The notes under the pieces are model-generated. The model did not search any database. It was not told where the DNA came from and saw only the letters and a program-made list of their open reading frames with translations. Shown piece by piece: positions 1-64,000 of a stretch of 64,000 bases of DNA. Origin of the DNA: a virus. The position numbers and the translations under genes were made by a program. The DNA is taken from the IMG/VR virus record IMGVR_UViG_3300037258_000145, positions 23,684 to 87,683 of that record; one strand, 5' to 3'. The stretch's first letter is position 1; each line of letters begins with the position of its first letter.

Positions 1-1473
1 GTTCTGCTCACTGGAGCACCCAGCATAAGTGCTGTCACTGCCGGTTACGTAGACGCCAACGCCGTAGTCGGGGGCCTGGTTCTGGGTTCCCCGCCCGGCA
101 CCGTACATGGGTCGCTGGGGAGCCAACCAGTTGGCGGTGTCCGTCGAGGGGGTGCCACTGTAGGCGGTTAAAGACGAGGCGGCGATGTAGATGCAACCGA
201 GATAAATAGTGGCGGCGCCCGCGGCCCAGTTCAGTCCATTGGTGTAGGGAACTGCCGTGCCGCTGTTGTAGAAGTGACAGTCCGCATAGGAGTTGTCGCC
301 CGCCGCGTTCCACGATCCGCTGAGACCGTTCTCGGAATACTTACAGGCAATGTGCTCATTGTCGAAGTTGCCCTGGAAGTGGCCGCTACCGCCGTTGTGA
401 TTGCAATAGACATTGAAATAGGTGATCTCACCGTGACCGCCAATTGTGCCGTTGATACCCTCGCCCGTCTGGTTCTTGATCGCCACCCGCTCGATGAGCG
501 CATTCGTGTCGAAATCACTGGCCGAAGTGGTGTCAAGAAGCAGCCCTGAATGCCAGTCACCCAAGGTCTGAGCATTTTCCTTGACAATCCGCAGATTGGC
601 CAGTCGGAACCATTGCGCGGCCCCCGTAGCCGACAGAGCAGCGCAGTCGGCATTCGCCGCCTGTGTGATGAAATACCCATTGGCCCATCCGAGACCTTCA
701 AGATTGCCGCCGCTTGGGATGACAAGAGTCGTGGATACGGTGACGACGGGATCTGTGAGCCACAGTACACCAAGCCCTCCAGGCCCAGCCGCCGCGAAAG
801 TAGCCCAGTTGGCCAGTCCTCCGATGGCCGTAGTGCTTGAGAGACCCAAGTTGAAGTTGATGTCGACCTCGGTCCCAGACGTGACCTTGATCGTCTCATT
901 GGGCGACGTGACCGTTCCGCCACCGCCTCCTCCTGGCCCCCACGCCGCCGATGCCCCGCTTGAAGGAGCAGTGGGCACGTAGCCGGGCGTAGGAGTGCCG
1001 GTGGCAAGTTGGGACAAGGGGACCACGCCGACAGGGCCCGTGCTGGCTACTCCGTTGGCCACTCCGACCGAAGTCACCAGCACGTATGAGTACGTCGGCG
1101 TCGACGTGGACGGAGAAAGTTGAGACAGGTCGATCGTCCCCCCAGGTGCCGCGTGAGGGATTACGACATCGTAGGTGCGCGACGGGGAGCCGGTGATGTT
1201 TTCAGTAACGACCCACGTGGAGCCGGTCGGCTGCGTCGTGGTGTCGTCGTTGGCGATCAGGACGATACCGACGGTGCTGTTGACCGAGATCTGGCCGCTG
1301 CCGTTGAGGGTGGCCGTCAGGGGGTTGGTGGAGGCGTCGGCGAACAGCTTGTCAGTCGAGTCCTGCAACAGGGTCGACAACCGGAATGTGACGGAACCTG
1401 CGGCGGGCGTTAGACCGTCACCTGACCCAAAAGGGACCAAATATGTCCCCGTAACGACGATAGGTGTAAACAG
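1..1473 (-). CDS. Tail fibre/tailspike-like protein with beta-helix (pectin-lyase-like) region; runs off the window; probable CTG start
   Basis: Manually translated open frame 1473 to 1, absent from the ORF track: (L)FTPIVVTGTYLVPFGSGDGLTPAAGSVTFRLST...GGGGGG...VSTTLVIPSGGNLEGLG...NVYCNHNGGSG. In-frame TAG lies just upstream of AGGAGGCAT-CTG. Confidence 0.7.
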   Translation of the reverse strand, partial: MFTPIVVTGTYLVPFGSGDGLTPAAGSVTFRLSTLLQDSTDKLFADASTNPLTATLNGSGQISVNSTVGIVLIANDDTTTQPTGSTWVVTENITGSPSRTYDVVIPHAAPGGTIDLSQLSPSTSTPTYSYVLVTSVGVANGVASTGPVGVVPLSQLATGTPTPGYVPTAPSSGASAAWGPGGGGGGTVTSPNETIKVTSGTEVDINFNLGLSSTTAIGGLANWATFAAAGPGGLGVLWLTDPVVTVSTTLVIPSGGNLEGLGWANGYFITQAANADCAALSATGAAQWFRLANLRIVKENAQTLGDWHSGLLLDTTSASDFDTNALIERVAIKNQTGEGINGTIGGHGEITYFNVYCNHNGGSGHFQGNFDNEHIACKYSENGLSGSWNAAGDNSYADCHFYNSGTAVPYTNGLNWAAGAATIYLGCIYIAASSLTAYSGTPSTDTANWLAPQRPMYGAGRGTQNQAPDYGVGVYVTGSDSTYAGCSSEQN

Positions 1474-1493
1474 ATGCCTCCTCTACGCCAAGC

Positions 1494-1874
1494 CTAGACC
1501 GGACAGAAGACAGTCGTCCGCATGCTCCACACCGCGTTTGATGGCGTGCCGGTGTAGCCGATCACCAGGGAGTAAGTGTGGCCCACGGTGAGAGCCGACC
1601 CGCGCAGCATTTGGGTGATGAGCCCGCCTGAGACCGAGGGGACGTCGGACAGGGTGACGACGCTGTTGGGCGTGGTCGAGGTATCGGTCAGGACCGAAGT
1701 GGGGAAGCGGAGCCCCGTGTCGCCAGTCGCGTTCTGATAGGTCGTCGGATCGAAGGTGAACAGTAAGGCATCAGTCGAACCGACCTCGATGGTGGCGGGC
1801 AGCGTGTCGATCAGCATGGGGACCTGAGCGACCAAAGACAGGGTGCGTGGAGGTGCGAATACCAGGAGTGCCAC
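1494..1874 (-). CDS. Small beta-rich virion/tail accessory protein
   Basis: 126-aa T/S/V-rich ORF within the tail gene cluster. Confidence 0.5.
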   Translation of the reverse strand: MALLVFAPPRTLSLVAQVPMLIDTLPATIEVGSTDALLFTFDPTTYQNATGDTGLRFPTSVLTDTSTTPNSVVTLSDVPSVSGGLITQMLRGSALTVGHTYSLVIGYTGTPSNAVWSMRTTVFCPV

Positions 1875-1959
1875 TTCACCTGGGCCCTCGTTCGGTGATG
1901 ACTTGTCGAACCTGGTTTGACAGATGCCTCCTCGACCCTCAGTGTAGTTGAGATGTCAC

Positions 1960-2742
1960 TCAGTGCTGCCACACCCGGACGTAGTCGACCATCATCACCG
2001 AAGGTGAGACGATCGGCGGGCTCAATGTGGACGAGCTGCCCAGGTTGAGGATCATGTACTCAAGCGAGCCGATGATGCCAGGAGCACCTATCCCGGCCGA
2101 GGTGAAACCGCCAATCAGCACGCCGTCGTAGTAGAAGTTGACAAAGCCGGGCTCCCAGTCACAAGCGAAGGTGTGCCAGCCGCCGGCATAGGTCCCACCG
2201 GAACCGGTCAAAGGACCGTAGGCGCCGTTGGCGTTGTTGTAGTGGGCTTTGGCGATACCACCAATGCCCTCCATGATGTCGATCTCACCGGCGCTCTCGT
2301 CCGAGGAGTAGCCGTGCAGCCAGAAGGAGGGCCAGTTGTCGATGACCCCTGTCGTGTCCGCTAGCCAGATGCGCGCCTCAAAGAACCCGTAGGACGCGGC
2401 GAAGCAGGGAGGGGTGGTCCAGGGGTAGGCGTTGGCCAATGTGCAAACAAGACCGGAGGTGTAGTCAAAGGTCCCCTTGGAACTCGTATTCGTCTCGGTG
2501 ATCATGGTCAGAGTCATCACGCTGTCGGCGACGCTGACCTGAGGGGAATAGTAAACGCACTCATCGAGCACGTTGATAGGTCCAGTAACGGTGCTGTCGT
2601 TGCCGAAGAAGGCAGGCGTCCACATCGTCTCGTTGAGAGATGAGCCGTTGAACTCGTCGTCAAAGATCAGGTGCCACGGACCGGGGATGTCACCCGTTGG
2701 CATCGGAGCCGCGGTGGCGGCCATAAGGCGAGCGAATTGCAT
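1960..2742 (-). CDS. Glycoside hydrolase family 16 (beta-glucanase-like)
   Basis: WHLIFDDEFNGSSLN, YGFFEARI, WPSFW, catalytic EIDIME, WHTFACDW, MMVDYVRVWQ. Confidence 0.9.
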   Translation of the reverse strand: MQFARLMAATAAPMPTGDIPGPWHLIFDDEFNGSSLNETMWTPAFFGNDSTVTGPINVLDECVYYSPQVSVADSVMTLTMITETNTSSKGTFDYTSGLVCTLANAYPWTTPPCFAASYGFFEARIWLADTTGVIDNWPSFWLHGYSSDESAGEIDIMEGIGGIAKAHYNNANGAYGPLTGSGGTYAGGWHTFACDWEPGFVNFYYDGVLIGGFTSAGIGAPGIIGSLEYMILNLGSSSTLSPPIVSPSVMMVDYVRVWQH

Positions 2743-2755
2743 TTAGAGCGGGGGT

Positions 2756-3328
2756 CTACGCTGCCTCAAGGTATTGGCCAACGATGGCGCTCGTCTGGGT
2801 CCCGGTGGCGCTCAGGAGCCGGTAATAGCCTGCTGGGACCTTGCACCGGAAGGTCATGATGCCGACCGAAGTGGAGCCGGTGACAAGAGTCGTCTGGGCT
2901 GGCGTGGCTGTCTTACCCACCCCGTCCGCAACCACTAGCGATGTGTTGGCGGTCACGTCCACGTAGACCGTGCACCACACGTCATAGCTCAGGATGTTCT
3001 GCCACGCGGTGCCGAGAACTAAGTTCCCGAGGGCGGTTTGGATGGTGGCTGAAGTCGGCGGGGCTGAGGCGACGGTACCGGGAACAGTCGGAGGGGTGGC
3101 GTTGATGCCCAGTTCAAGCTGAGCCCCAAGAGCGGCGGTGATAGCGGCATTGACGAAGGCGGTATTGGCACCAGCCTGCGAGTTGTCCCCAGCGGGTTGG
3201 GTTGGGACCTTTGGTGCCGGGATCGTCGGTGTATTCAGCGGTGCGACCAGATGCCTCCTTGGGGCATAGCCTACAGCCTGACCGCCCCAGGTCCCGGTAC
3301 CCCATGAGGAGCTACCCCACTGGCTCAC
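2756..3328 (-). CDS. Tail fibre-like structural protein (possible second start at CTG 3250)
   Basis: PTQPAGDNSQAGANTAFV resembles the common tail-fibre repeat; internal in-frame AGGAGGCATCTG at 3248-3259. Confidence 0.6.
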   Translation of the reverse strand: MSQWGSSSWGTGTWGGQAVGYAPRRHLVAPLNTPTIPAPKVPTQPAGDNSQAGANTAFVNAAITAALGAQLELGINATPPTVPGTVASAPPTSATIQTALGNLVLGTAWQNILSYDVWCTVYVDVTANTSLVVADGVGKTATPAQTTLVTGSTSVGIMTFRCKVPAGYYRLLSATGTQTSAIVGQYLEAA

Positions 3329-3429
3329 CGGGCTTGGTGCTTACGCCTTCGCCACACCCCGTAGATGATCGACAGGCCCAACCAGACTTCGGCGACGTCG
3401 CGGTAACTGTCCGATAGGAAGTGGATCAC
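3325..3429 (-). CDS. 34-aa single-TM micro-protein
   Basis: Manual translation MIHFLSDSYRDVAEVWLGLSIIYGVWRRRKHQAR; GTGA overlaps with both neighbours. Confidence 0.5.
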   Translation of the reverse strand: MIHFLSDSYRDVAEVWLGLSIIYGVWRRRKHQAR

Positions 3430-5759
3430 AGGCCCGTACTCCCGCCGTCTTGGCTACCACAGGTCGACCCCTGCCAGTTGGCGTAGGTCTGAGCGGTTCC
3501 CTGTCCCAGGCACGCCACAGCCCATGTCCCGGTGTATACGTTGTTGCTCCAGAGGTTGCCGTAGTGCAGGACCACGTTGTTTTGCGTAGCGCTCCCGGCA
3601 TAGGGTGACCATCCGCACAAGTTCGGAGCACCCCCGGAACAACTCCCTGAGTTGCCCCACAAGGCTTGGTATCCGCAGAGGTTGGTCGACGCTGGAGGAG
3701 AGCCCGTTGGCGCCACGCAACCAGCAAGCGAAGTCGGCGCCATATTGAACACATCAGATTGCGCGGTTACGTTCTGACTGGCCCAGGTGCAGGCATTGAA
3801 ATAGGCGTTACCGTGCGACGTGCCATTCAGGTTGGCCACCCCACACCCCCCGGCGGCGCCCACACCTATCTCCACGCTGGTCCCGGTACCAACCGCGGGC
3901 GTTGTGAGCGTGCAGGCATTAGCGCTGGCGCACGTCGAAATGGTGTCGCCCGCCGTGATGCACGCGCTTGATCCTCCGCCGCATGTCGACGCCGCCCACA
4001 CGTAGTCTCCGTTAGCTGGTGTTGTGCCCGCGCCGGTCTGGATGTTCTTGAAGCCGGCAGCCGAGGTGATAGCCGTCGTACCGTTCGTTACCCCGTCAGC
4101 GACACCGAGACCGGCGTTGTCGTAGTACGTGGACGGGTTGACCAGCGGGCAGTTGAGTTGATAGGGCGAGCCACAGAACCGGTTGCGGTCCTGGTAAACA
4201 TCGATGCCATCCCAGTTGTTGGTGAAAACGTCGCCCTCGATATTGGCAGTGTTGGCAAGCGAAGAGACGAGACCGGACGAGCCGCTGATCGTGGTGCCAC
4301 CGGAGGACGAGATGTAAATGGCCGGTGTGTAGTTGGAGTAGATCGTGCTACTGCCATCGATCGGGCCCTCACCGTCGGCGCAGGACGCCGAGTGGCCATT
4401 GAAGGTGGACGACGAGCAGGACGGCCAAGAGAAGTCATTCGAGGTCCCGTTGCCCTCGAATAGGTTGTTCAGCACCTGGACGTTGGCGCTGGCCTCGAAG
4501 TCGAGACCATAGCCGAAATTACCCTGGATGACGTTGTAGTTGACGTCCAAGCCCGCGTTGTTAAAGTCGAACCAGGTGCCCACGTAGTAGTTAACGTCGA
4601 CCCAGTTACCCAGGGCTTGGCACTGCGAGACCGTGTCGGACCCATCTGGCCCGCTCCCGGTGGCGCACGTGCCTGGCGCCCCAAAGGTGACGTTGGTAGC
4701 CCACAGCAGCTTGCCACCGCCCGAGTTACCGCCTCCACCATCAGCGTTGTCGGGGTAGTAGCCGATCCCGTTCTGAGTAATCTCGTTGGACTGGATGGTG
4801 ATGTCATCGGCACCGCCGGCCGAATTGGGGTCGGGGCAATGCGTGCCGTCCCCGGTGCAGGAGACGTTGTAACCGCCTTGATTGTTCTCGGTGATGCAGT
4901 TGCCGGTCAGAACGTCACCGGTCCCAAGATTGACCCCGTACCCGTACGCCTCGTCACCCTGGTAGCTGCTCGTCCCGTAATTGGGGCCGATCGTGTTGTG
5001 CGCGACGGTCCAGTCCGGCGTGTCGTTTGAGTTGATCAGCGCGTTGTTGTTGCCGGTGGCCCATCCGGTCACGGTCAGGTACTCAACCGTCACACCTGTC
5101 GCCGAGGTCGAGCCGTCTATGGCGTAACCGTTGGCCGTGCTGGTGCCTTCGAGCGTGGCCTCAGGGGGGCTGTCCCCGGAGTTGTAACCACCCTCCAACA
5201 CGTCGCCCGTAAAGACCGTGAACCCCGTGGAGTTGGTGCTGAAGGTGTGGTTGCCAGGAGCCAGCCAGTAGCTTGTGCTCGGCGCGAGCGTGACTGAGGA
5301 ATTGTCGCCCGCTGCGATGGTCGTGAAGCCACCAGGGGCCGACGTAGGGCCGTGGAGCCCCGACGTAGCGCAGACCGCAGTCCCCGCCGTTGGAGCGTTG
5401 CCTCCTGGCGTCGTCGTGGTTGTGGTGGAGCTGCTGGTGGTACTTGAGCTGGTGGTCGTGCCCGACGTGCTCTGCGAATAGTTCGGGGGCCAAAAGACCG
5501 AGTTGAGCGACCAGGTGATGACAAGGACGCTGAAGGCGATGCCGATTACTGCCTCGGTAACCCTCAGGATGGCCTGGTTCCGCTTGTGGCGCAGGGTGAG
5601 GGCGGCGACTACCTGCTGGCGCGCATGGAGCATGATGGCACCGCATTCGAGACAGCCCATCCACCACTCGGTCGGGTCGTGACCGTGGATGCAGCGCTCT
5701 ACGACAGCGGGGGGCGGAGCCTGCTGGGGTGCAGCCCAGGTCGGGCGTTTTCTGTTCAC
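3426..5759 (-). CDS. Membrane-anchored right-handed beta-helix protein
   Basis: N-terminal TM helix (AVIGIAFSVLVITWSL), S/T linker, N/G-rich beta-helix repeats (ITIQSNEITQNG, VNYNVIQGNFGYG), many Cys. Confidence 0.7.
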   Translation of the reverse strand: MNRKRPTWAAPQQAPPPAVVERCIHGHDPTEWWMGCLECGAIMLHARQQVVAALTLRHKRNQAILRVTEAVIGIAFSVLVITWSLNSVFWPPNYSQSTSGTTTSSSTTSSSTTTTTTPGGNAPTAGTAVCATSGLHGPTSAPGGFTTIAAGDNSSVTLAPSTSYWLAPGNHTFSTNSTGFTVFTGDVLEGGYNSGDSPPEATLEGTSTANGYAIDGSTSATGVTVEYLTVTGWATGNNNALINSNDTPDWTVAHNTIGPNYGTSSYQGDEAYGYGVNLGTGDVLTGNCITENNQGGYNVSCTGDGTHCPDPNSAGGADDITIQSNEITQNGIGYYPDNADGGGGNSGGGKLLWATNVTFGAPGTCATGSGPDGSDTVSQCQALGNWVDVNYYVGTWFDFNNAGLDVNYNVIQGNFGYGLDFEASANVQVLNNLFEGNGTSNDFSWPSCSSSTFNGHSASCADGEGPIDGSSTIYSNYTPAIYISSSGGTTISGSSGLVSSLANTANIEGDVFTNNWDGIDVYQDRNRFCGSPYQLNCPLVNPSTYYDNAGLGVADGVTNGTTAITSAAGFKNIQTGAGTTPANGDYVWAASTCGGGSSACITAGDTISTCASANACTLTTPAVGTGTSVEIGVGAAGGCGVANLNGTSHGNAYFNACTWASQNVTAQSDVFNMAPTSLAGCVAPTGSPPASTNLCGYQALWGNSGSCSGGAPNLCGWSPYAGSATQNNVVLHYGNLWSNNVYTGTWAVACLGQGTAQTYANWQGSTCGSQDGGSTGL

Positions 5760-5771
5760 GCTTCAAAGTCC

Positions 5772-6443
5772 TCAGGAGTGGGCAAGTTCTATCTCCGTGA
5801 TCGAGGCAAAGCCACCGGATGTCGGGCTGACCACGACGTTAGCGGTACCGGTCGACGTGACAACCCCGTACCAGATCTCTCCGTCTTGGCCGCCGTTGGT
5901 GGCTGTCTGCGCGGCTACCGCTTTGGCGAACCCGCCTGAGACGAGCGAACAGGTGACACCGGTTACGGCTGTCTCGGCTCCCATGGAAATCATGACCACC
6001 ACCAGGTTGCCGATGGTGTGAGTGGTGATCGACAGGGACGCGAACCCGGACCCGTCCCCGCTGGCTACACCAACCTCGCTGATGGTCTTGGCGGGGTAGA
6101 AGAACAGCGCCGCGATAACGCCGCAGTTGTCCGAGCCGTTGTTGTTGTTCGCCGCCGTCGGCGTCGTGACGGACGAAATGCTTGTGTTGTAACAGTAATA
6201 GTTGGTGGTTGCCCCGCCAGGATTGCCGTAGGTGTAGCCCGAGGTCGAACCGCCTGAGTTGGTGCCATAGCTCCAGAAGTTCAGGCCGACATAAGCCTCG
6301 TTGGAGTTAGCCGGCGTCAGGCTGGGGAAGCTGAAAACAGATCCGCTGACCGGTGCGTCGGCATTGGCTCCGGTGGTGTCGACCTGCCAGCCGGTAGCGG
6401 GGGGCGCCGAGACCGCTGCGGCCAGGAGCCGGGCGAATTGCAT
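5772..6443 (-). CDS. Tail-associated accessory protein
   Basis: ATG at 6443 overlaps the upstream TGA; starts MQFARLLAAAVSAPP; T/S/G-rich. Confidence 0.55.
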   Translation of the reverse strand: MQFARLLAAAVSAPPATGWQVDTTGANADAPVSGSVFSFPSLTPANSNEAYVGLNFWSYGTNSGGSTSGYTYGNPGGATTNYYCYNTSISSVTTPTAANNNNGSDNCGVIAALFFYPAKTISEVGVASGDGSGFASLSITTHTIGNLVVVMISMGAETAVTGVTCSLVSGGFAKAVAAQTATNGGQDGEIWYGVVTSTGTANVVVSPTSGGFASITEIELAHS

Positions 6444-8047
6444 CAGGCGTCGAGCAGCGCCGAGGCGATCCAGGCGCTCCGGTGCACGGACCAAGCCAGG
6501 ACCAGGGTGTCAGTTTTGCCGTTGGTAGCCGTGAAGGTGGGAGCCGATCCGCCCACCCACGCCAGGGTCGCGCCGGTAAAAGTCCACGACGCCGCTGAGC
6601 CCGAGGCGGGTTGGTGGAGCATCGCTGCTATCTGGTCTCCTGGGTAGCCGGCGGGCACGGTGATGGCGCAGGAGTCGCCCGCTGTACCTAGAAGCTCAGT
6701 GAGCTTGTTGCGGACCAAGGTACCTGTGGTAGTAACGGTGGCCTGGGATGGGATCAGCGGTTGGGTCTCGGTGATCTGCCAGGTGTTGGCTGCTACCCGA
6801 ACGAGCGTGGCCTTCTCGACTCCACCGGTCAGGGCCACGATGACCGAGGTAGAGGTGGAACCGTTCAGCGATGCCGTGCCGTCGGTGGTGAACGTGATGG
6901 TACCGACACCGGACAGGCCAGTAACCACGATGATGTCAGCGGTGCCCGATGCCCACGCCGTGCCGAACGTCGAATCGTCGGTGACGGTGATCGCGCAGCC
7001 CGAGGAGTCGGAGCACTCGATGAGAGCCCCGACGTCGGTGTGGCTCAGGTTGTGCGTGGCACCGGCCACAGCCACAATGGCAGTCAGGCCCGTGCCCTCG
7101 ATGGTGACAATGCCGTTAGCGCCCGCGGTCGTGACTACCGGCTTGATCCCTGCGGTACCGATGAACTCAACGTTTCCAGTGGCGTTGGCCGACCCGTCGG
7201 TGATCTCCGAGACACCCGAGGACCCGCCGCCGCCCTCCACCCAGGTCTGAGACGAGGTGTCGATGGTGATACCGGCCGTCGGGGTAGCGAGGACCCAGTA
7301 GTACCCGGCGTAGGTACCGAGCTTGACGTGACAGACGCGCCCGCCGTTCACCACGGCCCCCGACGGGAACTCAGTGATACGGGTTAGCGCGCTGGAGGCG
7401 CCGTTCCATTGCCATAGCCCGTTCTGACTGGCCGTGGACTGCACCGTGAGTAGGAGCAGATCGCCGGCGGCCAGCGAGTAGCCGTTGATCGTGGCGCCGG
7501 GAGCGGACAGGGAAGCGATGTTCGACGTCGCCACCGTGGCCGCGGGGGTCAGCTCGGGGACGTGCAGGCCGAAGCGGTTGGTGCCGATGTTGGCGAAGAT
7601 GAGGGTCTTGTCGACCAGGTTGGACGATGCAAGCGACGACGCCCCGCCTGATACGTATATCTCGTTGATGGCGATGTACCCCGAAGGACAGGCGGCCCGG
7701 ACGGGAGGATTGCCGTTGCCAGGTGTCCAGTTGACGACGGAGCACTGCGCGCCCTGGACGATCGAAAGCGTGCCGCTGGGGTTGGAGACGACAAGGTCCT
7801 TGCGGTCGAACGTGGAGGCTGTGGCGCACGTCACGTTGCCGCTAGACCACGAGACGGGGCTCCAGTTCGATATGCCCGTACCGGCCACCACAGCCACCGT
7901 CAGACCGCTTACGACGCTGACGCTGCCACCCGTCAGTACCCCGGTACCGAAGATGGCGTTGACGAGCAGATCGATGTCGTTGACGTCGTCGGCTGCTTGA
8001 CCGGCGTAGGTCGGAGAGTCCTGGGCGTTGTAGAGCTTTAGGGCCAG
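6443..8047 (-). CDS. Tail fibre-like virion protein; probable CTG start
   Basis: Contains GATINGYSLAAGDLLLLTVQSTASQNGLW, a common fibre/decoration motif. Frame extends 50 codons above the ORF-track start to CTG GCC CTA AAG after AGGAGGCAT. Confidence 0.7.
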   Translation of the reverse strand: MALKLYNAQDSPTYAGQAADDVNDIDLLVNAIFGTGVLTGGSVSVVSGLTVAVVAGTGISNWSPVSWSSGNVTCATASTFDRKDLVVSNPSGTLSIVQGAQCSVVNWTPGNGNPPVRAACPSGYIAINEIYVSGGASSLASSNLVDKTLIFANIGTNRFGLHVPELTPAATVATSNIASLSAPGATINGYSLAAGDLLLLTVQSTASQNGLWQWNGASSALTRITEFPSGAVVNGGRVCHVKLGTYAGYYWVLATPTAGITIDTSSQTWVEGGGGSSGVSEITDGSANATGNVEFIGTAGIKPVVTTAGANGIVTIEGTGLTAIVAVAGATHNLSHTDVGALIECSDSSGCAITVTDDSTFGTAWASGTADIIVVTGLSGVGTITFTTDGTASLNGSTSTSVIVALTGGVEKATLVRVAANTWQITETQPLIPSQATVTTTGTLVRNKLTELLGTAGDSCAITVPAGYPGDQIAAMLHQPASGSAASWTFTGATLAWVGGSAPTFTATNGKTDTLVLAWSVHRSAWIASALLDA

Positions 8048-8140
8048 ATGCCTCCTGAGGTCGTCACCGAGGTAATCCTACGCCGCGAACGGTCAGCCTG
8101 CTAGCGATGACCACCAGCCCCTCATGCTAAGCTTGCTTTC

Positions 8141-8347
8141 GTGAAGTCCGACTCAAAACCTTCCGTGGACTGGAACGCTGGCTTTCTCTGGTTTCTCATC
8201 ACCGGTGTGCTCGGATTCTGGCTCCTGGTTGTCGCATACCACTCGCACAACTGGGAGAGGGCAAATATCCCCGACGAACTACTGTACGTAGCTCTCCCTA
8301 CGATCAGTCTTCTTGTGGGATGGCTCGTGGCAAAGTTCTCTCGATAA
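8141..8347 (+). CDS. Two-TM small membrane protein, leaderless
   Basis: Two hydrophobic helices; TGC-TAAGCT -10 box at 8128-8133, 7 nt before GTG. Confidence 0.6.
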   Translation: MKSDSKPSVDWNAGFLWFLITGVLGFWLLVVAYHSHNWERANIPDELLYVALPTISLLVGWLVAKFSR

Positions 8348-8371
8348 AAGCGCGCGGTCACCGCGCGCTTT
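8347..8371. repeat. Dispersed palindrome copy 1
   Basis: AAAG-CGCGCGGTCACCGCGCG-CTTT between convergent genes. Confidence 0.9.
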
Positions 8372-8901
8372 CAGGGGTCGACGCCAGGATTGTTCGGGTT
8401 GTAGTAGCTGCCAGGCAGGAAGTTGGCAGTCTCTTCGACGGTCATCACCATGTCGGCGGCGAAGAGGGCGAAACCCTGGCCTGAAGCGTTGGCCCTGATC
8501 CGGGTGTAGTCGACCGACCACTTCTCCCCGACATTCAAGAACTGGGTCTGGAACCCCGTCACCGGATCGGTCCACGGCACCACGGCGTCTGCTGGGTAGA
8601 CGAGGAACTGCGCCAGGACTTGGTCGATCACAAGCGGAAAAGCTGTATCGAGGGCGGGATCATCGAGATTCATTCCTTGCGTCAGTTGGATGTCGACCTG
8701 CCAGGTGAACTTGTAGAAGCCCTGAGGACGAGGAGCGGACTGACGGGCACCGGTCATGCGTCCGCCCCAGATGTAGGCCGCTGGCGCACTGGCACTGTTG
8801 GCCATGACAGGATCGCTGATGTATGCCTGAACCGGATCGGTCTGTGGCGTCCCGAGCCCATCGAGCTGCCCGAAGATCCAGCGCTGGAGGCTTGCTAACG
8901 T
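8371..8901 (-). CDS. Tail terminator/head-tail completion-like protein (start uncertain: ATG 8805 or near-cognate ACG 8901)
   Basis: Position after the connector-like gene; frame open upstream of 8805 (LASLQRWIFGQLDGLGTP) up to TGA 8908-8910. Confidence 0.5.
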   Translation of the reverse strand, partial: TLASLQRWIFGQLDGLGTPQTDPVQAYISDPVMANSASAPAAYIWGGRMTGARQSAPRPQGFYKFTWQVDIQLTQGMNLDDPALDTAFPLVIDQVLAQFLVYPADAVVPWTDPVTGFQTQFLNVGEKWSVDYTRIRANASGQGFALFAADMVMTVEETANFLPGSYYNPNNPGVDP

Positions 8902-8994
8902 AGCTGCTCACCTGCTCCCATCAGCACGCGGCCAACCCAAGCCCTGTTCTTTGCGCTTGAGATACTCTACGTCTGACCTGTGCGATCTCATCTA

Positions 8995-10074
8995 CTAATA
9001 CACACGCGAAAACGGCCTCACAGCCGCCGCCGCCATCTTCTGGGCCGTCATGATCGTCTCTTCGATCGTGACTACCCTGCCGTCGCCCGTGATGCTGAGC
9101 GTCGCTAGACCTTGCTGTAACGCCCATGCTTTGGCGTACAGCGCCGTACCCTGTCTTACCCCTCTCGGCATCGCGGTCACCAGTACCGGGGCCGTGTGAG
9201 CGAACTGAGTGGGGTTTGCGAGGGTCAGGGTGCCCGGCCCCACAGGGACGATGACCGAACTCCAATAGGGCGTGGACGCGTTGGAGGGAGCCTGGACGCC
9301 TGACGGAGAACCGGGGCCGTTGGCGATGGTGCACTGCCAGGTATTGGCTGAGGTGTCGTTCACCAGCGCGCCGGGCCAGTAGTTGCCTGTCGATGAGTAC
9401 GTAGCCGGTGTCGGGTAGCTCACCGAGGCGCACTGCACCACCTCGGCGTTGGGGCCGTCCAGGATGTCGAGGGCGGCGCCGAGCATCCCGCACACCTCGT
9501 CGACCTGGATCGTCGCCGCGCTCTTGGCGCAGTTGGCCGTCAATTGGCCATGGGGCCAGCCGTGGAGATAGTTGACCCACCACTCCAGCCCACCGCGTCC
9601 CAGCCCTCCCCCATAGCCCCAACTGAGCCCACCTGCTATCTGGATGGCGTTGTTACCGCCTCCGAACCCCGCCGGGGCAGACGAGCCGTACACGCCGAGC
9701 GGTCGTCTCTCAGGCCACAGAGCGCCCGCCTGGGCCACGGTCCATGTCTTGGGGTACGCCACCTGTGCCGCCGTGAAAGCACCGAAGGGAACCGAGACGA
9801 TGGGGTTGTACGAGCACAGGAGCCGTCCGTTGCCGTTGGACAGGATCGAAGCGCGGTGATCGGGCATGTACCAGTCCTCAGAGACGTACTGGCAGGGGAG
9901 GGACTGGTTGCATTCCCGGTTGACCTCGGAGGTGGCGAACTCGCAGACGACGAGCAGAGCGGCGACATTGACCGGATCAGACGGCTTGGTACTGCCTGCC
10001 TGGCCCATCGTCGACCAGCTCACACCTAAAGGCATCGCTACCAGGTCGGCTGGCTCAAGGAAGGGGGCGGACAT
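8995..10074 (-). CDS. Head-tail connector/adaptor-like protein
   Basis: 359 aa downstream of capsid genes; ends ...MPRGVRQGTALYA...AAAAVRPFSRVY, typical of connectors. Confidence 0.55.
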   Translation of the reverse strand: MSAPFLEPADLVAMPLGVSWSTMGQAGSTKPSDPVNVAALLVVCEFATSEVNRECNQSLPCQYVSEDWYMPDHRASILSNGNGRLLCSYNPIVSVPFGAFTAAQVAYPKTWTVAQAGALWPERRPLGVYGSSAPAGFGGGNNAIQIAGGLSWGYGGGLGRGGLEWWVNYLHGWPHGQLTANCAKSAATIQVDEVCGMLGAALDILDGPNAEVVQCASVSYPTPATYSSTGNYWPGALVNDTSANTWQCTIANGPGSPSGVQAPSNASTPYWSSVIVPVGPGTLTLANPTQFAHTAPVLVTAMPRGVRQGTALYAKAWALQQGLATLSITGDGRVVTIEETIMTAQKMAAAAVRPFSRVY

Positions 10075-10280
10075 CAGCCCACCATAGCGATAGCGGCTTG
10101 GCGCACCTCAACTGGCTCAGAGCGTAGGCACCGGGCGCAGAGCTGGCGGTTGCCGTCGGAGATGTAGCGAACGTGCTTGGTGCACACCGACGTCCCACAG
10201 GAGCCGCAAATGGCCACGGGCGCGGGGTTGGCGCGACGCTTCATGCCGCCACACAACCCGCACCCGTTCGACTTCGCCAT
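10074..10280 (-). CDS. Small Cys/His zinc-finger protein
   Basis: CGLC, CGSC, CTKH, CARC. Confidence 0.55.
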   Translation of the reverse strand: MAKSNGCGLCGGMKRRANPAPVAICGSCGTSVCTKHVRYISDGNRQLCARCLRSEPVEVRQAAIAMVG

Positions 10281-10283
10281 TGC

Positions 10284-10667
10284 TTACTTGGCACTACCGG
10301 CTGTGACCTGCTCGCGATGGGAGGCGGCGAGGGCGCGGAGGGCTTGGCCCATTTCGAGTTGGCCCATCTGCTGCTCATGCTCCACGGCCAGTCTCTCGTC
10401 CACCGTCAAAGGCACGGACTTCGGCTGTACGCCTGAGTGCTGGACGGTGGCCAGGATGGCGGCTTCGCAGGCCGGGGCACACGAGATGCGCCATACCCGG
10501 TCCTGGTCGGACTCGAGCGCCGGCTCTTCGACGTCGACCGGCTCGACAGGGTCAAGGGACAGATCGGCATTGTCAGGCAACCGACGGACTTTTACGGTGT
10601 CGGTGATCTTGTGCTCATGACCGCCGATGGAGATGGAGGTCAAATCATGGTGTAAAAATACGGTCAT
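10284..10667 (-). CDS. Hypothetical protein in head gene cluster
   Basis: ATG 10667 with AAGGAG SD and ATGA overlap. Confidence 0.55.
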   Translation of the reverse strand: MTVFLHHDLTSISIGGHEHKITDTVKVRRLPDNADLSLDPVEPVDVEEPALESDQDRVWRISCAPACEAAILATVQHSGVQPKSVPLTVDERLAVEHEQQMGQLEMGQALRALAASHREQVTAGSAK

Positions 10668-11011
10668 TGGTCGTTCTCCTTTACTTCGGGATGTTCGCTG
10701 GGCTTTCCGGGGCCATCCATCACCATGGGCCCGCCGCATTTGGGACAAGGCGACTGCGCGTGAAATTGGAAGCCCGCGAAGCCGCATGTGAGACAGTGAG
10801 TGCCTTTGGACTTCGGCGGGTTGACAGAAGCGGCCTCGACGACAAAGCCGTCCGAGTTGCGCTTCATGGCGGCAATGTGTTCGGGATTGTTGACCTCGAT
10901 GTGACCGGCGCGGTTGGAGCGGTAAACAGTGCCGTCTTCCATCGTCACGCCGGTACAGCCTGTTGGGAGGCCGTCGCGCTTTTTGTAGGACTCAACCAGC
11001 ATGCGGGTCAC
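10664..11011 (-). CDS. Zn-ribbon protein in head gene cluster
   Basis: CLTC...CPKC. Confidence 0.55.
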   Translation of the reverse strand: MTRMLVESYKKRDGLPTGCTGVTMEDGTVYRSNRAGHIEVNNPEHIAAMKRNSDGFVVEAASVNPPKSKGTHCLTCGFAGFQFHAQSPCPKCGGPMVMDGPGKPSEHPEVKENDQ

Positions 11012-11469
11012 TCGGACTCACGCTCAACCGTCACGGGGCCATGTTGGTTGAGACGGTGAACAGACCCGTGCGAAGCCCAACCGGTCGCCACCGCCATAGC
11101 GTCAGCGATCATGCCGACCGTCCATGAGACCTCTTCGCGTGAACTGAAGTCCCACGACAAGCGCCCATCCAAGACCAAGCTCCAACGCCACGGACCGGGG
11201 TGCGGCTGGACTACGTACGGCTCGACAAGGCTCTGAGCCTCATCCGTGCTCTCGCCAGCGAGATTGGTGAACGGGTAAACCTGCTGGCCATCTTCATCGA
11301 CCGGGACCCGGAATACCTCGATATAGGGCACCTTGCACCCGCGGTACGAGACCTCGCAGAGCGTGACCGACGGGTTCCGGCTCATCATCATGACAAGAGG
11401 ACGATCCTCGCGACCCTCATCAACTTGAGCTTGCTCTAGGTGGGTCTGATCATCGGGTAATGGGGTCAT
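11008..11469 (-). CDS. Hypothetical protein
   Basis: 153-aa ORF with AGGAGG SD. Confidence 0.55.
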   Translation of the reverse strand: MTPLPDDQTHLEQAQVDEGREDRPLVMMMSRNPSVTLCEVSYRGCKVPYIEVFRVPVDEDGQQVYPFTNLAGESTDEAQSLVEPYVVQPHPGPWRWSLVLDGRLSWDFSSREEVSWTVGMIADAMAVATGWASHGSVHRLNQHGPVTVERESE

Positions 11470-11487
11470 TTTGGGGCCTCCTGGGGA

Positions 11488-12348
11488 CTAGGCGGGTGAG
11501 AGATAGGTGGATAGACGGGAGAAGTCGCGGGCCTTGATCTCGGCCTCGGAGAGACGAAGGACGGTGACGCCCTGCTCGGTGAGATAGGCATCTCGCACGG
11601 CCTCTCGGTCCGCATTGCGTCCGTCGTGGTAGTAGGCGCCGTCGGCCTCGATATCAAGACGTAGCGAGGGAACGTAGATGTCGAGCGTGTACGGGCCCTG
11701 AGGCTTGTGGACTAAGTAGGGGACCTCAGCCTCGGTCAGGTACGTCATGACGCCAGCCTCGGGCTTGGTGATGTGATGACCGCCCCTGATGCCGCGGTTC
11801 GCTTTGGCAATCGAGGTCAGAATGGGTTCTCGCTCGGCAGGTCCCATCTTCGCCCAACGGGCTTTGGCCGACTCGCTAGCCTTCTCCCTGGACTCAGGGG
11901 TCCACTTGCGGTAGGGGTTCTTCTTGCGATCAAGCCGGACCTGCGCCAACAGAGTGCGAAAGCGGTCGGCGTATTCGGGGTCGCTCTTGATCCAGCGGAA
12001 GTGCTGAGTGAACTCAACGCCCGACTTGGCACCGGCCGGTTTCAGCCAGTGAGTCTCAGCGAAGGCCGTCAAGAGAGCGTCCTGACGTTCCCTTTTGCGC
12101 TCTTCGTCAACCGGTCGACCGGTGCCTGTTGCCCGACCAGTTTTCAAGCCCTCGGCTTGACGCTCAAGGGTGACGATCTCCATGGCCTCTCGGTACTCAG
12201 GATCACTGAGCAGCCAGCGCTCATGTCGAGAACGAGGAATGCCGACGCGTTCGCAGGAAGAAGTGATGTGCCCCGACTCCCTGTAGTGCGTCAGCATCTC
12301 TTCCTTCCAGGCCGCTTGTACTTCCGGGGCCGGTCCTTTTCTGGGCAT
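11488..12348 (-). CDS. Free-standing Vsr/DUF559-type endonuclease with two HTH repeats and a NUMOD3-like motif
   Basis: C-terminal PYTLDIYVPSLRLDIEADGAYYH...RDAYLTEQGVTVLRL; repeats RWLLSDPEY/RWIKSDPEY; WTPESREKASES. Confidence 0.75.
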   Translation of the reverse strand: MPRKGPAPEVQAAWKEEMLTHYRESGHITSSCERVGIPRSRHERWLLSDPEYREAMEIVTLERQAEGLKTGRATGTGRPVDEERKRERQDALLTAFAETHWLKPAGAKSGVEFTQHFRWIKSDPEYADRFRTLLAQVRLDRKKNPYRKWTPESREKASESAKARWAKMGPAEREPILTSIAKANRGIRGGHHITKPEAGVMTYLTEAEVPYLVHKPQGPYTLDIYVPSLRLDIEADGAYYHDGRNADREAVRDAYLTEQGVTVLRLSEAEIKARDFSRLSTYLSPA

Positions 12349-12355
12349 CGTACAA

Positions 12356-12403
12356 ATCTCCTAGGGCTAGGCACACTCGGCCTTGACCCTAGGAGATAGC
12401 TTA
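12356..12403 (-). promoter_or_regulatory. -10 box plus 11-bp hairpin sequestering the endonuclease SD
   Basis: ATCTCCTAGGG (12356-12366) / CCCTAGGAGAT (12387-12397) perfect inverted repeat containing AGGAGA; TAAGCT at 12403-12398. Confidence 0.6.
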
Positions 12404-12509
12404 CCACCTTTTGTTACCCCAATACTATCGATCCATCCTTATGACACGGTGTTCTGAAGCAGTGCTGCATTCCCGTGACTTGCGGCGTCTTTAGAATTGG
12501 GGTGCACGC

Positions 12510-14498
12510 TCAAAAATACGGCGTTGACGTGCCTGAAGACTGTTGAAGACCGCTAATCAATCCTAAATATTGGGGTGCGGCACAAAAGAATGAGCCGAAA
12601 CGAAGGATGCTTTGCCTGAACGTAGGATCGATTACCGGCCAGCCGATCTGCGCGTAGTCCTGGACCATCACGTTCTCCATGACGTTGCCCAGGTTGTTTT
12701 GCGTCTGGGGCAGCGTGTAGGACAGGAACAATGCCATGCCCTGGGTCATGTACGGATGGACCACGATCTCGGGCATGGACCTCGTGACCGGGTTGACCAC
12801 GTTGGACACGGCGGCGCCGGCGGTAACGCCGGCCATCTCGGTCTGTTGGATCCGGAGCTGATAAGCGGCTACGGATTCGGACAGGATCGAGTTGTTGAGC
12901 GTGGTGGCGTCGTTGGGGCTCGTCATGATCTCGCTCGGGTTGGCGAAGTAGCCGTTGGTCCCGTTGAACATTTGCTGGAGGGCGGTTTGGACCACGCTCA
13001 CGTTGAGCGGGAGCCCTATGCCCTCTTTGTAGTAGCCGGGGTTGACGGCCGGGGAGCTTCCGGGGCCGGGGTAGGGGCCTGAGCCTGAGTTGTAGCTCCG
13101 ACCGCTGACGACGGCGATGATCGACTCCATGCGGTTCGTGGAGCCGGTGCCGGTGTCCGCGCTCGGGGGGTTGGCTCCCGTGGTGGGCAGCGCGCCCTGG
13201 AGCGTGAACTTGGTGGCGCCGACGATCCCGTTCAGGGTGTTGAGGCCGACGAACTGGAACAGGCTGGTCCGGGCGGGCTGGGTCGAGGAGTTGTTCCCGA
13301 TGTAGATCTTGTAGCCCATGGCCCCGTTTACGAGCGGCAGGGTTACGTCGATCACCGAGGTTCCCGTGGTGGCCGTGGTGGACTCGGCGGCAGTGGCGTT
13401 GTAGGTTGTCTCGCCCCAGAAGTCGAGCGCCGTCACGGTGACCCAGATGTTGGTACCACCGGCAAAGGTGATCGGGGTCTCGCCCGTTCCGGCGTTCCTG
13501 GTGGCGATCGTGGCCGTGGTCGGAGTGGCCAGGGCTTGCGAGCTGGACGCCAGGATGTCGTGCTCTTCGAGCAGCATGAACTCTTGGAGCAGGATCATCG
13601 CCGCCAAACCGAACACGTCATCGTAGCCCTGGCCCGCGAATTGGGCCAGCCAGGACACGCCTTCAGTCAGGGCGAAGAACTTGTACGGGATCATCAGGTC
13701 GTACGCCGTCTGGGTGCCCGAAGCCGGCAACGCGTTGGGCCAGGACGAGAAGCTGCCGCCGAAGAACTCAGAGGTGGAGTCGTCCTGGAGGGTACCGAGC
13801 TGGCCCGGGAGCGAACCGGTGATGCTCGCCATGATCTTGGCCCGGTGGTACGTGCCCTGGCCGGGAACGCGCGGGAGCTTGTTCCGGAGCAGGGTGTACA
13901 CGGGGTAGATCGTGCGCACGAACGGCACCAGGTCGTAGGGCACGAAGCCGGACGACAGGGGGCTTGTCAGGGCGATGGTCTTGTTCGACCGTCCTTTGCC
14001 GCCCTTTAGGAGCGACTGGCTCATGTTCTGGGCCGAGAATTGCGTCATGAACTGCATCGGTCCGCGCAGTTCAGGGCAGAAGCTCTTTAGGACCTTGTCG
14101 CCCTTGTACATGGACTTGTGGATCACTTCGTCCAAGGTGGCGGAGGCGAACGCCTCCAGGCGGGCTGAGGTGTTCATGTCGAGCCCGGCACCGTTCAGGC
14201 GCATGGCGGGGTCCTGGATGCGGGCTCCTGCGCTCTTGAGGGCCGGGTTGATGTCCCAGCGCTGGCCGATGTTCTGGGTCCCGTAGCCGCCGATGAGACC
14301 CTTCAGGGCCGCACTGCGGACTTCGGACGCCTTGGAGTAACGACCGCCTTCGATGGCGTCCTGCCAGTCGAGCACGCCGAGCCCGCCGCGGTGAGAACCA
14401 CCGGGAGCTTGGTCGAGCCTGGACTTCAGGCTGGTAAAGGGATTGACGTTCAGGTCTCCCTGCGCGCCTTGCTCCCGTGAGAATGCGGTAAAGGTCAG
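12510..14498 (-). CDS. Major capsid protein; probable CTG start
   Basis: Follows protease/scaffold; GFVPYDL...IYPVYTLLRNKLPRVPGQG, LEEHDIL, IVVHPYMTQG. Frame extends 41 codons above the track start to AGGAGGGCAT-CTG ACC TTT. Confidence 0.8.
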   Translation of the reverse strand: MTFTAFSREQGAQGDLNVNPFTSLKSRLDQAPGGSHRGGLGVLDWQDAIEGGRYSKASEVRSAALKGLIGGYGTQNIGQRWDINPALKSAGARIQDPAMRLNGAGLDMNTSARLEAFASATLDEVIHKSMYKGDKVLKSFCPELRGPMQFMTQFSAQNMSQSLLKGGKGRSNKTIALTSPLSSGFVPYDLVPFVRTIYPVYTLLRNKLPRVPGQGTYHRAKIMASITGSLPGQLGTLQDDSTSEFFGGSFSSWPNALPASGTQTAYDLMIPYKFFALTEGVSWLAQFAGQGYDDVFGLAAMILLQEFMLLEEHDILASSSQALATPTTATIATRNAGTGETPITFAGGTNIWVTVTALDFWGETTYNATAAESTTATTGTSVIDVTLPLVNGAMGYKIYIGNNSSTQPARTSLFQFVGLNTLNGIVGATKFTLQGALPTTGANPPSADTGTGSTNRMESIIAVVSGRSYNSGSGPYPGPGSSPAVNPGYYKEGIGLPLNVSVVQTALQQMFNGTNGYFANPSEIMTSPNDATTLNNSILSESVAAYQLRIQQTEMAGVTAGAAVSNVVNPVTRSMPEIVVHPYMTQGMALFLSYTLPQTQNNLGNVMENVMVQDYAQIGWPVIDPTFRQSILRFGSFFCAAPQYLGLISGLQQSSGTSTPYF

Positions 14499-14514
14499 AT
14501 GCCCTCCTGGGGTA

Positions 14515-17367
14515 TCAGTCGTCAGAGACCATGGCGATAGCGAACTGCTCGGGAGTCAGTTCTTCCATGGCCTGAGCGATCGCGGGTCCCGCGATCTGCG
14601 AATTGGGGGAATGGATGCCGCTTTTCAGCCGCTTGATCTTGGCGTGGACCTCGGCCAGCTTTTTGCTGTCCACAAGGTCGGGAGTGGGCCGGAATGCCGT
14701 ACCGGTCTGGCGGGCCTTGCGGGCTCGGGGATCGGGTGCCCGAAGGGCGGTCCTCACCTCGGCCTTGAAGGCTTCGAGCTCGGCCCTGGTTATCGTCACC
14801 GTGTCACCTTTCTGGCTCTTGTTCGCCTTTGCCTTGCGGGCCTTACCTTGGTCCGCACCCTTCTCGGGTGCCTTTGGGCCTTTGGCCTTGGCCGCGCCTG
14901 CGGTAGAGGCGGGAGTCAATCTGCCGTCATTGGTGCCTGCTGGTTTCGGTAGGGGGACGGGCTTGGCCGTCGCTTGGTACATGGCGTCTGGTTGGCCCAT
15001 GACGTCGTCGGGGGTGACATCGTTCGGATAGATGCCACCGTCTTTGTCGGCACTGTCGTGCATGGGGCAGATGCCGGGGAAGTTGCGGGCGATGTGGTCG
15101 TGCAGCATGGCCGCTACGTCGCCGTCGCCCTTGTCGCTGTTCTTGTAGAACACCCGCGCCGACGTCGGCGGGGCCAGCTCGGCGGCGGGCTTGTCCTTCT
15201 TGCCCTTCCGGGAGCCTTTCTTGCTCTTGGGCAGGCTGGCAGCCGAGACGCCGGGAGTGGGAGACGGACGAGCTTCGTTCGGGATCTGGCTAGTCCGGTT
15301 GAAGTCGGATGGCCCGAAGGTCGGGGCCATGCCCGGTGTGGGGATAGCGAACCCACCCGTCGGGGTGTCAGAGGTCGCACCGGACAGGAACGGGCGCTTG
15401 AACTGGTCAGGCGAGTTGAGCGTGAACCCCGTACCGGTCATGGTCGGGTACGCCGCTTCCATCGCCTTGTGAGCCGCCGTGCGCAGCCGTTCAAAGGTCG
15501 GGGTCGCCATCTGGCTGAGCTTGGTGGCCGCGGCCAACGAGTCGTAGGCGCGGGTGACGTCGCTCTCGCGTCCCTTGTCCTTGGCCATCTGGTAAGCGGT
15601 GGCGAAGTAAGAGGGGTCGATCGACTTGAGGGCTGACTCGGCGTCCACGGCGTAGACGGGGCACAGGGCATCGTGAGCGGCCAGGGCAGGCAGAGGAACG
15701 TGGCGGGACTTGTTGGCTCGCTTGGCTTTCTTCTTGTCCTTCTTGGCCTTGCGCTTCATACACATCTTGCACTTGCCACACTTGCCGCTGTCGCAGTTGG
15801 CGGGCATGGCGTCGTCAGGATCACCGTCGTCTCCACTCGGGGGCGGGGCGTCGTCATCGGTAGCATCGGCGCTGTCAGCCGGGGGGGCGTCCTTGGCTGC
15901 CTTCGGGGCAACCGGAGGAGCTTCCTTGTTGGCGATGTTGTCCTCGTCGGCATCCTGCGCGTCGTCCAGCACCTCTACGGCGTCTTGGACGTTGTCGAGG
16001 GCGTCGTCCACGATGTCATCCCCCGCTGTGGGCGGGTGATCCTCGGTATCGGCGTCCTGGGCGTCAGAGACATCGCCGGTGGCGTCCATCAGTTCATCGA
16101 TAGCGTCAGACACGTCGTCGTCGGTATCAGGTACTCCGTCATCATTGGAGTCATCCTGCTTGGCCGCTACGGGCTTGGTCTTCTTGGCCTTTTTGAAATC
16201 CATCGGGACCTGGCCGGCGCCTTCGCAGTCAGGGCACTTGCGGTTGCCCATCATGATCGTGCCTGAGCCCTTGCAGGTGGGACATGCCTTGTTGCCCTCG
16301 GTCGGGTCCTTACCGTCGAGACCGCTGGCCGCGGCTGCCTTGGTGGACTTGGCCGTGCATGCCGGGCACTTGCCGCAATCGCCAGACTCGCAATCCTTCA
16401 TCTGCTTCCCTTTCTTGACGCCCCAGCTGTCCGGCAGCTCGGCTGTAAAGCTCGGGCCCTTACGCTTGCACAGGGCTATGAGCTTGGATTTGAACTCTTC
16501 GAAGGTGGTAGAGCCCTTGTACCGGCCCCATGAACTGACGGCATCAGAGACATCGGCCGGAGTGACGACAGGGAACTTGCCATCTCCCTCGTCAGGCAGT
16601 ACGAAGTCGGCCGGGTCGAGCTTGTCCCGGTCCACTCCTCCACCGACATCGGGGTCCATGTCCCGCTTGAAAGCGGCATACCAGTGCGCCGCGGCCAGTG
16701 TCTTTTCGGCTCGGTAGACCATGGCCCGCTTGAGCGCCCTGGTGATCCCGTCGCCTGTCTCGTCTGTTACCGGCACCTCGTCAATACGCGCGGCACCGCG
16801 CGCTTCTGGTTCGCTGGACAGTCCGAACAGGTCGGGGGCTTGGCCCTTCGCCTTGGACTTGGCCATGACGAAGCGAGGCACCTTGGTCTTTTCCTTGGTC
16901 CCGGACACGCCCTCGATGTGAGCGTTCGGGTTCGCCCCGGCGTCAACCAGCGACACCTCACGCGCCCAGCCTCCGACCATTCGGCCGTTGGGGGCTTCGG
17001 GGTCACGGACGTATTCAGGGTCGTACCAGCCAACCGAAAAGTCCTTGTAGACGCCATTGAGCACGTGCTGGACGGCAGTCGGCTCATAAACATGCGCCCG
17101 GATACTCGACCCGTCTTCGGGATCGACTTCCAGGGCTATGCCGTTGCCCGCGGGCGGATAATATTCGCAGTGCTGACCGAACACCGCAGCGCCACCTTGG
17201 TACCAGTCAGATAAGGCCTTGGCGGCAAAGTCAGCATCGACTATCTCGCCGTCTGAGTCCAGGGAATCGTCGGTCACCTTGCCCCAGACGATCACCGAAC
17301 CGTCGGGCTGTTCCTTGCGCTTGGTGATCGGATGATAGGTACGACGGAGCGCGGGCCTAGTAGCCAG
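14515..17367 (-). CDS. Prohead protease-scaffold fusion with extra domains; probable CTG start
   Basis: IVWGKVTDDSLDSDGEIVD...GVYKDFSVG...EVSLVDAGANP (HK97-type protease), CxxCxGxG zinc motifs, acidic tract; TGA AGG CGG CAT CTG start context. Confidence 0.8.
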   Translation of the reverse strand: MATRPALRRTYHPITKRKEQPDGSVIVWGKVTDDSLDSDGEIVDADFAAKALSDWYQGGAAVFGQHCEYYPPAGNGIALEVDPEDGSSIRAHVYEPTAVQHVLNGVYKDFSVGWYDPEYVRDPEAPNGRMVGGWAREVSLVDAGANPNAHIEGVSGTKEKTKVPRFVMAKSKAKGQAPDLFGLSSEPEARGAARIDEVPVTDETGDGITRALKRAMVYRAEKTLAAAHWYAAFKRDMDPDVGGGVDRDKLDPADFVLPDEGDGKFPVVTPADVSDAVSSWGRYKGSTTFEEFKSKLIALCKRKGPSFTAELPDSWGVKKGKQMKDCESGDCGKCPACTAKSTKAAAASGLDGKDPTEGNKACPTCKGSGTIMMGNRKCPDCEGAGQVPMDFKKAKKTKPVAAKQDDSNDDGVPDTDDDVSDAIDELMDATGDVSDAQDADTEDHPPTAGDDIVDDALDNVQDAVEVLDDAQDADEDNIANKEAPPVAPKAAKDAPPADSADATDDDAPPPSGDDGDPDDAMPANCDSGKCGKCKMCMKRKAKKDKKKAKRANKSRHVPLPALAAHDALCPVYAVDAESALKSIDPSYFATAYQMAKDKGRESDVTRAYDSLAAATKLSQMATPTFERLRTAAHKAMEAAYPTMTGTGFTLNSPDQFKRPFLSGATSDTPTGGFAIPTPGMAPTFGPSDFNRTSQIPNEARPSPTPGVSAASLPKSKKGSRKGKKDKPAAELAPPTSARVFYKNSDKGDGDVAAMLHDHIARNFPGICPMHDSADKDGGIYPNDVTPDDVMGQPDAMYQATAKPVPLPKPAGTNDGRLTPASTAGAAKAKGPKAPEKGADQGKARKAKANKSQKGDTVTITRAELEAFKAEVRTALRAPDPRARKARQTGTAFRPTPDLVDSKKLAEVHAKIKRLKSGIHSPNSQIAGPAIAQAMEELTPEQFAIAMVSDD
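16782..16806. repeat. Dispersed palindrome copy 2 (1-nt deletion)
   Basis: CAATA-CGCGCGGCACCGCGCG-CTTC inside the protease gene. Confidence 0.75.
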
Positions 17368-17465
17368 ATGCCGCCTTCAGCGCTCGACCAGTCATTGGCC
17401 GAAAATCCTAGCCCGTTCGGCGTCGTCGTGGTTGGACCGGCACCACAGGAGCCCGCCTACGGGGG

Positions 17466-17648
17466 TCAGGAGCGCTCTAGCCCTACCCACTTCACGGCTA
17501 GGCAACTCCAGCACAGCAACCAACTGGCCCGCTTACGACCGTCTACAGCCAGGCTCAGCTTGTGTAGGGAGTGGTCATGCTCTCCGCAGTCGCTACAGCG
17601 GCCGAGTCGCGCGCGTGCGACTGGTTTGCGCTTGTGGTGCTTGCTCAG
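17466..17648 (-). CDS. Small Zn-finger protein with CTGA-coupled start
   Basis: (L)SKHHKRK...CSDC...CWSC; CTG overlaps the upstream TGA. Confidence 0.4.
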   Translation of the reverse strand: MSKHHKRKPVARARLGRCSDCGEHDHSLHKLSLAVDGRKRASWLLCWSCLAVKWVGLERS

Positions 17649-18052
17649 TGGACGTAGCCGGCGAGAACGGCGCTGATGACCGCGGCCGAGCCCGTCACAG
17701 CCAGGGTCAACGCGTTTCCGCTGCCGCCCGCCGAGGTGATCGACACGATAACCGGAGCCAGGGGCAGGGTCACTCCACACGTAATCGTGGCCAGGACGGT
17801 AGGCCCGGCCGCGTCGGTCAGGGTGATAGTGCCCGACGGTCCGCCCGCGAACACGACCAGGGCGCCGCGGAAGGTCTTGCCCGAGGGCACGGTGTACAAC
17901 ACGCCCGTCGTTTCCAACTCCACAGCCACGATGTTGCCAAGGGTGACGCCGTTGACCTGGGCTTGGGTGCCCTGATTGGGCAGGAGGCTGATGTTGCCGT
18001 TTACGGGATCGACCTTGACGAGACTGGCGGGGTTCGGGACGATGGTAGCCAC
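17645..18052 (-). CDS. Small beta-rich protein (possible capsid decoration), leaderless
   Basis: V/T/G/A-rich 135 aa; TAGGAT 6 nt before GTG. Confidence 0.5.
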   Translation of the reverse strand: MATIVPNPASLVKVDPVNGNISLLPNQGTQAQVNGVTLGNIVAVELETTGVLYTVPSGKTFRGALVVFAGGPSGTITLTDAAGPTVLATITCGVTLPLAPVIVSITSAGGSGNALTLAVTGSAAVISAVLAGYVH

Positions 18053-18189
18053 GGGGCTTATCCTACGTCCGGTCTTGGCTCAGGGGTGGGATGGCCGGTC
18101 AGGACTTGCCGTGGATGGAGACCCCTCAACGTCTCAGGTTTTCTCTCCCGAGACGAAACCGGCCACCCGAGCTGTGAGCTTGTACCCGC

Positions 18190-18396
18190 TCAAGAACCTA
18201 CCAAAAGTCCGAGACTGACGAACAGGAGCACCAGCAACCCGAAAGCTCCGATGGCCCACGCATACGGCCGGCCGAGAGGGATCACGCCGAACAACAGTCC
18301 GACCGCGGCCACGATCACGGCAATGAGAAAGAACAGTTGGGCGAGGTTCTGGTCCTGAGCAACGATGACAGCTAGCACGTTGGCGATCCTACCCAT
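18190..18396 (-). CDS. Two-TM membrane protein
   Basis: Two long hydrophobic segments. Confidence 0.6.
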   Translation of the reverse strand: MGRIANVLAVIVAQDQNLAQLFFLIAVIVAAVGLLFGVIPLGRPYAWAIGAFGLLVLLFVSLGLLVGS

Positions 18397-18755
18397 TACT
18401 GGCGAAGCTCTACCTTGGTGCCGTGCTCACCGCGGCGCACTACGCGTACGGGGGCGTTATAGCCCGCCCAGCCATCCACTGGTGGCACTGTCATGGTCAC
18501 CGGCTCGTCTGGCATTTCTAAGAGCCGTCGGCCCAATTCATGTGCCGTGAAGCAGTCAGGACCGAACGGTTTGAGTAATCCCGCTTCAGTCAGGGCCACA
18601 ACAGCGCATTGGGCCAATTGCCAAGTTGTGGAGGACTTCGGCCACGGGAAGTCGGACGGCAGTCCGTTCCTTAGAATGTTGTGAACGATGCCCTCTGCTT
18701 GGGTCTGAGCGTGGCCGATAGCGGCTTCGTTCCTGGGGTCCTTCTTTGCGGTCAT
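18396..18755 (-). CDS. Hypothetical protein
   Basis: 119-aa ORF, GAGGGAG SD, coupled to the next gene. Confidence 0.5.
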   Translation of the reverse strand: MTAKKDPRNEAAIGHAQTQAEGIVHNILRNGLPSDFPWPKSSTTWQLAQCAVVALTEAGLLKPFGPDCFTAHELGRRLLEMPDEPVTMTVPPVDGWAGYNAPVRVVRRGEHGTKVELRQ

Positions 18756-19469
18756 GGGGGTACTCCCTCTCGCTGGGTTTTGGGGACATAATATCTGGTG
18801 GGTGCTCCCCTCATGCTTAGCGTGGGGCTACTTTCGGCTAGGCGCGGGTGGCCGAGGCCAACACCGGAATTTAGGACCCCACGCATCGTAGCCATTACCT
18901 GCGTGGTCGCTGACGTGGGAGGGGTTGAGGACGCAGACCGCCTTATCAGGTCCAGACGCATGACACTTGGGCTGCGAGCCCACCTGAAGATCCATGAACT
19001 GAGCCCAACTCAGATCATCCACTTCCAGCGCTTCGCGGACTCGTATATCAACTGCGTCGGGCATGGGGTTCGATTTCGTAGTGCCAGTCTTTCAGGACTC
19101 GGAATTGCGCTACCTGAGCTTAGCGCTATGCTCAGTCTCGGCACTCGACGGTCTACAGAACTGAGCACCTGATTCGCGATAGAAACGGCTCCCGGGTGGA
19201 GCTAGGTGTTGGGCTCGAGAGTGCTGCCGCTGGGCGGGCCTGGTCGACGTGACGATGTTGACGTAGGGCCCGCTTGGCGGTCTGTCTCTTTCTTCGTCCG
19301 TTGTCTGGCTTCGAAGCGTCGTATTGCCACGCGTTGATCGACATGGTTGGTCAGATCAAGCAGGAGATTCATGCCATCGATCCCGCCTGACGACCAGTCG
19401 ATCTGCACCCATTCGCCGCGGCTACGGCTGAAGAACGGACCTGTCAGGTCTCTGCTCATTTTCCCTCCC

Positions 19470-19883
19470 TCATCTCAATCGACGTTGGCGCTTGCTATCC
19501 AGCCGGACCGTAGACCTCAACTGGTCCAGCGTGGCCAGGTACTCCTCCCAGTGTGCCTGGACGAGCAAGCCGACCGCTCGCAACTCCAGACGAGCCAGCT
19601 CGGCTCGGCCGTCCGTGCTCCAGCCGTTCGGCAACCGGCCGATGGCACTGAGCGGGTCGCGGTCCCATGTGGCGTGACGCTGGACCGTCTGTAGGCAGGT
19701 GACGCAAAACTCGTAATGTGAGCGCGCCTGGCCGATCTCCTGCGCCCTTTTGGTGGCTTGCTCCCGAGACAGGACTCGGGTGAACTCAATGGCGTCATGA
19801 CCGCACTCGGTGCGCGGTGTGCCCGTTTCCCAAGGCAGACGGTCCCGGGCAATGTGCGCCAACGCCGCCGCGACCTCAGTCAT
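19470..19883 (-). CDS. Hypothetical Cys/His protein
   Basis: TECGH...FCVTC; GGAGGAG SD with ATGA overlap. Confidence 0.55.
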   Translation of the reverse strand: MTEVAAALAHIARDRLPWETGTPRTECGHDAIEFTRVLSREQATKRAQEIGQARSHYEFCVTCLQTVQRHATWDRDPLSAIGRLPNGWSTDGRAELARLELRAVGLLVQAHWEEYLATLDQLRSTVRLDSKRQRRLR

Positions 19884-20178
19884 TCTCCTCCGTCAAGCAA
19901 GACAGGCAATCGCACCAAGGGACAGCCGCAGGGCCAAGGACCTTCCTCGGGAGCATCGGCGATGCACTCGGCCAGATCGGCTTCTGTCGGAAGTTCACCT
20001 TGCATGGCGCGTGCCACGACGAAAGCGAGCTGCAAGGTCACAATGACCAACTCGTCGTGGTCCAACAGTTGCAGTCGGGCCTTCAGGGTGTCGTAGTTTT
20101 CTTGCCCGTGTTCTTGGCAATAGTCGTCCAGCAACAAGCTCACGGCTTGCACCGTCGCCGGCTCCAGGGCTAGTTCGC

Positions 20179-20880
20179 TCATCGGGTCTTGGCTCCAGAC
20201 GGGCACACGGCGTGGGCGAAGGCCAGACCAGCCCGCACGATGCTGGACTCCTTGTCGAAGGGTCGTTTGCAACGAGAGCACTTCCCGCTGGCGTGGAGTT
20301 CGATCAAGATGCCCTCAGTAGCTGTAGCCGTCATCAGATATTGCTCAGGCGTGATGCGGGCCCTCGCCGTGTTGAACTCTTCCGTCCTAGACCGGGCGAC
20401 GTTCGTTTTGGGAGGCTCGGCCAACTTGGACTCGGCATCGATCAGGCCGCTGGCGGTAGGGCGCGGCGATTCGGAGGCGTAACGCTCAAACTCTGGTTCA
20501 GGTACGAACGCAATCTTCTGGGCCTCAGAGGACTCTCGTTTAGTTATGCCCAGGTCGGAGAGGGTCGGCGAAACCGGTTCCCCCGGTAACCGGTTTTTCG
20601 GAGGACGCCCGCCCTTCGGCAAATCGGTCTTCACCAGCAACTCACCAAGCCGTCGCTTGGTGCGCAGGACCACTTCGGCCGCTTGCCGTTGAACATCCTT
20701 GGCGGCGTTCATGGTGCGAGTCAGATACTCCACCGCCTCGGCTTGCTTGAGGAATTGGGCGACCTCGATAGGGTCCTCCAATGTCGCTAGCGCGGTGCTC
20801 GCCCGCTCAAAGAAGTCGAACGCTTGTTGGACTTCGCCATAGCGCTCAGGAAGGTTGTCGCTAGTACGCTGCTCTGTCAT
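20179..20880 (-). CDS. Hypothetical phage protein with C-terminal Zn motif
   Basis: RTKRRLGELL...TLSDLGITKRESSEAQKIA segment; CSRC...HAVC; GGAGG SD. Confidence 0.6.
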   Translation of the reverse strand: MTEQRTSDNLPERYGEVQQAFDFFERASTALATLEDPIEVAQFLKQAEAVEYLTRTMNAAKDVQRQAAEVVLRTKRRLGELLVKTDLPKGGRPPKNRLPGEPVSPTLSDLGITKRESSEAQKIAFVPEPEFERYASESPRPTASGLIDAESKLAEPPKTNVARSRTEEFNTARARITPEQYLMTATATEGILIELHASGKCSRCKRPFDKESSIVRAGLAFAHAVCPSGAKTR

Positions 20881-21291
20881 CGGGACCTCCAGTGTCTCGA
20901 TCAGTGGCCCGGCTGCTCATCACAGTGCGGGCCACACCTATGTCACCGACCATCTTAGCCTGTCATCGAACACCGATTCGCCCCGCCAACCACCGAATCT
21001 AGGGCGCTAACCGCCCTTTCACGATGTCACTACGGCAGGATTAGGACCGCCACCAGTGCACCGGTCGAACTCCGACGAGGGTGTTTGTGGCGTAGTCGAT
21101 GTCCTCGTAACGGTAGACCTCGCCGTCAATGACGATGCGACCTCGCCTTGGCAGACTGCCCGCTTGGGCTATCGGAAGCCTGACGTCGTCCCAGCACCGG
21201 ATGGCGCGACGGCGGATAGCTATCGGAAAGGCCAAGATCGCTATCCCAAGGATCGCGGTGACAACGTAGGCCATGATCCAGGCGACACTCA

Positions 21292-21570
21292 TCAGTAAGT
21301 GACCCGCCAAACGATGTTGATCGTGTTACCGTTGCCGCCGAAGTTGACCGTCACGCTTTCGTACACCGGAGCTGCATCTGTAGGTTGGCGGAAGCCTAGA
21401 ACTGGATCGACTGGGGCGCGGTTCAGGTCGTCTTCGGTGATGCCGTGACGCTCCATCACTTGGGCGGCTTTGGCTCTACAGGCCTCAGCTTCGGCGGGGA
21501 AGGTGGTGCGGTCGGCTTTACGGAGCAGTAGCTCAACCAGTCTGACTCTCTTCGGGTCAGGCATCGACAT
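21292..21570 (-). CDS. DUF2786-like protein
   Basis: LLRKADRTTFPAEAEACRAKAAQVMERHGI. Confidence 0.65.
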   Translation of the reverse strand: MSMPDPKRVRLVELLLRKADRTTFPAEAEACRAKAAQVMERHGITEDDLNRAPVDPVLGFRQPTDAAPVYESVTVNFGGNGNTINIVWRVTY

Positions 21571-22088
21571 GCGTCTCTCCACTCGGTCCCGATTTGAAAA
21601 GTTCCTGGTGAGCTACGCACAACGACACCAGCACGAACCATGTGTCAATAGACAATACGAGGGTGTCAGTTGCAATATTCTGGCACTGGAGTAGGCCGAT
21701 TTCTTCCCTTATTGCCGCCATGCAATGGGCATCTCCAGCGGCGACAGCATTGATCAGGGTCGAACGCGAGGGCTTGGAGTCAGGAGCAGTCATCGACAGC
21801 GACCTGCTTGATGTCCCGGAGTGCGGCTAGAACCTTGACCAGTCGGACGCGCTGACATCGCAGGGCGTGATGGTAGTGAGCTGGTGACGCTACTCCTAGG
21901 TGCCAGTGCCGGCCCATGCGACAACGGTAGGGGATCAGGTGGTAGACGTCGAAGCCCTTGGCCGTCAGTCGTTGCGCTGCGAGGCAGGCTTCCCATGCCG
22001 TCGGGTAGGGCTTCTTTGGCTTGGTGCGACCATCTCTCAAGGTGACGTGACCGAGACCGCGCGTCACGACAGCACCCAGGCTACGGGT

Positions 22089-22439
22089 TCAGGCATTGAA
22101 CGTGCTGTCCAGGAGGGCTTGGCCGATGATCGAGGGAAGGCGTCCACCGTCGGGGACACAGCCCCAGGGGCAGGGCATGTCCTCGACTACTCCCCACAAG
22201 CGGCACAGTGTCGGTCTCACGTCGTAGACGCTACAGCGACCGTCCTTTAGGGCTGGGCAGGTGTAGTCGCCGTCCATGAGATAGCTGGCAACCGCCTCGG
22301 CGACAGGAGGGAGGTGTATTCCCTTCATGCTGAGCAGGGCGCGCTCTTGGCTACTGGCTTCGATCGGGCCGCAGGACTCGGCGCACAGGCCCTTGCAGTG
22401 CATGGCTGGGATCTTCCCCCAAGCTACGGGGTCAGGCAT
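22089..22439 (-). CDS. YkgJ-family cysteine-cluster protein
   Basis: CKGLCAESCG...CPALKDGRCSVYDVRPTLCRLWG. Confidence 0.8.
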   Translation of the reverse strand: MPDPVAWGKIPAMHCKGLCAESCGPIEASSQERALLSMKGIHLPPVAEAVASYLMDGDYTCPALKDGRCSVYDVRPTLCRLWGVVEDMPCPWGCVPDGGRLPSIIGQALLDSTFNA

Positions 22440-24684
22440 GTCGGCGCCGTTTGCGTCGAGGCAGGAGTGCGATGCGTTGGGCCATCTTCACCTCGGACTC
22501 CGCCTGTTTGGCTTTCCACAACTCGGACGCCGACAGGGCGCGCTCGTACTGGCTGCGGAGGTAGCGCTCGCGTACCTCGTCGGGAGTCAGGGACCGACTG
22601 GAGTGTACGCCGCAGTAGCGACAGGGCTTGCCGGAGTCTGGGGCGCCGCAGTTCGGGCACCTCACTACGATGTCAGTGCTCACACCTGTCTCCTAGCTAG
22701 TCCTCGGGCTCCGTAAGTGCCCCAGCGGGTCCACTCGTCCATGGTGATGAGGATGGCGCCTTCGGACTGGGCTAGGCGCTCTAGGGCCTCCAGGTGGTCC
22801 GGAGATAGGCCGTCGTGGACGATCGTGGTCTTGAGTCGCGAGCCGTGGCCGACGCGGCGAGCCGACTTCTCTCTGATGGCGCTACGACGACGTACCTCGT
22901 CTGCGCTCATGTCGGCGAAGCTGCCGGCGCGTCTCCAGTCGCGGTAGGGCTTGGTCACGGCTTGTCGAAGCATTCTTGGGAGCAGAACCACTGACTGTCT
23001 CGCCACAAACCGCGCAGGCCGGTCTTGCCCGGTGCGAGCTTGAGGAAAGACGCCCCACAGCATTGGCAGGTGCGCTCGATCGACGTCGACGGCTTCGGGC
23101 TTCCCCAACAGGACTGTTGACGTACTGGCCAGTCGGGAACGTTCAACGGCTTAGCCCCGAGGCTCCCAATGAGGGCCTCCAGGCGGTCGGTGTAGGTCGG
23201 CGCTGGTTCGTGGCCGAGAGAGTCCTCTCCGGGCGTCCCAGGAGGCGCTACGCCGTCCGAGGGCACGTTCGACGCGAGGTTGGCGTGAGGCATGGTTTCG
23301 TCGGTCACGGCCATTGGACCTCCGGCGGCCGTTTGGCTCGCAGGGCAAGGATGACCTGCGCCGCTATCGCCGTGTCCATTCCGTACACCGTAGACAGGAC
23401 GCCGAGCAACATGGCGTCTTGGTCAGCGGCCTCGGCTACCGAGAGGAAGCGCATGGCCATCACTCGAAGCTCGGCCGGGTCGAGTTGGCCGGTCATGAAT
23501 GAACCGTCCTCAGCTATGGCTCGGATCGTGACGAAACCTCGGAACGTCGGCGCCTCGATCGGTCCACCCTGCGCGGTACCGCTGGTCACTTCGACGTTGA
23601 CTAAGCCTGCCCAGGTCTTGGTCACGTCTTGTCCACGAAGATGTGAAGGGTGACGTTGCCGAGGTTGTCGCTGGCGCGGATGGCTCCGATGTAGGTCATG
23701 TCCTCTACGTCGTCGCAGGGGGTGTGGTCCGGGACCAGGGCGAAGGTGTACTTGCGGATGGGGAGGGTGTGGTCGAAGATGCCCCAGGCTATGAAGCCCA
23801 TACCTGAGACGCTTTTGTCCACGCTCAGCCATCTGGCACCTTCGGGGGCTTGGACCTCTTGGGTCCTCATCATGGACAGGGGGACAGAGTGAATGAGCTT
23901 GCGGGGCTGCTCCACTGGGCACGGTACTCGCATTGCCTGGAGACGGTCCAGCGGTGTGCCCGCCCACGCGTCGCTGCCCATCTTGCCTAGACGGTCCTCG
24001 GCGCTCACGACTGGTCCTCTGCTGGCGGCAGCAAGCCCAGGAGCCGGCTGCGAAGTTCGATGATGGGCAGTAGGCGGTCCACGGTCGGCAGTGGGTTCTC
24101 GTCCAACTGACGCACAAGTAACTTCTCTATGGCGTCGAGGAGGATGAGCGTGGCTTGTAACTGGCTCTCGGCACTCATGACTTCGCCTCGGGCAGCGGGG
24201 CCCGGTAGCGCTTCTCTACGTTGAACCAGTAGCCGGGACGCACCTTTTCGCGTCCACCTTCTAGGGCTTTGGCGTAGGTGGAATAGGGACCGAACAGGGC
24301 GGGGCTGTCGCCGATGCTGACCCAGAACTCTACCTCTAGGCCTTCGGGGACGTCGAAGCGACGGGGTTTGGGTTTGGGGTTGCGCGGGGTTTCAGCCATC
24401 ACGGCATTTCCAGAAGTCGGTCCAGATAGTTGAACGCTTGGTCTACCAAGGCGGGGGTCAGAGATACCTCATGGTCCTCATCATCCACCAGGAGCAGTAC
24501 GTGACCGCCATCGCATTTCAGTTCCCAACTGATTTCGTAGGGCGTGGGTTCTGCGAAGTCATCGGTGCAGGTGAAGCCGTAATATCGCACTAGCTCGCCA
24601 CAGGGTTCTATCCGGTGCTCACGGTGGTAAGCGAAGTCGTCATTGGACCACGCCCTTACCACGGGCAGAAGACACGTCGGTTGA

Positions 24685-25011
24685 TCAGCCATGGTCCGGC
24701 TCCAAATACGCGCGGTCACCGCGCGCTTTCAGTTCGTCGGCCACTAGATCGGCCAAGTGGTCGAGGGCGTCGGGTGGGATCATGGCGGTTGAGAACTCAA
24801 TATCGCCGACGATGACGAAGATTGGGGGCGGGTCAACACCTCGATAGAGGAAATTAGCCTCGATGGCATCCTGTAACTGGTGGCCTGCCTCCCAGCTCAG
24901 GCTTGGGCTCTTGACGACCAGCATCTCGCCCGGTTTCAACTCCAGCTTGGCTATCTCGACGCGGACCGCCTCAGCGATCACAGGGACTTGGACCAAGGGG
25001 ACTTCAGCCAT
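24685..25011 (-). CDS. Hypothetical protein flanked by 16-bp direct repeats
   Basis: 108-aa ORF; TCAGCCATGGTCCGGC at both ends. Confidence 0.55.
   Translation of the reverse strand: MAEVPLVQVPVIAEAVRVEIAKLELKPGEMLVVKSPSLSWEAGHQLQDAIEANFLYRGVDPPPIFVIVGDIEFSTAMIPPDALDHLADLVADELKARGDRAYLEPDHG
24704..24732. repeat. Dispersed palindrome copy 3
   Basis: AAATA-CGCGCGGTCACCGCGCG-CTTTCAG. Confidence 0.9.
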
Positions 25012-25261
25012 GGTCCGGCACCTTCACTACGAGCAGGGCCGCTTTCAAGGCCTGCCAGTCAGCGTAATCCGGCACTCCGTGACCCTCGCCCTGGACGCAG
25101 GCCTCAATGGCGTGGACAAGGTCAAGGACCGATTCAATATCTCTTTTCAGGACCGTCATTCCAGCGCCAGGATTTAGATAGCCCTGGGTAAGACGGTCCA
25201 ACGCACTCGTTGGTTGTGTGGTGGTCATAGAAAGGAAGCTTAGCGCATCTAAGCTAGGGCC

Positions 25262-25546
25262 ATGGACCGCAGTTTGAACATCCTCGCCAAGTCGATCCAC
25301 CGCGTCGCCAACAAGCGGGCACCGATGGTCCCAGCTACCCCGTTGTTTGGGACAGTGGTCAGCGTTCAGACGGGTTCAGGACCAACAACGATCTCGCTGG
25401 AGATAGGCAAGACGGGGTCGATCATCGTTGGCGTCGGGATTCTCGGCAACGGATCCGGATGGACGCCCTCACCTGGCGAGCAGGTCTATTACAACTCCAT
25501 CAGGAACGTACCGCTGGCACTGGGGCCGGCCGGCAATCCGGCTTAG
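25262..25546 (+). CDS. Small OB-fold-like minor tail/baseplate-type protein, leaderless
   Basis: GTVVSVQTG...WTPSPGEQVY...LALG pattern; TAAGCT at 25250-25255. Confidence 0.5.
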   Translation: MDRSLNILAKSIHRVANKRAPMVPATPLFGTVVSVQTGSGPTTISLEIGKTGSIIVGVGILGNGSGWTPSPGEQVYYNSIRNVPLALGPAGNPA

Positions 25547-25998
25547 AGGTACTTCCCCCAGCGCTCCTTATCCTCAGCGCCGCGTCGTGAACCAAAGAGC
25601 GTGTCGTCTTGGCGCGGTCTGCTCTCGCATCCCCATGGCCGAGTAGGTACGTCGGACTCCTTCACGAAGCCAGCTGCCTTGAGGCTGACCCCAGGTTCGG
25701 AGACCAGCTTGTACGTGATCACATGCCGATAGCCAAGCGCCTTTGCGGCCCGAGTTAGGGCACCGTAAAGCATGGAGTTGGCCATAGGAGTGCCCAGCGT
25801 GCAAGTACGTGTGATCTCGACCGTCCGACCGTCCTGCGCCCCGCGGCCGACTGGTCTGCCCGCCACTCCTACTCCGACCAATTCATCGCCCTCGCTCAGC
25901 CCCACGCCAAAGAGCCAGCCGATCGGAGGTTCACTGTGGCGATGGTGCTCGGCAATGAAGATGCGCGCCTGACGAAGCGTGATCGGGATCAGGACCAC
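25543..25998 (-). CDS. XF1762-family (Mom/GNAT-like) protein
   Basis: PITLRQARIFIAEHHRH...GRPVGR...VEITRTCT...AAKALGYRHVITY...GVSLKAAGF. Confidence 0.75.
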   Translation of the reverse strand: MVLIPITLRQARIFIAEHHRHSEPPIGWLFGVGLSEGDELVGVGVAGRPVGRGAQDGRTVEITRTCTLGTPMANSMLYGALTRAAKALGYRHVITYKLVSEPGVSLKAAGFVKESDVPTRPWGCESRPRQDDTLFGSRRGAEDKERWGKYL

Positions 25999-26004
25999 TG
26001 TCCG

Positions 26005-26598
26005 TCAGGACGCGCATACGGCGTAGGCCGTGATAGTGGCGCTCTGACCGGGCTCCAGGACGCCGAAGAACGTCACGCTCCATCCCGTAGACGGGCTACC
26101 CGTCGGCACTGAACCGGTCATGGGAAGAGGCTCAGCAGGTGGCCGGGCGTAGGTCATGGTCCCGCCTCCGCCTAAGGCGTAGTCACCGGACGGGCAGAAC
26201 GTCGACTCGATCCATGTCCCGTTGGTCCCCTCAGGGACCGGCAAGGTGTTGGAGACCACGAAAGAACTCGCTATGGACGCTGGAGCTATCACTGTGACCG
26301 GGCCGGGTGTCCCCGGTAGTCCTTCAGGTCCTTCAGGCCCTGACGCACCCTGAGGGCCTTGTGGACCGGTCAGGCCAGGTTGTCCGGCTGGGCCTTGGGC
26401 GTTGACGGGCTCGGACTTGGTACCTGTTGGGCACTTGCCCTCTTTGGCGCTGTAGACCAGACCAGCCTTGACACAGACGTGGTAGACGGGCGCGGGCGTC
26501 GATCCGAAGGCCAGGACACTGCCACCTACGACCAGCCCGAAGATGAGGACGACAACCAAGAAGGGAGCGATGATGCCGGGACTGCTGCGAGTGCTCAT
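26005..26598 (-). CDS. Secreted/membrane collagen-like protein
   Basis: N-terminal hydrophobic signal, about 10 Gly-X-Y triplets, C-terminal CPSG..ALGGG...AYAVC. Confidence 0.75.
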   Translation of the reverse strand: MSTRSSPGIIAPFLVVVLIFGLVVGGSVLAFGSTPAPVYHVCVKAGLVYSAKEGKCPTGTKSEPVNAQGPAGQPGLTGPQGPQGASGPEGPEGLPGTPGPVTVIAPASIASSFVVSNTLPVPEGTNGTWIESTFCPSGDYALGGGGTMTYARPPAEPLPMTGSVPTGSPSTGWSVTFFGVLEPGQSATITAYAVCAS

Positions 26599-26754
26599 AG
26601 CCTGAGAGTACGTCCTGCAAGGTCCCTTAGTGGATATTCGAACAGACGTGCGATGTGGCGTAGGGGCCGGTTGTCATCTCAGCAAGGGCATCTCGTTCTC
26701 AACTCTTAGATGCCACGGTATCGGTCTCGCGAGCCCCGACCCCTGTTGCAAAGC

Positions 26755-27231
26755 CTACATCGGCCGCAGCACGTGGCCTACCGGAGGCTGGTGGACGTGA
26801 GGTCGGAGCGGGGCTAGCTCGGCTGCTATGGCGTCGTCCAAGCGCGCCCAGTGCCCTGGTCCTGAACCCATGTCCCGCTGCACGGCCTCGGCCATCAGGT
26901 AGGGCAAGGTCTCCATCAGTTCGGCCCGGAAGCGCACACAGCCGAGCGAACCTGATACCAGCCGGTCGATCGGGCCCTTGGCGTCATGCGCATAATATTC
27001 GAATATGCACCACAGTTCGGGGCAGTATTCAAACTCTTTGAACACGTCAGCATGCGGGATTACATCGTGCTCGATGATCGTAAAATCCTGGCATTCGCTC
27101 CACAGACGGCACAGAAGTTGTCCGTAGGCGAACCGGTTGCCCCCGACGTCTACGGCTTCATAGTTGGAGTGGAACAGGGCGCTAATGGTTTCAGGGGTGA
27201 TGTAGGGCGTGAAGGGAACGACGATGCGCAC
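26755..27231 (-). CDS. Glycosyltransferase (GT-A fold)-like protein
   Basis: MRIVVPFT...FTIIEHDVIP (DxD-like)...SLGCVRF; AT-richer than its surroundings. Confidence 0.55.
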   Translation of the reverse strand: MRIVVPFTPYITPETISALFHSNYEAVDVGGNRFAYGQLLCRLWSECQDFTIIEHDVIPHADVFKEFEYCPELWCIFEYYAHDAKGPIDRLVSGSLGCVRFRAELMETLPYLMAEAVQRDMGSGPGHWARLDDAIAAELAPLRPHVHQPPVGHVLRPM

Positions 27232-27242
27232 GCTAAGCGAGG

Positions 27243-27794
27243 TTAGCTGTTATCCTTCGTGCCCGGCAGCTCCTCACGGGCGTCTTCATGCGGTACTACA
27301 TGATTCCAACTCCGACCTTTCATGATGTGCACGATAGTGCTCGGCACCACGGCGAACAGAACAGCGATGTCCTTGACCATCACCCCGCTGGCCCGTAACC
27401 GCCGTACCTCCTCGACCTGTTCAGGCGTCAGTTTGGACCGACCTGGATTGGGACGGCCCTTGGCCATCCGGTCATGCACGTTGTCGGCGGCCGTGCCCAA
27501 GAACAGATGCGAGGGACGGACACAGAGCGTGTTGTCACAGTGGTGACAGACCTGGAGTCCTGTTGGAACCGGACCGTAAGCCCACTCCCACGACAGTCGA
27601 TGCGCCGAGAGTTTGTTGTCCGTAGACAACCCCGTAGACGACAACATGCCGTACGCAGGTCTGGGACGGGATCTCGTTTTGCGATGAGCCCCAGTCCATA
27701 CCCAGCACGGTCCGAGATGCAGCATGTGAGCGGGAATCGGGCCGTCCTTGTTGACCTTGACCCAAAAACGCTCGGCGAGAGTAGCCTTTGACAC
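27243..27794 (-). CDS. Free-standing HNH homing endonuclease
   Basis: ERFWVKV...CWVWTG...AHRLSW...VCHHCDNTLCVRPSHLFLGTAADNVHDRMAKGR plus C-terminal HTH; AGGAGG SD before GTG 27794. Confidence 0.9.
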   Translation of the reverse strand: MSKATLAERFWVKVNKDGPIPAHMLHLGPCWVWTGAHRKTRSRPRPAYGMLSSTGLSTDNKLSAHRLSWEWAYGPVPTGLQVCHHCDNTLCVRPSHLFLGTAADNVHDRMAKGRPNPGRSKLTPEQVEEVRRLRASGVMVKDIAVLFAVVPSTIVHIMKGRSWNHVVPHEDAREELPGTKDNS

Positions 27795-27862
27795 CGTCAG
27801 TCCTCCTATCCAGGATTGTCCACGCCCGGGGCCGTACCAGCGGTGCCCGGGCAACCTCTATC

Positions 27863-30800
27863 TTACTTGGTACCAGGTAATTCTTCCCGCACATCCTCAC
27901 GTGGCACGTCGTGATTTTTTGTGTTGTACTGCATCTGGCGCACCTTCTGTGGCCAGTCTGCGTCTCCGCTGCCCGGGGTCCCCACCCAGGCAGCGGAGGT
28001 GGTGTGCCCTGCCTTTTGGAGCGCTTCGGTGCGGTAGTACCCGTCAGCGATGACCATCTTCGGCCCCGCGCCCGCCACTAAGACAATGGGCTTGGGCTGC
28101 TTGCCGCCCTTGATCTCTTCCACCTTTTCCTCGACACGGGCGGGGTCGCGCCCGCCGGGGCGGTGGGCCATTTCGATGTCGTCGAGGGCGACGGCGGGCT
28201 TTAGCTGCCACTCGCAACCCTTCACCCAGTCCAGGTCGACCTTGTCGTAGTGCTTGGCCAGGTACTTGTAGACGTGGTCAGCGGCATCGTCGTCGTCGTC
28301 GGCCTTACCGTAGGCGCCGGGCTTCACCTGTCCTTCAGGCCAGGGAGCGGGCGCTTTGGTAGCGGTGTAGCCGGGAGGGAGGCGGCGGTTCAGGAGGGAT
28401 TCGAACGACTCCTCGTCGGACTTCAGCGCCGGCGCGGCCAGGGTGTGCATGATCTGAGGCAAGCTCGCCATCATTTCGGGACGTAGTGGGAGCTGAGCCA
28501 GGTGGTTGGGGTCGAACCACGCCACGGCCTCGAAGCTGTCGCCGTCGGGATTGTTCACCTCGCGCCATTCGCCCTGGTTGACATCCACGCTCGCCTCATG
28601 GGCTGTCTCGACCACGAAGCCCTGATAGATGCCGCTCGTCCAGGAGCCGAGCCACTTGGCGTCTGCCGGTAGGAAGGTCCCTACCTCTTCGCCCCATTCC
28701 CTCGCCGCGCCTTGCTCGGGTGATTCGCCCGCCTCAAGATGTCCCCCTGGCAATTCCCACATGCCGGCGCAGGGGTCAGAGGGGTCGTTGGCCCGCTGGA
28801 GCAGTAGGACTCGCCCGGAGTCGAAGGCACGGAGCAAAGCGCCAGCACAGGTGACCTGAGGCGTGGCTGTGGTCATCGCTGGGCCTTCGGAATCGGGGCC
28901 CTGTGCCTTGGCGGCGTTGGCTTCGTCGAGGCGTTGCTGGCCCCACTGCTTGGGGTGCTTGGCTGGCTTCTTGCCGCACTGGAGGCAGCGCACTCCTGAG
29001 CCGACGTAGGCATGGCGTTGGGTGCGCTCGGCGACGTTGTTCGGTGCTACCTGGCCCGGTTCGGGGCCTGAGAGGTCGAAGGGGACAAAGCCAGTGTCCA
29101 GGGGTGCTCCGACGCTGATGTCCTTGGGAGTCGCGCGCGTGCGACTTTTGCTCATCCATGCGGGATCGGTGCCCTGCGTGGTCTGGCGGGCGATCGAGGG
29201 GCTTTGGGTCTGAGCTAGGACCGAGTCGCCCTGCTCATAACTGAGCGAGCAGGCGCAGGCGGGCCCTCCGAGGCACAGGGTATCTTGGCCGTAGTCCCCG
29301 TCTCCAGGGAATCCGGGCAGATCAGCGGGGCTAAACGTCTGGCCGTCGAGAGCCAGGCAGTTCTCACAATTTTCGGCGTCACCGAGGGTCCAGCGGATCA
29401 CACTGTTGGTGCCATCGGCATCCGGCGCCGCGGCGATGTAGCCCTGCTCGTACGGCGCCGTGAGCCCATCGGCGTAAGATTGGACCCTGGTAGCGGTCGA
29501 CTGCGCCCCGCTCGGTGCGTTGACCGCGCCTGCGACAACTCCACCGACTACGTCGAGAGCTAGGTCCTTCAGGTACGGCATCATGCTCATGGCCCGGGTT
29601 TGAGCTAGGGCGGGGGCACTCTCGGGACTGGGTGGGCTGGCAGCGTCCCCCCAGTCACCAGCCCCGCTACCGGCACCAGCGGTATATGCGTCCTGGTATG
29701 CCTGAGCCAGGATGGGGATGGCGGCCGGCGCGAACTGGGCGGGCTTTAGCTTGTGATCGGTGAGCTTGTGCACCAGGGCGGTCAGACCGGCCATCAGGGA
29801 GGCTCTGGGCTTGGCCAGAGCGGTCTCCCGGTGGTCTAGCCGTCTCTGGGCCTTAGCGGCCTTCAGGGCGGCCGTGGCGGGGTCCTGCTCGCCTTTGGCG
29901 GCCTTCAGGGCGGCAGGGCGCAGTGCTCGGGGCTCGAAGCTCTCCAGCGACTTGCCGCGGGCCAGATAGCGGCGCAGGGCGCGCAGTTCGTTTGCCTTCT
30001 CTTTTTGGCTGGCCGATTCGTGCGGCTCGGCATCTCCCGCCGCCGTCAGGCCTTGGTCGGCGGTGCTCTTGTCGGGTTCAGGAGCATTGCCGTTGGCGGG
30101 CGGTTTGGGTAGAGCAGGAGGCTTGTTGCCGGGCTTAGGCGGCGCTGGCGGCTTGCTAGCGCCGCCCTCAGGTGGCAAGGGTCGGGAGTTGGCGTCGATC
30201 GGGGCCGGACCTGAGCCGGGCGGAGGGGGCGGAGTTTGGCCCATGGGGATAACGCCGGTCGGGAGGAATTGGAGCGGCACCATCGACCAAGGCTCGTTGT
30301 AGGTCTTCAGGTCCAACGCGATGCACGCTTCGTCGATCGAGGTGAGAGACGCCTTGACGAGTGCAACTTGGTCGGTGATGCGGTCCGACAAGGTCTCGCC
30401 CTGGTCCATGACTCCCCAGGACCACGCCATGTCCGTCTGGCCGAACTTGCCCCGGATCAGGGGATCGAACAGGCCCGTTTTCAGCTTCTTGGCCAGGGGG
30501 ATGGCACTGCGGCGCGTCGTCTGGTCGGCGGCTTGGGTGGCGGCGTTCTTGGAGGCCGCCGGGCTCATCATCGAAGAGAGCTTGGGGGTGATGCCGAGGT
30601 CGCTGATCGACAAGCCGAACGGCATGGCGATGAGTGAGGTAAACCACGTGTCGATGTCGTCGGAGAGGTCGGCCGGCTTTTGGGGACTGACTTTTGCTCC
30701 AGGCGGTGTGACAATGACTTGATGCATGTTGGCGAGGTCGCCACCGAGTTGGTTGATCGCCTGCATGAGCTGGCGGGCTTCCTCGGGCGTAGCGATCGAC

Positions 30801-31858
30801 TCGCCGGGGTCCATGAAAACCGCCGGCAGCGACCCGTTTCGGAACCACTCACTTTGCCAAGTCTGACGGGCCAGCATCAGCGATATGGCCATGATGCCCT
30901 GTTCTGTTGGCCCCATGCCGTAAGGCGTCCAAGTCCTCGGGTTGGACTTGAAGTAGATCATCTCCGACCCGATCCACTCCTCACCCGTGGTGGTCAATTG
31001 GTCTAGCAAGGGGTTTAGCGCCTTGTAATCCTCGATCGTGGCGTCAGGACCGAGGTTGATGATGTCCATGAGGTCGACGCGGGGCACGCCCCAAAGCACC
31101 TGTTGATAGGCCACGGCTGGCTGCTTGGGTCGGGTCCCCCACTCGTCCATCAGGGGCTTTATCAAACTGGCATCTTGTAGGCACAGAGCACCCACGCTTG
31201 AGCCAGCCGGACCGTTCCCCTTCCCACCCGCTGGCTGGAGATAGATGGCCACAGCATCCAGTACAAGATTGTCTTCGAAGAGGGCATTGAGCCAGAGATC
31301 GCCTGAGTCGTACTGGTCAGGGTCAGGGTTCGCAAAGAACTCCATCAGCTCGCCCTTGCGACTCTCCCAGTCGGCTTTCTTGGAGGGATTTCCCTGCATC
31401 CCTGCTTGAGCGGCGGGCGTCGGGACTATGTCGTAGTCGGCGACGATAAGGTCCGCTTTTCTTATTTCTATGCACGTCCGACCAATAGCGGGTATTTCGG
31501 CTAAATCGCGCAGCTGAGCGAAGTTTGCGAGCTTAATTCCTTCGGTGCCGGGCTGGCCGATCGGCAAATTCCAACCGACCATCGGCTGAAGTCGCCTCGG
31601 GCGGGGCCGTCCGTTCGGCTCCTCCGGTATGTCGATGGGCACCGGCAGGATCGGTGACAGCGGGGAGAAGTCGCCGCTCGTGAACGTCTGCATGGGGCGC
31701 GGCAGCCCCAGCAATCCCTCGTATGCCTGACTGGCCCAGCCCGCGGCCTGGCCTGGCAGTTGGTACATGTTCGCCCGAGGACTATTGGGCTGGATGCCGT
31801 TGGCCCCGACGTCACCAGGACGAGCAGAATTGATAACGGCCCTAGCCAAGGGGTTCAC
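27863..31858 (-). CDS. Portal protein fused to MuF-like, Nudix hydrolase and ParB-like domains
   Basis: Portal-like N-terminal ~540 aa (PRTWTPYGMGP); Pro-rich linker; MuF-like CENC...GPACAC; Nudix box GGHLEAGESPEQGAAREWGEEVG; ParB-like KPIVLV...IADGYYRTEA. Confidence 0.8.
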   Translation of the reverse strand: MNPLARAVINSARPGDVGANGIQPNSPRANMYQLPGQAAGWASQAYEGLLGLPRPMQTFTSGDFSPLSPILPVPIDIPEEPNGRPRPRRLQPMVGWNLPIGQPGTEGIKLANFAQLRDLAEIPAIGRTCIEIRKADLIVADYDIVPTPAAQAGMQGNPSKKADWESRKGELMEFFANPDPDQYDSGDLWLNALFEDNLVLDAVAIYLQPAGGKGNGPAGSSVGALCLQDASLIKPLMDEWGTRPKQPAVAYQQVLWGVPRVDLMDIINLGPDATIEDYKALNPLLDQLTTTGEEWIGSEMIYFKSNPRTWTPYGMGPTEQGIMAISLMLARQTWQSEWFRNGSLPAVFMDPGESIATPEEARQLMQAINQLGGDLANMHQVIVTPPGAKVSPQKPADLSDDIDTWFTSLIAMPFGLSISDLGITPKLSSMMSPAASKNAATQAADQTTRRSAIPLAKKLKTGLFDPLIRGKFGQTDMAWSWGVMDQGETLSDRITDQVALVKASLTSIDEACIALDLKTYNEPWSMVPLQFLPTGVIPMGQTPPPPPGSGPAPIDANSRPLPPEGGASKPPAPPKPGNKPPALPKPPANGNAPEPDKSTADQGLTAAGDAEPHESASQKEKANELRALRRYLARGKSLESFEPRALRPAALKAAKGEQDPATAALKAAKAQRRLDHRETALAKPRASLMAGLTALVHKLTDHKLKPAQFAPAAIPILAQAYQDAYTAGAGSGAGDWGDAASPPSPESAPALAQTRAMSMMPYLKDLALDVVGGVVAGAVNAPSGAQSTATRVQSYADGLTAPYEQGYIAAAPDADGTNSVIRWTLGDAENCENCLALDGQTFSPADLPGFPGDGDYGQDTLCLGGPACACSLSYEQGDSVLAQTQSPSIARQTTQGTDPAWMSKSRTRATPKDISVGAPLDTGFVPFDLSGPEPGQVAPNNVAERTQRHAYVGSGVRCLQCGKKPAKHPKQWGQQRLDEANAAKAQGPDSEGPAMTTATPQVTCAGALLRAFDSGRVLLLQRANDPSDPCAGMWELPGGHLEAGESPEQGAAREWGEEVGTFLPADAKWLGSWTSGIYQGFVVETAHEASVDVNQGEWREVNNPDGDSFEAVAWFDPNHLAQLPLRPEMMASLPQIMHTLAAPALKSDEESFESLLNRRLPPGYTATKAPAPWPEGQVKPGAYGKADDDDDAADHVYKYLAKHYDKVDLDWVKGCEWQLKPAVALDDIEMAHRPGGRDPARVEEKVEEIKGGKQPKPIVLVAGAGPKMVIADGYYRTEALQKAGHTTSAAWVGTPGSGDADWPQKVRQMQYNTKNHDVPREDVREELPGTK

Positions 31859-31897
31859 GAGCCGAGCTTTCGTGTCGAGGTGGAGTTCAGATGTCCC

Positions 31898-31924
31898 CAA
31901 TACGCGCGGTCACCGCGCGCATTC
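31898..31924. repeat. Dispersed palindrome copy 4
   Basis: CAATA-CGCGCGGTCACCGCGCG-CATTC upstream of the portal gene. Confidence 0.9.
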
Positions 31925-32039
31925 GTCTCCGTCAGTACCGGCAATTGTGCGTTGCGTGGGCGAGGAGGACCGCATTGCCATCTTCGCCATCGTAGCCCGA
32001 CCTATCATGGCTCAGCAGTGACCAGCGCCGGGGAGGCAT

Positions 32040-32390
32040 CTGCATAGGTTCTTGGCAACGGCAACGACCTCGTCTCCTCCCCTGTCCTATTGGGGTCTCG
32101 TCGTTGTCACCAGTGTGCTGGCCGCCGGGATCATCGCTCTACTGGTGTGGGTCATCCGCTGGTCAAGGAAGTCCGGAGCGCGTGATGACGCCCTCGACGA
32201 ACTGGTGGCGCTGCGCGGCGACCTGAAAGAACTGCTCCGCTTGGCCAACGGCAACACCAGCGTCTACCCCCCGGTACCGGGATGGAGCCGCACGATCAAT
32301 GTCACATCCCAAGAGACTCAGTGGCTCTCCGAGCATGTCGATCTGAGTGACGCCGACCGACGCAACTTCCAAGCCCTCAGGAGGGTATGA
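32040..32390 (+). CDS. Single-TM holin-like membrane protein; probable CTG start
   Basis: GGGAGGCAT-CTG in frame with the 32052 ORF; TM helix followed by a coiled region. Confidence 0.55.
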   Translation: MHRFLATATTSSPPLSYWGLVVVTSVLAAGIIALLVWVIRWSRKSGARDDALDELVALRGDLKELLRLANGNTSVYPPVPGWSRTINVTSQETQWLSEHVDLSDADRRNFQALRRV

Positions 32391-32840
32391 ATGACCCCAG
32401 GCCGGTTTCTCACTCTGATGGGTACCGTGATCGTCTTTTTGACCCTCACCTGTGGCGGCATGGTTTACTTCACTTACGAGGGCAACCATCACTCCATCGC
32501 TGCGGCTCTGAGCGCGACCAAGGCTGCACGAAGCGCAGCGGCAGACGCGAAACAAACAGCCGCCGAGGAAAACACGCTGAAGGGGATCGTGAACACCAAC
32601 CACGCCGCCAGCGTCAAGGAAGCCATCCAGGAAAAGGCCGCTACGGGTGAACTCAAAGTAATTGTCGGGGAGGTTGAACAGACCATCTCGGTCTACGTCA
32701 CCAACACCCTGACACGTCTGCTGACCAACGGGAAGACAACCTCGGCCAAGCTCGGGGCGAAGGAGTTAGCCGTCGTCTGCGCCCTGGCCAGGGCCCTTGA
32801 CATCTCAGCCCAAGCGATCGTGCTGAACTGTCCTAGCTAG
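32391..32840 (+). CDS. Membrane-anchored coiled-coil protein (possible lysis accessory)
   Basis: N-terminal TM, Ala-rich helix, two C-terminal Cys; directly follows the previous gene. Confidence 0.55.
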   Translation: MTPGRFLTLMGTVIVFLTLTCGGMVYFTYEGNHHSIAAALSATKAARSAAADAKQTAAEENTLKGIVNTNHAASVKEAIQEKAATGELKVIVGEVEQTISVYVTNTLTRLLTNGKTTSAKLGAKELAVVCALARALDISAQAIVLNCPS

Positions 32841-33619
32841 CGTCTCCGGGCGCTGTTGCGCCAGCACAGCCGACATGAACCTGCTGGTTGACCGTGAGCG
32901 GGACAGGTGCGCTGTGGGCGTCGAGCTGGCTTGGACGTTTCGGTCTCAGGACGCACCATCGAGCCCTCTTGCCATACCCACACGCCGTTACAGGCCGGTT
33001 CGGGATCGTCGGTAATAAGAACCGCTGCGCCCATGTAGCCCCCTTCCAGCGCCCCGCTGAGAGTCCCGTTAACCATCTCAACTCGGGCAAGCGGAATCCC
33101 TCCGACGCCAATAAGCGTAAAGGTGCGACGGAACTCCTCAACGTCGGCCTCTGACGCCAAGGTCTCATCGTCCTCGGGTGAACTCGGCCGGTGGACTTCC
33201 CACATGCCTTCGCCCTGCTGCTCACCAACCACAAAGGTCTCACCGACGATCATCACCGGACTGCCGAGGTGCAGCCGATCCGCCCAGGGCTCGGAGGCTC
33301 TGATGGAGACCGGATCTGTACTGCCCAACTGGTACAACGGATAGACGCCCTCAGTCGTCGTGGCCCGCTGTCGGCGCAACCACTCCGCCGCTGCTGTCAT
33401 GTCATCGGGATTCAGGATCACTCCTGAGGGCTCCAGGTAGGTTCCGTCCTCACGGGTCACAGCCGGGTTCATCAGGTCCTCGTAATAGCCTGAAACTACC
33501 TGCGACTCGCCATCTTCGTCCCAATGCACCACCATGGCGCTGTCCCATGAGAATGGATCGGGTTCGTTGATCCACTCCGTGTCTTCCAACCACTTGTCAA
33601 GCTCCGGACGATCAGGCAT
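32837..33619 (-). CDS. Acidic hypothetical protein
   Basis: MPDRPELDKW... coupled to the upstream ORF. Confidence 0.5.
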   Translation of the reverse strand: MPDRPELDKWLEDTEWINEPDPFSWDSAMVVHWDEDGESQVVSGYYEDLMNPAVTREDGTYLEPSGVILNPDDMTAAAEWLRRQRATTTEGVYPLYQLGSTDPVSIRASEPWADRLHLGSPVMIVGETFVVGEQQGEGMWEVHRPSSPEDDETLASEADVEEFRRTFTLIGVGGIPLARVEMVNGTLSGALEGGYMGAAVLITDDPEPACNGVWVWQEGSMVRPETETSKPARRPQRTCPAHGQPAGSCRLCWRNSARRR

Positions 33620-33983
33620 GGCCGTTGAGCGCCGCCAGTTCGGCCAACTCCCGCTCGACGCCCGACACCTGCGGTAAGGAGACGACCGGAGCGCTGGTCT
33701 GGCCGTGGCGAGGCTCATGGGGTAGCGGGGACAGGTGAGGCTCAGGGAGACGCTTGCCGTCGAGGAAGAACCGGGCTCGTGCTGCTCGGCGTGCGTCGCG
33801 GTGCTCGGCCTTGGCGATCGTCACGGCGAGGTCGTAGGACGCCTTGGCCTCGTCCTGGTCGGTCTCGTACTGGCGCTTGGCTGCTTGCCTGGCTGCTTGC
33901 AGAGCGGAGTCGGCTTGGGCCAGCTCAACGTCATACCGACCGTTGAGCGTGGCCATGCCGCTTGAGTAGGTTGCGGTGGTCAT
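33612..33983 (-). CDS. Coiled-coil hypothetical protein, leaderless
   Basis: MTT start preceded by GCTAAGGT. Confidence 0.55.
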   Translation of the reverse strand: MTTATYSSGMATLNGRYDVELAQADSALQAARQAAKRQYETDQDEAKASYDLAVTIAKAEHRDARRAARARFFLDGKRLPEPHLSPLPHEPRHGQTSAPVVSLPQVSGVERELAELAALNGHA

Positions 33984-34268
33984 GTAAGCAACCTTAGCGC
34001 ATTTGCGACGGGGTCAGGAGGGCGAAAGTAGTTCGCCCGCAGGGTGCCAGACCGAATCCGGACCGGTGTACCCACCAGATGGCGGGGCGACCTTGCCGGC
34101 AGCGTGCGCTTCGGCCCAGACAGCATCGGCATGGATAGCGGCGTCGGCGATCTCTTGGTCCGTGGCGTCAGGGGAAGCGACAAATTGCGTTTGCGGCGAG
34201 CCGAACGGAGCGGCTTGGCCAGGAGATAGGAATTGGGGAATGGCAGGTTCAATGGTCATGCCGTCAGC

Positions 34269-36125
34269 CTAACGCCCTGGAAAACCGGACGGGGGCTGTC
34301 CTTGCGCTTTGCGTTCTTCGTCGGTCGGAGGTGCGTACACGCTGGCCCATCCACCTGTTGAGCGAGGTTTGGGCTTGGGTACCAGGACGGGAGGCGCGCC
34401 GTAGACCTGCATCTCTTCGGCCTTGGCCTTCAGTGATTCGGTCAGGTCTTCGCACTCGGCGGCGAGCTTGCCGCAACTGCACCGACCGGCGCCTAGGAGG
34501 TAGGCATCCTGGTAGTGCTGAGGCTTTTCGCCGCGCTCCTCGGCTGCTACGCCGGCGTAGAAGTCAGCCCAACTCATGCCGCCCGCGGCCGCCCAATATG
34601 CTTGAACCACCGCGTCGCCATCATCAGGTGACCGGCCGAGTCGTTTCTTGATGTCGTCCTTGGACTCTATCTGGATCCGGGCTCCGCTGATCTCTCGTTT
34701 GCGAGCTGCCACCAAATCGCCGGTCAGGCGATCGTCGGGGGGTAGAGCCATGTCAAGCTCAGCCGAGGGATCCAACATCTCGCGCAACGACCACCATGCA
34801 GCGGCCCGGACATTGAGCGCCGAAATTTCCCCAGTCGCATCACGCCATTTGGTTGCGCCGCTGCCGTGGAATGCCACGCAGGGCTTACCGATCACCCGGA
34901 GATGGTCGTAGACGCCCGAACCGATGCCATCGGCGTCTACGACCGCCTTGGGGTCGCCGTGGGCTTCCTGGATGGCAGCTACCTTGTCAGCCAGAATCTC
35001 GAGGTTGTCCGTATAGGCGTCTCGGCGCAACTCGATGATCGCATTACCCTGTCTCAGGGCGAAGACGCTCTTATCACCGCCGGCCCGGGCGACGTCGACA
35101 CCGATCACGTGGAGGACTTCGCTGTGACCGAGCACGCGCGCCGTACCAAGAGCAGGGTCGATCTTCGCTCCGTTGCCGCCCAGACGTGAGCCGTAAAGCT
35201 CCAACCAACGGGCATTGGCTGCTTCCACCCATGACAGCGGGATCACCCCGTCGGCGTCGACGGATGCGAACTCGCCGAGGGCCCGGTTCTTGAATAGGGC
35301 GCTGTCCTCGCCCCACAACCGTCCAACCTGATCGACCCATTCCTGAGTAACCCGGCCAGCGGCGATAGCGTCCGACAGGGTGACCTGACGCGTCCACCAG
35401 TTCTCAGTACCGGGCTTGTGGCTCTGGATGTCGTAGAACCGGCCCACGGGCTCGCCAGGGGTTGAGACGGCCAGGGCGTAGGCGTTAGTTCCCGACTTCT
35501 TGCCACCGGTCGAAAAAGCGCCCTCGGCCGAGTCAAAGAAGGCGTCGGGGATACTGCGGGCCTCGTCGAACACGTACAGCAACTCATCGGCGTGGGCGCC
35601 TTCCAGCGCGCTCGGGTCACCGACGGCCATGGCAAAGGCCAGACCGGTGCGAAGTTGGATCGACAGCTTGAGCAGTTCGGCATTCATCTTGAACGGCTCC
35701 CGGCCCACCTTGTCCCAACGCACCCGGCGCGTCCACTTGTGGATCTCAGGCCACAGGTAGTGGATCAACTGGCCCCATACGCTGGCCGTCGTCGGTACTT
35801 TCCAGTCCGCTCCGATGGCGTCGCGGGTCACCGAGAACCACAGGATCGTCAAAGCCGCGATCGTGCTCTTGCCTGAACCATGCAACGAGCGCACACACAC
35901 CCTTCGCTCGTCGGCCAGATGCCCGAGAATGTCCTCCTGGTACGGAGCTAGACCGCCACCCTCAGGCCAGGAAATGCAGTCGTGACACCAACCCACGGGA
36001 TCATTGAGGTAACGCTCTTGCTTGGCTCTCTCGGCGCTTCGGATGCGGCCCGCCGCGGCTAGAGCGCGCTTGCGAAGCTCGGGAGGTAGGACGGTTAGGT
36101 CTAGCGGGACAGCCTTAGTGGGCAG
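34269..36125 (-). CDS. terL: Terminase large subunit; probable CTG start
   Basis: Walker A SLHGSGKST, Walker B LLYVFDEA, nuclease IGVDVARAGGDKS and RSPDDGDA. Frame extends 43 codons upstream (PELRKRALAAAGRIR...RYLNDPVGW) to CAT-CTG. Confidence 0.9.
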   Translation of the reverse strand: MPTKAVPLDLTVLPPELRKRALAAAGRIRSAERAKQERYLNDPVGWCHDCISWPEGGGLAPYQEDILGHLADERRVCVRSLHGSGKSTIAALTILWFSVTRDAIGADWKVPTTASVWGQLIHYLWPEIHKWTRRVRWDKVGREPFKMNAELLKLSIQLRTGLAFAMAVGDPSALEGAHADELLYVFDEARSIPDAFFDSAEGAFSTGGKKSGTNAYALAVSTPGEPVGRFYDIQSHKPGTENWWTRQVTLSDAIAAGRVTQEWVDQVGRLWGEDSALFKNRALGEFASVDADGVIPLSWVEAANARWLELYGSRLGGNGAKIDPALGTARVLGHSEVLHVIGVDVARAGGDKSVFALRQGNAIIELRRDAYTDNLEILADKVAAIQEAHGDPKAVVDADGIGSGVYDHLRVIGKPCVAFHGSGATKWRDATGEISALNVRAAAWWSLREMLDPSAELDMALPPDDRLTGDLVAARKREISGARIQIESKDDIKKRLGRSPDDGDAVVQAYWAAAGGMSWADFYAGVAAEERGEKPQHYQDAYLLGAGRCSCGKLAAECEDLTESLKAKAEEMQVYGAPPVLVPKPKPRSTGGWASVYAPPTDEERKAQGQPPSGFPGR

Positions 36126-36342
36126 ATGGTTTCCGGTGCTGAGCAGCGTTGATGCAGGTTGCGAAGTGGCTCAGGAACCTACGGCCCGGAGGATCGGACG
36201 CCGTGGCCACATGGACGTTCTCGCCGTCAGGATGTAGGACCAGGTTCCCGTTTAGGGCGGGTTGGGAGTCGATCGGCATGGACTTACCGGTGGAGGTCTT
36301 CACCCATCTGACGGGGGCTGAGCATGACTTGCAGACGCTCAC
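36115..36342 (-). CDS. Zn-ribbon phage protein
   Basis: CKSCSAPVRWVKT...SHFATC. Confidence 0.65.
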   Translation of the reverse strand: MSVCKSCSAPVRWVKTSTGKSMPIDSQPALNGNLVLHPDGENVHVATASDPPGRRFLSHFATCINAAQHRKPSAH

Positions 36343-37274
36343 AGGAAGGCCTCAGACGGCTCGACGTCGATGGACGAGTCCTCGGTAACGTCATCGAACA
36401 GCGAGGGCACCGATGCGGCCAGTTCGGCCTTGCGCAGGTTCTCGCACGCTGTCTGCCAGTACGAGGGCTTCAGTTCGATCCCCGTGAAGCGTCGACCCCA
36501 CTCGATGGCCACGTAGCCCTCGGAGCCGATGCCGGCGAAGGGCGACAGGACCAGTTCGTCAGGGTTGCTCCACAGCCTCACACAGCGCTCGATGAGCGGG
36601 AGTTGGAGCGGGCAGATGTGGCGCTCGTCGGCGTCGTCCGCTCCGGAACCGGGATTGAGCGTGGCCATCTCGGCGATGTCGTACCAGATCGGTGACGCCC
36701 ATTTGATCCACGTTTCGTTATCGATGTCGGGCTTGATCGGGACCTCGTTGTCACCCGGCTTGTGGAAGATAAGGACGTAATCGGCCATGGCTGGCCGTGA
36801 CAGGGCCGAGTCCCGATGCAACTGTACGAACATGAGCCCTTGCGCTTTGGTGCGCACCGCCTGGAGCTGGGGGTTCTTGTCGACCGTTACCTCGCCGTAG
36901 TAAATCCATCCCGCGTCAAGATGCGCTTGGATGACTCGGCCTCGGAAGTCCTGGAGCCCGACGTAGCCCTCCCTCGACTTCAAGATGGCGATCTGCTGGA
37001 CGTGGACGGCGCAGGTGCGACCCGGCTTCATCACCCGTAGTAGCTCGTCAATGACGAAGGCGTAATGCTCGATGAACTGGTCCGTGCTCGTCGAGTTACC
37101 CAGGTCACGATCACTCGGGCTGTACGTGTACAGCGAGGCGAAAGGCGGGCTGTAGACGCACAGGTCGATGGAGTTATCCTCCAGCTCGGCGAGGCGCTCG
37201 ACGCTATCGCCTAGTCGTAGATGCCAGCATTCGCCGTGGGCGTCGTCCGTCACGTATGGCTGAGGGTCGCTCAT
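36339..37274 (-). CDS. N4-cytosine/N6-adenine DNA methyltransferase (beta class)
   Basis: VYSPPF catalytic motif; HICPLQL...VLSPFAGIGSEG SAM-binding motif. Confidence 0.88.
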   Translation of the reverse strand: MSDPQPYVTDDAHGECWHLRLGDSVERLAELEDNSIDLCVYSPPFASLYTYSPSDRDLGNSTSTDQFIEHYAFVIDELLRVMKPGRTCAVHVQQIAILKSREGYVGLQDFRGRVIQAHLDAGWIYYGEVTVDKNPQLQAVRTKAQGLMFVQLHRDSALSRPAMADYVLIFHKPGDNEVPIKPDIDNETWIKWASPIWYDIAEMATLNPGSGADDADERHICPLQLPLIERCVRLWSNPDELVLSPFAGIGSEGYVAIEWGRRFTGIELKPSYWQTACENLRKAELAASVPSLFDDVTEDSSIDVEPSEAFL

Positions 37275-38565
37275 CGATGGGCCCCTTTCGAAGTTGGGAG
37301 TAGGTGACTAGACCGTGCGCGGCATCGGCGGCCTCGCGTTCTTTACGCTGTACGTTGTCGACGATCTGGCGCTCAAGGTTCGACACGACGATACGCACAT
37401 CGACCGGCTCGGTCTGGCCGAACCGGTAGCAGCGCCGGATGGCCTGGTAGTAGGCCTCGTAGCTATCAGACAAGCCGAGGAAGACCATGCGGGAGCACTG
37501 CTGGAAGTTCATCCCGAACCCAGCGATCGCCACCTTGGTCACCAGCACCCGGATAGCGCCATCCTGGAACGCCTCTAGAGCACTGGCCTTGGCCTCGGGC
37601 GTCATCGACCCTTCCACGTTCACGGCGCCTTTTACGCTCGCCGCCACCGCGTCAGCTTCGGCGTTCAGCCCGCACCATACGACCCACTGGTTGCCGTCGT
37701 CCACCAGACCGACCGTGCGGTCTACCCGGGCATCCATCGTGTGGTGACGGACCCTTGACCGCCCGCCGATCCCCCCAAGCTCGGTGGCGAAGAGTTGGCC
37801 CTCAGGGGTTATCTCGACGTCGACGACTTCGGGCGTGATCGTCAAGGGCGGCAGTTCGTAACCCTCGTCGGGATAACCCATGTCGGATGGCTTGCGCAGC
37901 GCTACGGCCCAGCCCGCCATCCACTGGTACATCGGTATCGCAGCGTGGCCCTTCAGACGCCAACCGACCTCGTCGTGGACAAAGAACGCCGCCAGCATCT
38001 CTCGCCGGCTCATCACACCCAGGAACTCGGCATGGTTGCACAACTCGGCTACGTCGTTCGGCGCCGGCGTCGCCGTGCAGGCCAGACGGGCAGGGACGGA
38101 AGCGAACGCCGTAGTCAGTCGTTGACGGACTCGGCCCTCAACGTTTTTCAGGATGCTCGACTCGTCCAGGACGACCGCCCCGAAGTCGGACGGGTCGAAC
38201 CCGTCGGTCATCTCGTAGTTCGTGACCCATATCCCAGGCCCGTTCGCCTCACTACCGTGGCGCACGTAACGAGCAGGGATACCTATCGATTCGGCCTCTC
38301 GGACGGTCTGACGGGCTACGGACAGCGGAGCGACGATCAGCGACTTAGCAGCGGAATGCCGCGCCCAGTCCAATTGACATCTCGTCTTGCCGAGCCCGCA
38401 GTCAGCGAAGATCGCCGCTCGGCCCTTACGGATAGCCCACGTTGTGATGTCCCGCTGGAAGTCGAACAGAGACGGGTGCAGATCGGACGGCTCGACGACG
38501 GGGCCGTGGTCTGGGGTCGCCCGCTGCTTGCGAGCCAGGAAGTCAGCGTAAGCCTCAGCGTTCAC
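37204..38565 (-). CDS. SNF2/DEAD-like superfamily 2 helicase
   Basis: DCGLGKT, VLDESS, TATPAPND, QAIRRCYRFGQ. Confidence 0.88.
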   Translation of the reverse strand: MNAEAYADFLARKQRATPDHGPVVEPSDLHPSLFDFQRDITTWAIRKGRAAIFADCGLGKTRCQLDWARHSAAKSLIVAPLSVARQTVREAESIGIPARYVRHGSEANGPGIWVTNYEMTDGFDPSDFGAVVLDESSILKNVEGRVRQRLTTAFASVPARLACTATPAPNDVAELCNHAEFLGVMSRREMLAAFFVHDEVGWRLKGHAAIPMYQWMAGWAVALRKPSDMGYPDEGYELPPLTITPEVVDVEITPEGQLFATELGGIGGRSRVRHHTMDARVDRTVGLVDDGNQWVVWCGLNAEADAVAASVKGAVNVEGSMTPEAKASALEAFQDGAIRVLVTKVAIAGFGMNFQQCSRMVFLGLSDSYEAYYQAIRRCYRFGQTEPVDVRIVVSNLERQIVDNVQRKEREAADAAHGLVTYSQLRKGPIDERPSAIRDGRRPRRMLASTTRR

Positions 38566-39346
38566 TTCAGCACCAGCGTGACTGTCGGGTCCAGGTGAGC
38601 TACCACGCCGTGGGTTTCGATGGCGCAAAACAAGGCGTCGGTCTCGGTCCAGAAGTGTTGCTTGTGCAGGTCAGGAGCCCCGACGTCGTAGGTGACCTCC
38701 CATTCTGGAGCGGTGAAAGTTATGGTCTTGCGCCCGTCCTCTGTTTTGCCGCGAACAATCTTCACAGCGGCACCACGGCGGCCTGGGCAGCCAGTTCCTT
38801 GTAGCGCACGTCTTCCCACATGCGACGGAAGGTGGCCTCGATTGTGTCGGGGACTTCCCCCTTCCACGAGGCGTAGTAGGAACCTTTCGGAGCGCCGCTC
38901 CTGTCGAGCCAGTAGTCGATGCGGTCTCGGACGATTAGCGCCCGCCAGTGCTCGCAGGACTCACATTCCGGCTCGTCCTTCGTCCATGTCAGGCCCAGTT
39001 CCCGGTAAATCTCTTCGCAACCGTTCAGACCGTTGATCAGCTCGGAGTCGAGCAGGTTGAGCACAAGGCAAAGGTCGGCCTCGTCGGCTGTGCGCCACCG
39101 GGACTTGATTGGCTGGCGTCGCTTCTCGAAGCGCTGAAGAGCGGCCAAGGTGTCCCGCTCCCAATCCTGCGGCTCCGCGCCCAAGAGCACGTCGGGATCG
39201 TCCACGTAAAGGCTCAAGCAGGCGATGACGGCCTCAAACAAGTCGGCGGGCACGCGCACTCGCACACCACGTCGCCCGAAGCGAAGCAACTGGCTCATTC
39301 GCGCTCCCACTCTGAAGCGGAGAAGGTGCGGGTCACGAAAGGAAGC

Positions 39347-39940
39347 TTAGCATGAGCGGTACTCCAGTCGGACCGTCCCGGATATCCTCTTGCCGTCCGC
39401 TCCCCTGACATTGAGCGCGTCGCCGAGTACCCATGTGCCCGGTTTGGTCTCGTTCAGGGCCACGGTCAGGAGCCTAAGCGCCTCTCCGCTGGTGACCATT
39501 TTCTCGGTAAATCGGAGCGTTCTCCAACCGAGCGCCGCGGCGTTTGATTGCTTGAGGCTGTCGTTCTCCACTCCCAGGCCCCGGACGTGCGCGCCGTCGG
39601 AGTAAGTACCGCCGTCGACTTCGGCTAGGACGCCGTGATCGGGCCAAGCGAAGTCCCAGCGCCAGCGCTTGCCTGTAGCGGCCAGGGCGGCCTTGTACTG
39701 ACGCGTGGGGGCAGGGAGACGGGCCATCTTGATCTGAGCCGCCAGGGCGTCCTCCAGCTTGTCTCTGTCGGCTTTGGCTACTGCTCGGCATAGCTCGTCA
39801 TTGGCTGGTGTTGGTACGGCTTTCAGGCCACAGCAAGGCGGGTTGCACTTCACTGCCGGGTTTTTGTGGTGGGGACAGTCGCACTTCTCGGCTAGTGCCG
39901 TGGGAGCGGACGGGCGGCGGTTTGGGGGATAGCGGGTCAC
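39347..39940 (-). CDS. PD-(D/E)XK / Vsr-like endonuclease (possible resolvase)
   Basis: RWRWDFAWP...AEVDGGTY..GAH...K...AAALGWRTLRFT. Confidence 0.75.
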   Translation of the reverse strand: MTRYPPNRRPSAPTALAEKCDCPHHKNPAVKCNPPCCGLKAVPTPANDELCRAVAKADRDKLEDALAAQIKMARLPAPTRQYKAALAATGKRWRWDFAWPDHGVLAEVDGGTYSDGAHVRGLGVENDSLKQSNAAALGWRTLRFTEKMVTSGEALRLLTVALNETKPGTWVLGDALNVRGADGKRISGTVRLEYRSC

Positions 39941-40816
39941 ATCGGACCCGTTTTGGATTCGCGGCTGAGCGAGATCGACCAGACCGGATCGCTGTTCCCG
40001 TTGCCGTAGCTGAGCGCTATGAACTCGATCGGACGGCTCTCGTCGATCACCAGATATGGACGATTGAGGTTCGACAGGTCAAGTTCGGCGTGCCAGTGCT
40101 TGCCCTTCCACTCCCAACGCCAGCGGTCTAACCAGTGCTCGACGCAGTAGCCGAAGATGGCGCGGTGATGACAGCGATAGCCCGGCGCCCAGGCCATAGT
40201 GTGGCAACAGCCGATCACTTCACAGCCCTCAGGTAGTCAGCCCTCCAACGCTTGCGAGCCTTGATGAGCGCCTTGACACCGGGCTCGTCTTGACGCTGCT
40301 GGAGGTAGTCGTACATGACATCATGGACAAGCTCGTGCGGCTTGCGGCTCTCCAAAGCGCAGATGGCGTCGAATACCTCGACCATCGATCCATTGCACAC
40401 CACGGCGTTGACGCGCCTGCGAGGGATGCCGTCAGGCCAGGGACGCGTCACTCATCGTCTCCGTCGATGATCTGGAAAAAGCATGGTCGACAGGCGGGCT
40501 TACCGCCGAAGGGGTCGGGCTTGACTCGGGTCTTGGCGCCGCAGTATTCGCACTGGCCGTCATCGCTGCCGCCTTCGCCCCAGACGGTGCCCTCTTCGGC
40601 GCGGGGCTTAGGCATGTTCGCCCCAATACGCAATGGCGTCATCCAAAGCCACGCGGTACTCCGGAGACATGGTGGTGATCGTTTGGCCAGGGATGTAGAA
40701 GGCCCAGATGCGGTCTCTGATCGACTTGGGTAATTGGTACCAGTGGCCTCGACAGGCCAAGCGGCTGTCTCCCACCTTGACATTGCACTTGGGTGCTGGG
40801 CAGTCGTGCTGGCCGT

Positions 40817-41149
40817 TCACCGGTAGTCGTCCTCATCCTCGCGGTCATGGGTGACGGCTTCCCTGGCCTCCAGCTCCCATCGCGTCGCTGGTCGGGGCTG
40901 GTTGTCAGCGGCCACCTTCCGAGCGATGGCCTCGGTGACCGGCGTCATCCGGTAGACCGAGGACGGGTTGAAGTATTGCGTCGCGACCCAGTCAGTGAGT
41001 AGACCGTCGGCCTTGGGTACGTCGATGCGCAAGAAGCCGTGCCCGGCGATGGTGGCCTCACTGACGAGACCGGCCATGCGGACGTGGCCCATCAGCTCCA
41101 ATATGACCCAAGAACTGAAGCCGTCCTCGGTCGAAGGTGTGTCGCTCAC
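40817..41149 (-). CDS. Conserved phage hypothetical protein
   Basis: WVILELMGHVRMAG...FLRIDVP...TQYFNPSSVYRMTP. Confidence 0.6.
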   Translation of the reverse strand: MSDTPSTEDGFSSWVILELMGHVRMAGLVSEATIAGHGFLRIDVPKADGLLTDWVATQYFNPSSVYRMTPVTEAIARKVAADNQPRPATRWELEAREAVTHDREDEDDYR

Positions 41150-41694
41150 GACCGGCCCTCATTTCTCACGAACACGTGCCCGATGAAGTGGCCCTCATCC
41201 ATCTGGAAGGTGGACAGGTACTTGAAGCTGTCCAGATCGTGGTATTCATGACCGGTGAGGGCTACTCGGACAAGCCAGTTCTGATGGACACCTAAGGGCG
41301 GGTTGGAGTTGACCTTGGCCCACAAGACAGGGAGCCCATGCTGGATTCGAACGGTCAGGGGTTCAGCGTGAATGGGCAAGCTCAAGGGGGTGTCCCCGAG
41401 AGCGAGCGGGTACTTGTAGACGACGCTCATCGGTCAGCCCACTTCACCTTGTCAGGGTGAGCGACCTGCCAAGCGAGGACGGCCTCCCGATGCGCTTCCA
41501 GTTCGCTGATCACGGCATCATCAACGACAGCCCGATCTTGGTACTCGCTCAAGTAAAAAGACAGGACGCTACAAGCCAGTCGGTCCTGCGCTCGAATGAC
41601 GATACAGGGCTCGTCCTCAGGAATGGGGCCGTGACCACCCACTCCGGGAGCCTTCACGACGACGTAGCGGGGTTTGAACATGATTCTCCTTTTC

Positions 41695-41722
41695 CATACG
41701 CGCGGTCACCGCGCGCTTTCAG
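41695..41722. repeat. Dispersed palindrome copy 5
   Basis: CATA-CGCGCGGTCACCGCGCG-CTTTCAG at a gene junction. Confidence 0.9.
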
Positions 41723-42069
41723 TCGACCAACGCGGATACTGCGGGCGGGGCGATCGGGCGGGGCGCGTGCCCGTCTGCCATCTCGGCCGCGGCGACGGAC
41801 TGGATGTGGCGGCAGGTCCGCTCGTACAGCGGGGCACCCATGCGCTTGAACCCGTCGTGACCGGCTGGGCAGCTGCAGGTCCACCACCGTCCCTCTTTGG
41901 GGGTGCTGTGGAACTGGACGAGACGGAAGGCCCCAGGCTCGCTCTTAGAGCTAACGAACCAGGTGTTCTCGGCCATCCCGTCATGGTCGTAGACCTTGAA
42001 TACCGACGTGCCCGAGACGGTGCGGGGCCAAGGTGCGGAGGTAGTGGTAGGAACTGGCGAGGTGGTCAT
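41719..42069 (-). CDS. SWIM zinc-finger protein, leaderless
   Basis: WTCSCPAG...TCRHI. Confidence 0.7.
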   Translation of the reverse strand: MTTSPVPTTTSAPWPRTVSGTSVFKVYDHDGMAENTWFVSSKSEPGAFRLVQFHSTPKEGRWWTCSCPAGHDGFKRMGAPLYERTCRHIQSVAAAEMADGHAPRPIAPPAVSALVD

Positions 42070-44123
42070 GCAAGCTAGCTTAGCAGATTCACGGCACGGC
42101 GCAACTACTCGCTGTCAGTCTCCGGGTCGGGGCTGTCGAGCGGGGCGCCTCCGAAGGGGAAGGTGTGCTCGCCGGTCTTTTCGGCGCGCTTGCGCTCCTT
42201 TTCGTCGGCCTTCATGGCTTCTACTTGGGCGATCATCTTGTTGACCGTGTCACCCGCTATCTCGTCAGGAATGTTGGCCACTCCGAGGGCGTAGACCACC
42301 TGGACACGGGTCAGGGTGACGTCGTCGGACTCGTCGCCCTTTTCGGGCTTGGTCTCGTCGAAGCGCACGCCTTGGCGACCGGGAGCACCGCAACGCCACT
42401 TGATGAGCGAGTACCCTTCGTCGCCGTCTTCGATACGGATCGGCGCCACCTTGACGGCGTCTCCCAAAGCGTCACCGAGGTCTCGGAAGATCATGGCGAC
42501 GGAGACGACCTCCTTGCCTTCGAACATCTCGGGCTCGAAGTCCCGGCTTAGTTGAGGGTCGGGCGGATCGAACGCGGGCGGCACGGATGCCAGATTACGA
42601 GCCATCGACTTGATCTCCTTGGGTTGGTGTAGCAGGGGGTACATCATCGAAAACGTCGGCCACTGACAGGTGCCACTCAGGCAGGGACCATTGTCCGTCG
42701 GGCCAGTACTCGGTAGTGACGGTGACGATCTGGGCGCCTTTGCGCTCGGTCACGATCCTGGCTATGCGCGGGCAGACGCCGAAGTGGAGGTACCCGCAGG
42801 TTGGGCAGTGTTCGGTCGCCCAGCGGCCCTGCATGTTGGAGCGCTCCTCAAGGTCGAGGGGCTTGCGGGGCAGGGGGAGCGGTTTCATCGCCTCGACGTC
42901 GGCGCGCAGGCGGGCCTCGGTGGTGTGCATGAGAGCATCGATGCGCTGCTCTACGGTCGCCTTGGGCGCCTTATCTCGCTCCAGCGCTCCGATACGCAGC
43001 ATGGCCGACAGGCGGAACCGGAAGGCCTTGCGACGGGCCTGGAGCAACTCCTCGGTGAGCTTGGCAACGGCAGCGGCGTGTGCCTCACGGATTTCCCGAA
43101 AGAAGTACCTCGAGCCCCAGACGGCGTAGACGGTCATGAGCACGGCCCAAAGACTGAGTGCCAGGGCTGCTATCGCCACGGCCACAACCTACGCCTGTGC
43201 GCTTCGGGCGGATCGGGGGGGGGTATCTCGGGTGCGGGCTCGGGTGACCACGGCGGCAAGTCGGAGGTGTCGGGTGTCCCATCCAGTAAGGGCAGCGCGG
43301 CCTCGATCGTGTAAATGATGCTGGCCATGTAGCGAGGGTGACCGTACGAGCACGGGACGTTCATGCAGGTGGCGCTGTGAGCCATGAACAGGCCCGTCAT
43401 GTAGGCCAGGACGTGGGACTCGTCTATGACGGCGAGGTTGGTCGCTATCGACGTGCGGATCTGGTCAGCCAACCACGTTGGTAGATCGCCGTGGGGATAG
43501 TTCATGGCGTCCATCTGGCCTCGACAGGCGCTCAGGAACGTCTCGACGTCGGCCCTGCTAGTCGGCATTGACCACTTCCTTGGCCTGAAGTCGTTCGATG
43601 GTGCGGCGAGCGTCGTCAGGGTCGAGTTTGGTCACCCGTACCCCGGCCTTGTCGTCGACCCACTCGGCTACTCGGAGCTTGCCGTCGTCCAGGACGCGGA
43701 CGAGCTGGGCGTGTACAACGGCCGGGAGGTGACCGAGACCGCGCTGGCAGACGTAGCCGAACTTGACCGACGGGCAGGGCTCGGGTGCCTTGACCTCGCG
43801 TAGACCGTCTCCGTGGGCCGTACAGACGTTGTGCACGACCCCAGCGACTTCCCACCGCTCGGTTGCCTGCTCGCCGCACAGGGCATCGCCAGCGGGGTCA
43901 GCGAGGGCTTCGCAGGGAAGGACGACCTCAGCCAAGGCTCGGCACCCAGTCGCGAGGCATGACGATGGTGGCCTTGAACTCGACCGTGGGCCCGCCGAAG
44001 ATGGTGTGACTGAAGCTGTCGTTGCGAGGCGTCAACTCGTAGTCCTTCAGATGACCGCCTTGTTGTTGCAACTCGGCGAGGTGGAGCTGCAACTGGTCGA
44101 TCGTCCAGGTCTTCATTGACCCT

Positions 44124-44930
44124 TCAGAACCCATCGATCTCATCTACGAATGCCGCCAGCCACTTGGTCACTTTGTTACCCATCTCGTCCTTCGGCACGA
44201 CGAGGCGATCACCGCTGAACGACAGATAGGCGCGGGCGATGAGGACAGGGTCGAACTCGGAGATGATGCGCTGGAGCGTGCCCGCGGCCTGTTCGTCTCG
44301 AGTTGAGGGCTCACCGGTCGTCTCCGGGCCCTCTTCCTTGACGCCCTCGGCGTCCTCGTACTCTTCCGGGCCCTCGTCGTCCTGCTCATCTTCGGCTTCC
44401 TCGATGATGGCCTCAACGGAGCGCAGGAACGGTTCGCCGGCAGGGGGCTCAGGCTCGACTACCTCAGGGATCAGGGGGCTCGGAGACTGCGGAGTACCCT
44501 CGACGGCCTTGGCCTCAGCCACCTTGGCGGCGACGTTCTCCCTCAGTGCGGCTGAACGGCTCTCCACGTCATCAGGAGCAGCTACCACAGCCTTGGCTAC
44601 CTCGGCGGCGCCCTCGACACCCAACGTCTCCGCAGCGCGGCCTGAGACTTCCTTGGCCACGGTGTGCTCGGGTAGGCCGGTCTGGACCGAGATTTCTTTG
44701 ATGACCTTGGCCTGGTTGACGAGGCGGTACCCCTGGCCCTTGGTCAGGTCGAACTCGCCGGTCACGTAGGCGCCGAAGTTCTTGTAATTGAGCGGCTCCC
44801 AGGCCCGGCCATCGTGGGCTTCACCGAGCAGGCTCCAGACCTCCTCGGCGCCTTTTCGGATCTTGTCGGTGAGCTTGGTGGCTTGGGCCAGGGTTAGAAC
44901 CGGATGGGTGACTTCGACTGCGGACGACAT
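44124..44930 (-). CDS. Phage hypothetical protein with acidic C-terminal half
   Basis: EAHDGRAWEPLNYKNFGAYVTGEF; GGAGG SD. Confidence 0.6.
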   Translation of the reverse strand: MSSAVEVTHPVLTLAQATKLTDKIRKGAEEVWSLLGEAHDGRAWEPLNYKNFGAYVTGEFDLTKGQGYRLVNQAKVIKEISVQTGLPEHTVAKEVSGRAAETLGVEGAAEVAKAVVAAPDDVESRSAALRENVAAKVAEAKAVEGTPQSPSPLIPEVVEPEPPAGEPFLRSVEAIIEEAEDEQDDEGPEEYEDAEGVKEEGPETTGEPSTRDEQAAGTLQRIISEFDPVLIARAYLSFSGDRLVVPKDEMGNKVTKWLAAFVDEIDGF

Positions 44931-45082
44931 GGGGACCTCCTAGAACGACGTCGGGGTGGCGTCTGGATCGATCAGCCTAATTGGGTAGTGCCGCTCCACG
45001 GCGAGTATGACCTCGGCGCCGCTCAAGGCTCGGCACAGGTGTTGGGCGGGGACTGACTCATGGCAGAAGTGACAGGGGGTGG

Positions 45083-46243
45083 TCATGAAACGGACGTTAG
45101 CAGATCAAGCCGAGCGCGCAGTTCGTGAATGGCGACCGCAGCCTGCAACCAGACAACCGAGTTACCCGCGAGCCGCTTCTTAGCGCTGTTGGAAACGCCG
45201 TCCAACCAGCCCTCAGGAAGGAACTGCATCCACGCTGAGAAGTCCCCATTGAGCGATCGGCCGATGGTGGGAGCCGGCCAAGGACGGCCTAGAACAGCGG
45301 CATGTCGTCGGAGGGCGGGCCCGTAGTCTCGGATAGTTCCGTCAGGCATTCGAGCGAGAAAAGACCCGTCACGTCCGTCAGGTCGTGAGCCATCGTCCGG
45401 TGTCCTCCCCTGCGCCCGCGTCCCTTCTCGTCGTGGGCTGTCGGTGTTGGCAGGAGCGCTGTCACAATCGCTGGCAGGGAGACCCCCCCTCCCTCTTGGC
45501 AGCATCCTTCGGCCCCGGTCCCGTCCGAGGCCGTCGGCGTCGGGAGCAGTGACAAGCCGCGGGCCGCTTCGGTCAGCGTCGTCCCCGCTTTCGGTCTGTC
45601 GGGTCTGTCCGCTTGTCCCGCCGAGCTCTTCGCATCCCCCGCCGTTGGAGTGGGCAGCAGACAGCCCGTCAGGAGAACCTGCAACGAAGTCACCACCGTG
45701 TGTTGGCTGCCGTCTATCCGGTTCTTCTTGTGCAGGTGCATCTCCGGTGTCCCCGCCGCGTCCTGCGCCACTGGAGTGGGCAACAATGAAGAACCGGTCT
45801 CGCTGGTGGCAGGCTCCAATGTCGGCTGCGCCGAGAACCCTCCAAGATCCCACGTACCCGAGCTGGGCAAGCTGATAGAGGGTGGCTCCAAGGAAAGGAG
45901 CGAACCCTGTGGGATTCTCAAAGACCAGCCATCGAGGTCGCAATCTTCCCACCGCATCGAGTACGTCGGGCCAGAGGAAGCGGTCATCGTCGGGTCCCTT
46001 TCTAAGGCCGGCTTGGCTAACAGGTTGGCACGGCGGGCCACCGCACAGAATGTCGACCGGCTCGACCGTCGACCAGTCCACCGTCTTGATGTCACCCAGG
46101 TTCGGTACACCGGGGTAGTGACGGGCCAGCACCTTGCAGGCGTCTTTGTCCACCTCGCACTGCCACGCCGGCAGGGCGCCGAAAACAGCCTCCACGGCTC
46201 GGTCGAGACCGGCGACTCCGGTGCATATCGAGCCATAGTTCAC
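45083..46243 (-). CDS. C5 cytosine DNA methyltransferase
   Basis: Motif I ICTGVAG, IV GGPPCQ, VI FENP, VIII HQRDRFF, IX/X WMQFLPEGW...LAGNSVV. Confidence 0.9.
   Translation of the reverse strand: MNYGSICTGVAGLDRAVEAVFGALPAWQCEVDKDACKVLARHYPGVPNLGDIKTVDWSTVEPVDILCGGPPCQPVSQAGLRKGPDDDRFLWPDVLDAVGRLRPRWLVFENPTGFAPFLGATLYQLAQLGYVGSWRVLGAADIGACHQRDRFFIVAHSSGAGRGGDTGDAPAQEEPDRRQPTHGGDFVAGSPDGLSAAHSNGGGCEELGGTSGQTRQTESGDDADRSGPRLVTAPDADGLGRDRGRRMLPRGRGGLPASDCDSAPANTDSPRREGTRAQGRTPDDGSRPDGRDGSFLARMPDGTIRDYGPALRRHAAVLGRPWPAPTIGRSLNGDFSAWMQFLPEGWLDGVSNSAKKRLAGNSVVWLQAAVAIHELRARLDLLTSVS
45289..46236 (-). CDS. Nested alternative-frame ORF with four LLPTP(T/V)AxD repeats (putative target-recognition subunit)
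   Basis: LLPTPVAQD, LLPTPTAGD, LLPTPTASD, LLPTPTAHD in the frame overlapping the methylase variable region. Confidence 0.55.
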   Translation of the reverse strand: MARYAPESPVSTEPWRLFSAPCRRGSARWTKTPARCWPVTTPVYRTWVTSRRWTGRRSSRSTFCAVARRANLLAKPALERDPTMTASSGPTYSMRWEDCDLDGWSLRIPQGSLLSLEPPSISLPSSGTWDLGGFSAQPTLEPATSETGSSLLPTPVAQDAAGTPEMHLHKKNRIDGSQHTVVTSLQVLLTGCLLPTPTAGDAKSSAGQADRPDRPKAGTTLTEAARGLSLLPTPTASDGTGAEGCCQEGGGVSLPAIVTALLPTPTAHDEKGRGRRGGHRTMAHDLTDVTGLFSLECLTELSETTGPPSDDMPLF

Positions 46244-46785
46244 TAGCTCGCCTGAGATTCAGACAGCGGCAATGACCGGGTCTCGTGAATGTCGATGGCT
46301 TCGCGCTCGGCTGTCGTGGCCCGTTCCTCAAGCAGGATGACAGCTTGGAGAGCGGCTTCGTAGGTGAGCGAGACGTCGACCTGAGTGGGGGCGTCCAGCC
46401 CGTTCAGCTTGGCTCGGCGCTCCATGATGCGAAGTACGGCCTGGATGCCGGCGAGGCGGGCGCTCATGTCCACCAGCGGTCTGCCGGATTCGGGGTCCAT
46501 GGCGATCCGCCCTGACGCCGCCACGTGGTAGCCGGGTCTTGCCACTACGCCCCAGCCGATACGCTCCAGTTCGTCCAGGGCTTCGTTTTCCTGCGCCCGG
46601 CGTACCTTGGCCTCGGGGACGTCGAGGTGGTCCAGGCCCCTGTCGACCAGTTTCTTAGCCATCCAACCTGATACGCCCATCTCTCGGGCTATAGCCGGGA
46701 TGGTGAGCTTGCGGGCCCAGAGTTGGAGAGCCTTCCTTTGTCGCTCGCGGTCGGCCAGCATCTTGGCCCGGTCCGGTTCGCTCAC
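46243..46785 (-). CDS. HTH protein, terminase small subunit-like
   Basis: [21 protein letters not shown]...[17 protein letters not shown]. Confidence 0.65.
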
Positions 46786-47144
46786 AGGATCTCTCGCACT
46801 TCCACGCCAGCCTTGCGAGCGCGCTGCACCATGTCGGCCGTGCCTCGTCCTCCGGGGAAAGCCACGACCAGATCGGGTTTGCCCTCATCAAGCATCCGCT
46901 GGTTACGGACCACGCCCGCTGCCTTGCCGTAACGCTGCCAGTCGGCCTGGAATAGCAGCTCGTCGCCCTCATGGTCCTCGGCAAGTATCTGTGCCCATTC
47001 GCGGGCCAATCTGTCGGCTCCTGGCGCACCGCCATGAATGATCGTCACGAACCGGCCGGCCTCATGTTCCCAGATGTCGTTCAAGACCTTGTCGAGCTTG
47101 ACCCAATCGGTGAAGTCGCGACCGCCAGTAACGAGGATGCGCAT
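46782..47144 (-). CDS. SLOG/YspA-like (DUF2493) protein
   Basis: [11 protein letters not shown]...[10 protein letters not shown]...[13 protein letters not shown]...[11 protein letters not shown]. Confidence 0.85.
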
Positions 47145-47792
47145 TACCACACCACACACTTTCTCGCTAGGCCCCGGGCCTTGAGCGGAGACGGGGCCGT
47201 GCCGACGAGGCGGGAGTGCAGCTCGTCGTCGGCTACGTAGACCTTCCAACGGGTGTCGGTCAGGGTGGAGGTGTCGTGCAGGATCACCACGCCTGCCAAG
47301 CAGCCCGTCTCTTTGATGTGCAGGAAGGCTCGGGCGGCGCCGTGCTGGGGACCGGACTGGATGGCCACAAAGCCATGGTCGTCACAACTCACCACGACGT
47401 GCCCGCCTGTCGCTGCCACCACGATCACCACAGCATCCCGTGGTCGTTCGGGTCGGACGTGTCCATGCCTGGATAGTTGCGATCGTCGTGATAGCGCTTC
47501 ATGGGACCGTACACAGTTCTGACAGCAAAGCCGGGAATACCCAGTCCGAAATCGTCATCGCCAGTCGCTGGACGGATGGGTGCGCGTAGTTCCTTCTCGT
47601 CCACAGAGCACATAGGTTGATCAGGCATATCGCCTGCTTGGACACCGATCCAGCGAAAGGGCTCGTCACATGCGGCGCAGTTGACCCGCACGCTGGTGGT
47701 GAAGCCGATTACCGGACCATCCTCGGTCTCAGTGCGACGGATGACTTCTACTGTGGCGACGAAGTCAGGATGCTCGCACGGTCGATCGGGGT

Positions 47793-48062
47793 TCACTGGC
47801 CGTTTGCTCGGGAAGCGTGGCGCAGTTTCTTGGACCGTAGCTCATGGATCTGCATCGTCACCGCTACTCCGCTGATACCGCACGCCTGGCCTACGGTCTT
47901 GGTTGTGACCAACAGGTCCCTGGCCTCGGCCATGGCTTGGGTGCGCGCTATTTCGACCTCTTCGACCATGTGCTCCAGACGGTCTATCTCGGCTGTGTAG
48001 CGCCTGATCTTGTCGAGTAGGACATCCGCCCGGGGGTCGTCGATCTGTCTAGCGAGAGCCAT
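47793..48062 (-). CDS. Small HTH-like protein, leaderless
   Basis: TKTVGQACGISGVAV; GCTAAGCT upstream. Confidence 0.5.
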   Translation of the reverse strand: MALARQIDDPRADVLLDKIRRYTAEIDRLEHMVEEVEIARTQAMAEARDLLVTTKTVGQACGISGVAVTMQIHELRSKKLRHASRANGQ

Positions 48063-49029
48063 GGTAAAGGCAGCTTAGCCTATCGAGACGGGCGAAGGGT
48101 CAGGCTCGGCGATGGTCTCGGTCACGTCGTGGCCGCGGTGGTGGAGCTTGAACAACGTAACGAACATCGGGGTCATTTCGTGTTCAGCTGTCGCTGCTTC
48201 CTGGCCACAGGTGGCGCACTCCAACTTGTGATAGGTGCGGTTACGGTCGCTCACAGAGTCATCGTCTCGGGATCGGTGCCGATCCGGACTACTCGGTTCC
48301 CATCACAACTCGGACAGGGCTTGCGCGCCATCCCGTGCCAGGAACCGTCGACAGGTTCCTTCACGATGGTGGCGTGGCTTCGGTACTCGGTGCCACAACG
48401 ACAGGTCACCGTGGACTCGGCCAAGTCATCGAAACGGGACCAGTCATAATCAGGCACGACACACTCGGCTCCGTGGTCGCTTCCGACCCGTCAGGTCCCA
48501 GCACTCAGCGCAGCGGGAACCGAGTTTGGTGAGACCGACAGTCGAAACGGGCCACGGCAGGACAGCGACACCGTCGAGCCAGAAGGCCTTGACCGGCTTG
48601 GCACCGCAAGCGGCGGGCATCTCCTTTGGAACCTCGCCGAAGCCCATCTGGTCGATGATGGCCTCCATCGTCACGGCGTGGATCACCTTGTCGCCGTCGG
48701 GGACCACGGCGCACAGCGGGGCAGCCATGGCCATCTCGATCAGGAGCGGCGCGCGGGGTTCAGTCGTGGTCACGAAAAGCCTCCGACTTCCTCGCACCAT
48801 TGACAGAACCGGATGTGGACGTGAATGGGCATCGTCCACTCTTTCCATGTCATGGTCCCGAACCGGTCGGTCGCAGCTTGCTCATAGCTCTCGATCAGTC
48901 CTTTATGCTCCAGGACCTTCAAGGTGGACGTCCGGCATCCGTGACCCTTCCCACCAAACGCCACGTTACCCAAGACATCGATCTGCGCTGGCGTCAAGCG
49001 GTCGAAGTTGTAAGCCGTCTCGGTCGTGG

Positions 49030-49368
49030 TCATCGAAGCAGCCCTGCCGCCTTGGCTGGGCCGGGAAAAGAATCGCACCACGCGTGGTGGAACGAGCACA
49101 GCGCATTCCCGTTCGCAGGATCAACACGTTCGGCTTTGGAACACCGAGACCTCGGCAAGATATGGTTTGCTTCCAGCCGACCTTGACACGGGCCCGCCTC
49201 GGCCAACAGTTCGGGGATGATGCTGAGCTGGCACACCTTGTCCCGCTCCATCACGGCGTCGTGCCAGGCCCGCATCGCTGGTTGCTCATCCTTGCGGTTG
49301 TCGCTCATCGGGTTGATACGCGAGCGCTTCAGCCCCTTGGTCCCCCTTTTGAGCGCTGTGCGCTTCAT
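49030..49368 (-). CDS. HNH-like nuclease
   Basis: ERDKVCQ...CQGRLEANHILPRS...NGNALCSFHH. Confidence 0.7.
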   Translation of the reverse strand: MKRTALKRGTKGLKRSRINPMSDNRKDEQPAMRAWHDAVMERDKVCQLSIIPELLAEAGPCQGRLEANHILPRSRCSKAERVDPANGNALCSFHHAWCDSFPGPAKAAGLLR

Positions 49369-49453
49369 AGCCAGTGCCACACGCGGTCGATGACGTCACA
49401 AGAACCGTCTATCCAGTCGTTGACGACCTCGATGAGCCACTGCCAAAACCGGG

Positions 49454-49819
49454 TCACGAGTTGGCCAGAGGGAGTAGGACGTCCTGCACATGGCAGGGAC
49501 TACCGGCATCGCACCAACAGCCGAGCTTCCGGCCACGTAATTCAACCTCGACGCGCCGAGCGAACGAACGGGGCCAGTCGTGCTCGACTGAGCGACGGTA
49601 CAGGTCCACCACTTCCTGAGCCGTGCGTGGCTCCCAAGTGTGCTCGTCTAGGTCGCCCACACGGAACGGATTGCCCCAGACGGTGCGACGGTCGCAGATG
49701 ACGGTACCGGCCGGGATCACCCAACCCTTAGTGCGACGGAGACGGACGTACAGCGAGGCGAGTTCGGCACGCTTCAGCGACTTCTCAAGCGCGTCCATCA
49801 GGTCCACGACCTCAGCCAT
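49454..49819 (-). CDS. DUF4326 protein
   Basis: ICDRRTVWGNPF...ELRGRKLGCWC...PCHVQDVLL. Confidence 0.8.
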   Translation of the reverse strand: MAEVVDLMDALEKSLKRAELASLYVRLRRTKGWVIPAGTVICDRRTVWGNPFRVGDLDEHTWEPRTAQEVVDLYRRSVEHDWPRSFARRVEVELRGRKLGCWCDAGSPCHVQDVLLPLANS

Positions 49820-50399
49820 GTTCGACAAACATCCAGGGCTGCTCGGAGCCGCAGGTCCACACCATGGGCTCAGGCGCGGGTTCGTCGTCATCGGGGTTGT
49901 AGCACCACGCACTGGCCACCATGAGGACCAGGGCAACCACAGCGAGACAGCCGATAACCAGGGCTAGGGTCATTCGTCCACCAGGAACCAGACGTCTTCC
50001 ACGGGGTACGGCGCCTGGTTACCTGCGCCCTCGACGCCATCATCATCGAAGTTGATATACACCAAGCCATCCTCTACGTGGTCAACGGTGCCATGATGGT
50101 TCGGCGGTGCTGGCTGGCCAGTCGCGCTGGCCATGATGGCCCGGAGTTGCGCCAGTCCTGGATCACTCACCAGCACTCGCGTCCCAACAGCGAAACCTGT
50201 CACGATTCGTCCTCCTTGTCAAGGGCGTCTAGGGCCGCTGCCAGCGTGGCCGACGCGAGTCGTACCGAGCGAGCAGCCTCAATCACTTTTAGTGCTCGGA
50301 TAATGTCCTCGCGAAGTTGGTCCTCAAACTCGTTCAGCCCTACTTCGGGTATCAACAAGCCGTTACCAGCCAGACCAACGAGTCTGTCAATGCAGGCGC

Positions 50400-50783
50400 T
50401 CACGCAAACATCTCCGAGGGCTGCTCGTCGTCGGCTGAAAGCGCGCGGTCACCGCGCGTATTGGTCTTGGCCAGCGCTTCGCGGCTCAAGTCAAGGAAGT
50501 GCCGATGAGACAGGCGGTCCGGCACTGTCCCAAGCGCGCCCTTCAGCCCTCCGCGTCGTCGTACGGCTCCACAGCGGGCCATGACCTCTAGTACGGAGGG
50601 ATGGGTGGAGTGGATGGCCTGAAGCTCGGACAGGGCACCGCGGGCTTCTCCGTAGCTCCAGGGGGACAGGGCTGCGGCTAGGGACTCCAGCGCCTCTTCG
50701 TCGATGATCTCAGGGCTCCAGTAGGCCGCGTAGACGCTAGTCATGGCTCGCAGCTCTTGGGGGCTCATGGGTTCCGGTGTCAC
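50400..50783 (-). CDS. Helicase-loader/G39P-like protein (second copy)
   Basis: AAYW...SYGEARGAL...PSVLEV; follows the initiator module. Confidence 0.4.
   Translation of the reverse strand: MTPEPMSPQELRAMTSVYAAYWSPEIIDEEALESLAAALSPWSYGEARGALSELQAIHSTHPSVLEVMARCGAVRRRGGLKGALGTVPDRLSHRHFLDLSREALAKTNTRGDRALSADDEQPSEMFA
50435..50463. repeat. Dispersed palindrome copy 6 (flanks inverted)
   Basis: CTGAAAG-CGCGCGGTCACCGCGCG-TATTG. Confidence 0.9.
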
Positions 50784-50824
50784 TGTAACCAAGCTTAGCA
50801 TATGTCGCTTCGGCTACCGAACTT

Positions 50825-51274
50825 TTACCCACGGTCGTCGTCCTCAGAACCATCCTCGGAGTCGCGCGCGTGCGACTCGTCCGAGCCGATAGCAAGCTGG
50901 GCGCGTTCCCATCGGGCTCGCAGGATGGCAGCGTGGCCCTTGCTTGCCCACGGCATGGCGCCGATCAACCGTTCCCGAGCTTGGCCCAGAAAGGACCGAC
51001 TCGCTTCGGGAGCTGCCGGTGGACCTGGCGGGAGGCTCGGCAGCGCTTCAAGCACTCGGTAGTGAGCGGAGCGGAGCGCCTGGGCGACTTCGGCGGGCGC
51101 GGGCCGGAATTGACGTTGCTGGTTGAACAGCATGTCAAACGCCATCTCAAACTCTTGGCGCGTGTACCGGGCGAGATGGGCCGTCAGGACCAAGGTCTCA
51201 TCCTGGGTCGGTGCTGGCGTCGGCCAGTAGCCAAGAAGCTGATGAAGGCATGAATAGATGCGGTCCTCATCCAC
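50825..51274 (-). CDS. Helicase-loader/G39P-like protein
   Basis: LLGYWP...YTRQEFEMAF...FRPAPAEV; directly after the initiator. Confidence 0.45.
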   Translation of the reverse strand: MDEDRIYSCLHQLLGYWPTPAPTQDETLVLTAHLARYTRQEFEMAFDMLFNQQRQFRPAPAEVAQALRSAHYRVLEALPSLPPGPPAAPEASRSFLGQARERLIGAMPWASKGHAAILRARWERAQLAIGSDESHARDSEDGSEDDDRG

Positions 51275-51992
51275 GGTTAGACCTCAGCGCCTCCATGGCC
51301 TGGTCAATGAACAGGTTGTTTTGCTCGTCGCGTGAAACTGACCTAGAGACAGCGCTCACTGGGGCCGGGGCGTCCTCCCACTGGTGGCGATTGAGCCAGG
51401 TGGCCGGATAAGGGATCTTGTCCGTTGGCGTCTTCGCTGCTCGCCAATAGCTGATCCATCGACTCAAACCCGCCATAATGGCGGGGGCCGAACCTTGGAC
51501 TCGCTTGAAGGCTTTCAAAGCATCGGACCGCACCATCTTGTGGGGATAGGCCGCATAGAAGGCATCGAAGCTCGACATGACACGCCCTTGTGGTTCTTCC
51601 GGTTCTCTTTTGGTTATAGGTAAAGGTGCAGATCCCGTATTTGTCGCATTGGTTTGACAAACTGTCGTGTTGGTCGGACAATTTGTCGCATTGGGAGTCC
51701 CGGACAATTTGTCGCATTGGGTAGTCCCGGGCATCAGGAAGCGATAGAGCAGATTGCCGTTTGCGTGGCGCTCATGAAGGTCCTCAAGGAATCCGTCCTC
51801 AATCATCTGGGTCTTGGCTCGCTCCACGGAACGCCGTGAGCACCGAGCTGCCTTGGCCAGGGTGGCGTCTCCGCAATAAAGCATCCAGCCGTGTCCCTCA
51901 TTGGCCCAGTCCGCCATTTTTAGATGTATGACTTGGGCTCTGCCAGCATAGGGCGAGTGATTCCAGACCCAAGCCCGTTCGTCGTCGCTCAT
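51267..51992 (-). CDS. Phage replication initiator (N-terminal HTH, C-terminal FDAFYAAYP domain)
   Basis: LKMADWANE...LAKAARCSRRSVERA; FDAFYAAYPHK...PYPATWLNRHQWED; internal iterons. Confidence 0.8.
   Translation of the reverse strand: MSDDERAWVWNHSPYAGRAQVIHLKMADWANEGHGWMLYCGDATLAKAARCSRRSVERAKTQMIEDGFLEDLHERHANGNLLYRFLMPGTTQCDKLSGTPNATNCPTNTTVCQTNATNTGSAPLPITKREPEEPQGRVMSSFDAFYAAYPHKMVRSDALKAFKRVQGSAPAIMAGLSRWISYWRAAKTPTDKIPYPATWLNRHQWEDAPAPVSAVSRSVSRDEQNNLFIDQAMEALRSNRG
51639..51721. repeat. Iterons of the putative replication origin
   Basis: CGGACAATTTGTCGCATTGGG twice (51675, 51701), ATTTGTCGCATTGG (51639), degenerate GACAAACTGTCGTGTTGG (51656); AT-rich tract adjacent. Confidence 0.75.
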
Positions 51993-52462
51993 TGGTTCGG
52001 TCCCCTGTGCCTCTCTGGGAATTGCTCGCGGTGAGCCGTCATCCAGCGCCCTCCGCCTCGGCAAGAAAAGTGATGGCGTGCGTGCCCGACTTACCAGCCG
52101 TCCAGTGCTGGTGACCGTGCAGAGCCACGTACAGTTTGGCCGCCTCAGCCAGCTTCTCGGCAATGAGTGTGTCATCACCAGCCCATGCGATTTGTCGGGC
52201 ATCGGTGTGGTCGCCGCTGTGGTCCAACCAGAGGACGCACCGCACTGGCTCAAACGGACCAGCAGCCTGATACCTAGCCCGGCAACGGTGCATGGCCTGG
52301 GCCTCGGCGTTTTGCTCGGGATCGGGCGGAAGTTGCATGCGCTCTATAGGCATGACGCACCAGCGATCCCGAAAGAGCGCTTAGCATTGCCGCCAGAGGG
52401 GTACTGCTTGGGGTAAGATGCTTTCGCATCGATGAGCATGGGAGACGTGACCTCCTGTGTTA

Positions 52463-52506
52463 TGGGCGGGGTCCCCGGGTTCACGCCCGGGCCTCGTCTT
52501 TTTTTA
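52463..52506 (+). terminator. Intrinsic terminator-like hairpin with T tract
   Basis: CCCGGG-TTCACG-CCCGGG inside a longer GC stem, followed by a T run. Confidence 0.6.
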
Positions 52507-52513
52507 GGTAGGG

Positions 52514-52981
52514 CTACTCTAGCCCACCCTTGGCCGACAGGCGCTCAATCTCGCGCTCTACGTACCAACGGGCCTTTCGCAGATCCTCAAGCTGGTCGCC
52601 CTTCAGCCCAGACCAACTCCTGGGACTCAACTTCAGCCCAGCCCGCCAGAGATACTTGATGGCGTTGCCGACGTTGAATGGGAAGACCTCGACCACATCG
52701 ATGCACTCGATCCCGGCTGGATGGCTTGTGTAGTGGGGCGGGTGGTTGATCAGGTCGGGCGCGGTCGCCTCGGGAGGTGCCACTATCCACTCCCAGTTCA
52801 CGCCGTGGGCGCAGCCATTCGACGCCGGGACCTTGACAGGAGGACCGCATGGGGCGCAGCTCGCCGTACAGCGGACGAGCCCTCCATCGAGCCCAGGTAA
52901 CCAAGTGCCGAGCCACATGTGATCGCCGGCATAGACCCTGACTCCCAGGATCGGGGGGAGTTGATCTCTGCGCTTGGTCAC
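52514..52981 (-). CDS. DUF3310 domain protein
   Basis: INHPPHYT...IECIDV...GNAIKYLWRAGLK...DLRKARWY. Confidence 0.85.
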   Translation of the reverse strand: MTKRRDQLPPILGVRVYAGDHMWLGTWLPGLDGGLVRCTASCAPCGPPVKVPASNGCAHGVNWEWIVAPPEATAPDLINHPPHYTSHPAGIECIDVVEVFPFNVGNAIKYLWRAGLKLSPRSWSGLKGDQLEDLRKARWYVEREIERLSAKGGLE

Positions 52982-53658
52982 CTCTCGACCGGCCCGCGTA
53001 TCACCAGCAACGCGTCTACGTCGGTCGTATCGTTCAGGAAGCCCGTCAGCCAGCGCTCACGACCCATCATCAGGTTTCCAAAGTAGGTGGCGTGTTCAGC
53101 GCACCAGTCAGCCAGTGCTTCGGCTGTAGCAAACACTGGGCTCACTGGAGAGCCTTCGGTCGTCGTCTCCCATAGCTGCCAGCCCTCGCCTGTCGGCGGT
53201 TCAGTGCTCTCCCATGTCTCAGAAGCCTCTCGGTCGTCGGGGTGGATGGCGTGACCGTGACAGACCGGACATATGCCCCAGTCCTCGGACAAACCAGCGG
53301 CCTTGACGACAGCCCTTGTGGCCGCAAAACGGTCGCAGGCATCATGTCCGAATATCGACGGTGCTCGTCCCGCCAGACCAGCAGTCAACTCGACGGCTTG
53401 GGGCCCAGGACGTTTATCAGGACGGAGAGGCACCGCGGCCAACCAAGGGTGCAAGGCTCTAGGAGGTCGCTTGTCGTCCTCGCCAAGCATGAGGATCAGG
53501 TGGGTTAGGTCATTGAGCCAGGCCTGGGCGATCGTCTCGCCGTTCTCGCAATCGTCACTCGGACAGGGGCGGTAGTCCGGACGCTGATAGCCCTCCCATA
53601 TCTCGTTGAGGGGCGCGTCGAAGTCGAGCGGTACGCGTTTGCAGGTGCGGTTTCCCAT
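52978..53658 (-). CDS. Conserved phage hypothetical protein
   Basis: KRVPLDFD...EPPTGEGWQLWETTTEGSPVSPVF. Confidence 0.65.
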   Translation of the reverse strand: MGNRTCKRVPLDFDAPLNEIWEGYQRPDYRPCPSDDCENGETIAQAWLNDLTHLILMLGEDDKRPPRALHPWLAAVPLRPDKRPGPQAVELTAGLAGRAPSIFGHDACDRFAATRAVVKAAGLSEDWGICPVCHGHAIHPDDREASETWESTEPPTGEGWQLWETTTEGSPVSPVFATAEALADWCAEHATYFGNLMMGRERWLTGFLNDTTDVDALLVIRGPVER

Positions 53659-55097
53659 TACGCCTTCACCTGCGCCTTGCGCATCTCTACGCCCGCCTCC
53701 AGCAACATGGCAGCCGTCTGGTGCCCTCCCTCGACCTGGTTGAGCAGCAACGTGGCGAAGGGTAGCTCGTCGTCTCCGCACTCTCCTGCATGGGTGGTCC
53801 TCCCGTTGGACGCGAGCAGGACCACAGCCTCTTGGGTGGCCTTGTCCAAGCCCATGGCGCCGGCGCGACGGTGGAAGTGCTGGGCTGAGCTTACGACCCT
53901 ACCCTGGTCCGGTTCGGGCGGTACTGCTGCCACATCGGCGCGGAGCTTGGCGAGAGTGGCTTGGCGGGCCTCAACGGCTTCGGCCACGGGCACAGACGAA
54001 GACGGTTGGGCGCTCGGGGTTGCGGCGGGACCACTCTGCGACGTCGCTAAAGGGGCCTCGGACGGGACCGCCTTCGCAAGATTGAGCCCGCGGGCGAACT
54101 CAGGCTCGTCGCTGTCATCCAAGACCGTGGGCCCCGAACCAGGCAAGCTCGGCTGGGGACCAGTGTCGAAAGGGGCACCACCATCGTCTTCGCCTGTTTG
54201 CGGTGCCTCTGTGGGCGCTACAGCGGCGCCGGGCGCTCCGATGGGGGACTGGGAGGGCTGAGGCGCTGAGACCTCCTGAGGGCCACGGAGACCGACCAGC
54301 ATGCCGATACGGACCAGGGTGCGCTCGACGTCGGGCGCGGTCATGGACCGGGGGGCGGGCATGTCTTCGGACTTGCGCCAGTCTCCGAGGGCTTTGATCT
54401 CTTCGGGGGTCAGTTCGGCCAGGAAGGGACCGAGGTGGGTCATGGCATCGTAAGCCTCGACGACAGCGGCTTCGGGCTGGGCGTCCTCGAGGTCTTGCGT
54501 GAACAGGCCCGATGCTGACATGGCATTCAGGATGCACCCCACGTGGCTGCGCTTCTGGGCCATCTTCATGACCGAGTTGAGCGGGGCCCGGTAGTCCGTC
54601 TCTGGGATGTCCTCCCATTTCCGGGGGTTGACGCTGCGCTGATAGCGGACAGCGTTGGCCCGTTCCCGCTTCTCGGCCTCAGCGCGGCGCTGGGCGCCCG
54701 GCTGAAAGAACCGGTCCTCGTCGTAGCCCGCATAGCCTTCGACCTGACCGACAGGGATCCCGTTGAACTCCTCGGTGCAGACTCCGCACTTCCAATGGAT
54801 GCCCGGGTCGGGGCGCAGGGCGGTGTAGCGGTAGGTCACGCCATCAGCCTCACCTGGGCTCGGCATACGGTCCTCATGGATGGCGTAGCCGGCGATCATC
54901 TGGAGCTTCTCGGCGCCCGGCTTGTACAGGCTCGGGCGCGGAGTCCCGGGGATCACACCGTAATCCGTGCCTTCGATCAGCACGGCCCGGACCAAGTCGA
55001 CCAGACCGAGAGACCAGGTCTGTAGCTCGGCGGGGGTGTAGCGGAAGGCTAGACCTTGGGGGGCGGTCTGGAACACTTCAACGTCGGTAGTGGTCAT
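53658..55097 (-). CDS. Putative ssDNA-annealing/recombination protein
   Basis: EGTDYGVIPGTPRPSLYKPGAEKL...NSVMKMAQKRS...ASGLFTQDLED followed by a disordered tail; adjacent to a helicase. Confidence 0.55.
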   Translation of the reverse strand: MTTTDVEVFQTAPQGLAFRYTPAELQTWSLGLVDLVRAVLIEGTDYGVIPGTPRPSLYKPGAEKLQMIAGYAIHEDRMPSPGEADGVTYRYTALRPDPGIHWKCGVCTEEFNGIPVGQVEGYAGYDEDRFFQPGAQRRAEAEKRERANAVRYQRSVNPRKWEDIPETDYRAPLNSVMKMAQKRSHVGCILNAMSASGLFTQDLEDAQPEAAVVEAYDAMTHLGPFLAELTPEEIKALGDWRKSEDMPAPRSMTAPDVERTLVRIGMLVGLRGPQEVSAPQPSQSPIGAPGAAVAPTEAPQTGEDDGGAPFDTGPQPSLPGSGPTVLDDSDEPEFARGLNLAKAVPSEAPLATSQSGPAATPSAQPSSSVPVAEAVEARQATLAKLRADVAAVPPEPDQGRVVSSAQHFHRRAGAMGLDKATQEAVVLLASNGRTTHAGECGDDELPFATLLLNQVEGGHQTAAMLLEAGVEMRKAQVKA

Positions 55098-55165
55098 GCT
55101 GGCTCCCTCGTGTTCGATTGTGAAAGCTAGCTTAGCATACCACGGCCCACCGACCGTCAAGTCCG

Positions 55166-56899
55166 TCAGTAGGCCTCGTCCAGCGCCTTCAGTTTCATCT
55201 CTGTGGCGATCAGGTTCGCAGCGTCGCGGACCATGACGGGACGGTGCGAGGGATTGACGAAATGGGGGACGTTGGTCAGGTCCAGTTCGAACTGCGCCCG
55301 GGTACTGGCAACGTAGGCGAGACGAAGCTCGGCGGGGACCAGATCGTCCTCGTTCTCCCGTGGGGGCATGAAGTCGGAGTGAACCTGTACCCGCGGCCAC
55401 TGACGGCCCTTGGACTTGTGCGTAGTACTGACCACGACGTCGGCTTGGTCCTCGGCGGGCTGGCGCTCAAGGGCGTCGAGGATAACCCCGGCCCCGAAGT
55501 CGTCGATCAGCTTGACCATGAGACGGAGATCGTCACCTTGCTCGTCGTTGCCGACGTAGAACTGGACCTCGGCCCAGTTGGCGAAACAAGCCAGCTCGGG
55601 GTATTGGGTGCGGCGTCCGGTTTGTAGCTCGATGGCGGCTTTGCAGAAAGCGACCACCTCGGTCCCACCTCCCACCAAGTGCGGCCGGCGGCGCATGCGC
55701 AGGGCGTCGAGTACCACGGTCACGGCGCCAGCGTTGGTACGGCACAGGATGGCCGAGGGCTCGGCTATCGGCCCGACCGTGGACGACACCGGACCGTAGC
55801 CCCGGAGACGGAGCGGAGCGTTCAGCCGGCCGAGGAGATTGTTGGCGATGGCAGCGATCGAGTCCCCGAACCGGAAGGACTGGGTGAGCTGGGCGACGTT
55901 GGCCCCCATCTCCTCGAAGTCGGCCAGGGCGTTGACCGCGCCGCGCCATTCGTAAAGCACCTGGTAGGTGTCTCCCACGACGACGATCTGGGTATCATGG
56001 ACCTTCTGGAACTCCACGATGGCCACCTGTACGGGATCGGCGTCCTGGCCTTCGTCGAGCAATATGAAGTCAGCCTCTATGGTCGGACCGGATAGCTGCC
56101 AGAGCTTGAGGTAGATGTCGTGGCTGAACCGCAAGCGACCGGTGACCGTGATCAAGTCCTCCCACGCTTTGCGAGCGAAGGGGAACAGGTAAGCAGCTAG
56201 GGCGTCGTTGTTGACGTAGGTCTTGTTACCGGCGGCGTCTGGCATGTCCAGCCCATCGACAGGGGCGAAGTGGCGGACGGTGACCTCCCGTTCGGCGGTG
56301 GCACAAAAGGCGCGTACGGCGCCCATGACCTTGCCGGCGAGGAACCCCGCGGCCAAGGTACGACCTTCACGCTTACCGCCAGTGTTGGGCAGCTCTACCG
56401 AGAAGGACCACGGGTCGATCCCGAGAATGGAAGCGGTCTCGTCGGCCTTGATGCGGGGGCCGTTCAGGCGGGAGCGGTACTGATGACCGAGAGCCCGGTA
56501 CGCGAGGCTGTGCATCGTCGAGGCATTGACATTGCCCGGGACCTTGGTTGCTACGTCATCGACGATCGACTTGTTGTAGGCGACGTACTGGCCGTGCTTG
56601 CCGTGTTCCTTGGCGTACTGAGCGATCAGGAGCAGCGTGGCCGTCTTGCCCGTCCCGGCCCCGGCTTGGATCACGAGGTCCTCTCCGGTAGCGAAGAGAC
56701 GAACGCACTCAGCCTGCTCGGGGGTCGGGATGATGTCGATTGTGGCTCGGGCAGGCTGGACAGCGGTCGGGCCCGTGGTGGAGCACTCACCATCGTGAGC
56801 GACCTTCCACTTGCCGTCGATCTTGAGAGCGATACCGGCCGCGACGGGGACGCGTACGCCACAGCGGTGACAGTTACCGGGGTACTTGTTGGTGGTCAT
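55166..56899 (-). CDS. UvrD/Rep-like SF1 helicase, leaderless
   Basis: AGAGTGKT, LLDEGQD, VVGDTYQ, LTQSFRF, STTHKSKGRQW, YVASTRA. Confidence 0.9.
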   Translation of the reverse strand: MTTNKYPGNCHRCGVRVPVAAGIALKIDGKWKVAHDGECSTTGPTAVQPARATIDIIPTPEQAECVRLFATGEDLVIQAGAGTGKTATLLLIAQYAKEHGKHGQYVAYNKSIVDDVATKVPGNVNASTMHSLAYRALGHQYRSRLNGPRIKADETASILGIDPWSFSVELPNTGGKREGRTLAAGFLAGKVMGAVRAFCATAEREVTVRHFAPVDGLDMPDAAGNKTYVNNDALAAYLFPFARKAWEDLITVTGRLRFSHDIYLKLWQLSGPTIEADFILLDEGQDADPVQVAIVEFQKVHDTQIVVVGDTYQVLYEWRGAVNALADFEEMGANVAQLTQSFRFGDSIAAIANNLLGRLNAPLRLRGYGPVSSTVGPIAEPSAILCRTNAGAVTVVLDALRMRRRPHLVGGGTEVVAFCKAAIELQTGRRTQYPELACFANWAEVQFYVGNDEQGDDLRLMVKLIDDFGAGVILDALERQPAEDQADVVVSTTHKSKGRQWPRVQVHSDFMPPRENEDDLVPAELRLAYVASTRAQFELDLTNVPHFVNPSHRPVMVRDAANLIATEMKLKALDEAY

Positions 56900-56935
56900 G
56901 AAACCTAGCTTAGCAGACCGACCTGAAGGGGTCAA
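56897..56935 (-). promoter_or_regulatory. SigA-type leaderless promoter
   Basis: TTGACC-17 nt-TAAGCT-7 nt-ATG. Confidence 0.75.
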
Positions 56936-56960
56936 TACGCGCGGTCACCACGCGCTTTCA
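56933..56960. repeat. Dispersed palindrome copy 7 (1 mismatch)
   Basis: CAATA-CGCGCGGTCACCACGCG-CTTTCA abutting the -35 of the helicase promoter. Confidence 0.85.
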
Positions 56961-57558
56961 CGGTCGGCTCAGGTACTCCATCAGTCGGTCCTGCGCCTCA
57001 GGCGACATGGCTACATTCGGGCATCCCAGAGTATGGCGACTGGCCTTGGGGTCGGTCTGCTCTAAACCGCACTTCATGCAGCGGGGCGCTCTCGGTAGCG
57101 GCGGTCCAAGAGACGACTTGTCGATCTCGGTGGCGAAGTGCTCGCCCCAGCGCTGGATCGGCGCGCGCCACTGAGTCTCAGGCCCGTGTGGTCCTAGAGA
57201 TGACCACCCGCATGAGCAGTAAGCGACCGACTTTTCGATGCCGTCTCGGATGTCCAGGGTCAGACCGTCGAAGAGGTGCCGGGTCACAACGGCTCGGCCC
57301 GCAAGCGTGCCGTCATCGACAGCCCCGCAGCCTCCGCAGGGACCCGTCGTGAAGTCGTGAAAACACCCGAGACAGCGACCAACGGGGACGGTCATCAGTC
57401 GACCTGCTCAAGCCAAGCAGGTTCGCCGCGACGCTCGGCCAAGACGTCGCCGTGGCATTCGGTCATGTGCTCATGCTGGGCCAGCTCGTCTGAGCCTTCC
57501 GGGCCTCCGCAGAACAGGCACTCATCGTCGGGGGGAGCTTCGTAGGTGGTCATGAAAG

Positions 57559-57984
57559 CTAGCTTAGCAGATGTCGGCTGGGGGTCAAGCGCTGCTGAAC
57601 AGCCTTCAGTGCCATACACGTCGGTTCGTCGCCCGCGGCTAGCAGCTTCTCGACCTGACGCACAGCTGAGATAGCTGTGGTGTGGTCCCGTTGGAACGCG
57701 TTGCCCACTCGGGACCAGGTGTAGCCGGGAAGGTGACGGACGAGGTACATGGCCAGACGCCGGGCGGGTAGAAGGTAGGCCAGGGTGCGAGGACCGATCA
57801 CCTCGGCCACACTGATGCCGAAGTACTCCGCCACCGCGGCGGCGATGGCCTCGACCGGACCGTGGGAGGCTACCCGGGCGTCGGTCTCGGTGAGGGCCCG
57901 CTCAAGGTCGGACAGGGCTTCGTCGAGCCGGACCTGACAGGCCCGGACGTTAGCGGTCGCCCGCCATACCGCCTCAGATGGCAT
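57559..57984 (-). CDS. DnaA C-terminal-like HTH protein
   Basis: VAEYFGIS...PARRLAMYL...VGNAFQRDHTTAISAVRQV. Confidence 0.8.
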   Translation of the reverse strand: MPSEAVWRATANVRACQVRLDEALSDLERALTETDARVASHGPVEAIAAAVAEYFGISVAEVIGPRTLAYLLPARRLAMYLVRHLPGYTWSRVGNAFQRDHTTAISAVRQVEKLLAAGDEPTCMALKAVQQRLTPSRHLLS

Positions 57985-58237
57985 GGGACCGAAGACGCGC
58001 GGCGTCACGCGGATTGTCCCGCTCTCGGGTGTTCAGGCCGCCCCAGATGCCCATGGGCTCGGCTCGGTCTAAGGCGTCCGCTAGGCACTGTCGACGTACT
58101 GGACAACTGGCACAGACGGCTTTGGCCTTGGCGCCGCGGTCACCGGGCGGAGGAAAGAACAGGTTCGGGTCGATGTCGCGGCAGGAAGCTCGGTCGCGCC
58201 ATGTGCCCGTAGCGACGAGGCGTAGCGAGGTGGTCAT
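57974..58237 (-). CDS. whiB: WhiB-family transcriptional regulator, leaderless
   Basis: WRDRASC...FFP...AKAVCASCPVRRQCL...GIWGGL. Confidence 0.92.
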   Translation of the reverse strand: MTTSLRLVATGTWRDRASCRDIDPNLFFPPPGDRGAKAKAVCASCPVRRQCLADALDRAEPMGIWGGLNTRERDNPRDAARLRSHAI

Positions 58238-58242
58238 GAAAG

Positions 58243-59397
58243 CTAGCTTAGCGTATCGGTCACGTCAGGTCTAGGGCGGCCGTAGTCCCTGACTTGGCGG
58301 AGCAGACCGATGACGAAGTCCCAGTCGCCTTGCTCAAGGTCGGTCAGGTCGGCCGCTACCTCCAGACGCACGGTGCCACCTGAAGCGAGCGTGATCGTGC
58401 GCGCCCATTTGGGTGGGTCGGGTAGGTCGACGTTGCGGAGAGGTAAGTCCATCTCGGGGATGAACCGGCGGGGGGCTGGCACACTGGCGATGGCAGGCGT
58501 CCCACTACTGAAGGCGGTTACGGGCTTCTCGGCGGCAGCTTGCACGATTGACTCCCTCGATACTCTCGTCTGAGGCGGTATGGCCCTGTCAGGGTGCCTG
58601 GTGCGCAGATGACGGACCAGGTTCTTGGTCGTGATCGACTCCAAGCAGACAGGACAGGGCGTGGTCGGAGAGGTGGCCACGGGCTCCCTCCTCCTGTCGG
58701 GATGATGCCAGCGGACATGATTGCCAACGCCACCCTTGACGGGCTCGACGCAGCCGTACGGACACGCCTCCTCGGTGTCCCTGGTCTGACCGCACCACCT
58801 CATGTGACCAGCGCGGCCGGCGCTGTCTTTGAAGTCGGACTTGCCACACTTCGGGCAGGGCTTGGGGTAACCCGATGTCCTATCCGGACTACTCCCAATT
58901 GAAGAATCTGACAACGATGTCTGTTTCATTTGCGCATCTGTGTCTACGGCCGGCGCTGTCTTCTCAGCCTCGGCGCGCGTCGGTGCCAGTTTGAGCGTGG
59001 ACTGGTGAGGATGATGGTTCTTGCCGCTGCTGTGGACAGGGACCGGTTTGGGGTCTTCGATCTTGCCCGACTCAGGAAGGTGTGGGACCGGGAAGCTGGA
59101 GACCAGCGCTTCCCGGGATGAAGCGCCCTGCTGGTTCAGGCTCTCGGGAGACTGCACAGGGTCGTAAGCCCGGACCCTTGGAGCGGACGCTCCATCTCCC
59201 CAGATTTCATCGACGTCGGCACCGAACGAACTGGCCCACTGAATAGCCATGTCCTCGGTGATCGCCTTCCAACTTCTCATGGCAACTCGGACCTCTCGGC
59301 ACCCGAGGCGGGCGGCGGCGTTCACACCCGAACCGGTCGACTCCAACCAGTCAGCAAATTTGGAGACCGAGAACATCTGGACAGCGATCTCAGACAC
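58243..59397 (-). CDS. Multi-C2H2 zinc-finger protein
   Basis: CPKC..HMRWC, CPYGC..HVRWHH, CPVC..HLRTRH. Confidence 0.65.
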   Translation of the reverse strand: MSEIAVQMFSVSKFADWLESTGSGVNAAARLGCREVRVAMRSWKAITEDMAIQWASSFGADVDEIWGDGASAPRVRAYDPVQSPESLNQQGASSREALVSSFPVPHLPESGKIEDPKPVPVHSSGKNHHPHQSTLKLAPTRAEAEKTAPAVDTDAQMKQTSLSDSSIGSSPDRTSGYPKPCPKCGKSDFKDSAGRAGHMRWCGQTRDTEEACPYGCVEPVKGGVGNHVRWHHPDRRREPVATSPTTPCPVCLESITTKNLVRHLRTRHPDRAIPPQTRVSRESIVQAAAEKPVTAFSSGTPAIASVPAPRRFIPEMDLPLRNVDLPDPPKWARTITLASGGTVRLEVAADLTDLEQGDWDFVIGLLRQVRDYGRPRPDVTDTLS

Positions 59398-60265
59398 CGT
59401 AGACCGCCTCCTTAGCGAAGACTTGGTACCGCTCGAGCTTCGGGTACATCCGCTCAACTAGTTGGTCCAGATGGGAATGCAACGGGCCGGCCGGACCGTA
59501 ACCGGCCCCAGGCTCCAACATCGTCCCTGGCTTGAAGGCCGGCGTGAACTCGCCGCGGGTGGCGTACAGGATGAACTCGTGCTCGCCCTTCACCCACAGC
59601 CCGTTGTAGTCGCTGTTCTCCTCGGCGCTCGGCCAGATCAGACAACTCCGGTAGGTCATTTGCCAGGCTCCGAGCACTGACAGGCCGTCAGGGAGCTTGT
59701 CGTGGGGCACCCACAGGAACAGGGCGCACAGCGGAGCGGCAGGGACCGTCACGTCGCAGATGTCGTCGGTGTCCATGTGTTCCCACGGAGCGTCAGCGAT
59801 CAGGACGGGCCAGGTCTTGCGTTCTTCAGGGGGGATGGAGGCCTGATGTTGACGGGTGACCTCCTGTGCCCGCTTGGAGCGTTCGGCGTGGACTTCGTTA
59901 CGAAGGTCGCCTGAGGTCAGGTTCTCGGCCTTGGCCCGCTTCAGGAGGGCTCTGGCTGTGTCTGGTGGGAGGGCCGCTACCTCGCGGTGATGAGCAAACG
60001 GCACTCCAGGTTCGCGCATGCCTTGAGGGAACCGTTTAGCCACCCAAGCCGAGGCCCGGATGGTCGACAGGGCGTAGCCCGTGGGAAGTGCTTGGGCGGC
60101 TGACTCGCCATACGCTCGCTCCCCATACAAAAACCACTCACCGAGTACCCACTGGATGCCCTTTTCCATCTCCTGGAGTTGGGCGCCGACCTCTTCCCAT
60201 TCGGCATAAGTCAGCCCTGGAGGGAGCATGAGCCCTTCGGGCGTCCACCACTCTTTGAGGCTCAT
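59390..60265 (-). CDS. MT-A70-like adenine methyltransferase (degenerate DAPW motif)
   Basis: VLIADAPW...ALFLWV...VLGAWQMTY...EHEFILYATRG. Confidence 0.65.
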   Translation of the reverse strand: MSLKEWWTPEGLMLPPGLTYAEWEEVGAQLQEMEKGIQWVLGEWFLYGERAYGESAAQALPTGYALSTIRASAWVAKRFPQGMREPGVPFAHHREVAALPPDTARALLKRAKAENLTSGDLRNEVHAERSKRAQEVTRQHQASIPPEERKTWPVLIADAPWEHMDTDDICDVTVPAAPLCALFLWVPHDKLPDGLSVLGAWQMTYRSCLIWPSAEENSDYNGLWVKGEHEFILYATRGEFTPAFKPGTMLEPGAGYGPAGPLHSHLDQLVERMYPKLERYQVFAKEAVYGV

Positions 60266-61289
60266 GACGTCTTCTCCGGATAGATGCCCTCTTTAGCCAG
60301 CGTCTCGCTCAGGCGCTTCAGACGGTCCCGGTTGGTCTGGAGCCGTTGGCGCCAGTTGTCGGCGGCTTCCTCAAAGGCCTGGGTCGTGACTTCGTTCTCC
60401 CTGATCTCGTCGGCCAGTTCCTTCAGCGCTAGCTTGGCGCGGGCTACGGCAGCGGGATCCCAGTTGAGGCTCATCCCGCCACCTCGTCCTGTACCGCCTC
60501 CACAGCGTCACGAAGTAGCATCATGGCTCCAGCGAAGGGGGCTCGGTACTCGGGGTCGGCCTCGCTAAGACGGCGCAGCATGGCCACGCTGGCGTCTCGG
60601 AGCCCCTTGAACGCTTCTCCCCCGTAGAGGTCCATGGTCACCTCGGCGCCGTCCAGGTAGCGCTGAAGAACCACGGTGTTCAGGCCCATGGGCGTCATGT
60701 TGATCTGAAGCCCAGTTACGTCACAGACCTTCTGGCCGTCCAGGTAGATCACGGCCTTGGCGCCCTGGATGGAGTCGCTGACGAGTTTGAGTTTCACGGC
60801 GCCATCTCCAAGGCTGAGCGGGCCATCGAATACTTGCACCACCGGCATACGCCACAGGGCTCGCCAGGTGATCGATAAGACATGATCCGCCGCTTGACTT
60901 CGTAGCACTGACGCTCATGCTCAGGTAAAAGTTCGTCGGCCATCTCAACTGCGGTCAACAACAGGCGAAGATCGATATCCCACCAGGGGGTTTCAGAGGG
61001 TGTGGTGTGCAGACGTTCGGCCACGTGCTCGCGGCGAGCCTTGAGTGCATCCAGGCGTGAACGTACGCTCTCGGCGCTCACGACGGCTCCGGCCATGACT
61101 GACGAGGCGATAGATGACGACCGAGGTGCCCAGTCTCGCGCCGACACGTCTCATAGATCGTGATGGCCTCGTCCTCGCGAACATCATTCGACTCTTCCCC
61201 AACAAAGCGAGCGTAGACCGGCAGGGCATCACCGTAGGCGTAATGGGAGAATACGAATGTCGGGTGCTGTGCCCCGCACAGGTCGACGC

Positions 61290-62123
61290 TCACGACGGCT
61301 CCACCTTGGGTGTGACCGACTCAGCCCTCACACCAAGCCCAGGGACCGGGACCCGTCCCAACAGAGGGAGCGTGGTCATTACCACCTGCACCGCCATGAT
61401 CTCGCCGTCACCGTCATGGATCGGCTGATGTCGCCAGCCGGTGAACTCAACGGCTGGCGGCTCGGCCGGACAAGCAGCCCCGACAGAACTGACCCAATGC
61501 GCCAACGTAGCCGAGAACGCGCCCGCCTCCGCCTCATGGCTCTCGGGGATCAAAACGATCGGCTCACCGCAGTTGCCGCAGATGGCTCCGCTCTCGATGA
61601 ACACCTCAGGCTTGATGCGCGACACTTGAGGCTCCGGGTCGATCTTGCACCACCGGTCCTCCAGGTCGTGGTAGGTCGCCAACCAGGCCAGCAGTTCGGC
61701 CTTAGCGGTGATCTCGACCGCTCCGCCCTGGTTGTGCAGCGTGGTCCCCAGTGTCCCGTTAGGCAGCTTGACGGACTTCTCGCCTGTCTCCTCGCGGCGA
61801 CGGAGGGCGTAGTCCGAGAGCAGGAAGTTCCAGCGCGCTTCATCGGCAATCAGTGGGGCGTCTACCTCATGGCTCCATCGATGGATATTGGCCAGACGCT
61901 CGTCTGCAAGTTGGTGGACTTCGGCTCTCTTGGCTTTGACCTTGGCCAGTTTGCGGAGCGCCCAGTCGGCGGCGCCGTCGTTCTGGACGCTCCAAGGGCC
62001 TTGCGGCCCGCCGTCCGGCTCCCGGGGGTACTGGTCAACCTCAGGACTGTGGTAGTCGTCGGGCTGCTCAAGGTGGTCTAGGTACTCATCAAGCTCAGGA
62101 TAGTTTTCAGGTGCGGTGGTCAT
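61290..62123 (-). CDS. Mu Gam-like host-nuclease inhibitor, leaderless
   Basis: ADWALRKLAK coiled coil...KSVKLPNGTLG. Confidence 0.7.
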   Translation of the reverse strand: MTTAPENYPELDEYLDHLEQPDDYHSPEVDQYPREPDGGPQGPWSVQNDGAADWALRKLAKVKAKRAEVHQLADERLANIHRWSHEVDAPLIADEARWNFLLSDYALRRREETGEKSVKLPNGTLGTTLHNQGGAVEITAKAELLAWLATYHDLEDRWCKIDPEPQVSRIKPEVFIESGAICGNCGEPIVLIPESHEAEAGAFSATLAHWVSSVGAACPAEPPAVEFTGWRHQPIHDGDGEIMAVQVVMTTLPLLGRVPVPGLGVRAESVTPKVEPS

Positions 62124-62159
62124 GAAAGGCATGTTAGCGCATCGACAGACCGATGGCAA
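62121..62159 (-). promoter_or_regulatory. SigA-type leaderless promoter
   Basis: TTGCCA-17 nt-TAACAT-7 nt-ATG. Confidence 0.7.
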
Positions 62160-62182
62160 TACGCGCGGTGACCGCGCGCTTT
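62157..62182. repeat. Dispersed palindrome copy 8
   Basis: CAATA-CGCGCGGTGACCGCGCG-CTTT between divergent transcription units. Confidence 0.9.
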
Positions 62183-62310
62183 GGGGACTTGGCGGGAGAC
62201 GGGCCCCCCATCGGAGAGGACCCGTCTCAACCTTGTACGGCGCGCCTTAGTTATGACCACCTCAACTCGCCGTGAAAGTCACCTTACCAGATCGGTTAGG
62301 CTCGGCAAGT

Positions 62311-62886
62311 ATGGCCACCGTCCCCAAGCCTCCCGGCCCCGGTATCTTGCCCGACCTGGAACCGCTGTGCGTCCCGACCGACAAGGTCCACCTGTTCCCC
62401 GGCAACCCTCGTGTCGGCGATGTCGACGCCATCAAGGAATCCATCAAACGGTTCGGCGTTCACCGTGCCTTGGTTGCCCGGCGTAACGGAGATCTCCTGA
62501 TCGGCAACCATGAGTACAAGGCGATGGTCGCGCTCGGGTTTGAGCGGGTGCCGGTGATCTGGGTCGATGACAACGAGGCTGAAGCTCGGGCTAGGAACCT
62601 CGCCGACAACAAGCTTGGTGAAATGGGGGGCTACGACAACGACCTCTTGATCGAAATGCTCTCGTATGTCGCTGGCGATGCCGAGTTGTTCGCGGCCACG
62701 GCGTACACGCAAAAGGACCTGGACGCCCTGCTCGGTGAGTTCGACGCCACGACTGGCGACGCGCCCTCCAGCGATTTGGCCTCCAGTTACCAGGTGGTCG
62801 TCACCTGCACCGATGAGCACCAACAGGCCACGCTCCTAGAAGAGTTGACGGGCCGAGGCCTCAACGTTCGTGCCGTAGTCGTCTGA
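62311..62886 (+). CDS. ParB/Srx N-terminal domain protein, leaderless
   Basis: PGNPRVGDVDAIKESIKRFG...LLIGNH...ADNKLGE; TAGGCT upstream. Confidence 0.8.
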   Translation: MATVPKPPGPGILPDLEPLCVPTDKVHLFPGNPRVGDVDAIKESIKRFGVHRALVARRNGDLLIGNHEYKAMVALGFERVPVIWVDDNEAEARARNLADNKLGEMGGYDNDLLIEMLSYVAGDAELFAATAYTQKDLDALLGEFDATTGDAPSSDLASSYQVVVTCTDEHQQATLLEELTGRGLNVRAVVV

Positions 62887-62902
62887 ACCAAAGGAGCAGC
62901 CG

Positions 62903-64000
62903 TTGAAAACCACCCTGGAAGTCGAGGTACCCATCTGTCGGTCGCCGCGCGTCATGCAGGTGGAGAGCCTGTTTGACGTCCCGGCCGCCGAGCACGCCAA
63001 GCGGGCCTGGGAAGTAGACCTGCCGATCGAGGACAAGGACTGGAACGTCGGCCTCATCGTGGGCCCCTCGGGAGCAGGCAAGTCCCGAGTAGCACGCAAG
63101 GTGTTCGGACCGGCCGTGATGGACGGTTTCGACTGGGCGCCCGACAAGGCGGTCGTCGACGGTTTCCCGGCCGAGATGGCGGTCAAGGACGTGACTGGGC
63201 TACTCGGGGCGGTCGGGCTCGGGTCTGCGCCGGCATGGTTACGACCGTGGGGGTCGCTCAGTACGGGCGAGCAGTTCAGGGCTAACGTCGCCCGCGCCCT
63301 AGCCGAGATGCCTGAGCTGGCCGTGATCGATGAGTGGACTTCGACCGTCGATCGTCAGGTGGGCAAGGTCGCATCCGCCGCCGCGGCCAAGGCAGTACGT
63401 AAGCGCGGTCAGAAACTTGTGGCCGTCACCTGTCACTACGACGTCGAGGAGTGGCTACAGCCCGACTGGACGTACCAGCCCCACACGGGCGAGTTCACCT
63501 GGAGGTCCGTTCAACCCCGACCCCAGGTCCACCTCGACATCTTCCCGATGGGACGCCAAGCGTGGAGCGTCTTTCGGGTCCATCACTACCTGAGCGCCAG
63601 GGCCCCCTATGGGCGCTACTTCGGGGGTTTCGTGGGCGATGAATGCGTGGCCTACGTGGTCGTAGCGGGGACACCTCATCGGGCCGCCAGCGCCAAGCTC
63701 ATCCGCCGAGCACACCGGATCGTGGTCCTGCCCGACTGGCAGGGGTTGGGGCTCGGCACGGCGATGGTGGATTTCCTGGCCCAGTTCTACGTCGAGAAGG
63801 GGTACCGGTTCCGTGTCGTAACGGCCCACCCTGGTTTGCTGCGCTGCTATGCCCGCTCGCCGCGATGGCGCTACGAGGGCAAGATCGGCCCCGGTGGAGC
63901 TACCAGTAACGTTTCGCTACGCGCTCACCAGTCTGAGCCACGGATGATGCAGGTGCGAGCCTACGAGTACCAGGCGCCCAGCGGGACAGTGATCCCTCGC
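62903..64000 (+). CDS. ABC-type ATPase fused to GNAT acetyltransferase (partial; runs off the window)
   Basis: Manual translation from TTG after AAGGAG: GPSGAGKS, LSTGEQFR, VIDEWTS, VAVTCHYD, RIVVLPDWQGLGLG. Confidence 0.85.
   Translation, partial: MKTTLEVEVPICRSPRVMQVESLFDVPAAEHAKRAWEVDLPIEDKDWNVGLIVGPSGAGKSRVARKVFGPAVMDGFDWAPDKAVVDGFPAEMAVKDVTGLLGAVGLGSAPAWLRPWGSLSTGEQFRANVARALAEMPELAVIDEWTSTVDRQVGKVASAAAAKAVRKRGQKLVAVTCHYDVEEWLQPDWTYQPHTGEFTWRSVQPRPQVHLDIFPMGRQAWSVFRVHHYLSARAPYGRYFGGFVGDECVAYVVVAGTPHRAASAKLIRRAHRIVVLPDWQGLGLGTAMVDFLAQFYVEKGYRFRVVTAHPGLLRCYARSPRWRYEGKIGPGGATSNVSLRAHQSEPRMMQVRAYEYQAPSGTVIPR

Follow-up and report, generated by a model that had tools for sequence, protein, structure and literature searches.

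Probable CTG start codons on virion genes, shared by a soil-phage clade and missed by gene finders

In an uncultured phage from a soil metagenome, genes for capsid, head protease, terminase, tail and lysis very probably start at the weak codon CTG, mostly close behind a ribosome-binding site, a usage that is shared by a clade of related phages and missed by gene finders. The genome is 87,683 bp (87.7 kb) long, and the window, the 64-kb stretch of DNA analysed here, is part of it. Eleven SD-CAT-CTG modules occur genome-wide, nine of them inside the window; nine of the eleven head long virion, packaging or lysis ORFs in frame, and each of the other two heads a mini-ORF with a stop abutting the GTG of the gene that follows (the portal gene and the gene at 1494-1874). 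The CTGs are very probably genuine CUG initiation codons, which the host initiator tRNA would read and which would act constitutively in SD-led late mRNAs.

All nine direct module sites are in frame with a long ORF, for which the chance expectation is (1/3)^9. Among them are the six CTGs that the original prediction had placed at gene 5' ends, each confirmed in frame: taken in the order 1473, 8047, 14498, 17367, 32040 (plus strand) and 36125, an in-frame stop lies 3, 10, 19, 3, 6 and 15 codons upstream, with no ATG, GTG or TTG in between, and the first canonical start lies 11, 50, 41, 24, 4 and 43 codons downstream. The holin-like gene (32040) carries its module on the plus strand, so the module follows gene orientation. 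In genes A and B, fibre, capsid, protease and TerL it is clear that coding sequence extends up to the CTG and that no ATG, GTG or TTG could take in the conserved N-terminus, while canonical alternatives are near for the tailspike (TTG, +11 codons), the holin (TTG, +4) and site 3250 (GTG 3328, upstream). Moving the start to the first ATG, GTG or TTG lowers the coding score by over 5 log-odds units in only 4 of the 111 predicted genes, every one of them with the module; the next largest losses are those of the protease and gene A.

The motif is enriched: the window holds 10 copies of GGCATCTG where 2.82 would be expected, a number reached in 0/100 shuffles, and the whole 87,683-bp genome holds 13, with two more modules lying outside the window. 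Three copies, at 15070, 35918 and 58046, are chance internal occurrences and not start modules. CATCTG as such is present 62 times in the genome, and the 51 copies outside the modules are ordinary. In 5' orphan regions, an SD 5-mer lies 2-4 nt upstream of 7/52 CTG codons compared to 30/1800 other codons (Fisher p = 4.9e-5).

Tail and fibre genes on the minus strand account for several of these starts. The tailspike-like gene (709 aa; 1-1473, running off the window to genome position 23027) begins at CTG 1473-1471 behind AGGAGG-CAT (1482-1474), and a promoter-like -10 hexamer TAGGCT (1491-1496) lies 7 nt before its SD; the alternative TTG 11 codons downstream has GGGGA 5 nt ahead of it. A 15-codon mini-ORF (1876-1923), opened by AGGAGG-CAT-CTG, ends in a TGA (1878-1876) 1 nt before the start of the gene at 1494-1874, the junction reading TGA-A-GTG(1874). 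The tail-fibre-like gene (164 aa; 2756-3250) has AGGAGG-CAT-CTG at 3250 and TAGGCT (3273-3268) 7 nt before the SD, and phrog_4549 aligns to residues 2-42 of its product. This site had been described as an in-frame motif within the 2756-3328 gene; the frame stands, but CTG 3250 is reread as probably the true start of a 2756-3250 gene, and not merely internal. In the "fibre" gene (534 aa; 6443-8047), whose product weakly matches a head-decoration PHROG, the first canonical start comes 50 codons after CTG 8047 and would lose 22.4 units of coding score. The virion gene at 8374-8901 has a conserved N-terminus from ACG 8901-8899 (AGGTGAGCAGCT-ACG), which aligns with ATG in related loci L019, L006 and L011 and with GTG in L008; this twelfth weak start lacks the CAT-CTG motif. 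Two tail genes lie outside the window. Gene A (413 aa; module at genome position 17639) starts with GTG in five and CTG in two of seven loci, and phrog_290 aligns from residue 13 of its product. Gene B (1174 aa; module at 22291) has its first canonical start 83 codons later; L010 carries ATG within one codon of the CTG (57.6% identity over residues 3-87), and L019 carries CTG, with the first canonical start 78 codons later.

The major capsid gene (662 aa; 12510-14498, minus strand) starts at CTG 14498 behind AGGAGGG-CAT, and the public protein call (P0004; 621 aa, from GTG) is 41 codons short. Among the 14 capsid loci read, eight (L006, L007, L009-L013, L017) carry GTG at the homologous codon, with a GGAGG-type SD and NNT, and L003/L004 and L005 carry CTG. 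L008 has no NTG there, only a candidate ATC, its first canonical start being codon 104; L015 is ambiguous, and L014 runs off its contig. Public capsid calls from closer relatives place a motif 3-52 residues from the called start in 22/28 motif-bearing proteins (sd 17.6), and those from 20 GTG-type proteins at 55-68 residues (sd 2.5). The head protease-scaffold fusion gene (950 aa; 14515-17367, minus strand) begins at CTG 17367 behind a weak SD, AAGGCGG-CAT, with TAGGAT at 17410-17405. Ten loci have GTG (seven) or CTG (L019, L005, L008) at its start; in L005 and L008, an SD-less GTG or ATG also lies in frame 7 and 13 codons further upstream. The proteases of this phage and L019 both start L-A, residues 13-24, upstream of the GTG, are conserved, and phrog_21715 aligns from residue 10 (profile position 4).

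The portal fusion gene (27863-31858) starts at GTG 31858, which shares bases with the TGA of an 11-codon mini-ORF (31855-31890, minus strand; GGGGA-CAT-CTG). The membrane (holin-like) gene (116 aa; 32040-32390, plus strand) starts at CTG 32040 behind GGGAGG-CAT, and its alternative TTG, 4 codons later, is 15 nt from the SD. The large terminase (TerL) gene (618 aa; 34269-36125, minus strand) starts at CTG 36125 in the context GGAAAC-CAT-CTG, with no SD; a 54-aa ORF (36115-36279, minus strand; ATG 36279, TAA 36117-36115) overlaps this CTG by 11 nt and probably provides translational coupling. Homology to TerL begins at residue 38 for TurkishDelight and residue 33 for phiAsp2, both before the GTG at residue 44; 15 of the 80 IMG/VR relatives listed for TerL align from residues 1-11, and L026 has TTG-CCC at the position of CTG-CCC.

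Comparison with related metagenomic phages, whose capsid, protease and two tail genes share the start position, gives the CUG starts good support: relatives have at the homologous codon either CTG as well, or GTG (or ATG or TTG) in the same geometry relative to the SD, and homology and family profiles extend upstream of the downstream GTG or TTG. The orthologous starts divide by clade, with 12 CTG, one apparent ATC and no canonical codon in the clade of this phage, and 20 GTG, one ATG and no weak codon in its sister. Because homologous starts are GTG or ATG in the sister clade and CTG in this one, the start codon is CTG, and selection has maintained it. The CTG phages form one group in the capsid tree (support 97/98), L008 is their sister (85/83) and the GTG phages stand apart (83/85); a single switch on this tree explains the clade counts, which are therefore not independent events. 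Under synonymous drift, with CTG making up 39% of Leu codons, 12/12 CTG would have p = 1.4e-5, a value that ignores shared ancestry.

An SD of GGAGG or longer lies 3-4 nt upstream in 8/11 modules, closer than the 4-10 nt in the genome's own canonical SD-led genes; the short spacing originally ascribed to these sites holds for those eight, but TerL has no SD, the protease SD is weak (AAGGCGG) and the portal mini-ORF has GGGGA. T occupies position -1 in 21/21 weak starts of this clade and 19/21 canonical starts of the other, a near-universality that fits pairing with A37 of initiator tRNA. CAT precedes CTG in 11/11 modules and is thus a conserved sequence at several RBSs; SD plus U-1 alone is insufficient to explain so strict a triplet. 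In relatives the triplet is not CAT: it is CGT (three) and CTT (one) in L019, CCT (two) in L005 and TCT (four) in L008. The promoter-like TAGG[AC]T occurs 18 times on the minus and 4 times on the plus strand, and several modules lie only 7-10 nt downstream of such a hexamer. Other late genes have ATG or GTG with an SD at 5-10 nt, or a leaderless GTG; early genes are mostly leaderless.

We infer that fMet-tRNA decodes these codons. Nine genes would start directly at CUG (genes A and B, tailspike, 2756-3250, fibre/decoration-like, capsid, protease-scaffold, holin-like and TerL), and the portal gene and the gene at 1494-1874 would be fed by CUG-started mini-ORFs ending at their GTG. In eight modules, the strong SD 3-4 nt ahead would place the CUG; TerL would use the overlap with its upstream ORF. 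Extrapolating from E. coli (PMC10018350), the invariant U at -1 could pair with A37 of the initiator tRNA, giving three of four possible pairs on U-CUG. The layout is an inherited one, with CUG (once AUC) retained at the same genes in one soil-phage clade and GUG in its sister. Clade-wide retention implies that selection, and probably also some clade-wide property of the host or phage, holds the codon.

All 12 weak starts fall in the virion/packaging/lysis block of ~63 predicted genes and none in the 48-gene early block, a pattern in line with a translational late switch, in which CUG starts stay near-silent until a trans factor (a protein or small RNA of the phage, or an alteration of IF3 or the ribosome upon infection) licenses SD-YNU-CUG initiation late in infection. 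Such a switch is unlikely, even though several observations favour it: strong-SD starts are weak in 0/5 early and 12/18 late cases (Fisher p = 0.014, a heuristic count), clades have fixed CTG or GTG across four genes, which suggests a genome-wide determinant, the pre-start triplet is uniform per genome (CAT, CGT with one CTT, CCT, TCT), and the portal gene and the gene at 1494-1874 have a good GTG yet are fed via a CUG mini-ORF. However, the mostly leaderless early genes need AUG or GUG anyway, a simpler cause of the contrast, which may thus reflect leaderless early versus SD-led late mRNAs; 11 modules serve a ~63-gene block whose late genes have their own TAGG(A/C)T and many ATG or GTG starts; and the ACG start lacks the motif. 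The gating factor first proposed, a phage initiator tRNA, an IF3 or ribosome modification or a GGCAUCUG-binding activator, gained no support. ARAGORN found no tRNA gene in the whole genome at default settings and, relaxed to ps90, five weak candidates, none with the anticodon CAG; Rfam gave no hits in the genome; and no translation-related Pfam domain turned up in the 109 proteins scanned, which is weak evidence as most small proteins have no family. It is likewise doubtful that a soil-actinophage clade moved its morphogenesis starts from GUG to CUG (occasionally AUC or ACG) and keeps them there under a clade-specific trans determinant that confers efficiency on SD-YNU-CUG modules in infected cells alone. 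Candidates for this determinant would be a small RNA or a phage protein not yet recognised, or else a loss of IF3/P-site proofreading brought on by infection, and the genome-specific triplet (CAT, CGT, CCT, TCT) would mark the recognising partner.

Far less probable is that the genes begin at the downstream GTG or TTG codons chosen by gene callers, as in P0004, with GGAGGCATCTG serving as a promoter element, a protein operator or a place where RNA is processed. In its favour, a start context would not require so uniform a motif, and promoter-like hexamers are close; but each of the nine direct sites is in frame, both the coding score and the homology reach the CTG, relatives carry GTG, ATG or TTG at exactly that codon, the first canonical start in L008 and gene B lies 78-104 codons inside a conserved protein, and the mini-ORFs stop exactly at the next start codon. 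Recoding, in which an SD-plus-3-nt cassette would let ribosomes shift frame or read through from an ORF upstream, is scarcely credible. An SD 3 nt before CUN does resemble the prfB +1 shift, and 16 nt separate the end of the scaffold gene from the capsid CTG; against this, an in-frame stop lies 3-19 codons upstream, no ORF runs into a module in any frame able to deliver ribosomes, several modules follow a promoter-like hexamer at a distance of just 7-10 nt, and relatives have a plain GTG at the position. That the genome is a metagenome assembly might prompt suspicion of an assembly or base-calling artefact turning ATG or GTG into CTG in a fixed context, but the chance of this is negligible: assemblies made independently from other samples (L019/L004, L005, L008) show CTG starts too, flanked by different triplets, the many other CATCTG copies are ordinary, and Logan contigs of the source run, which are not independent, match a 5.1-kb stretch with 0 differences.

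Constitutive initiation at CUG by the host initiator tRNA is the preferred reading. In the part of EcoGene 3.0 considered here, CUG is a poor start in E. coli, with only hda and yfjD confirmed (PMC3531124), and the corresponding part of a Ribo-RET study of M. tuberculosis reports no enrichment of CUG at initiation peaks (PMC9094748); a CUG-started major capsid gene is therefore unexpected. This marginal bacterial start here heads the most abundant phage protein and some ten other morphogenesis genes and is kept across a whole clade through deep divergence (capsids 53-62% identical), so some bacterial host must allow strong CUG initiation, either by itself or through the effect of infection. 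CTG-started genes are cut short or misplaced by present-day gene callers, with consequences for capsid and terminase families built from metagenomes; the ragged capsid N-termini of relatives reflect the same problem. The GTG/CTG clade pair offers a natural comparison for what sets start-codon stringency, and a trans determinant, if real, would be a translation-level gate on virion assembly.

Autoregulation of infC by IF3 through an AUU start is a natural precedent for a start-codon switch, with use of a near-cognate start depending on IF3 discrimination; here, by contrast, many genes are concerned and the codon is CUG, with a first-position mismatch. T4 RegA and Mu Com are phage proteins that act on translational operators, short sequences shared by many RBSs. 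In this phage, nothing beyond the SD is shared except CAT, a triplet that differs between related genomes, and no RegA- or Com-like protein was found among the 109 scanned by Pfam. Engineered anticodon mutants of initiator tRNA reportedly make a non-AUG start efficient when the two match, but this genome has no tRNA gene (ARAGORN default); unlike in the prfB cassette, the SD-plus-3-nt site is not entered by any translated 0-frame ORF that ends there. On E. coli AUG reporters, quadruplet pairing between U(-1) and A37 in tRNAfMet has a modest effect (Hollerer & Jeschek 2023, PMC10018350); the same T at -1 marks the starts of both clades here, and rescue of CUG by U-1 would extend that effect. 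There is also a likeness to hda and yfjD (EcoGene 3.0, PMC3531124), whose CUG starts were also found by conservation and RBS, the annotated downstream TTG being wrong; those are isolated low-abundance cellular genes, whereas the 11 modules here serve core virion genes, capsid included, in a fixed, clade-inherited context. The Phage Annotation Guide (PMC8785237) and NCBI table 11 accept CTG, ATT and ATC as phage starts that callers miss; the Guide, in the part considered here, treats them as occasional exceptions with no systematic conserved use in virion genes, whereas in this phage clade the use is systematic.

Virion, packaging and lysis genes of this phage probably initiate at CUG, as the original prediction had proposed for the virion and packaging genes. 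The underlying observation, CTG modules at the 5' ends of virion genes, is confirmed: the genome carries eleven SD-CAT-CTG modules, in which a Shine-Dalgarno sequence (SD) lies just upstream of an in-frame CTG, nine directly opening a long gene and two opening mini-ORFs. In window coordinates (the window comprises bases 23684-87683 of one 87,683-bp contig of soil metagenome origin), the long genes are those for the tailspike (CTG 1473), gene 2756-3250 (CTG 3250), a fibre/decoration-like protein (CTG 8047), capsid (CTG 14498), protease-scaffold (CTG 17367), a holin-like protein (CTG 32040, plus strand) and TerL (CTG 36125), joined outside the window by gene A, a 413-aa tail gene (genome 17639, GGGAGG-CAT-CTG), and gene B, 1174 aa (genome 22291, GGAGGT-CAT-CTG). 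The mini-ORFs comprise 15 codons from 1923, ending in a TGA 1 nt short of GTG 1874, and 11 codons from 31890, ending in a TGA that overlaps GTG 31858 of the portal fusion gene (27863-31858, minus strand, 1330 aa); a Pfam overview of the portal-block proteins contains Phage_portal and NUDIX domains. TerL is without an SD; read from its CTG, the gene overlaps the last 11 nt of a 54-aa ORF, and this overlap would allow coupling.

At the six sites named originally (1473, 8047, 14498, 17367, 32040 on the plus strand, and 36125), the CTG is indeed in frame with a long ORF and follows an in-frame stop by 3-19 codons, with no ATG, GTG or TTG in between, and the first canonical start follows only after 11, 50, 41, 24, 4 and 43 codons, respectively. 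GGCATCTG is likewise enriched, with 10 copies in the window against 2.82 expected, a count reached in 0 of 100 shuffles. Under a codon-usage model trained on long ORFs, just four of 111 predicted genes drop by more than 5 log-odds units in coding score when begun at the first ATG, GTG or TTG, and the module is present in every one: gene B (34.8 units), the fibre gene (22.4), TerL (6.7) and capsid (6.1); the next in rank, protease (4.6) and gene A (3.9), carry it too. Within the stretches that separate the upstream stop from the first canonical start, an SD 5-mer ends 2-4 nt upstream of 7 of 52 CTG codons versus 30 of 1800 other codons (Fisher p = 4.9e-5). A triplet tally after every GGAGG gave no signal and is uninformative because GGAGG is common within genes. 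CTGATG junctions are frequent, e.g., at window 10074, genome 10490 and 15646, and at 6668 and 8930 of the related locus L019; these are the TGA of one gene over the ATG of the next, ordinary coupling and not CTG starts. Three rival readings were rejected as very unlikely: a frameshift, since no ORF would deliver ribosomes to the modules and relatives have an ordinary GTG start there; an assembly artefact, since CTG recurs in assemblies from other samples; and a promoter-only motif, since all nine direct sites are in frame and homology reaches up to the CTG.

Comparison with related phages bears out the expectation that homologue starts map to the CTG codons: for capsid, protease, gene A, gene B and TerL, the same codon is GTG, ATG, TTG or again CTG in relatives. 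Capsid relatives at 40-64% identity are present in one IMG/VR contig and 15 metagenome loci, and the capsid start was read in 14 loci. The homologous codon is GTG in eight of these, always preceded by a GGAGG-type SD and a T-ending triplet (TTT, CTT or AAT); CTG recurs in the identical L003 and L004 (GGGGCCTT-CTG) and in L005 (AGGAGGCCT-CTG); L008 has no NTG before codon 104 and displays GGAGAGCCCTCT-ATC; L015 is ambiguous between ATC and CTG, and in L014 the start falls off the contig end. Protease starts at GTG in 7 of 10 loci and at CTG in L019, L005 and L008, with an SD-less in-frame GTG or ATG 7 (L005) and 13 (L008) codons upstream of the CTG; the proteases of our phage and L019 share the opening residues L-A and further residues upstream of our GTG. 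Gene A has GTG in five of seven loci and CTG in two. The L010 homologue of gene B has an ATG within one codon of our CTG (57.6% identity across residues 3-87), and in L019 the gene has CTG, the first canonical start lying 78 codons on. For TerL, 15 of the 80 IMG/VR relatives listed align from residues 1-11 and, among the 23 of these 80 loci that were read, L026 has TTG-CCC where our phage has CTG-CCC; the IMG/VR record behind L019 gave no TerL match. PHROG profile matches begin at residue 10 of the protease and residue 13 of gene A and, together with the comparison across relatives, place the N-termini at the CTG codons. In two groundwater contigs, L014 (305-3016) and L018 (5421-5699), a stretch of about 1 kb interrupts the capsid match between residues 202 and 204 and may be an insertion (intron, intein or homing element).

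The weak starts follow phylogeny. A 13-row maximum-likelihood capsid tree groups our phage with L005 and L019/L004 (97/98), with L008 as their sister (85/83), and unites the GTG phages in a second group (83/85). Counted across four orthologous genes, the starts in our clade comprise 12 CTG, one ATC and no canonical codon, and those in the other clade 20 GTG, one ATG and no weak codon; a single change on the tree can account for these counts, which are thus not independent events. CTG was retained while capsids diverged to 53-62% identity and flanking bases changed, and it makes up only 39% of the Leu codons in this genome; a mere internal Leu codon or a neutral start would not be expected to stay fixed as CTG. 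A comparison at the protein level gave 301 capsid homologues; called N-termini are ragged in the 28 nearest to our own protein (57-76% identity), and 20 GTG-type capsid proteins have a uniform length of 631-635 aa.

The last 127 nt of the contig (window 63874-64000) are identical to the first (genome 1-127), so the assembly closes on itself, as a circle or through a terminal repeat, and the phage genome is probably complete. Its GC content is 62.5%, and the minus strand carries nearly all genes. Among named phages, the best TerL matches are Streptomyces phage TurkishDelight (49% identity) and Actinoplanes phage phiAsp2 (45%); together with distant capsid relatives in Arthrobacter and Actinoallomurus genomes, they make an actinobacterial host likely. 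Megablast of an 8-kb stretch against a phage collection gave no match, the capsid protein matched three distant records there, and a scan of genome contigs with the capsid alignment found no prophage relative. Sequencing run X2, from a different soil study, holds three short identical pieces, none over the CTG sites; the matching runs listed include no RNA run.

Two sequence elements accompany the late and early genes. The minus strand carries 18 copies of the hexamer TAGG(A/C)T (e.g., window 1496, 3273, 8080, 17410, 18065 and 18391) and the plus strand four. In the tailspike, 3250 and gene B modules the hexamer stands 7-10 nt ahead of the SD, in the fibre and protease modules 20-33 nt ahead of it, and it also lies 7-8 nt upstream of leaderless GTG genes; it is a candidate late -10 element. 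Its placement suggests that gene 2756-3250 starts at 3250 and not at GTG 3328. GCTAAGCT (11 on the minus strand versus two on the plus) lies 7-8 nt before ATG-ACC-ACC starts, as in 41719-42084, 55166-56914 and 57395-57568 (minus strand), whose class often shares its first residues (M-T-T); it looks like an early promoter yielding leaderless mRNAs.

The base before the CTG codons may favor initiation. Every one of the 21 weak starts read in our clade has T at position -1, as do 19 of 21 canonical starts in the sister clade; in E. coli, initiation is raised by a U at -1, which pairs with A37 of the initiator tRNA (PMC10018350). U-CUG could thus form three of the four possible pairs with the initiator tRNA. 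The module SDs are strong and lie 3-4 nt from the CTG, as compared to 4-10 nt in canonical SD-led genes of this genome; since the same spacing accompanies GTG in the sister clade, it is a property of these genes, not of CTG. Local folding of the 11 modules revealed no structure in common, with predicted SD accessibility of 0.00-0.59. In L008, weak starts at 9968, 15449, 15833 and 7312 follow CC(N)TCT (TCT-CTG three times, TCT-ATC once), with the SD 6-10 nt distant, and GGAG-CUCU pairing could mask the SD.

The original prediction went further, envisaging a translational late switch, which is unsupported. The late block of 63 genes contains all 12 weak starts, the early block of 48 genes none. 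Leaderless initiation requires a 5' AUG or GUG. The early genes are mostly leaderless behind GCTAAGCT, and ATG and GTG starts occur among late genes too, so the contrast is explicable without a switch. A trans determinant acting on the late genes is unlikely: clade-wide fixation of the start codon leaves room for one, as does the triplet before the start, which is uniform within each genome (CAT in 11 of 11 modules here, CGT/CTT in L019, CCT in L005, TCT in L008) and which the SD and T at -1 do not account for, but the genome contains no tRNA gene at default settings and no CAG anticodon among five weak candidates at a relaxed threshold, against the suggested phage tRNA reading CUG, and the searches found no Rfam family in the genome and no translation-related Pfam domain among 109 proteins scanned.

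The twelfth weak start lies outside the modules. Virion gene 8374-8901 (minus strand) has a conserved N-terminus without an NTG codon; at the position of its ACG 8901 (AGGTGAGCAGCT-ACG, T at -1), L019, L006 and L011 have ATG and L008 has GTG. Weak starts are thus not tied to CAT-CTG, which speaks against a factor reading GGCAUCUG and in favor of SD-led late mRNAs accepting near-cognate codons in general. An 8-codon ATG mini-ORF (8921-8895) ends in TAG 2 nt beyond this ACG.

CUG initiation in itself is of an already known kind: structures of CUG initiation complexes exist (PMC11497404), and a phage annotation guide lists alternative starts (PMC8785237). A literature search that covered few subscription journals, and so does not prove absence, returned no description of CUG starts used systematically and conserved among phage virion genes. 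Our phage would share CUG initiation with E. coli hda and yfjD, described as CUG-initiated in PMC3531124; in M. tuberculosis, CTG is not enriched at initiation peaks (PMC9094748).

Follow-up and report, generated by a model that had tools for sequence, protein, structure and literature searches.

Ten near-identical copies of a 28-base signal, here called palA, are found in the genome of an uncultured soil phage that infects an actinobacterium, and the evidence supports palA as a selected cis-acting site, neither a product of chance nor, as far as the matches listed go, a repeat of the host. Tentatively, and at a little less than an even chance, we read the copies as putative docking sites on duplex DNA for a dimeric protein, which would punctuate one long direction of transcription. 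The sequence shows the copies themselves, with their conservation, polarity, preference for junctions and even spacing; from this we infer the binding of a protein at palA and its effect. The source record (IMG/VR) comprises 87,683 bp, and the window analysed here is the stretch of 64,000 bases from base 23684 to 87683; positions marked "genome" refer to the whole record.

On the coding strand, palA reads TGAAAG-CGCGCGGTSACCGCGCG-TATTG, with a core that forms a perfect 17-base palindrome (an 8-1-8 dyad) in 8 of the 10 copies. Eight copies lie in the window (see the table), with all cores where a sequence-only reading of this DNA had placed them, and the scan of the whole genome for which that reading called added two, at genome 5364 and 18071. 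Its description of the unit, a 17-bp palindrome between AATA and CTTTCA, holds in part: the core at 16787 has 16 bp, AATA is replaced by AAAG at 8351 and CATA at 41699, and CTTTCA is replaced by CATTCG at 31903, CTTCTG at 16787 and CTTTGG at 62162. Up to two mismatches to CGCGCGGTSACCGCGCG are found in seven of the eight window copies (six are exact and the copy at 56938 has one mismatch), with an expectation of 0.10 from 100 shuffles, none of which reached seven. Scored over 28 positions, the nine ungapped copies match at 25 to 28, the next best site of the genome matches at 18, and the maxima across 20 shuffles were 18 to 20. This all-or-none membership argues for docking, as does the confinement of the half-sites, since CGCGCGGT occurs outside palA in none of 9 cases and ACCGCGCG in 1 of 10. 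TGAAAG and TATTG are each conserved in 7 of the 10 copies, and beyond the 28-bp unit the copies have no common sequence. The central base is C or G whichever way the flanks point, as expected of an uncontacted dyad centre.

Coordinates of the palA and palB copies and of the promoters beside palA within the window
Feature	Window position	Strand	Core	Genome	Remarks
palA	8346..8373	-	8351	32034	core exact; 11-bp stem from symmetric AAAG...CTTT flanks; TGA is the stop of a 144-aa ORF; gap of ~450 nt before a capsid/decoration-like gene
palA, degenerate	16782..16808	-	16787	40470	core 16 bp, 1 nt lost at the centre (T of GGTSACC); in the hypervariable linker of a 926-aa ORF, read PEARGAARID
palA	24704..24731	-	24709	48392	core exact; near the end of a 108-aa ORF, 13 codons ahead of its stop, read KARGDRAY
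palA	31898..31925	-	31903	55586	core exact; 5' flank CGAATG; in the gap directly upstream of a portal-Nudix fusion ORF, on the far side from two plus-strand ORFs
palA	41694..41721	-	41699	65382	core exact; TGA is the stop of a 116-aa ORF
palA	50436..50463	+	50442	74125	only inverted copy; 28/28 match on plus strand; in a minus-strand ORF of 122 aa without homologs, 14 codons ahead of its stop
palA	56933..56960	-	56938	80621	one substitution (G.U on the sense strand); a 109-aa ORF ends at the TGA; core stops 2 nt short of TTGACC, the -35 box of the helicase promoter
palA	62157..62184	-	62162	85845	core exact; 5' flank CCAAAG; divergent gap between Gam-like operon and ParB_N-like gene; core ends 2 nt before -35 box TTGCCA
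palB	17605..17622	-			gene junction; 819 bp from a palA copy
palB	29129..29146	-			inside the portal ORF
palB	50860..50877	-			500-nt gap; 419 bp from the inverted palA; adjoins the replication initiator gene
Leaderless promoter TTGACC-N17-TAAGCT-N7-ATG	56897..56935	-			abuts palA; drives the helicase gene
Leaderless promoter TTGCCA-N17-TAACAT-N7-ATG	62121..62159	-			abuts palA; drives the Mu Gam-like gene

Seven of the ten copies are intergenic and fall into the 15% of the genome left uncalled by the ORF caller (P = 1.5e-4), which speaks for docking. Nine are oriented with transcription (two-sided P = 0.021), on the strand that holds 109 of the 119 called ORFs, and the copy at 50442 is, as had been noted, the only inverted one. 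The TGA of palA is the stop of the preceding minus-strand ORF in four copies, namely at window 8371, 41719 and 56958, where the sequence-only reading had already seen it, and at genome 18091; in two more, the stop lies 12 to 24 nt upstream. Successive gaps in the window measure about 8.4, 7.9, 7.2, 9.8, 8.7, 6.5 and 5.2 kb, the values first reported, and genome-wide there is about one copy per 8.8 kb. The coefficient of variation of the gaps between the ten copies is 0.297, compared to a mean of 0.876 under random placement on a circle of 87,556 bp. This evenness, a further point in favor of docking, exceeds that of uniform placement (P = 2.5e-4) and of a random choice among 109 gene junctions (P = 7e-5), and it persists without the degenerate copy (P = 2.9e-3) and for the eight window copies taken linearly (P = 1.2e-4). 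With the seven intergenic copies held fixed, the three in-gene copies fill the widest gaps better than three random positions do (P = 4.3e-4), and the degenerate copy at genome 40470 nonetheless lies where even spacing needs one. Even spacing, polarity and concentration at gene junctions, all of them claimed from the letters, are therefore borne out.

Within genes, the core was correctly read as ARGDRA, TRGDRA or ARGAAR. Both testable in-gene copies replace existing codons and leave the protein length unchanged: the 926-aa ORF at genome 40470 is as long as its homologs, and the copy at genome 48392 aligns without insertion to the ERRAEEE/ERRQERR stretch of the homologs. A nucleic-acid constraint has thus overridden the protein sequence, in line with docking; an RNA hairpin within a translated region would be melted by ribosomes.

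In our model, a sequence-specific protein, probably encoded by the phage, would read palA on duplex DNA, most likely as a dimer across the 8-1-8 dyad. The copies lie preferentially in short gaps at operon or module boundaries, such as those between early genes and helicase and those preceding portal, capsid, tail and lysis genes, and are written into coding sequence where a gap is lacking. The bound protein would punctuate the single long leftward transcription as a roadblock, an insulator or a domain anchor. At two sites, only 2 bp would separate it from the -35 box of an early leaderless promoter downstream, so that control of initiation is conceivable there as well. The -35 boxes earlier seen to abut the copies at 56938 and 62162 do belong to real members of a promoter family. 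This family has nine members, only two of which have palA, and the other eight palA copies lie away from it; hence, palA is not a general promoter operator. As a promoter of the Sigma-70/SigA type (-35 and -10 [TANNNT] hexamers, 16 to 18 bp apart), palA itself was rejected, since the T that closes the -10 box is missing from TGAAAG-N17-TATTGN in 10 of 10 copies; a real promoter is found at two copies only, downstream of each site.

Several observations count against docking. The conserved asymmetric flanks and the polarity do so because a symmetric dimer needs neither, and the central deletion at genome 40470 does so because, in a site for a rigid dimer, it would displace the half-sites relative to each other. 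Both variant copies can still pair on the sense strand, and the variant at genome 40470 still forms a 6-bp stem with a tetraloop (−9.9 kcal/mol). Intergenic perfect hairpins with a stem of at least 7 bp are nearly all palA, so that there are almost no other strong intergenic hairpins in the genome. The copy at genome 32034 has T-runs on both sides and may be flanked by convergent ORFs, the position where a bidirectional terminator would sit.

The pairing kept in the variants and the dearth of other strong hairpins favor punctuation at the RNA level, which we regard as possible but rather unlikely. In leftward transcripts, the G+C-only hairpin of 7 to 8 bp with a triloop, right past the stop, would be a leaky intrinsic terminator, a leaky attenuator or a 3'-exonuclease block and set the ends and amounts of mRNA segments; the identity of the copies would come from recent spread or from homogenization by gene conversion. 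The stability of the standard hairpin (−11.9 kcal/mol, 8 pairs with the flanking G.U) and the stop codons in or just before palA are consistent with this, as are the CUUUUAU past the stem of the symmetric-flank copy at genome 32034 and the promoters that follow immediately after two copies. Furthermore, three units starting at genome 65756, 81240 and 48915 run from a promoter through one or two small ORFs to palA and resemble morons or the pR-cro-tR1 layout of lambda. Hairpin-only 3' ends without a U-tract have been reported in Streptomyces. Against punctuation at the RNA level, the tails after the stem have only 2 to 5 U in the first 8 nt (mostly 3 U), and thus palA has the G+C-rich hairpin of an intrinsic terminator just past the stop codon and not its U-tract (at least 5 of 8). 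Under a terminator rule of five T in eight bases, only one of the three palA copies between window positions 40001 and 60000 qualified, the inverted one and on the plus strand only, and this interval has 8 terminator-like sites in total versus 10.4 in shuffles. A hairpin needs identity of neither stem nor flanks, and no copies with compensatory stem changes were found; three copies lie within ORFs, two of them written into conserved coding sequence. In addition, if termination at genome 65382 or 5364 were strong, promoterless downstream genes, whose ATG follows within 9 to 17 nt, would be lost to transcription; at genome 65382, the 116-aa ORF before palA has a leaderless promoter, and palA is followed by the AAGGAG-N5-ATG of the next ORF. 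Punctuation of RNA gives no evident reason for even spacing, and no Rfam family matched palA.

It is quite improbable that palA is instead a signal in single-stranded DNA, a hairpin with an asymmetric flank that a strand-specific enzyme would read in replication or packaging, either to prime the displaced strand in rolling-circle replication or, as a nickase, to leave site-specific interruptions. Phage T5 reportedly has such single-strand interruptions. Polarity and conserved asymmetric flanks are what strand-specific hairpin-plus-flank enzymes use, regular intervals would be convenient for priming on a displaced strand, variants that preserve the hairpin are tolerated, HNH-type matches are present in the genome, and the sole inverted copy is the one nearest to the putative origin (iterons within the replication-initiator gene, 1,230 bp away). 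Yet the 120 ORFs yielded no HUH nuclease, primase or nickase (25 of 32 matched Pfam families listed), lagging-strand priming would call for denser sites than one per 8.8 kb, and the variable loop centre speaks against loop-specific recognition. Least probable of all, and hardly credible to us, is a selfish or neutral miniature repeat of the REP type that spread without function for the phage: near-identical 28-bp units that share nothing further, junction positions just past stop codons, as in REP elements, and the absence of palA from relatives at ~50% helicase identity, which would make the family young, are in its favor, but the two testable in-gene copies show no net insertion, random insertion would not space the copies so evenly, the 120 ORFs revealed no transposase of any kind (25 of 32 matched Pfam families listed), and no bacterial or viral record among the matches listed has more than one core.

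For docking, the protein is the missing partner: none of the 120 ORFs was found to encode a cognate palA protein, which counts against this reading. The only recognised DNA-binding domains were WhiB and a DnaA_C-type HTH, and there was no integrase, ParA or Cro/CI-type repressor, each within the 25 of 32 matched Pfam families listed; the phage appears to be virulent. The case for the ParB-like protein that had been put forward as a candidate is weakened. In an alignment to ParB structures, it has GNHEYKA at the place of the GERRxRA CTP motif of ParB, only residues 20 to 100 match (the N-terminal domain), the Pfam ParB_N score of 19.1 bits is under the cut-off of 26.3, and no HTH was detected.

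How does palA compare to known systems? In Cluster A mycobacteriophages, which are temperate, the immunity repressor (L5 gp71) binds stoperators, asymmetric sites of 13 bases. Like palA, these are frequent in short gaps between genes, follow the direction of transcription and occur throughout the genome, a minority of them at promoters, and the many co-oriented intergenic copies of palA (7 of 10 intergenic, 9 of 10 co-oriented) fit this type. The likeness to L5 drawn by the sequence-only reading is nevertheless not supported: the palA core is a perfect dyad, with asymmetry in the flanks only, and neither an integrase nor partition genes nor a classical repressor turned up (25 of 32 Pfam families listed). 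Streptomyces phage phiC31 reportedly has 17-bp conserved inverted repeats (CIR) at many intergenic sites, bound by a repressor; these share with palA the 17-bp inverted repeat in a high-G+C actinophage and differ in that phiC31 is temperate and its sites serve the repressor. Intrinsic terminators have a U-tract and no shared stem sequence. REP/BIME elements number in the hundreds in the chromosome of a host, where a RAYT transposase accompanies them, and REP can attenuate transcription or stabilise mRNA. Both resemble palA as polar G+C-rich hairpins just past stop codons, REP also in its asymmetric, conserved flanks, but palA lacks the U-tract and shares its stem sequence between copies, and neither hundreds of copies nor a RAYT transposase was seen among the matches and Pfam families listed. 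The exact core recurs elsewhere as singletons in 11 IMG/VR contigs and at least 120 bacterial stretches, with flanks in 0 of 131 matches listed. Contrary to an abundant host repeat, which was named as a refuting case for the earlier reading, the array is absent from accessible relatives, other viruses and bacterial genomes among the matches listed.

A precedent for docking comes from Cluster O mycobacteriophages (Corndog and relatives), which, according to Cresawn et al. 2015 (PMC4351075), where the stoperators of Cluster A are discussed as well, are not temperate and have an invariant 17-bp dyad repeat in 34 copies, of which about one-third lie in genes and for which the authors predict a dimeric DNA-binding protein. 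Dispersed dyad repeats of actinobacteriophages have thus been published since 2015, without an assigned function in that account. Both are actinobacteriophages with a long flexible tail and a dispersed unit of 17 bp whose inverted arms are invariant and whose centre varies, with a similar share in genes (3 of 10 for palA); in both, an integrase is lacking and ParB-like domain proteins are present and were judged unlikely partners. The Cluster O unit is 7-3-7 and of other sequence (TGTTCGGNNNCCGAACA), with copies denser at one genome end and without meaningful orientation, whereas palA is 8-1-8, has ten copies rather than more than 30, and is even and polar. Only palA has asymmetric, transcription-oriented flanks that supply stop codons, plus a nearby second repeat.

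This second conserved hairpin-like repeat, palB (AGTCGCACGCGCGCGACT on the minus strand), lies closer to palA than expected (P = 0.025); it is an asymmetric hairpin with one orientation in all copies, which counts against docking. A pair of sites is also known from plasmid RK2, where KorB, according to McLean et al. 2025 (PMC11790492), belongs to the ParB family, acts as a CTP-dependent clamp, and has both an HTH and a ParA-type partner. Its OB sites resemble palA as dispersed palindromes on a replicon of ~60 to 90 kb, some a few bp upstream of promoters and others distant, and the second, shorter site OA works with OB and may parallel palB near palA. The palA copies are likewise dispersed palindromes, of about the ~16 bp of such sites, promoter-proximal in two cases and distal in eight, but the ParB_N-like protein of the phage lacks GERRxRA and the HTH of KorB, and no ParA-type ATPase was found (25 of 32 Pfam families listed).

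As an extension of the docking model that we consider distinctly unlikely in this full form, palA and palB could make up a two-site system that splits the genome of a virulent phage into some ten domains comparable in size. At palA, every ~8.8 kb, a protein would load or be anchored, palB would hold or release it, and the two sites would be barriers to supercoiling or read-through transcription in an 87-kb genome transcribed almost wholly one way. If true, such a system would be a phage counterpart of KorB-OB/KorA-OA without a canonical ParB, and it could account for the dyad repeats of Cluster O. The options are narrowed by the small number of copies, the even spacing kept by writing into genes, the polar flanks that are stop codons, the co-located palB, and the seemingly virulent nature of the phage. 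Because there are just ten sites and few candidate proteins, the choice between a DNA-docking array and RNA punctuation could be decided, and with it whether phages partition their genomes into regular domains.

The polar palindrome palA, a 28-bp unit around the core CGCGCGGTSACCGCGCG, has ten copies in the genome, and this array is real, selected and lineage-specific. The core has seven matches in the window at ≤2 mismatches, compared to 0.10 expected, and nine in the genome at ≤1 mismatch, compared to 0 for the reversed control; the tenth copy (window 16787) is one base short at its centre. When all 28 positions are scored, the nine ungapped copies reach 25 to 28 (three at 28, three at 27, two at 26 and one at 25), the next best genome site scores 18, and 20 shuffled sequences peak at 18 to 20. 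Lone half-sites are essentially absent from the genome, and the same scoring revealed no weak additional copies in the two widest gaps. Re-examination of the sites upheld the coordinates, gaps and flanks of an earlier sequence-only reading of this DNA, together with its single inverted copy, its central C or G and its three stop codons supplied by the motif.

That reading had also called the spacing quasi-regular, and comparison with random placement bears this out. The window covers bases 23684-87683 of an 87,683-bp IMG/VR record, the ends of which share a 127-bp repeat, taken here to indicate a circular or terminally redundant map. On the resulting circle of 87,556 bp, the ten gaps measure 5.2 to 14.0 kb with a CV of 0.297 (random mean, 0.876). 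Evenness of this degree has a P of 2.5e-4 under uniform placement and of 7e-5 when sites are drawn at random from 109 junctions; leaving out the degenerate copy gives 2.9e-3. If the seven intergenic copies are kept in place, adding the three in-gene copies lowers the CV more than adding three random positions (P = 4.3e-4).

According to our own codon-usage-based ORF caller, which is crude and of unmeasured accuracy, the minus strand carries 109 of the 119 ORFs. Seven of the ten palA copies fall outside called ORFs, in a fraction that makes up 15% of the genome (P = 1.5e-4), and nine point in the direction of transcription (P = 0.021). In coding-strand orientation palA is TGAAAG-core-TATTG, and its TGA is the stop codon of the preceding ORF in four copies (genome 18071, 32034, 65382 and 80621); at the copies that lack the TGA (genome 55586 and 85845), no minus-strand ORF terminates. 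The downstream gene typically starts 9 to 45 nt past palA, and copies stand at module borders, upstream of the helicase, the portal, a capsid-like gene, the tail tube block and the lysis block. We rejected palA as a promoter because the final T is missing at the -10 position in all copies. An N4-like hairpin promoter is unsupported: an RNA polymerase was not found. No Pfam or PHROG family matches the ORFs of 1091 aa and 698 aa.

The sequence-only reading had considered that the motif might be an abundant host repeat, and this we reject: among the matches listed, no contig or stretch has more than one exact core (11 IMG/VR contigs and at least 120 bacterial or MAG stretches), and the AATA/CTTTCA flanks accompany 0 of 131 exact-core occurrences. 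Cultured phages gave no megablast match to the genome, and the helicase reaches at most 37% identity with that of any cultured phage. A single-protein scan of IMG/VR for relatives returned no match; closer relatives exist as proteins with 60 to 67% identity, and a scan with one of them, P0123, gave no match either. The helicase alignment led to 80 loci from IMG/VR and 80 from metagenomes, none above 52% identity. Adding five relatives as complete records, plus some further stretches, gave a set of 189 loci (2.8 Mb), in which palA was not found beyond chance. The five relatives of ~85 kb contain 0 to 6 matches at ≤3 mismatches, compared to 1 to 2 for the reversed control, and none of them is dyad-perfect; their own repeat families look like promoter elements and not like palA equivalents. 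Dispersed repeats of their own were seen in two distantly related records, each of about 85 kb. In G002 (whole record L227-L231), TGGACA-N5-TACACCSGGTGTA is present 16 times, a 13-bp palindrome apparently spanning a promoter spacer and its -10 box, and G001 (whole record L222-L226) has 13 copies of CTAGCGCGCTAG adjoining a TAKAGT -10-like box.

Closer inspection of the in-gene copies bears on the origin of the motif. The degenerate copy lies in the hypervariable linker of a 926-aa ORF, which is 24 aa long compared to 22 to 25 aa in the four closest homologs, and in a 108-aa ORF the palA-encoded KARGDRA aligns gap-free with ERRAEEE/ERRQERR-type residues of homologs; homologs of the 122-aa ORF with the third copy were not found. 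By these alignments, palA was written over pre-existing codons in both comparable cases, a pattern that speaks for local selection acting on the nucleic acid and against a mobile mini-element. The unchanged length and the gap-free alignment led us to reject a mobile insertion for these two copies. The contigs of two soil runs have no variants at palA sites. At window 50461-50526 and 62945, public contigs assembled from the source run with k=31 are interrupted or seemingly joined at copies of palA and of palB, a second conserved hairpin-like repeat. We take this for a repeat artefact and not for rearrangement, because a 28-bp repeat has this effect on a k=31 assembly.

Our tentative reading is that palA serves as a docking site on duplex DNA. 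Its dyad is perfect and its sequence identical between copies, without compensatory variants; at the centre either C or G is accepted; spacing is even, and copies are tolerated, even created, within translated sequence; and the U-tract is poor, with 2 to 5 U in the 8-nt tails. Terminator calling in a 20-kb region picked up one of three palA copies, the inverted one, and found 8 terminator-like sites, compared to 10.4 in shuffles. The lack of compensatory variants, the in-gene copies, the spacing and the poor U-tract speak at the same time against an RNA hairpin on the sense strand, which we regard as possible but rather unlikely, although palA stands immediately past stop codons, has an A-rich 5′ flank and a U-rich 3′ flank, and keeps its pairing in both variants (a G.U pair at genome 80621, a 6-bp stem with tetraloop at 40470). 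The asymmetry of palB, the finding that nearly all strong intergenic hairpins are palA, and the T-runs on both sides of the symmetric-flank copy likewise favour the hairpin. A signal in single-stranded DNA is improbable, and a repeat without function even more so.

With respect to docking on duplex DNA, no palA-binding protein could be identified in the genome by sequence. A divergent gap separates one palA copy from a ParB_N-like gene, which is among the very few on the plus strand and diverges from the early operon. The product of this gene has GNHEYKA at the position of the ParB motif GERRxRA, and an HTH was not detected in it. Candidate binders are also the 149-aa DnaA_C-HTH protein, a weak HTH_23 protein, a 180-aa ORF and a number of small, Cys-rich ORFs ending at palA, among them those of 116 aa and 109 aa.

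palB, which reads AGTCGCACGCGCGCGACT on the minus strand, has five copies in a single orientation and forms an imperfect hairpin; two of the five lie in ORFs, and one lies 5 nt past a palA copy. It is evenly spaced (P = 0.008), and its mean distance to palA of 1,097 bp is shorter than for random points (P = 0.025). Unlike palA and palB, a family of nine leaderless promoters is unevenly placed (CV 1.43), its members clustering in the early genome half. Its members read TTGACC-N17-TGCTAAGCT-N7-ATGACCACC, where ATGACCACC is the ATG-initial start of the product, and all nine products begin with MTT (Met-Thr-Thr). palA precedes only two of the nine, each time 2 bp upstream of the -35 box, in keeping with the two -35 contacts described from the sequence. 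Three units share the layout of promoter, one or two small ORFs and palA. With respect to avoidance of the kind seen for restriction sites, CGCGCG occurs 40 times in the genome compared to 35.6 expected, 29 of the 40 being within palA or palB, and CGCG stays under its Markov expectation (453 versus 606).

The record stems from a soil metagenome, and identical pieces occur in a second soil study at low depth. Family searches revealed a siphovirus-type virion module (tape measure, tail tube, portal fused to Nudix, terminase large subunit) as well as DNA methylases, an SF1 helicase, a Mu Gam-like protein, a WhiB protein, a DnaA_C-type HTH protein and a lambda-O-like replication initiator; Rfam-type RNA families and tRNAs were not found in known-family searches. 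Because the phage carries WhiB, an actinobacterial host is suggested, with soil Actinobacteria as candidates, and since no integrase, ParA or Cro/CI repressor was among the 25 of 32 Pfam families listed (120 ORFs scanned), the phage appears virulent. The initiator gene contains three iterons, of which two belong to a 21-nt repeat, and is a likely replication origin. The sole inverted palA copy is the one closest to this putative origin, 1,230 bp away. The symmetric-flank copy (window 8346-8373) is 457 bp from the point opposite this origin on the circular map, as noticed post hoc.

Coordinates of palA, palB, promoters and selected genes
Feature	Position	Strand	Remarks
palA	genome 5364, 18071, 32034, 40470, 48392, 55586, 65382, 74125, 80621, 85845		40470 degenerate; 74125 inverted
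palB	window 17605-17622, 29129-29146, 50860-50877; genome 3913-3930, 18048-18065	minus (motif)	
Leaderless promoters	window 62127, 58241, 57557, 56903, 45090, 42073, 33987, 25232	minus	first base of TTTCATGACCACC-like word
Leaderless promoter, ninth	genome 1185		
Portal-Nudix fusion ORF	window 27866-31858	minus	1,331 aa; PHROG portal E = 1e-30, Nudix E = 4e-17
Lambda-O-like replication initiator gene	window 51267-51992	minus	phrog_270, E = 6e-26
Iterons	window 51639-51721		3 copies of ATTTGTCGCATTGG
WhiB-family gene	window 57977-58237	minus	Pfam E = 2.7e-26; driven by a leaderless promoter
ParB_N-like gene	window 62311-62883	plus	only residues 20-100 align to ParB structures; under Pfam cut-off

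Among known systems, the CIR of phiC31, reportedly a 17-bp conserved inverted repeat at many intergenic sites, is a further case for comparison with palA. The L5 stoperators, to which the sequence-only reading had likened the palindromes, share junction placement and polarity with palA; the likeness ends at symmetry and lifestyle, since stoperators, as the Cluster O report describes them, are asymmetric and belong to temperate phages (PMC4351075), whereas palA is dyad-perfect. KorB and its OB sites likewise combine promoter-proximal and distal sites in a two-site logic, but the KorB system requires a canonical CTP-binding ParB (PMC11790492). The closest published case is the 17-bp dyad repeat of the non-temperate Cluster O mycobacteriophages, with 34 copies, invariant arms and about a third of the copies in genes; its function is unexplained there, and its authors predict a dimeric binder (PMC4351075). 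What distinguishes palA from that repeat is its low copy number, its evenly spaced and polar sites, and the stop codons in its flanks. The palA array is a novel form of an already known, unexplained type of dyad repeat.
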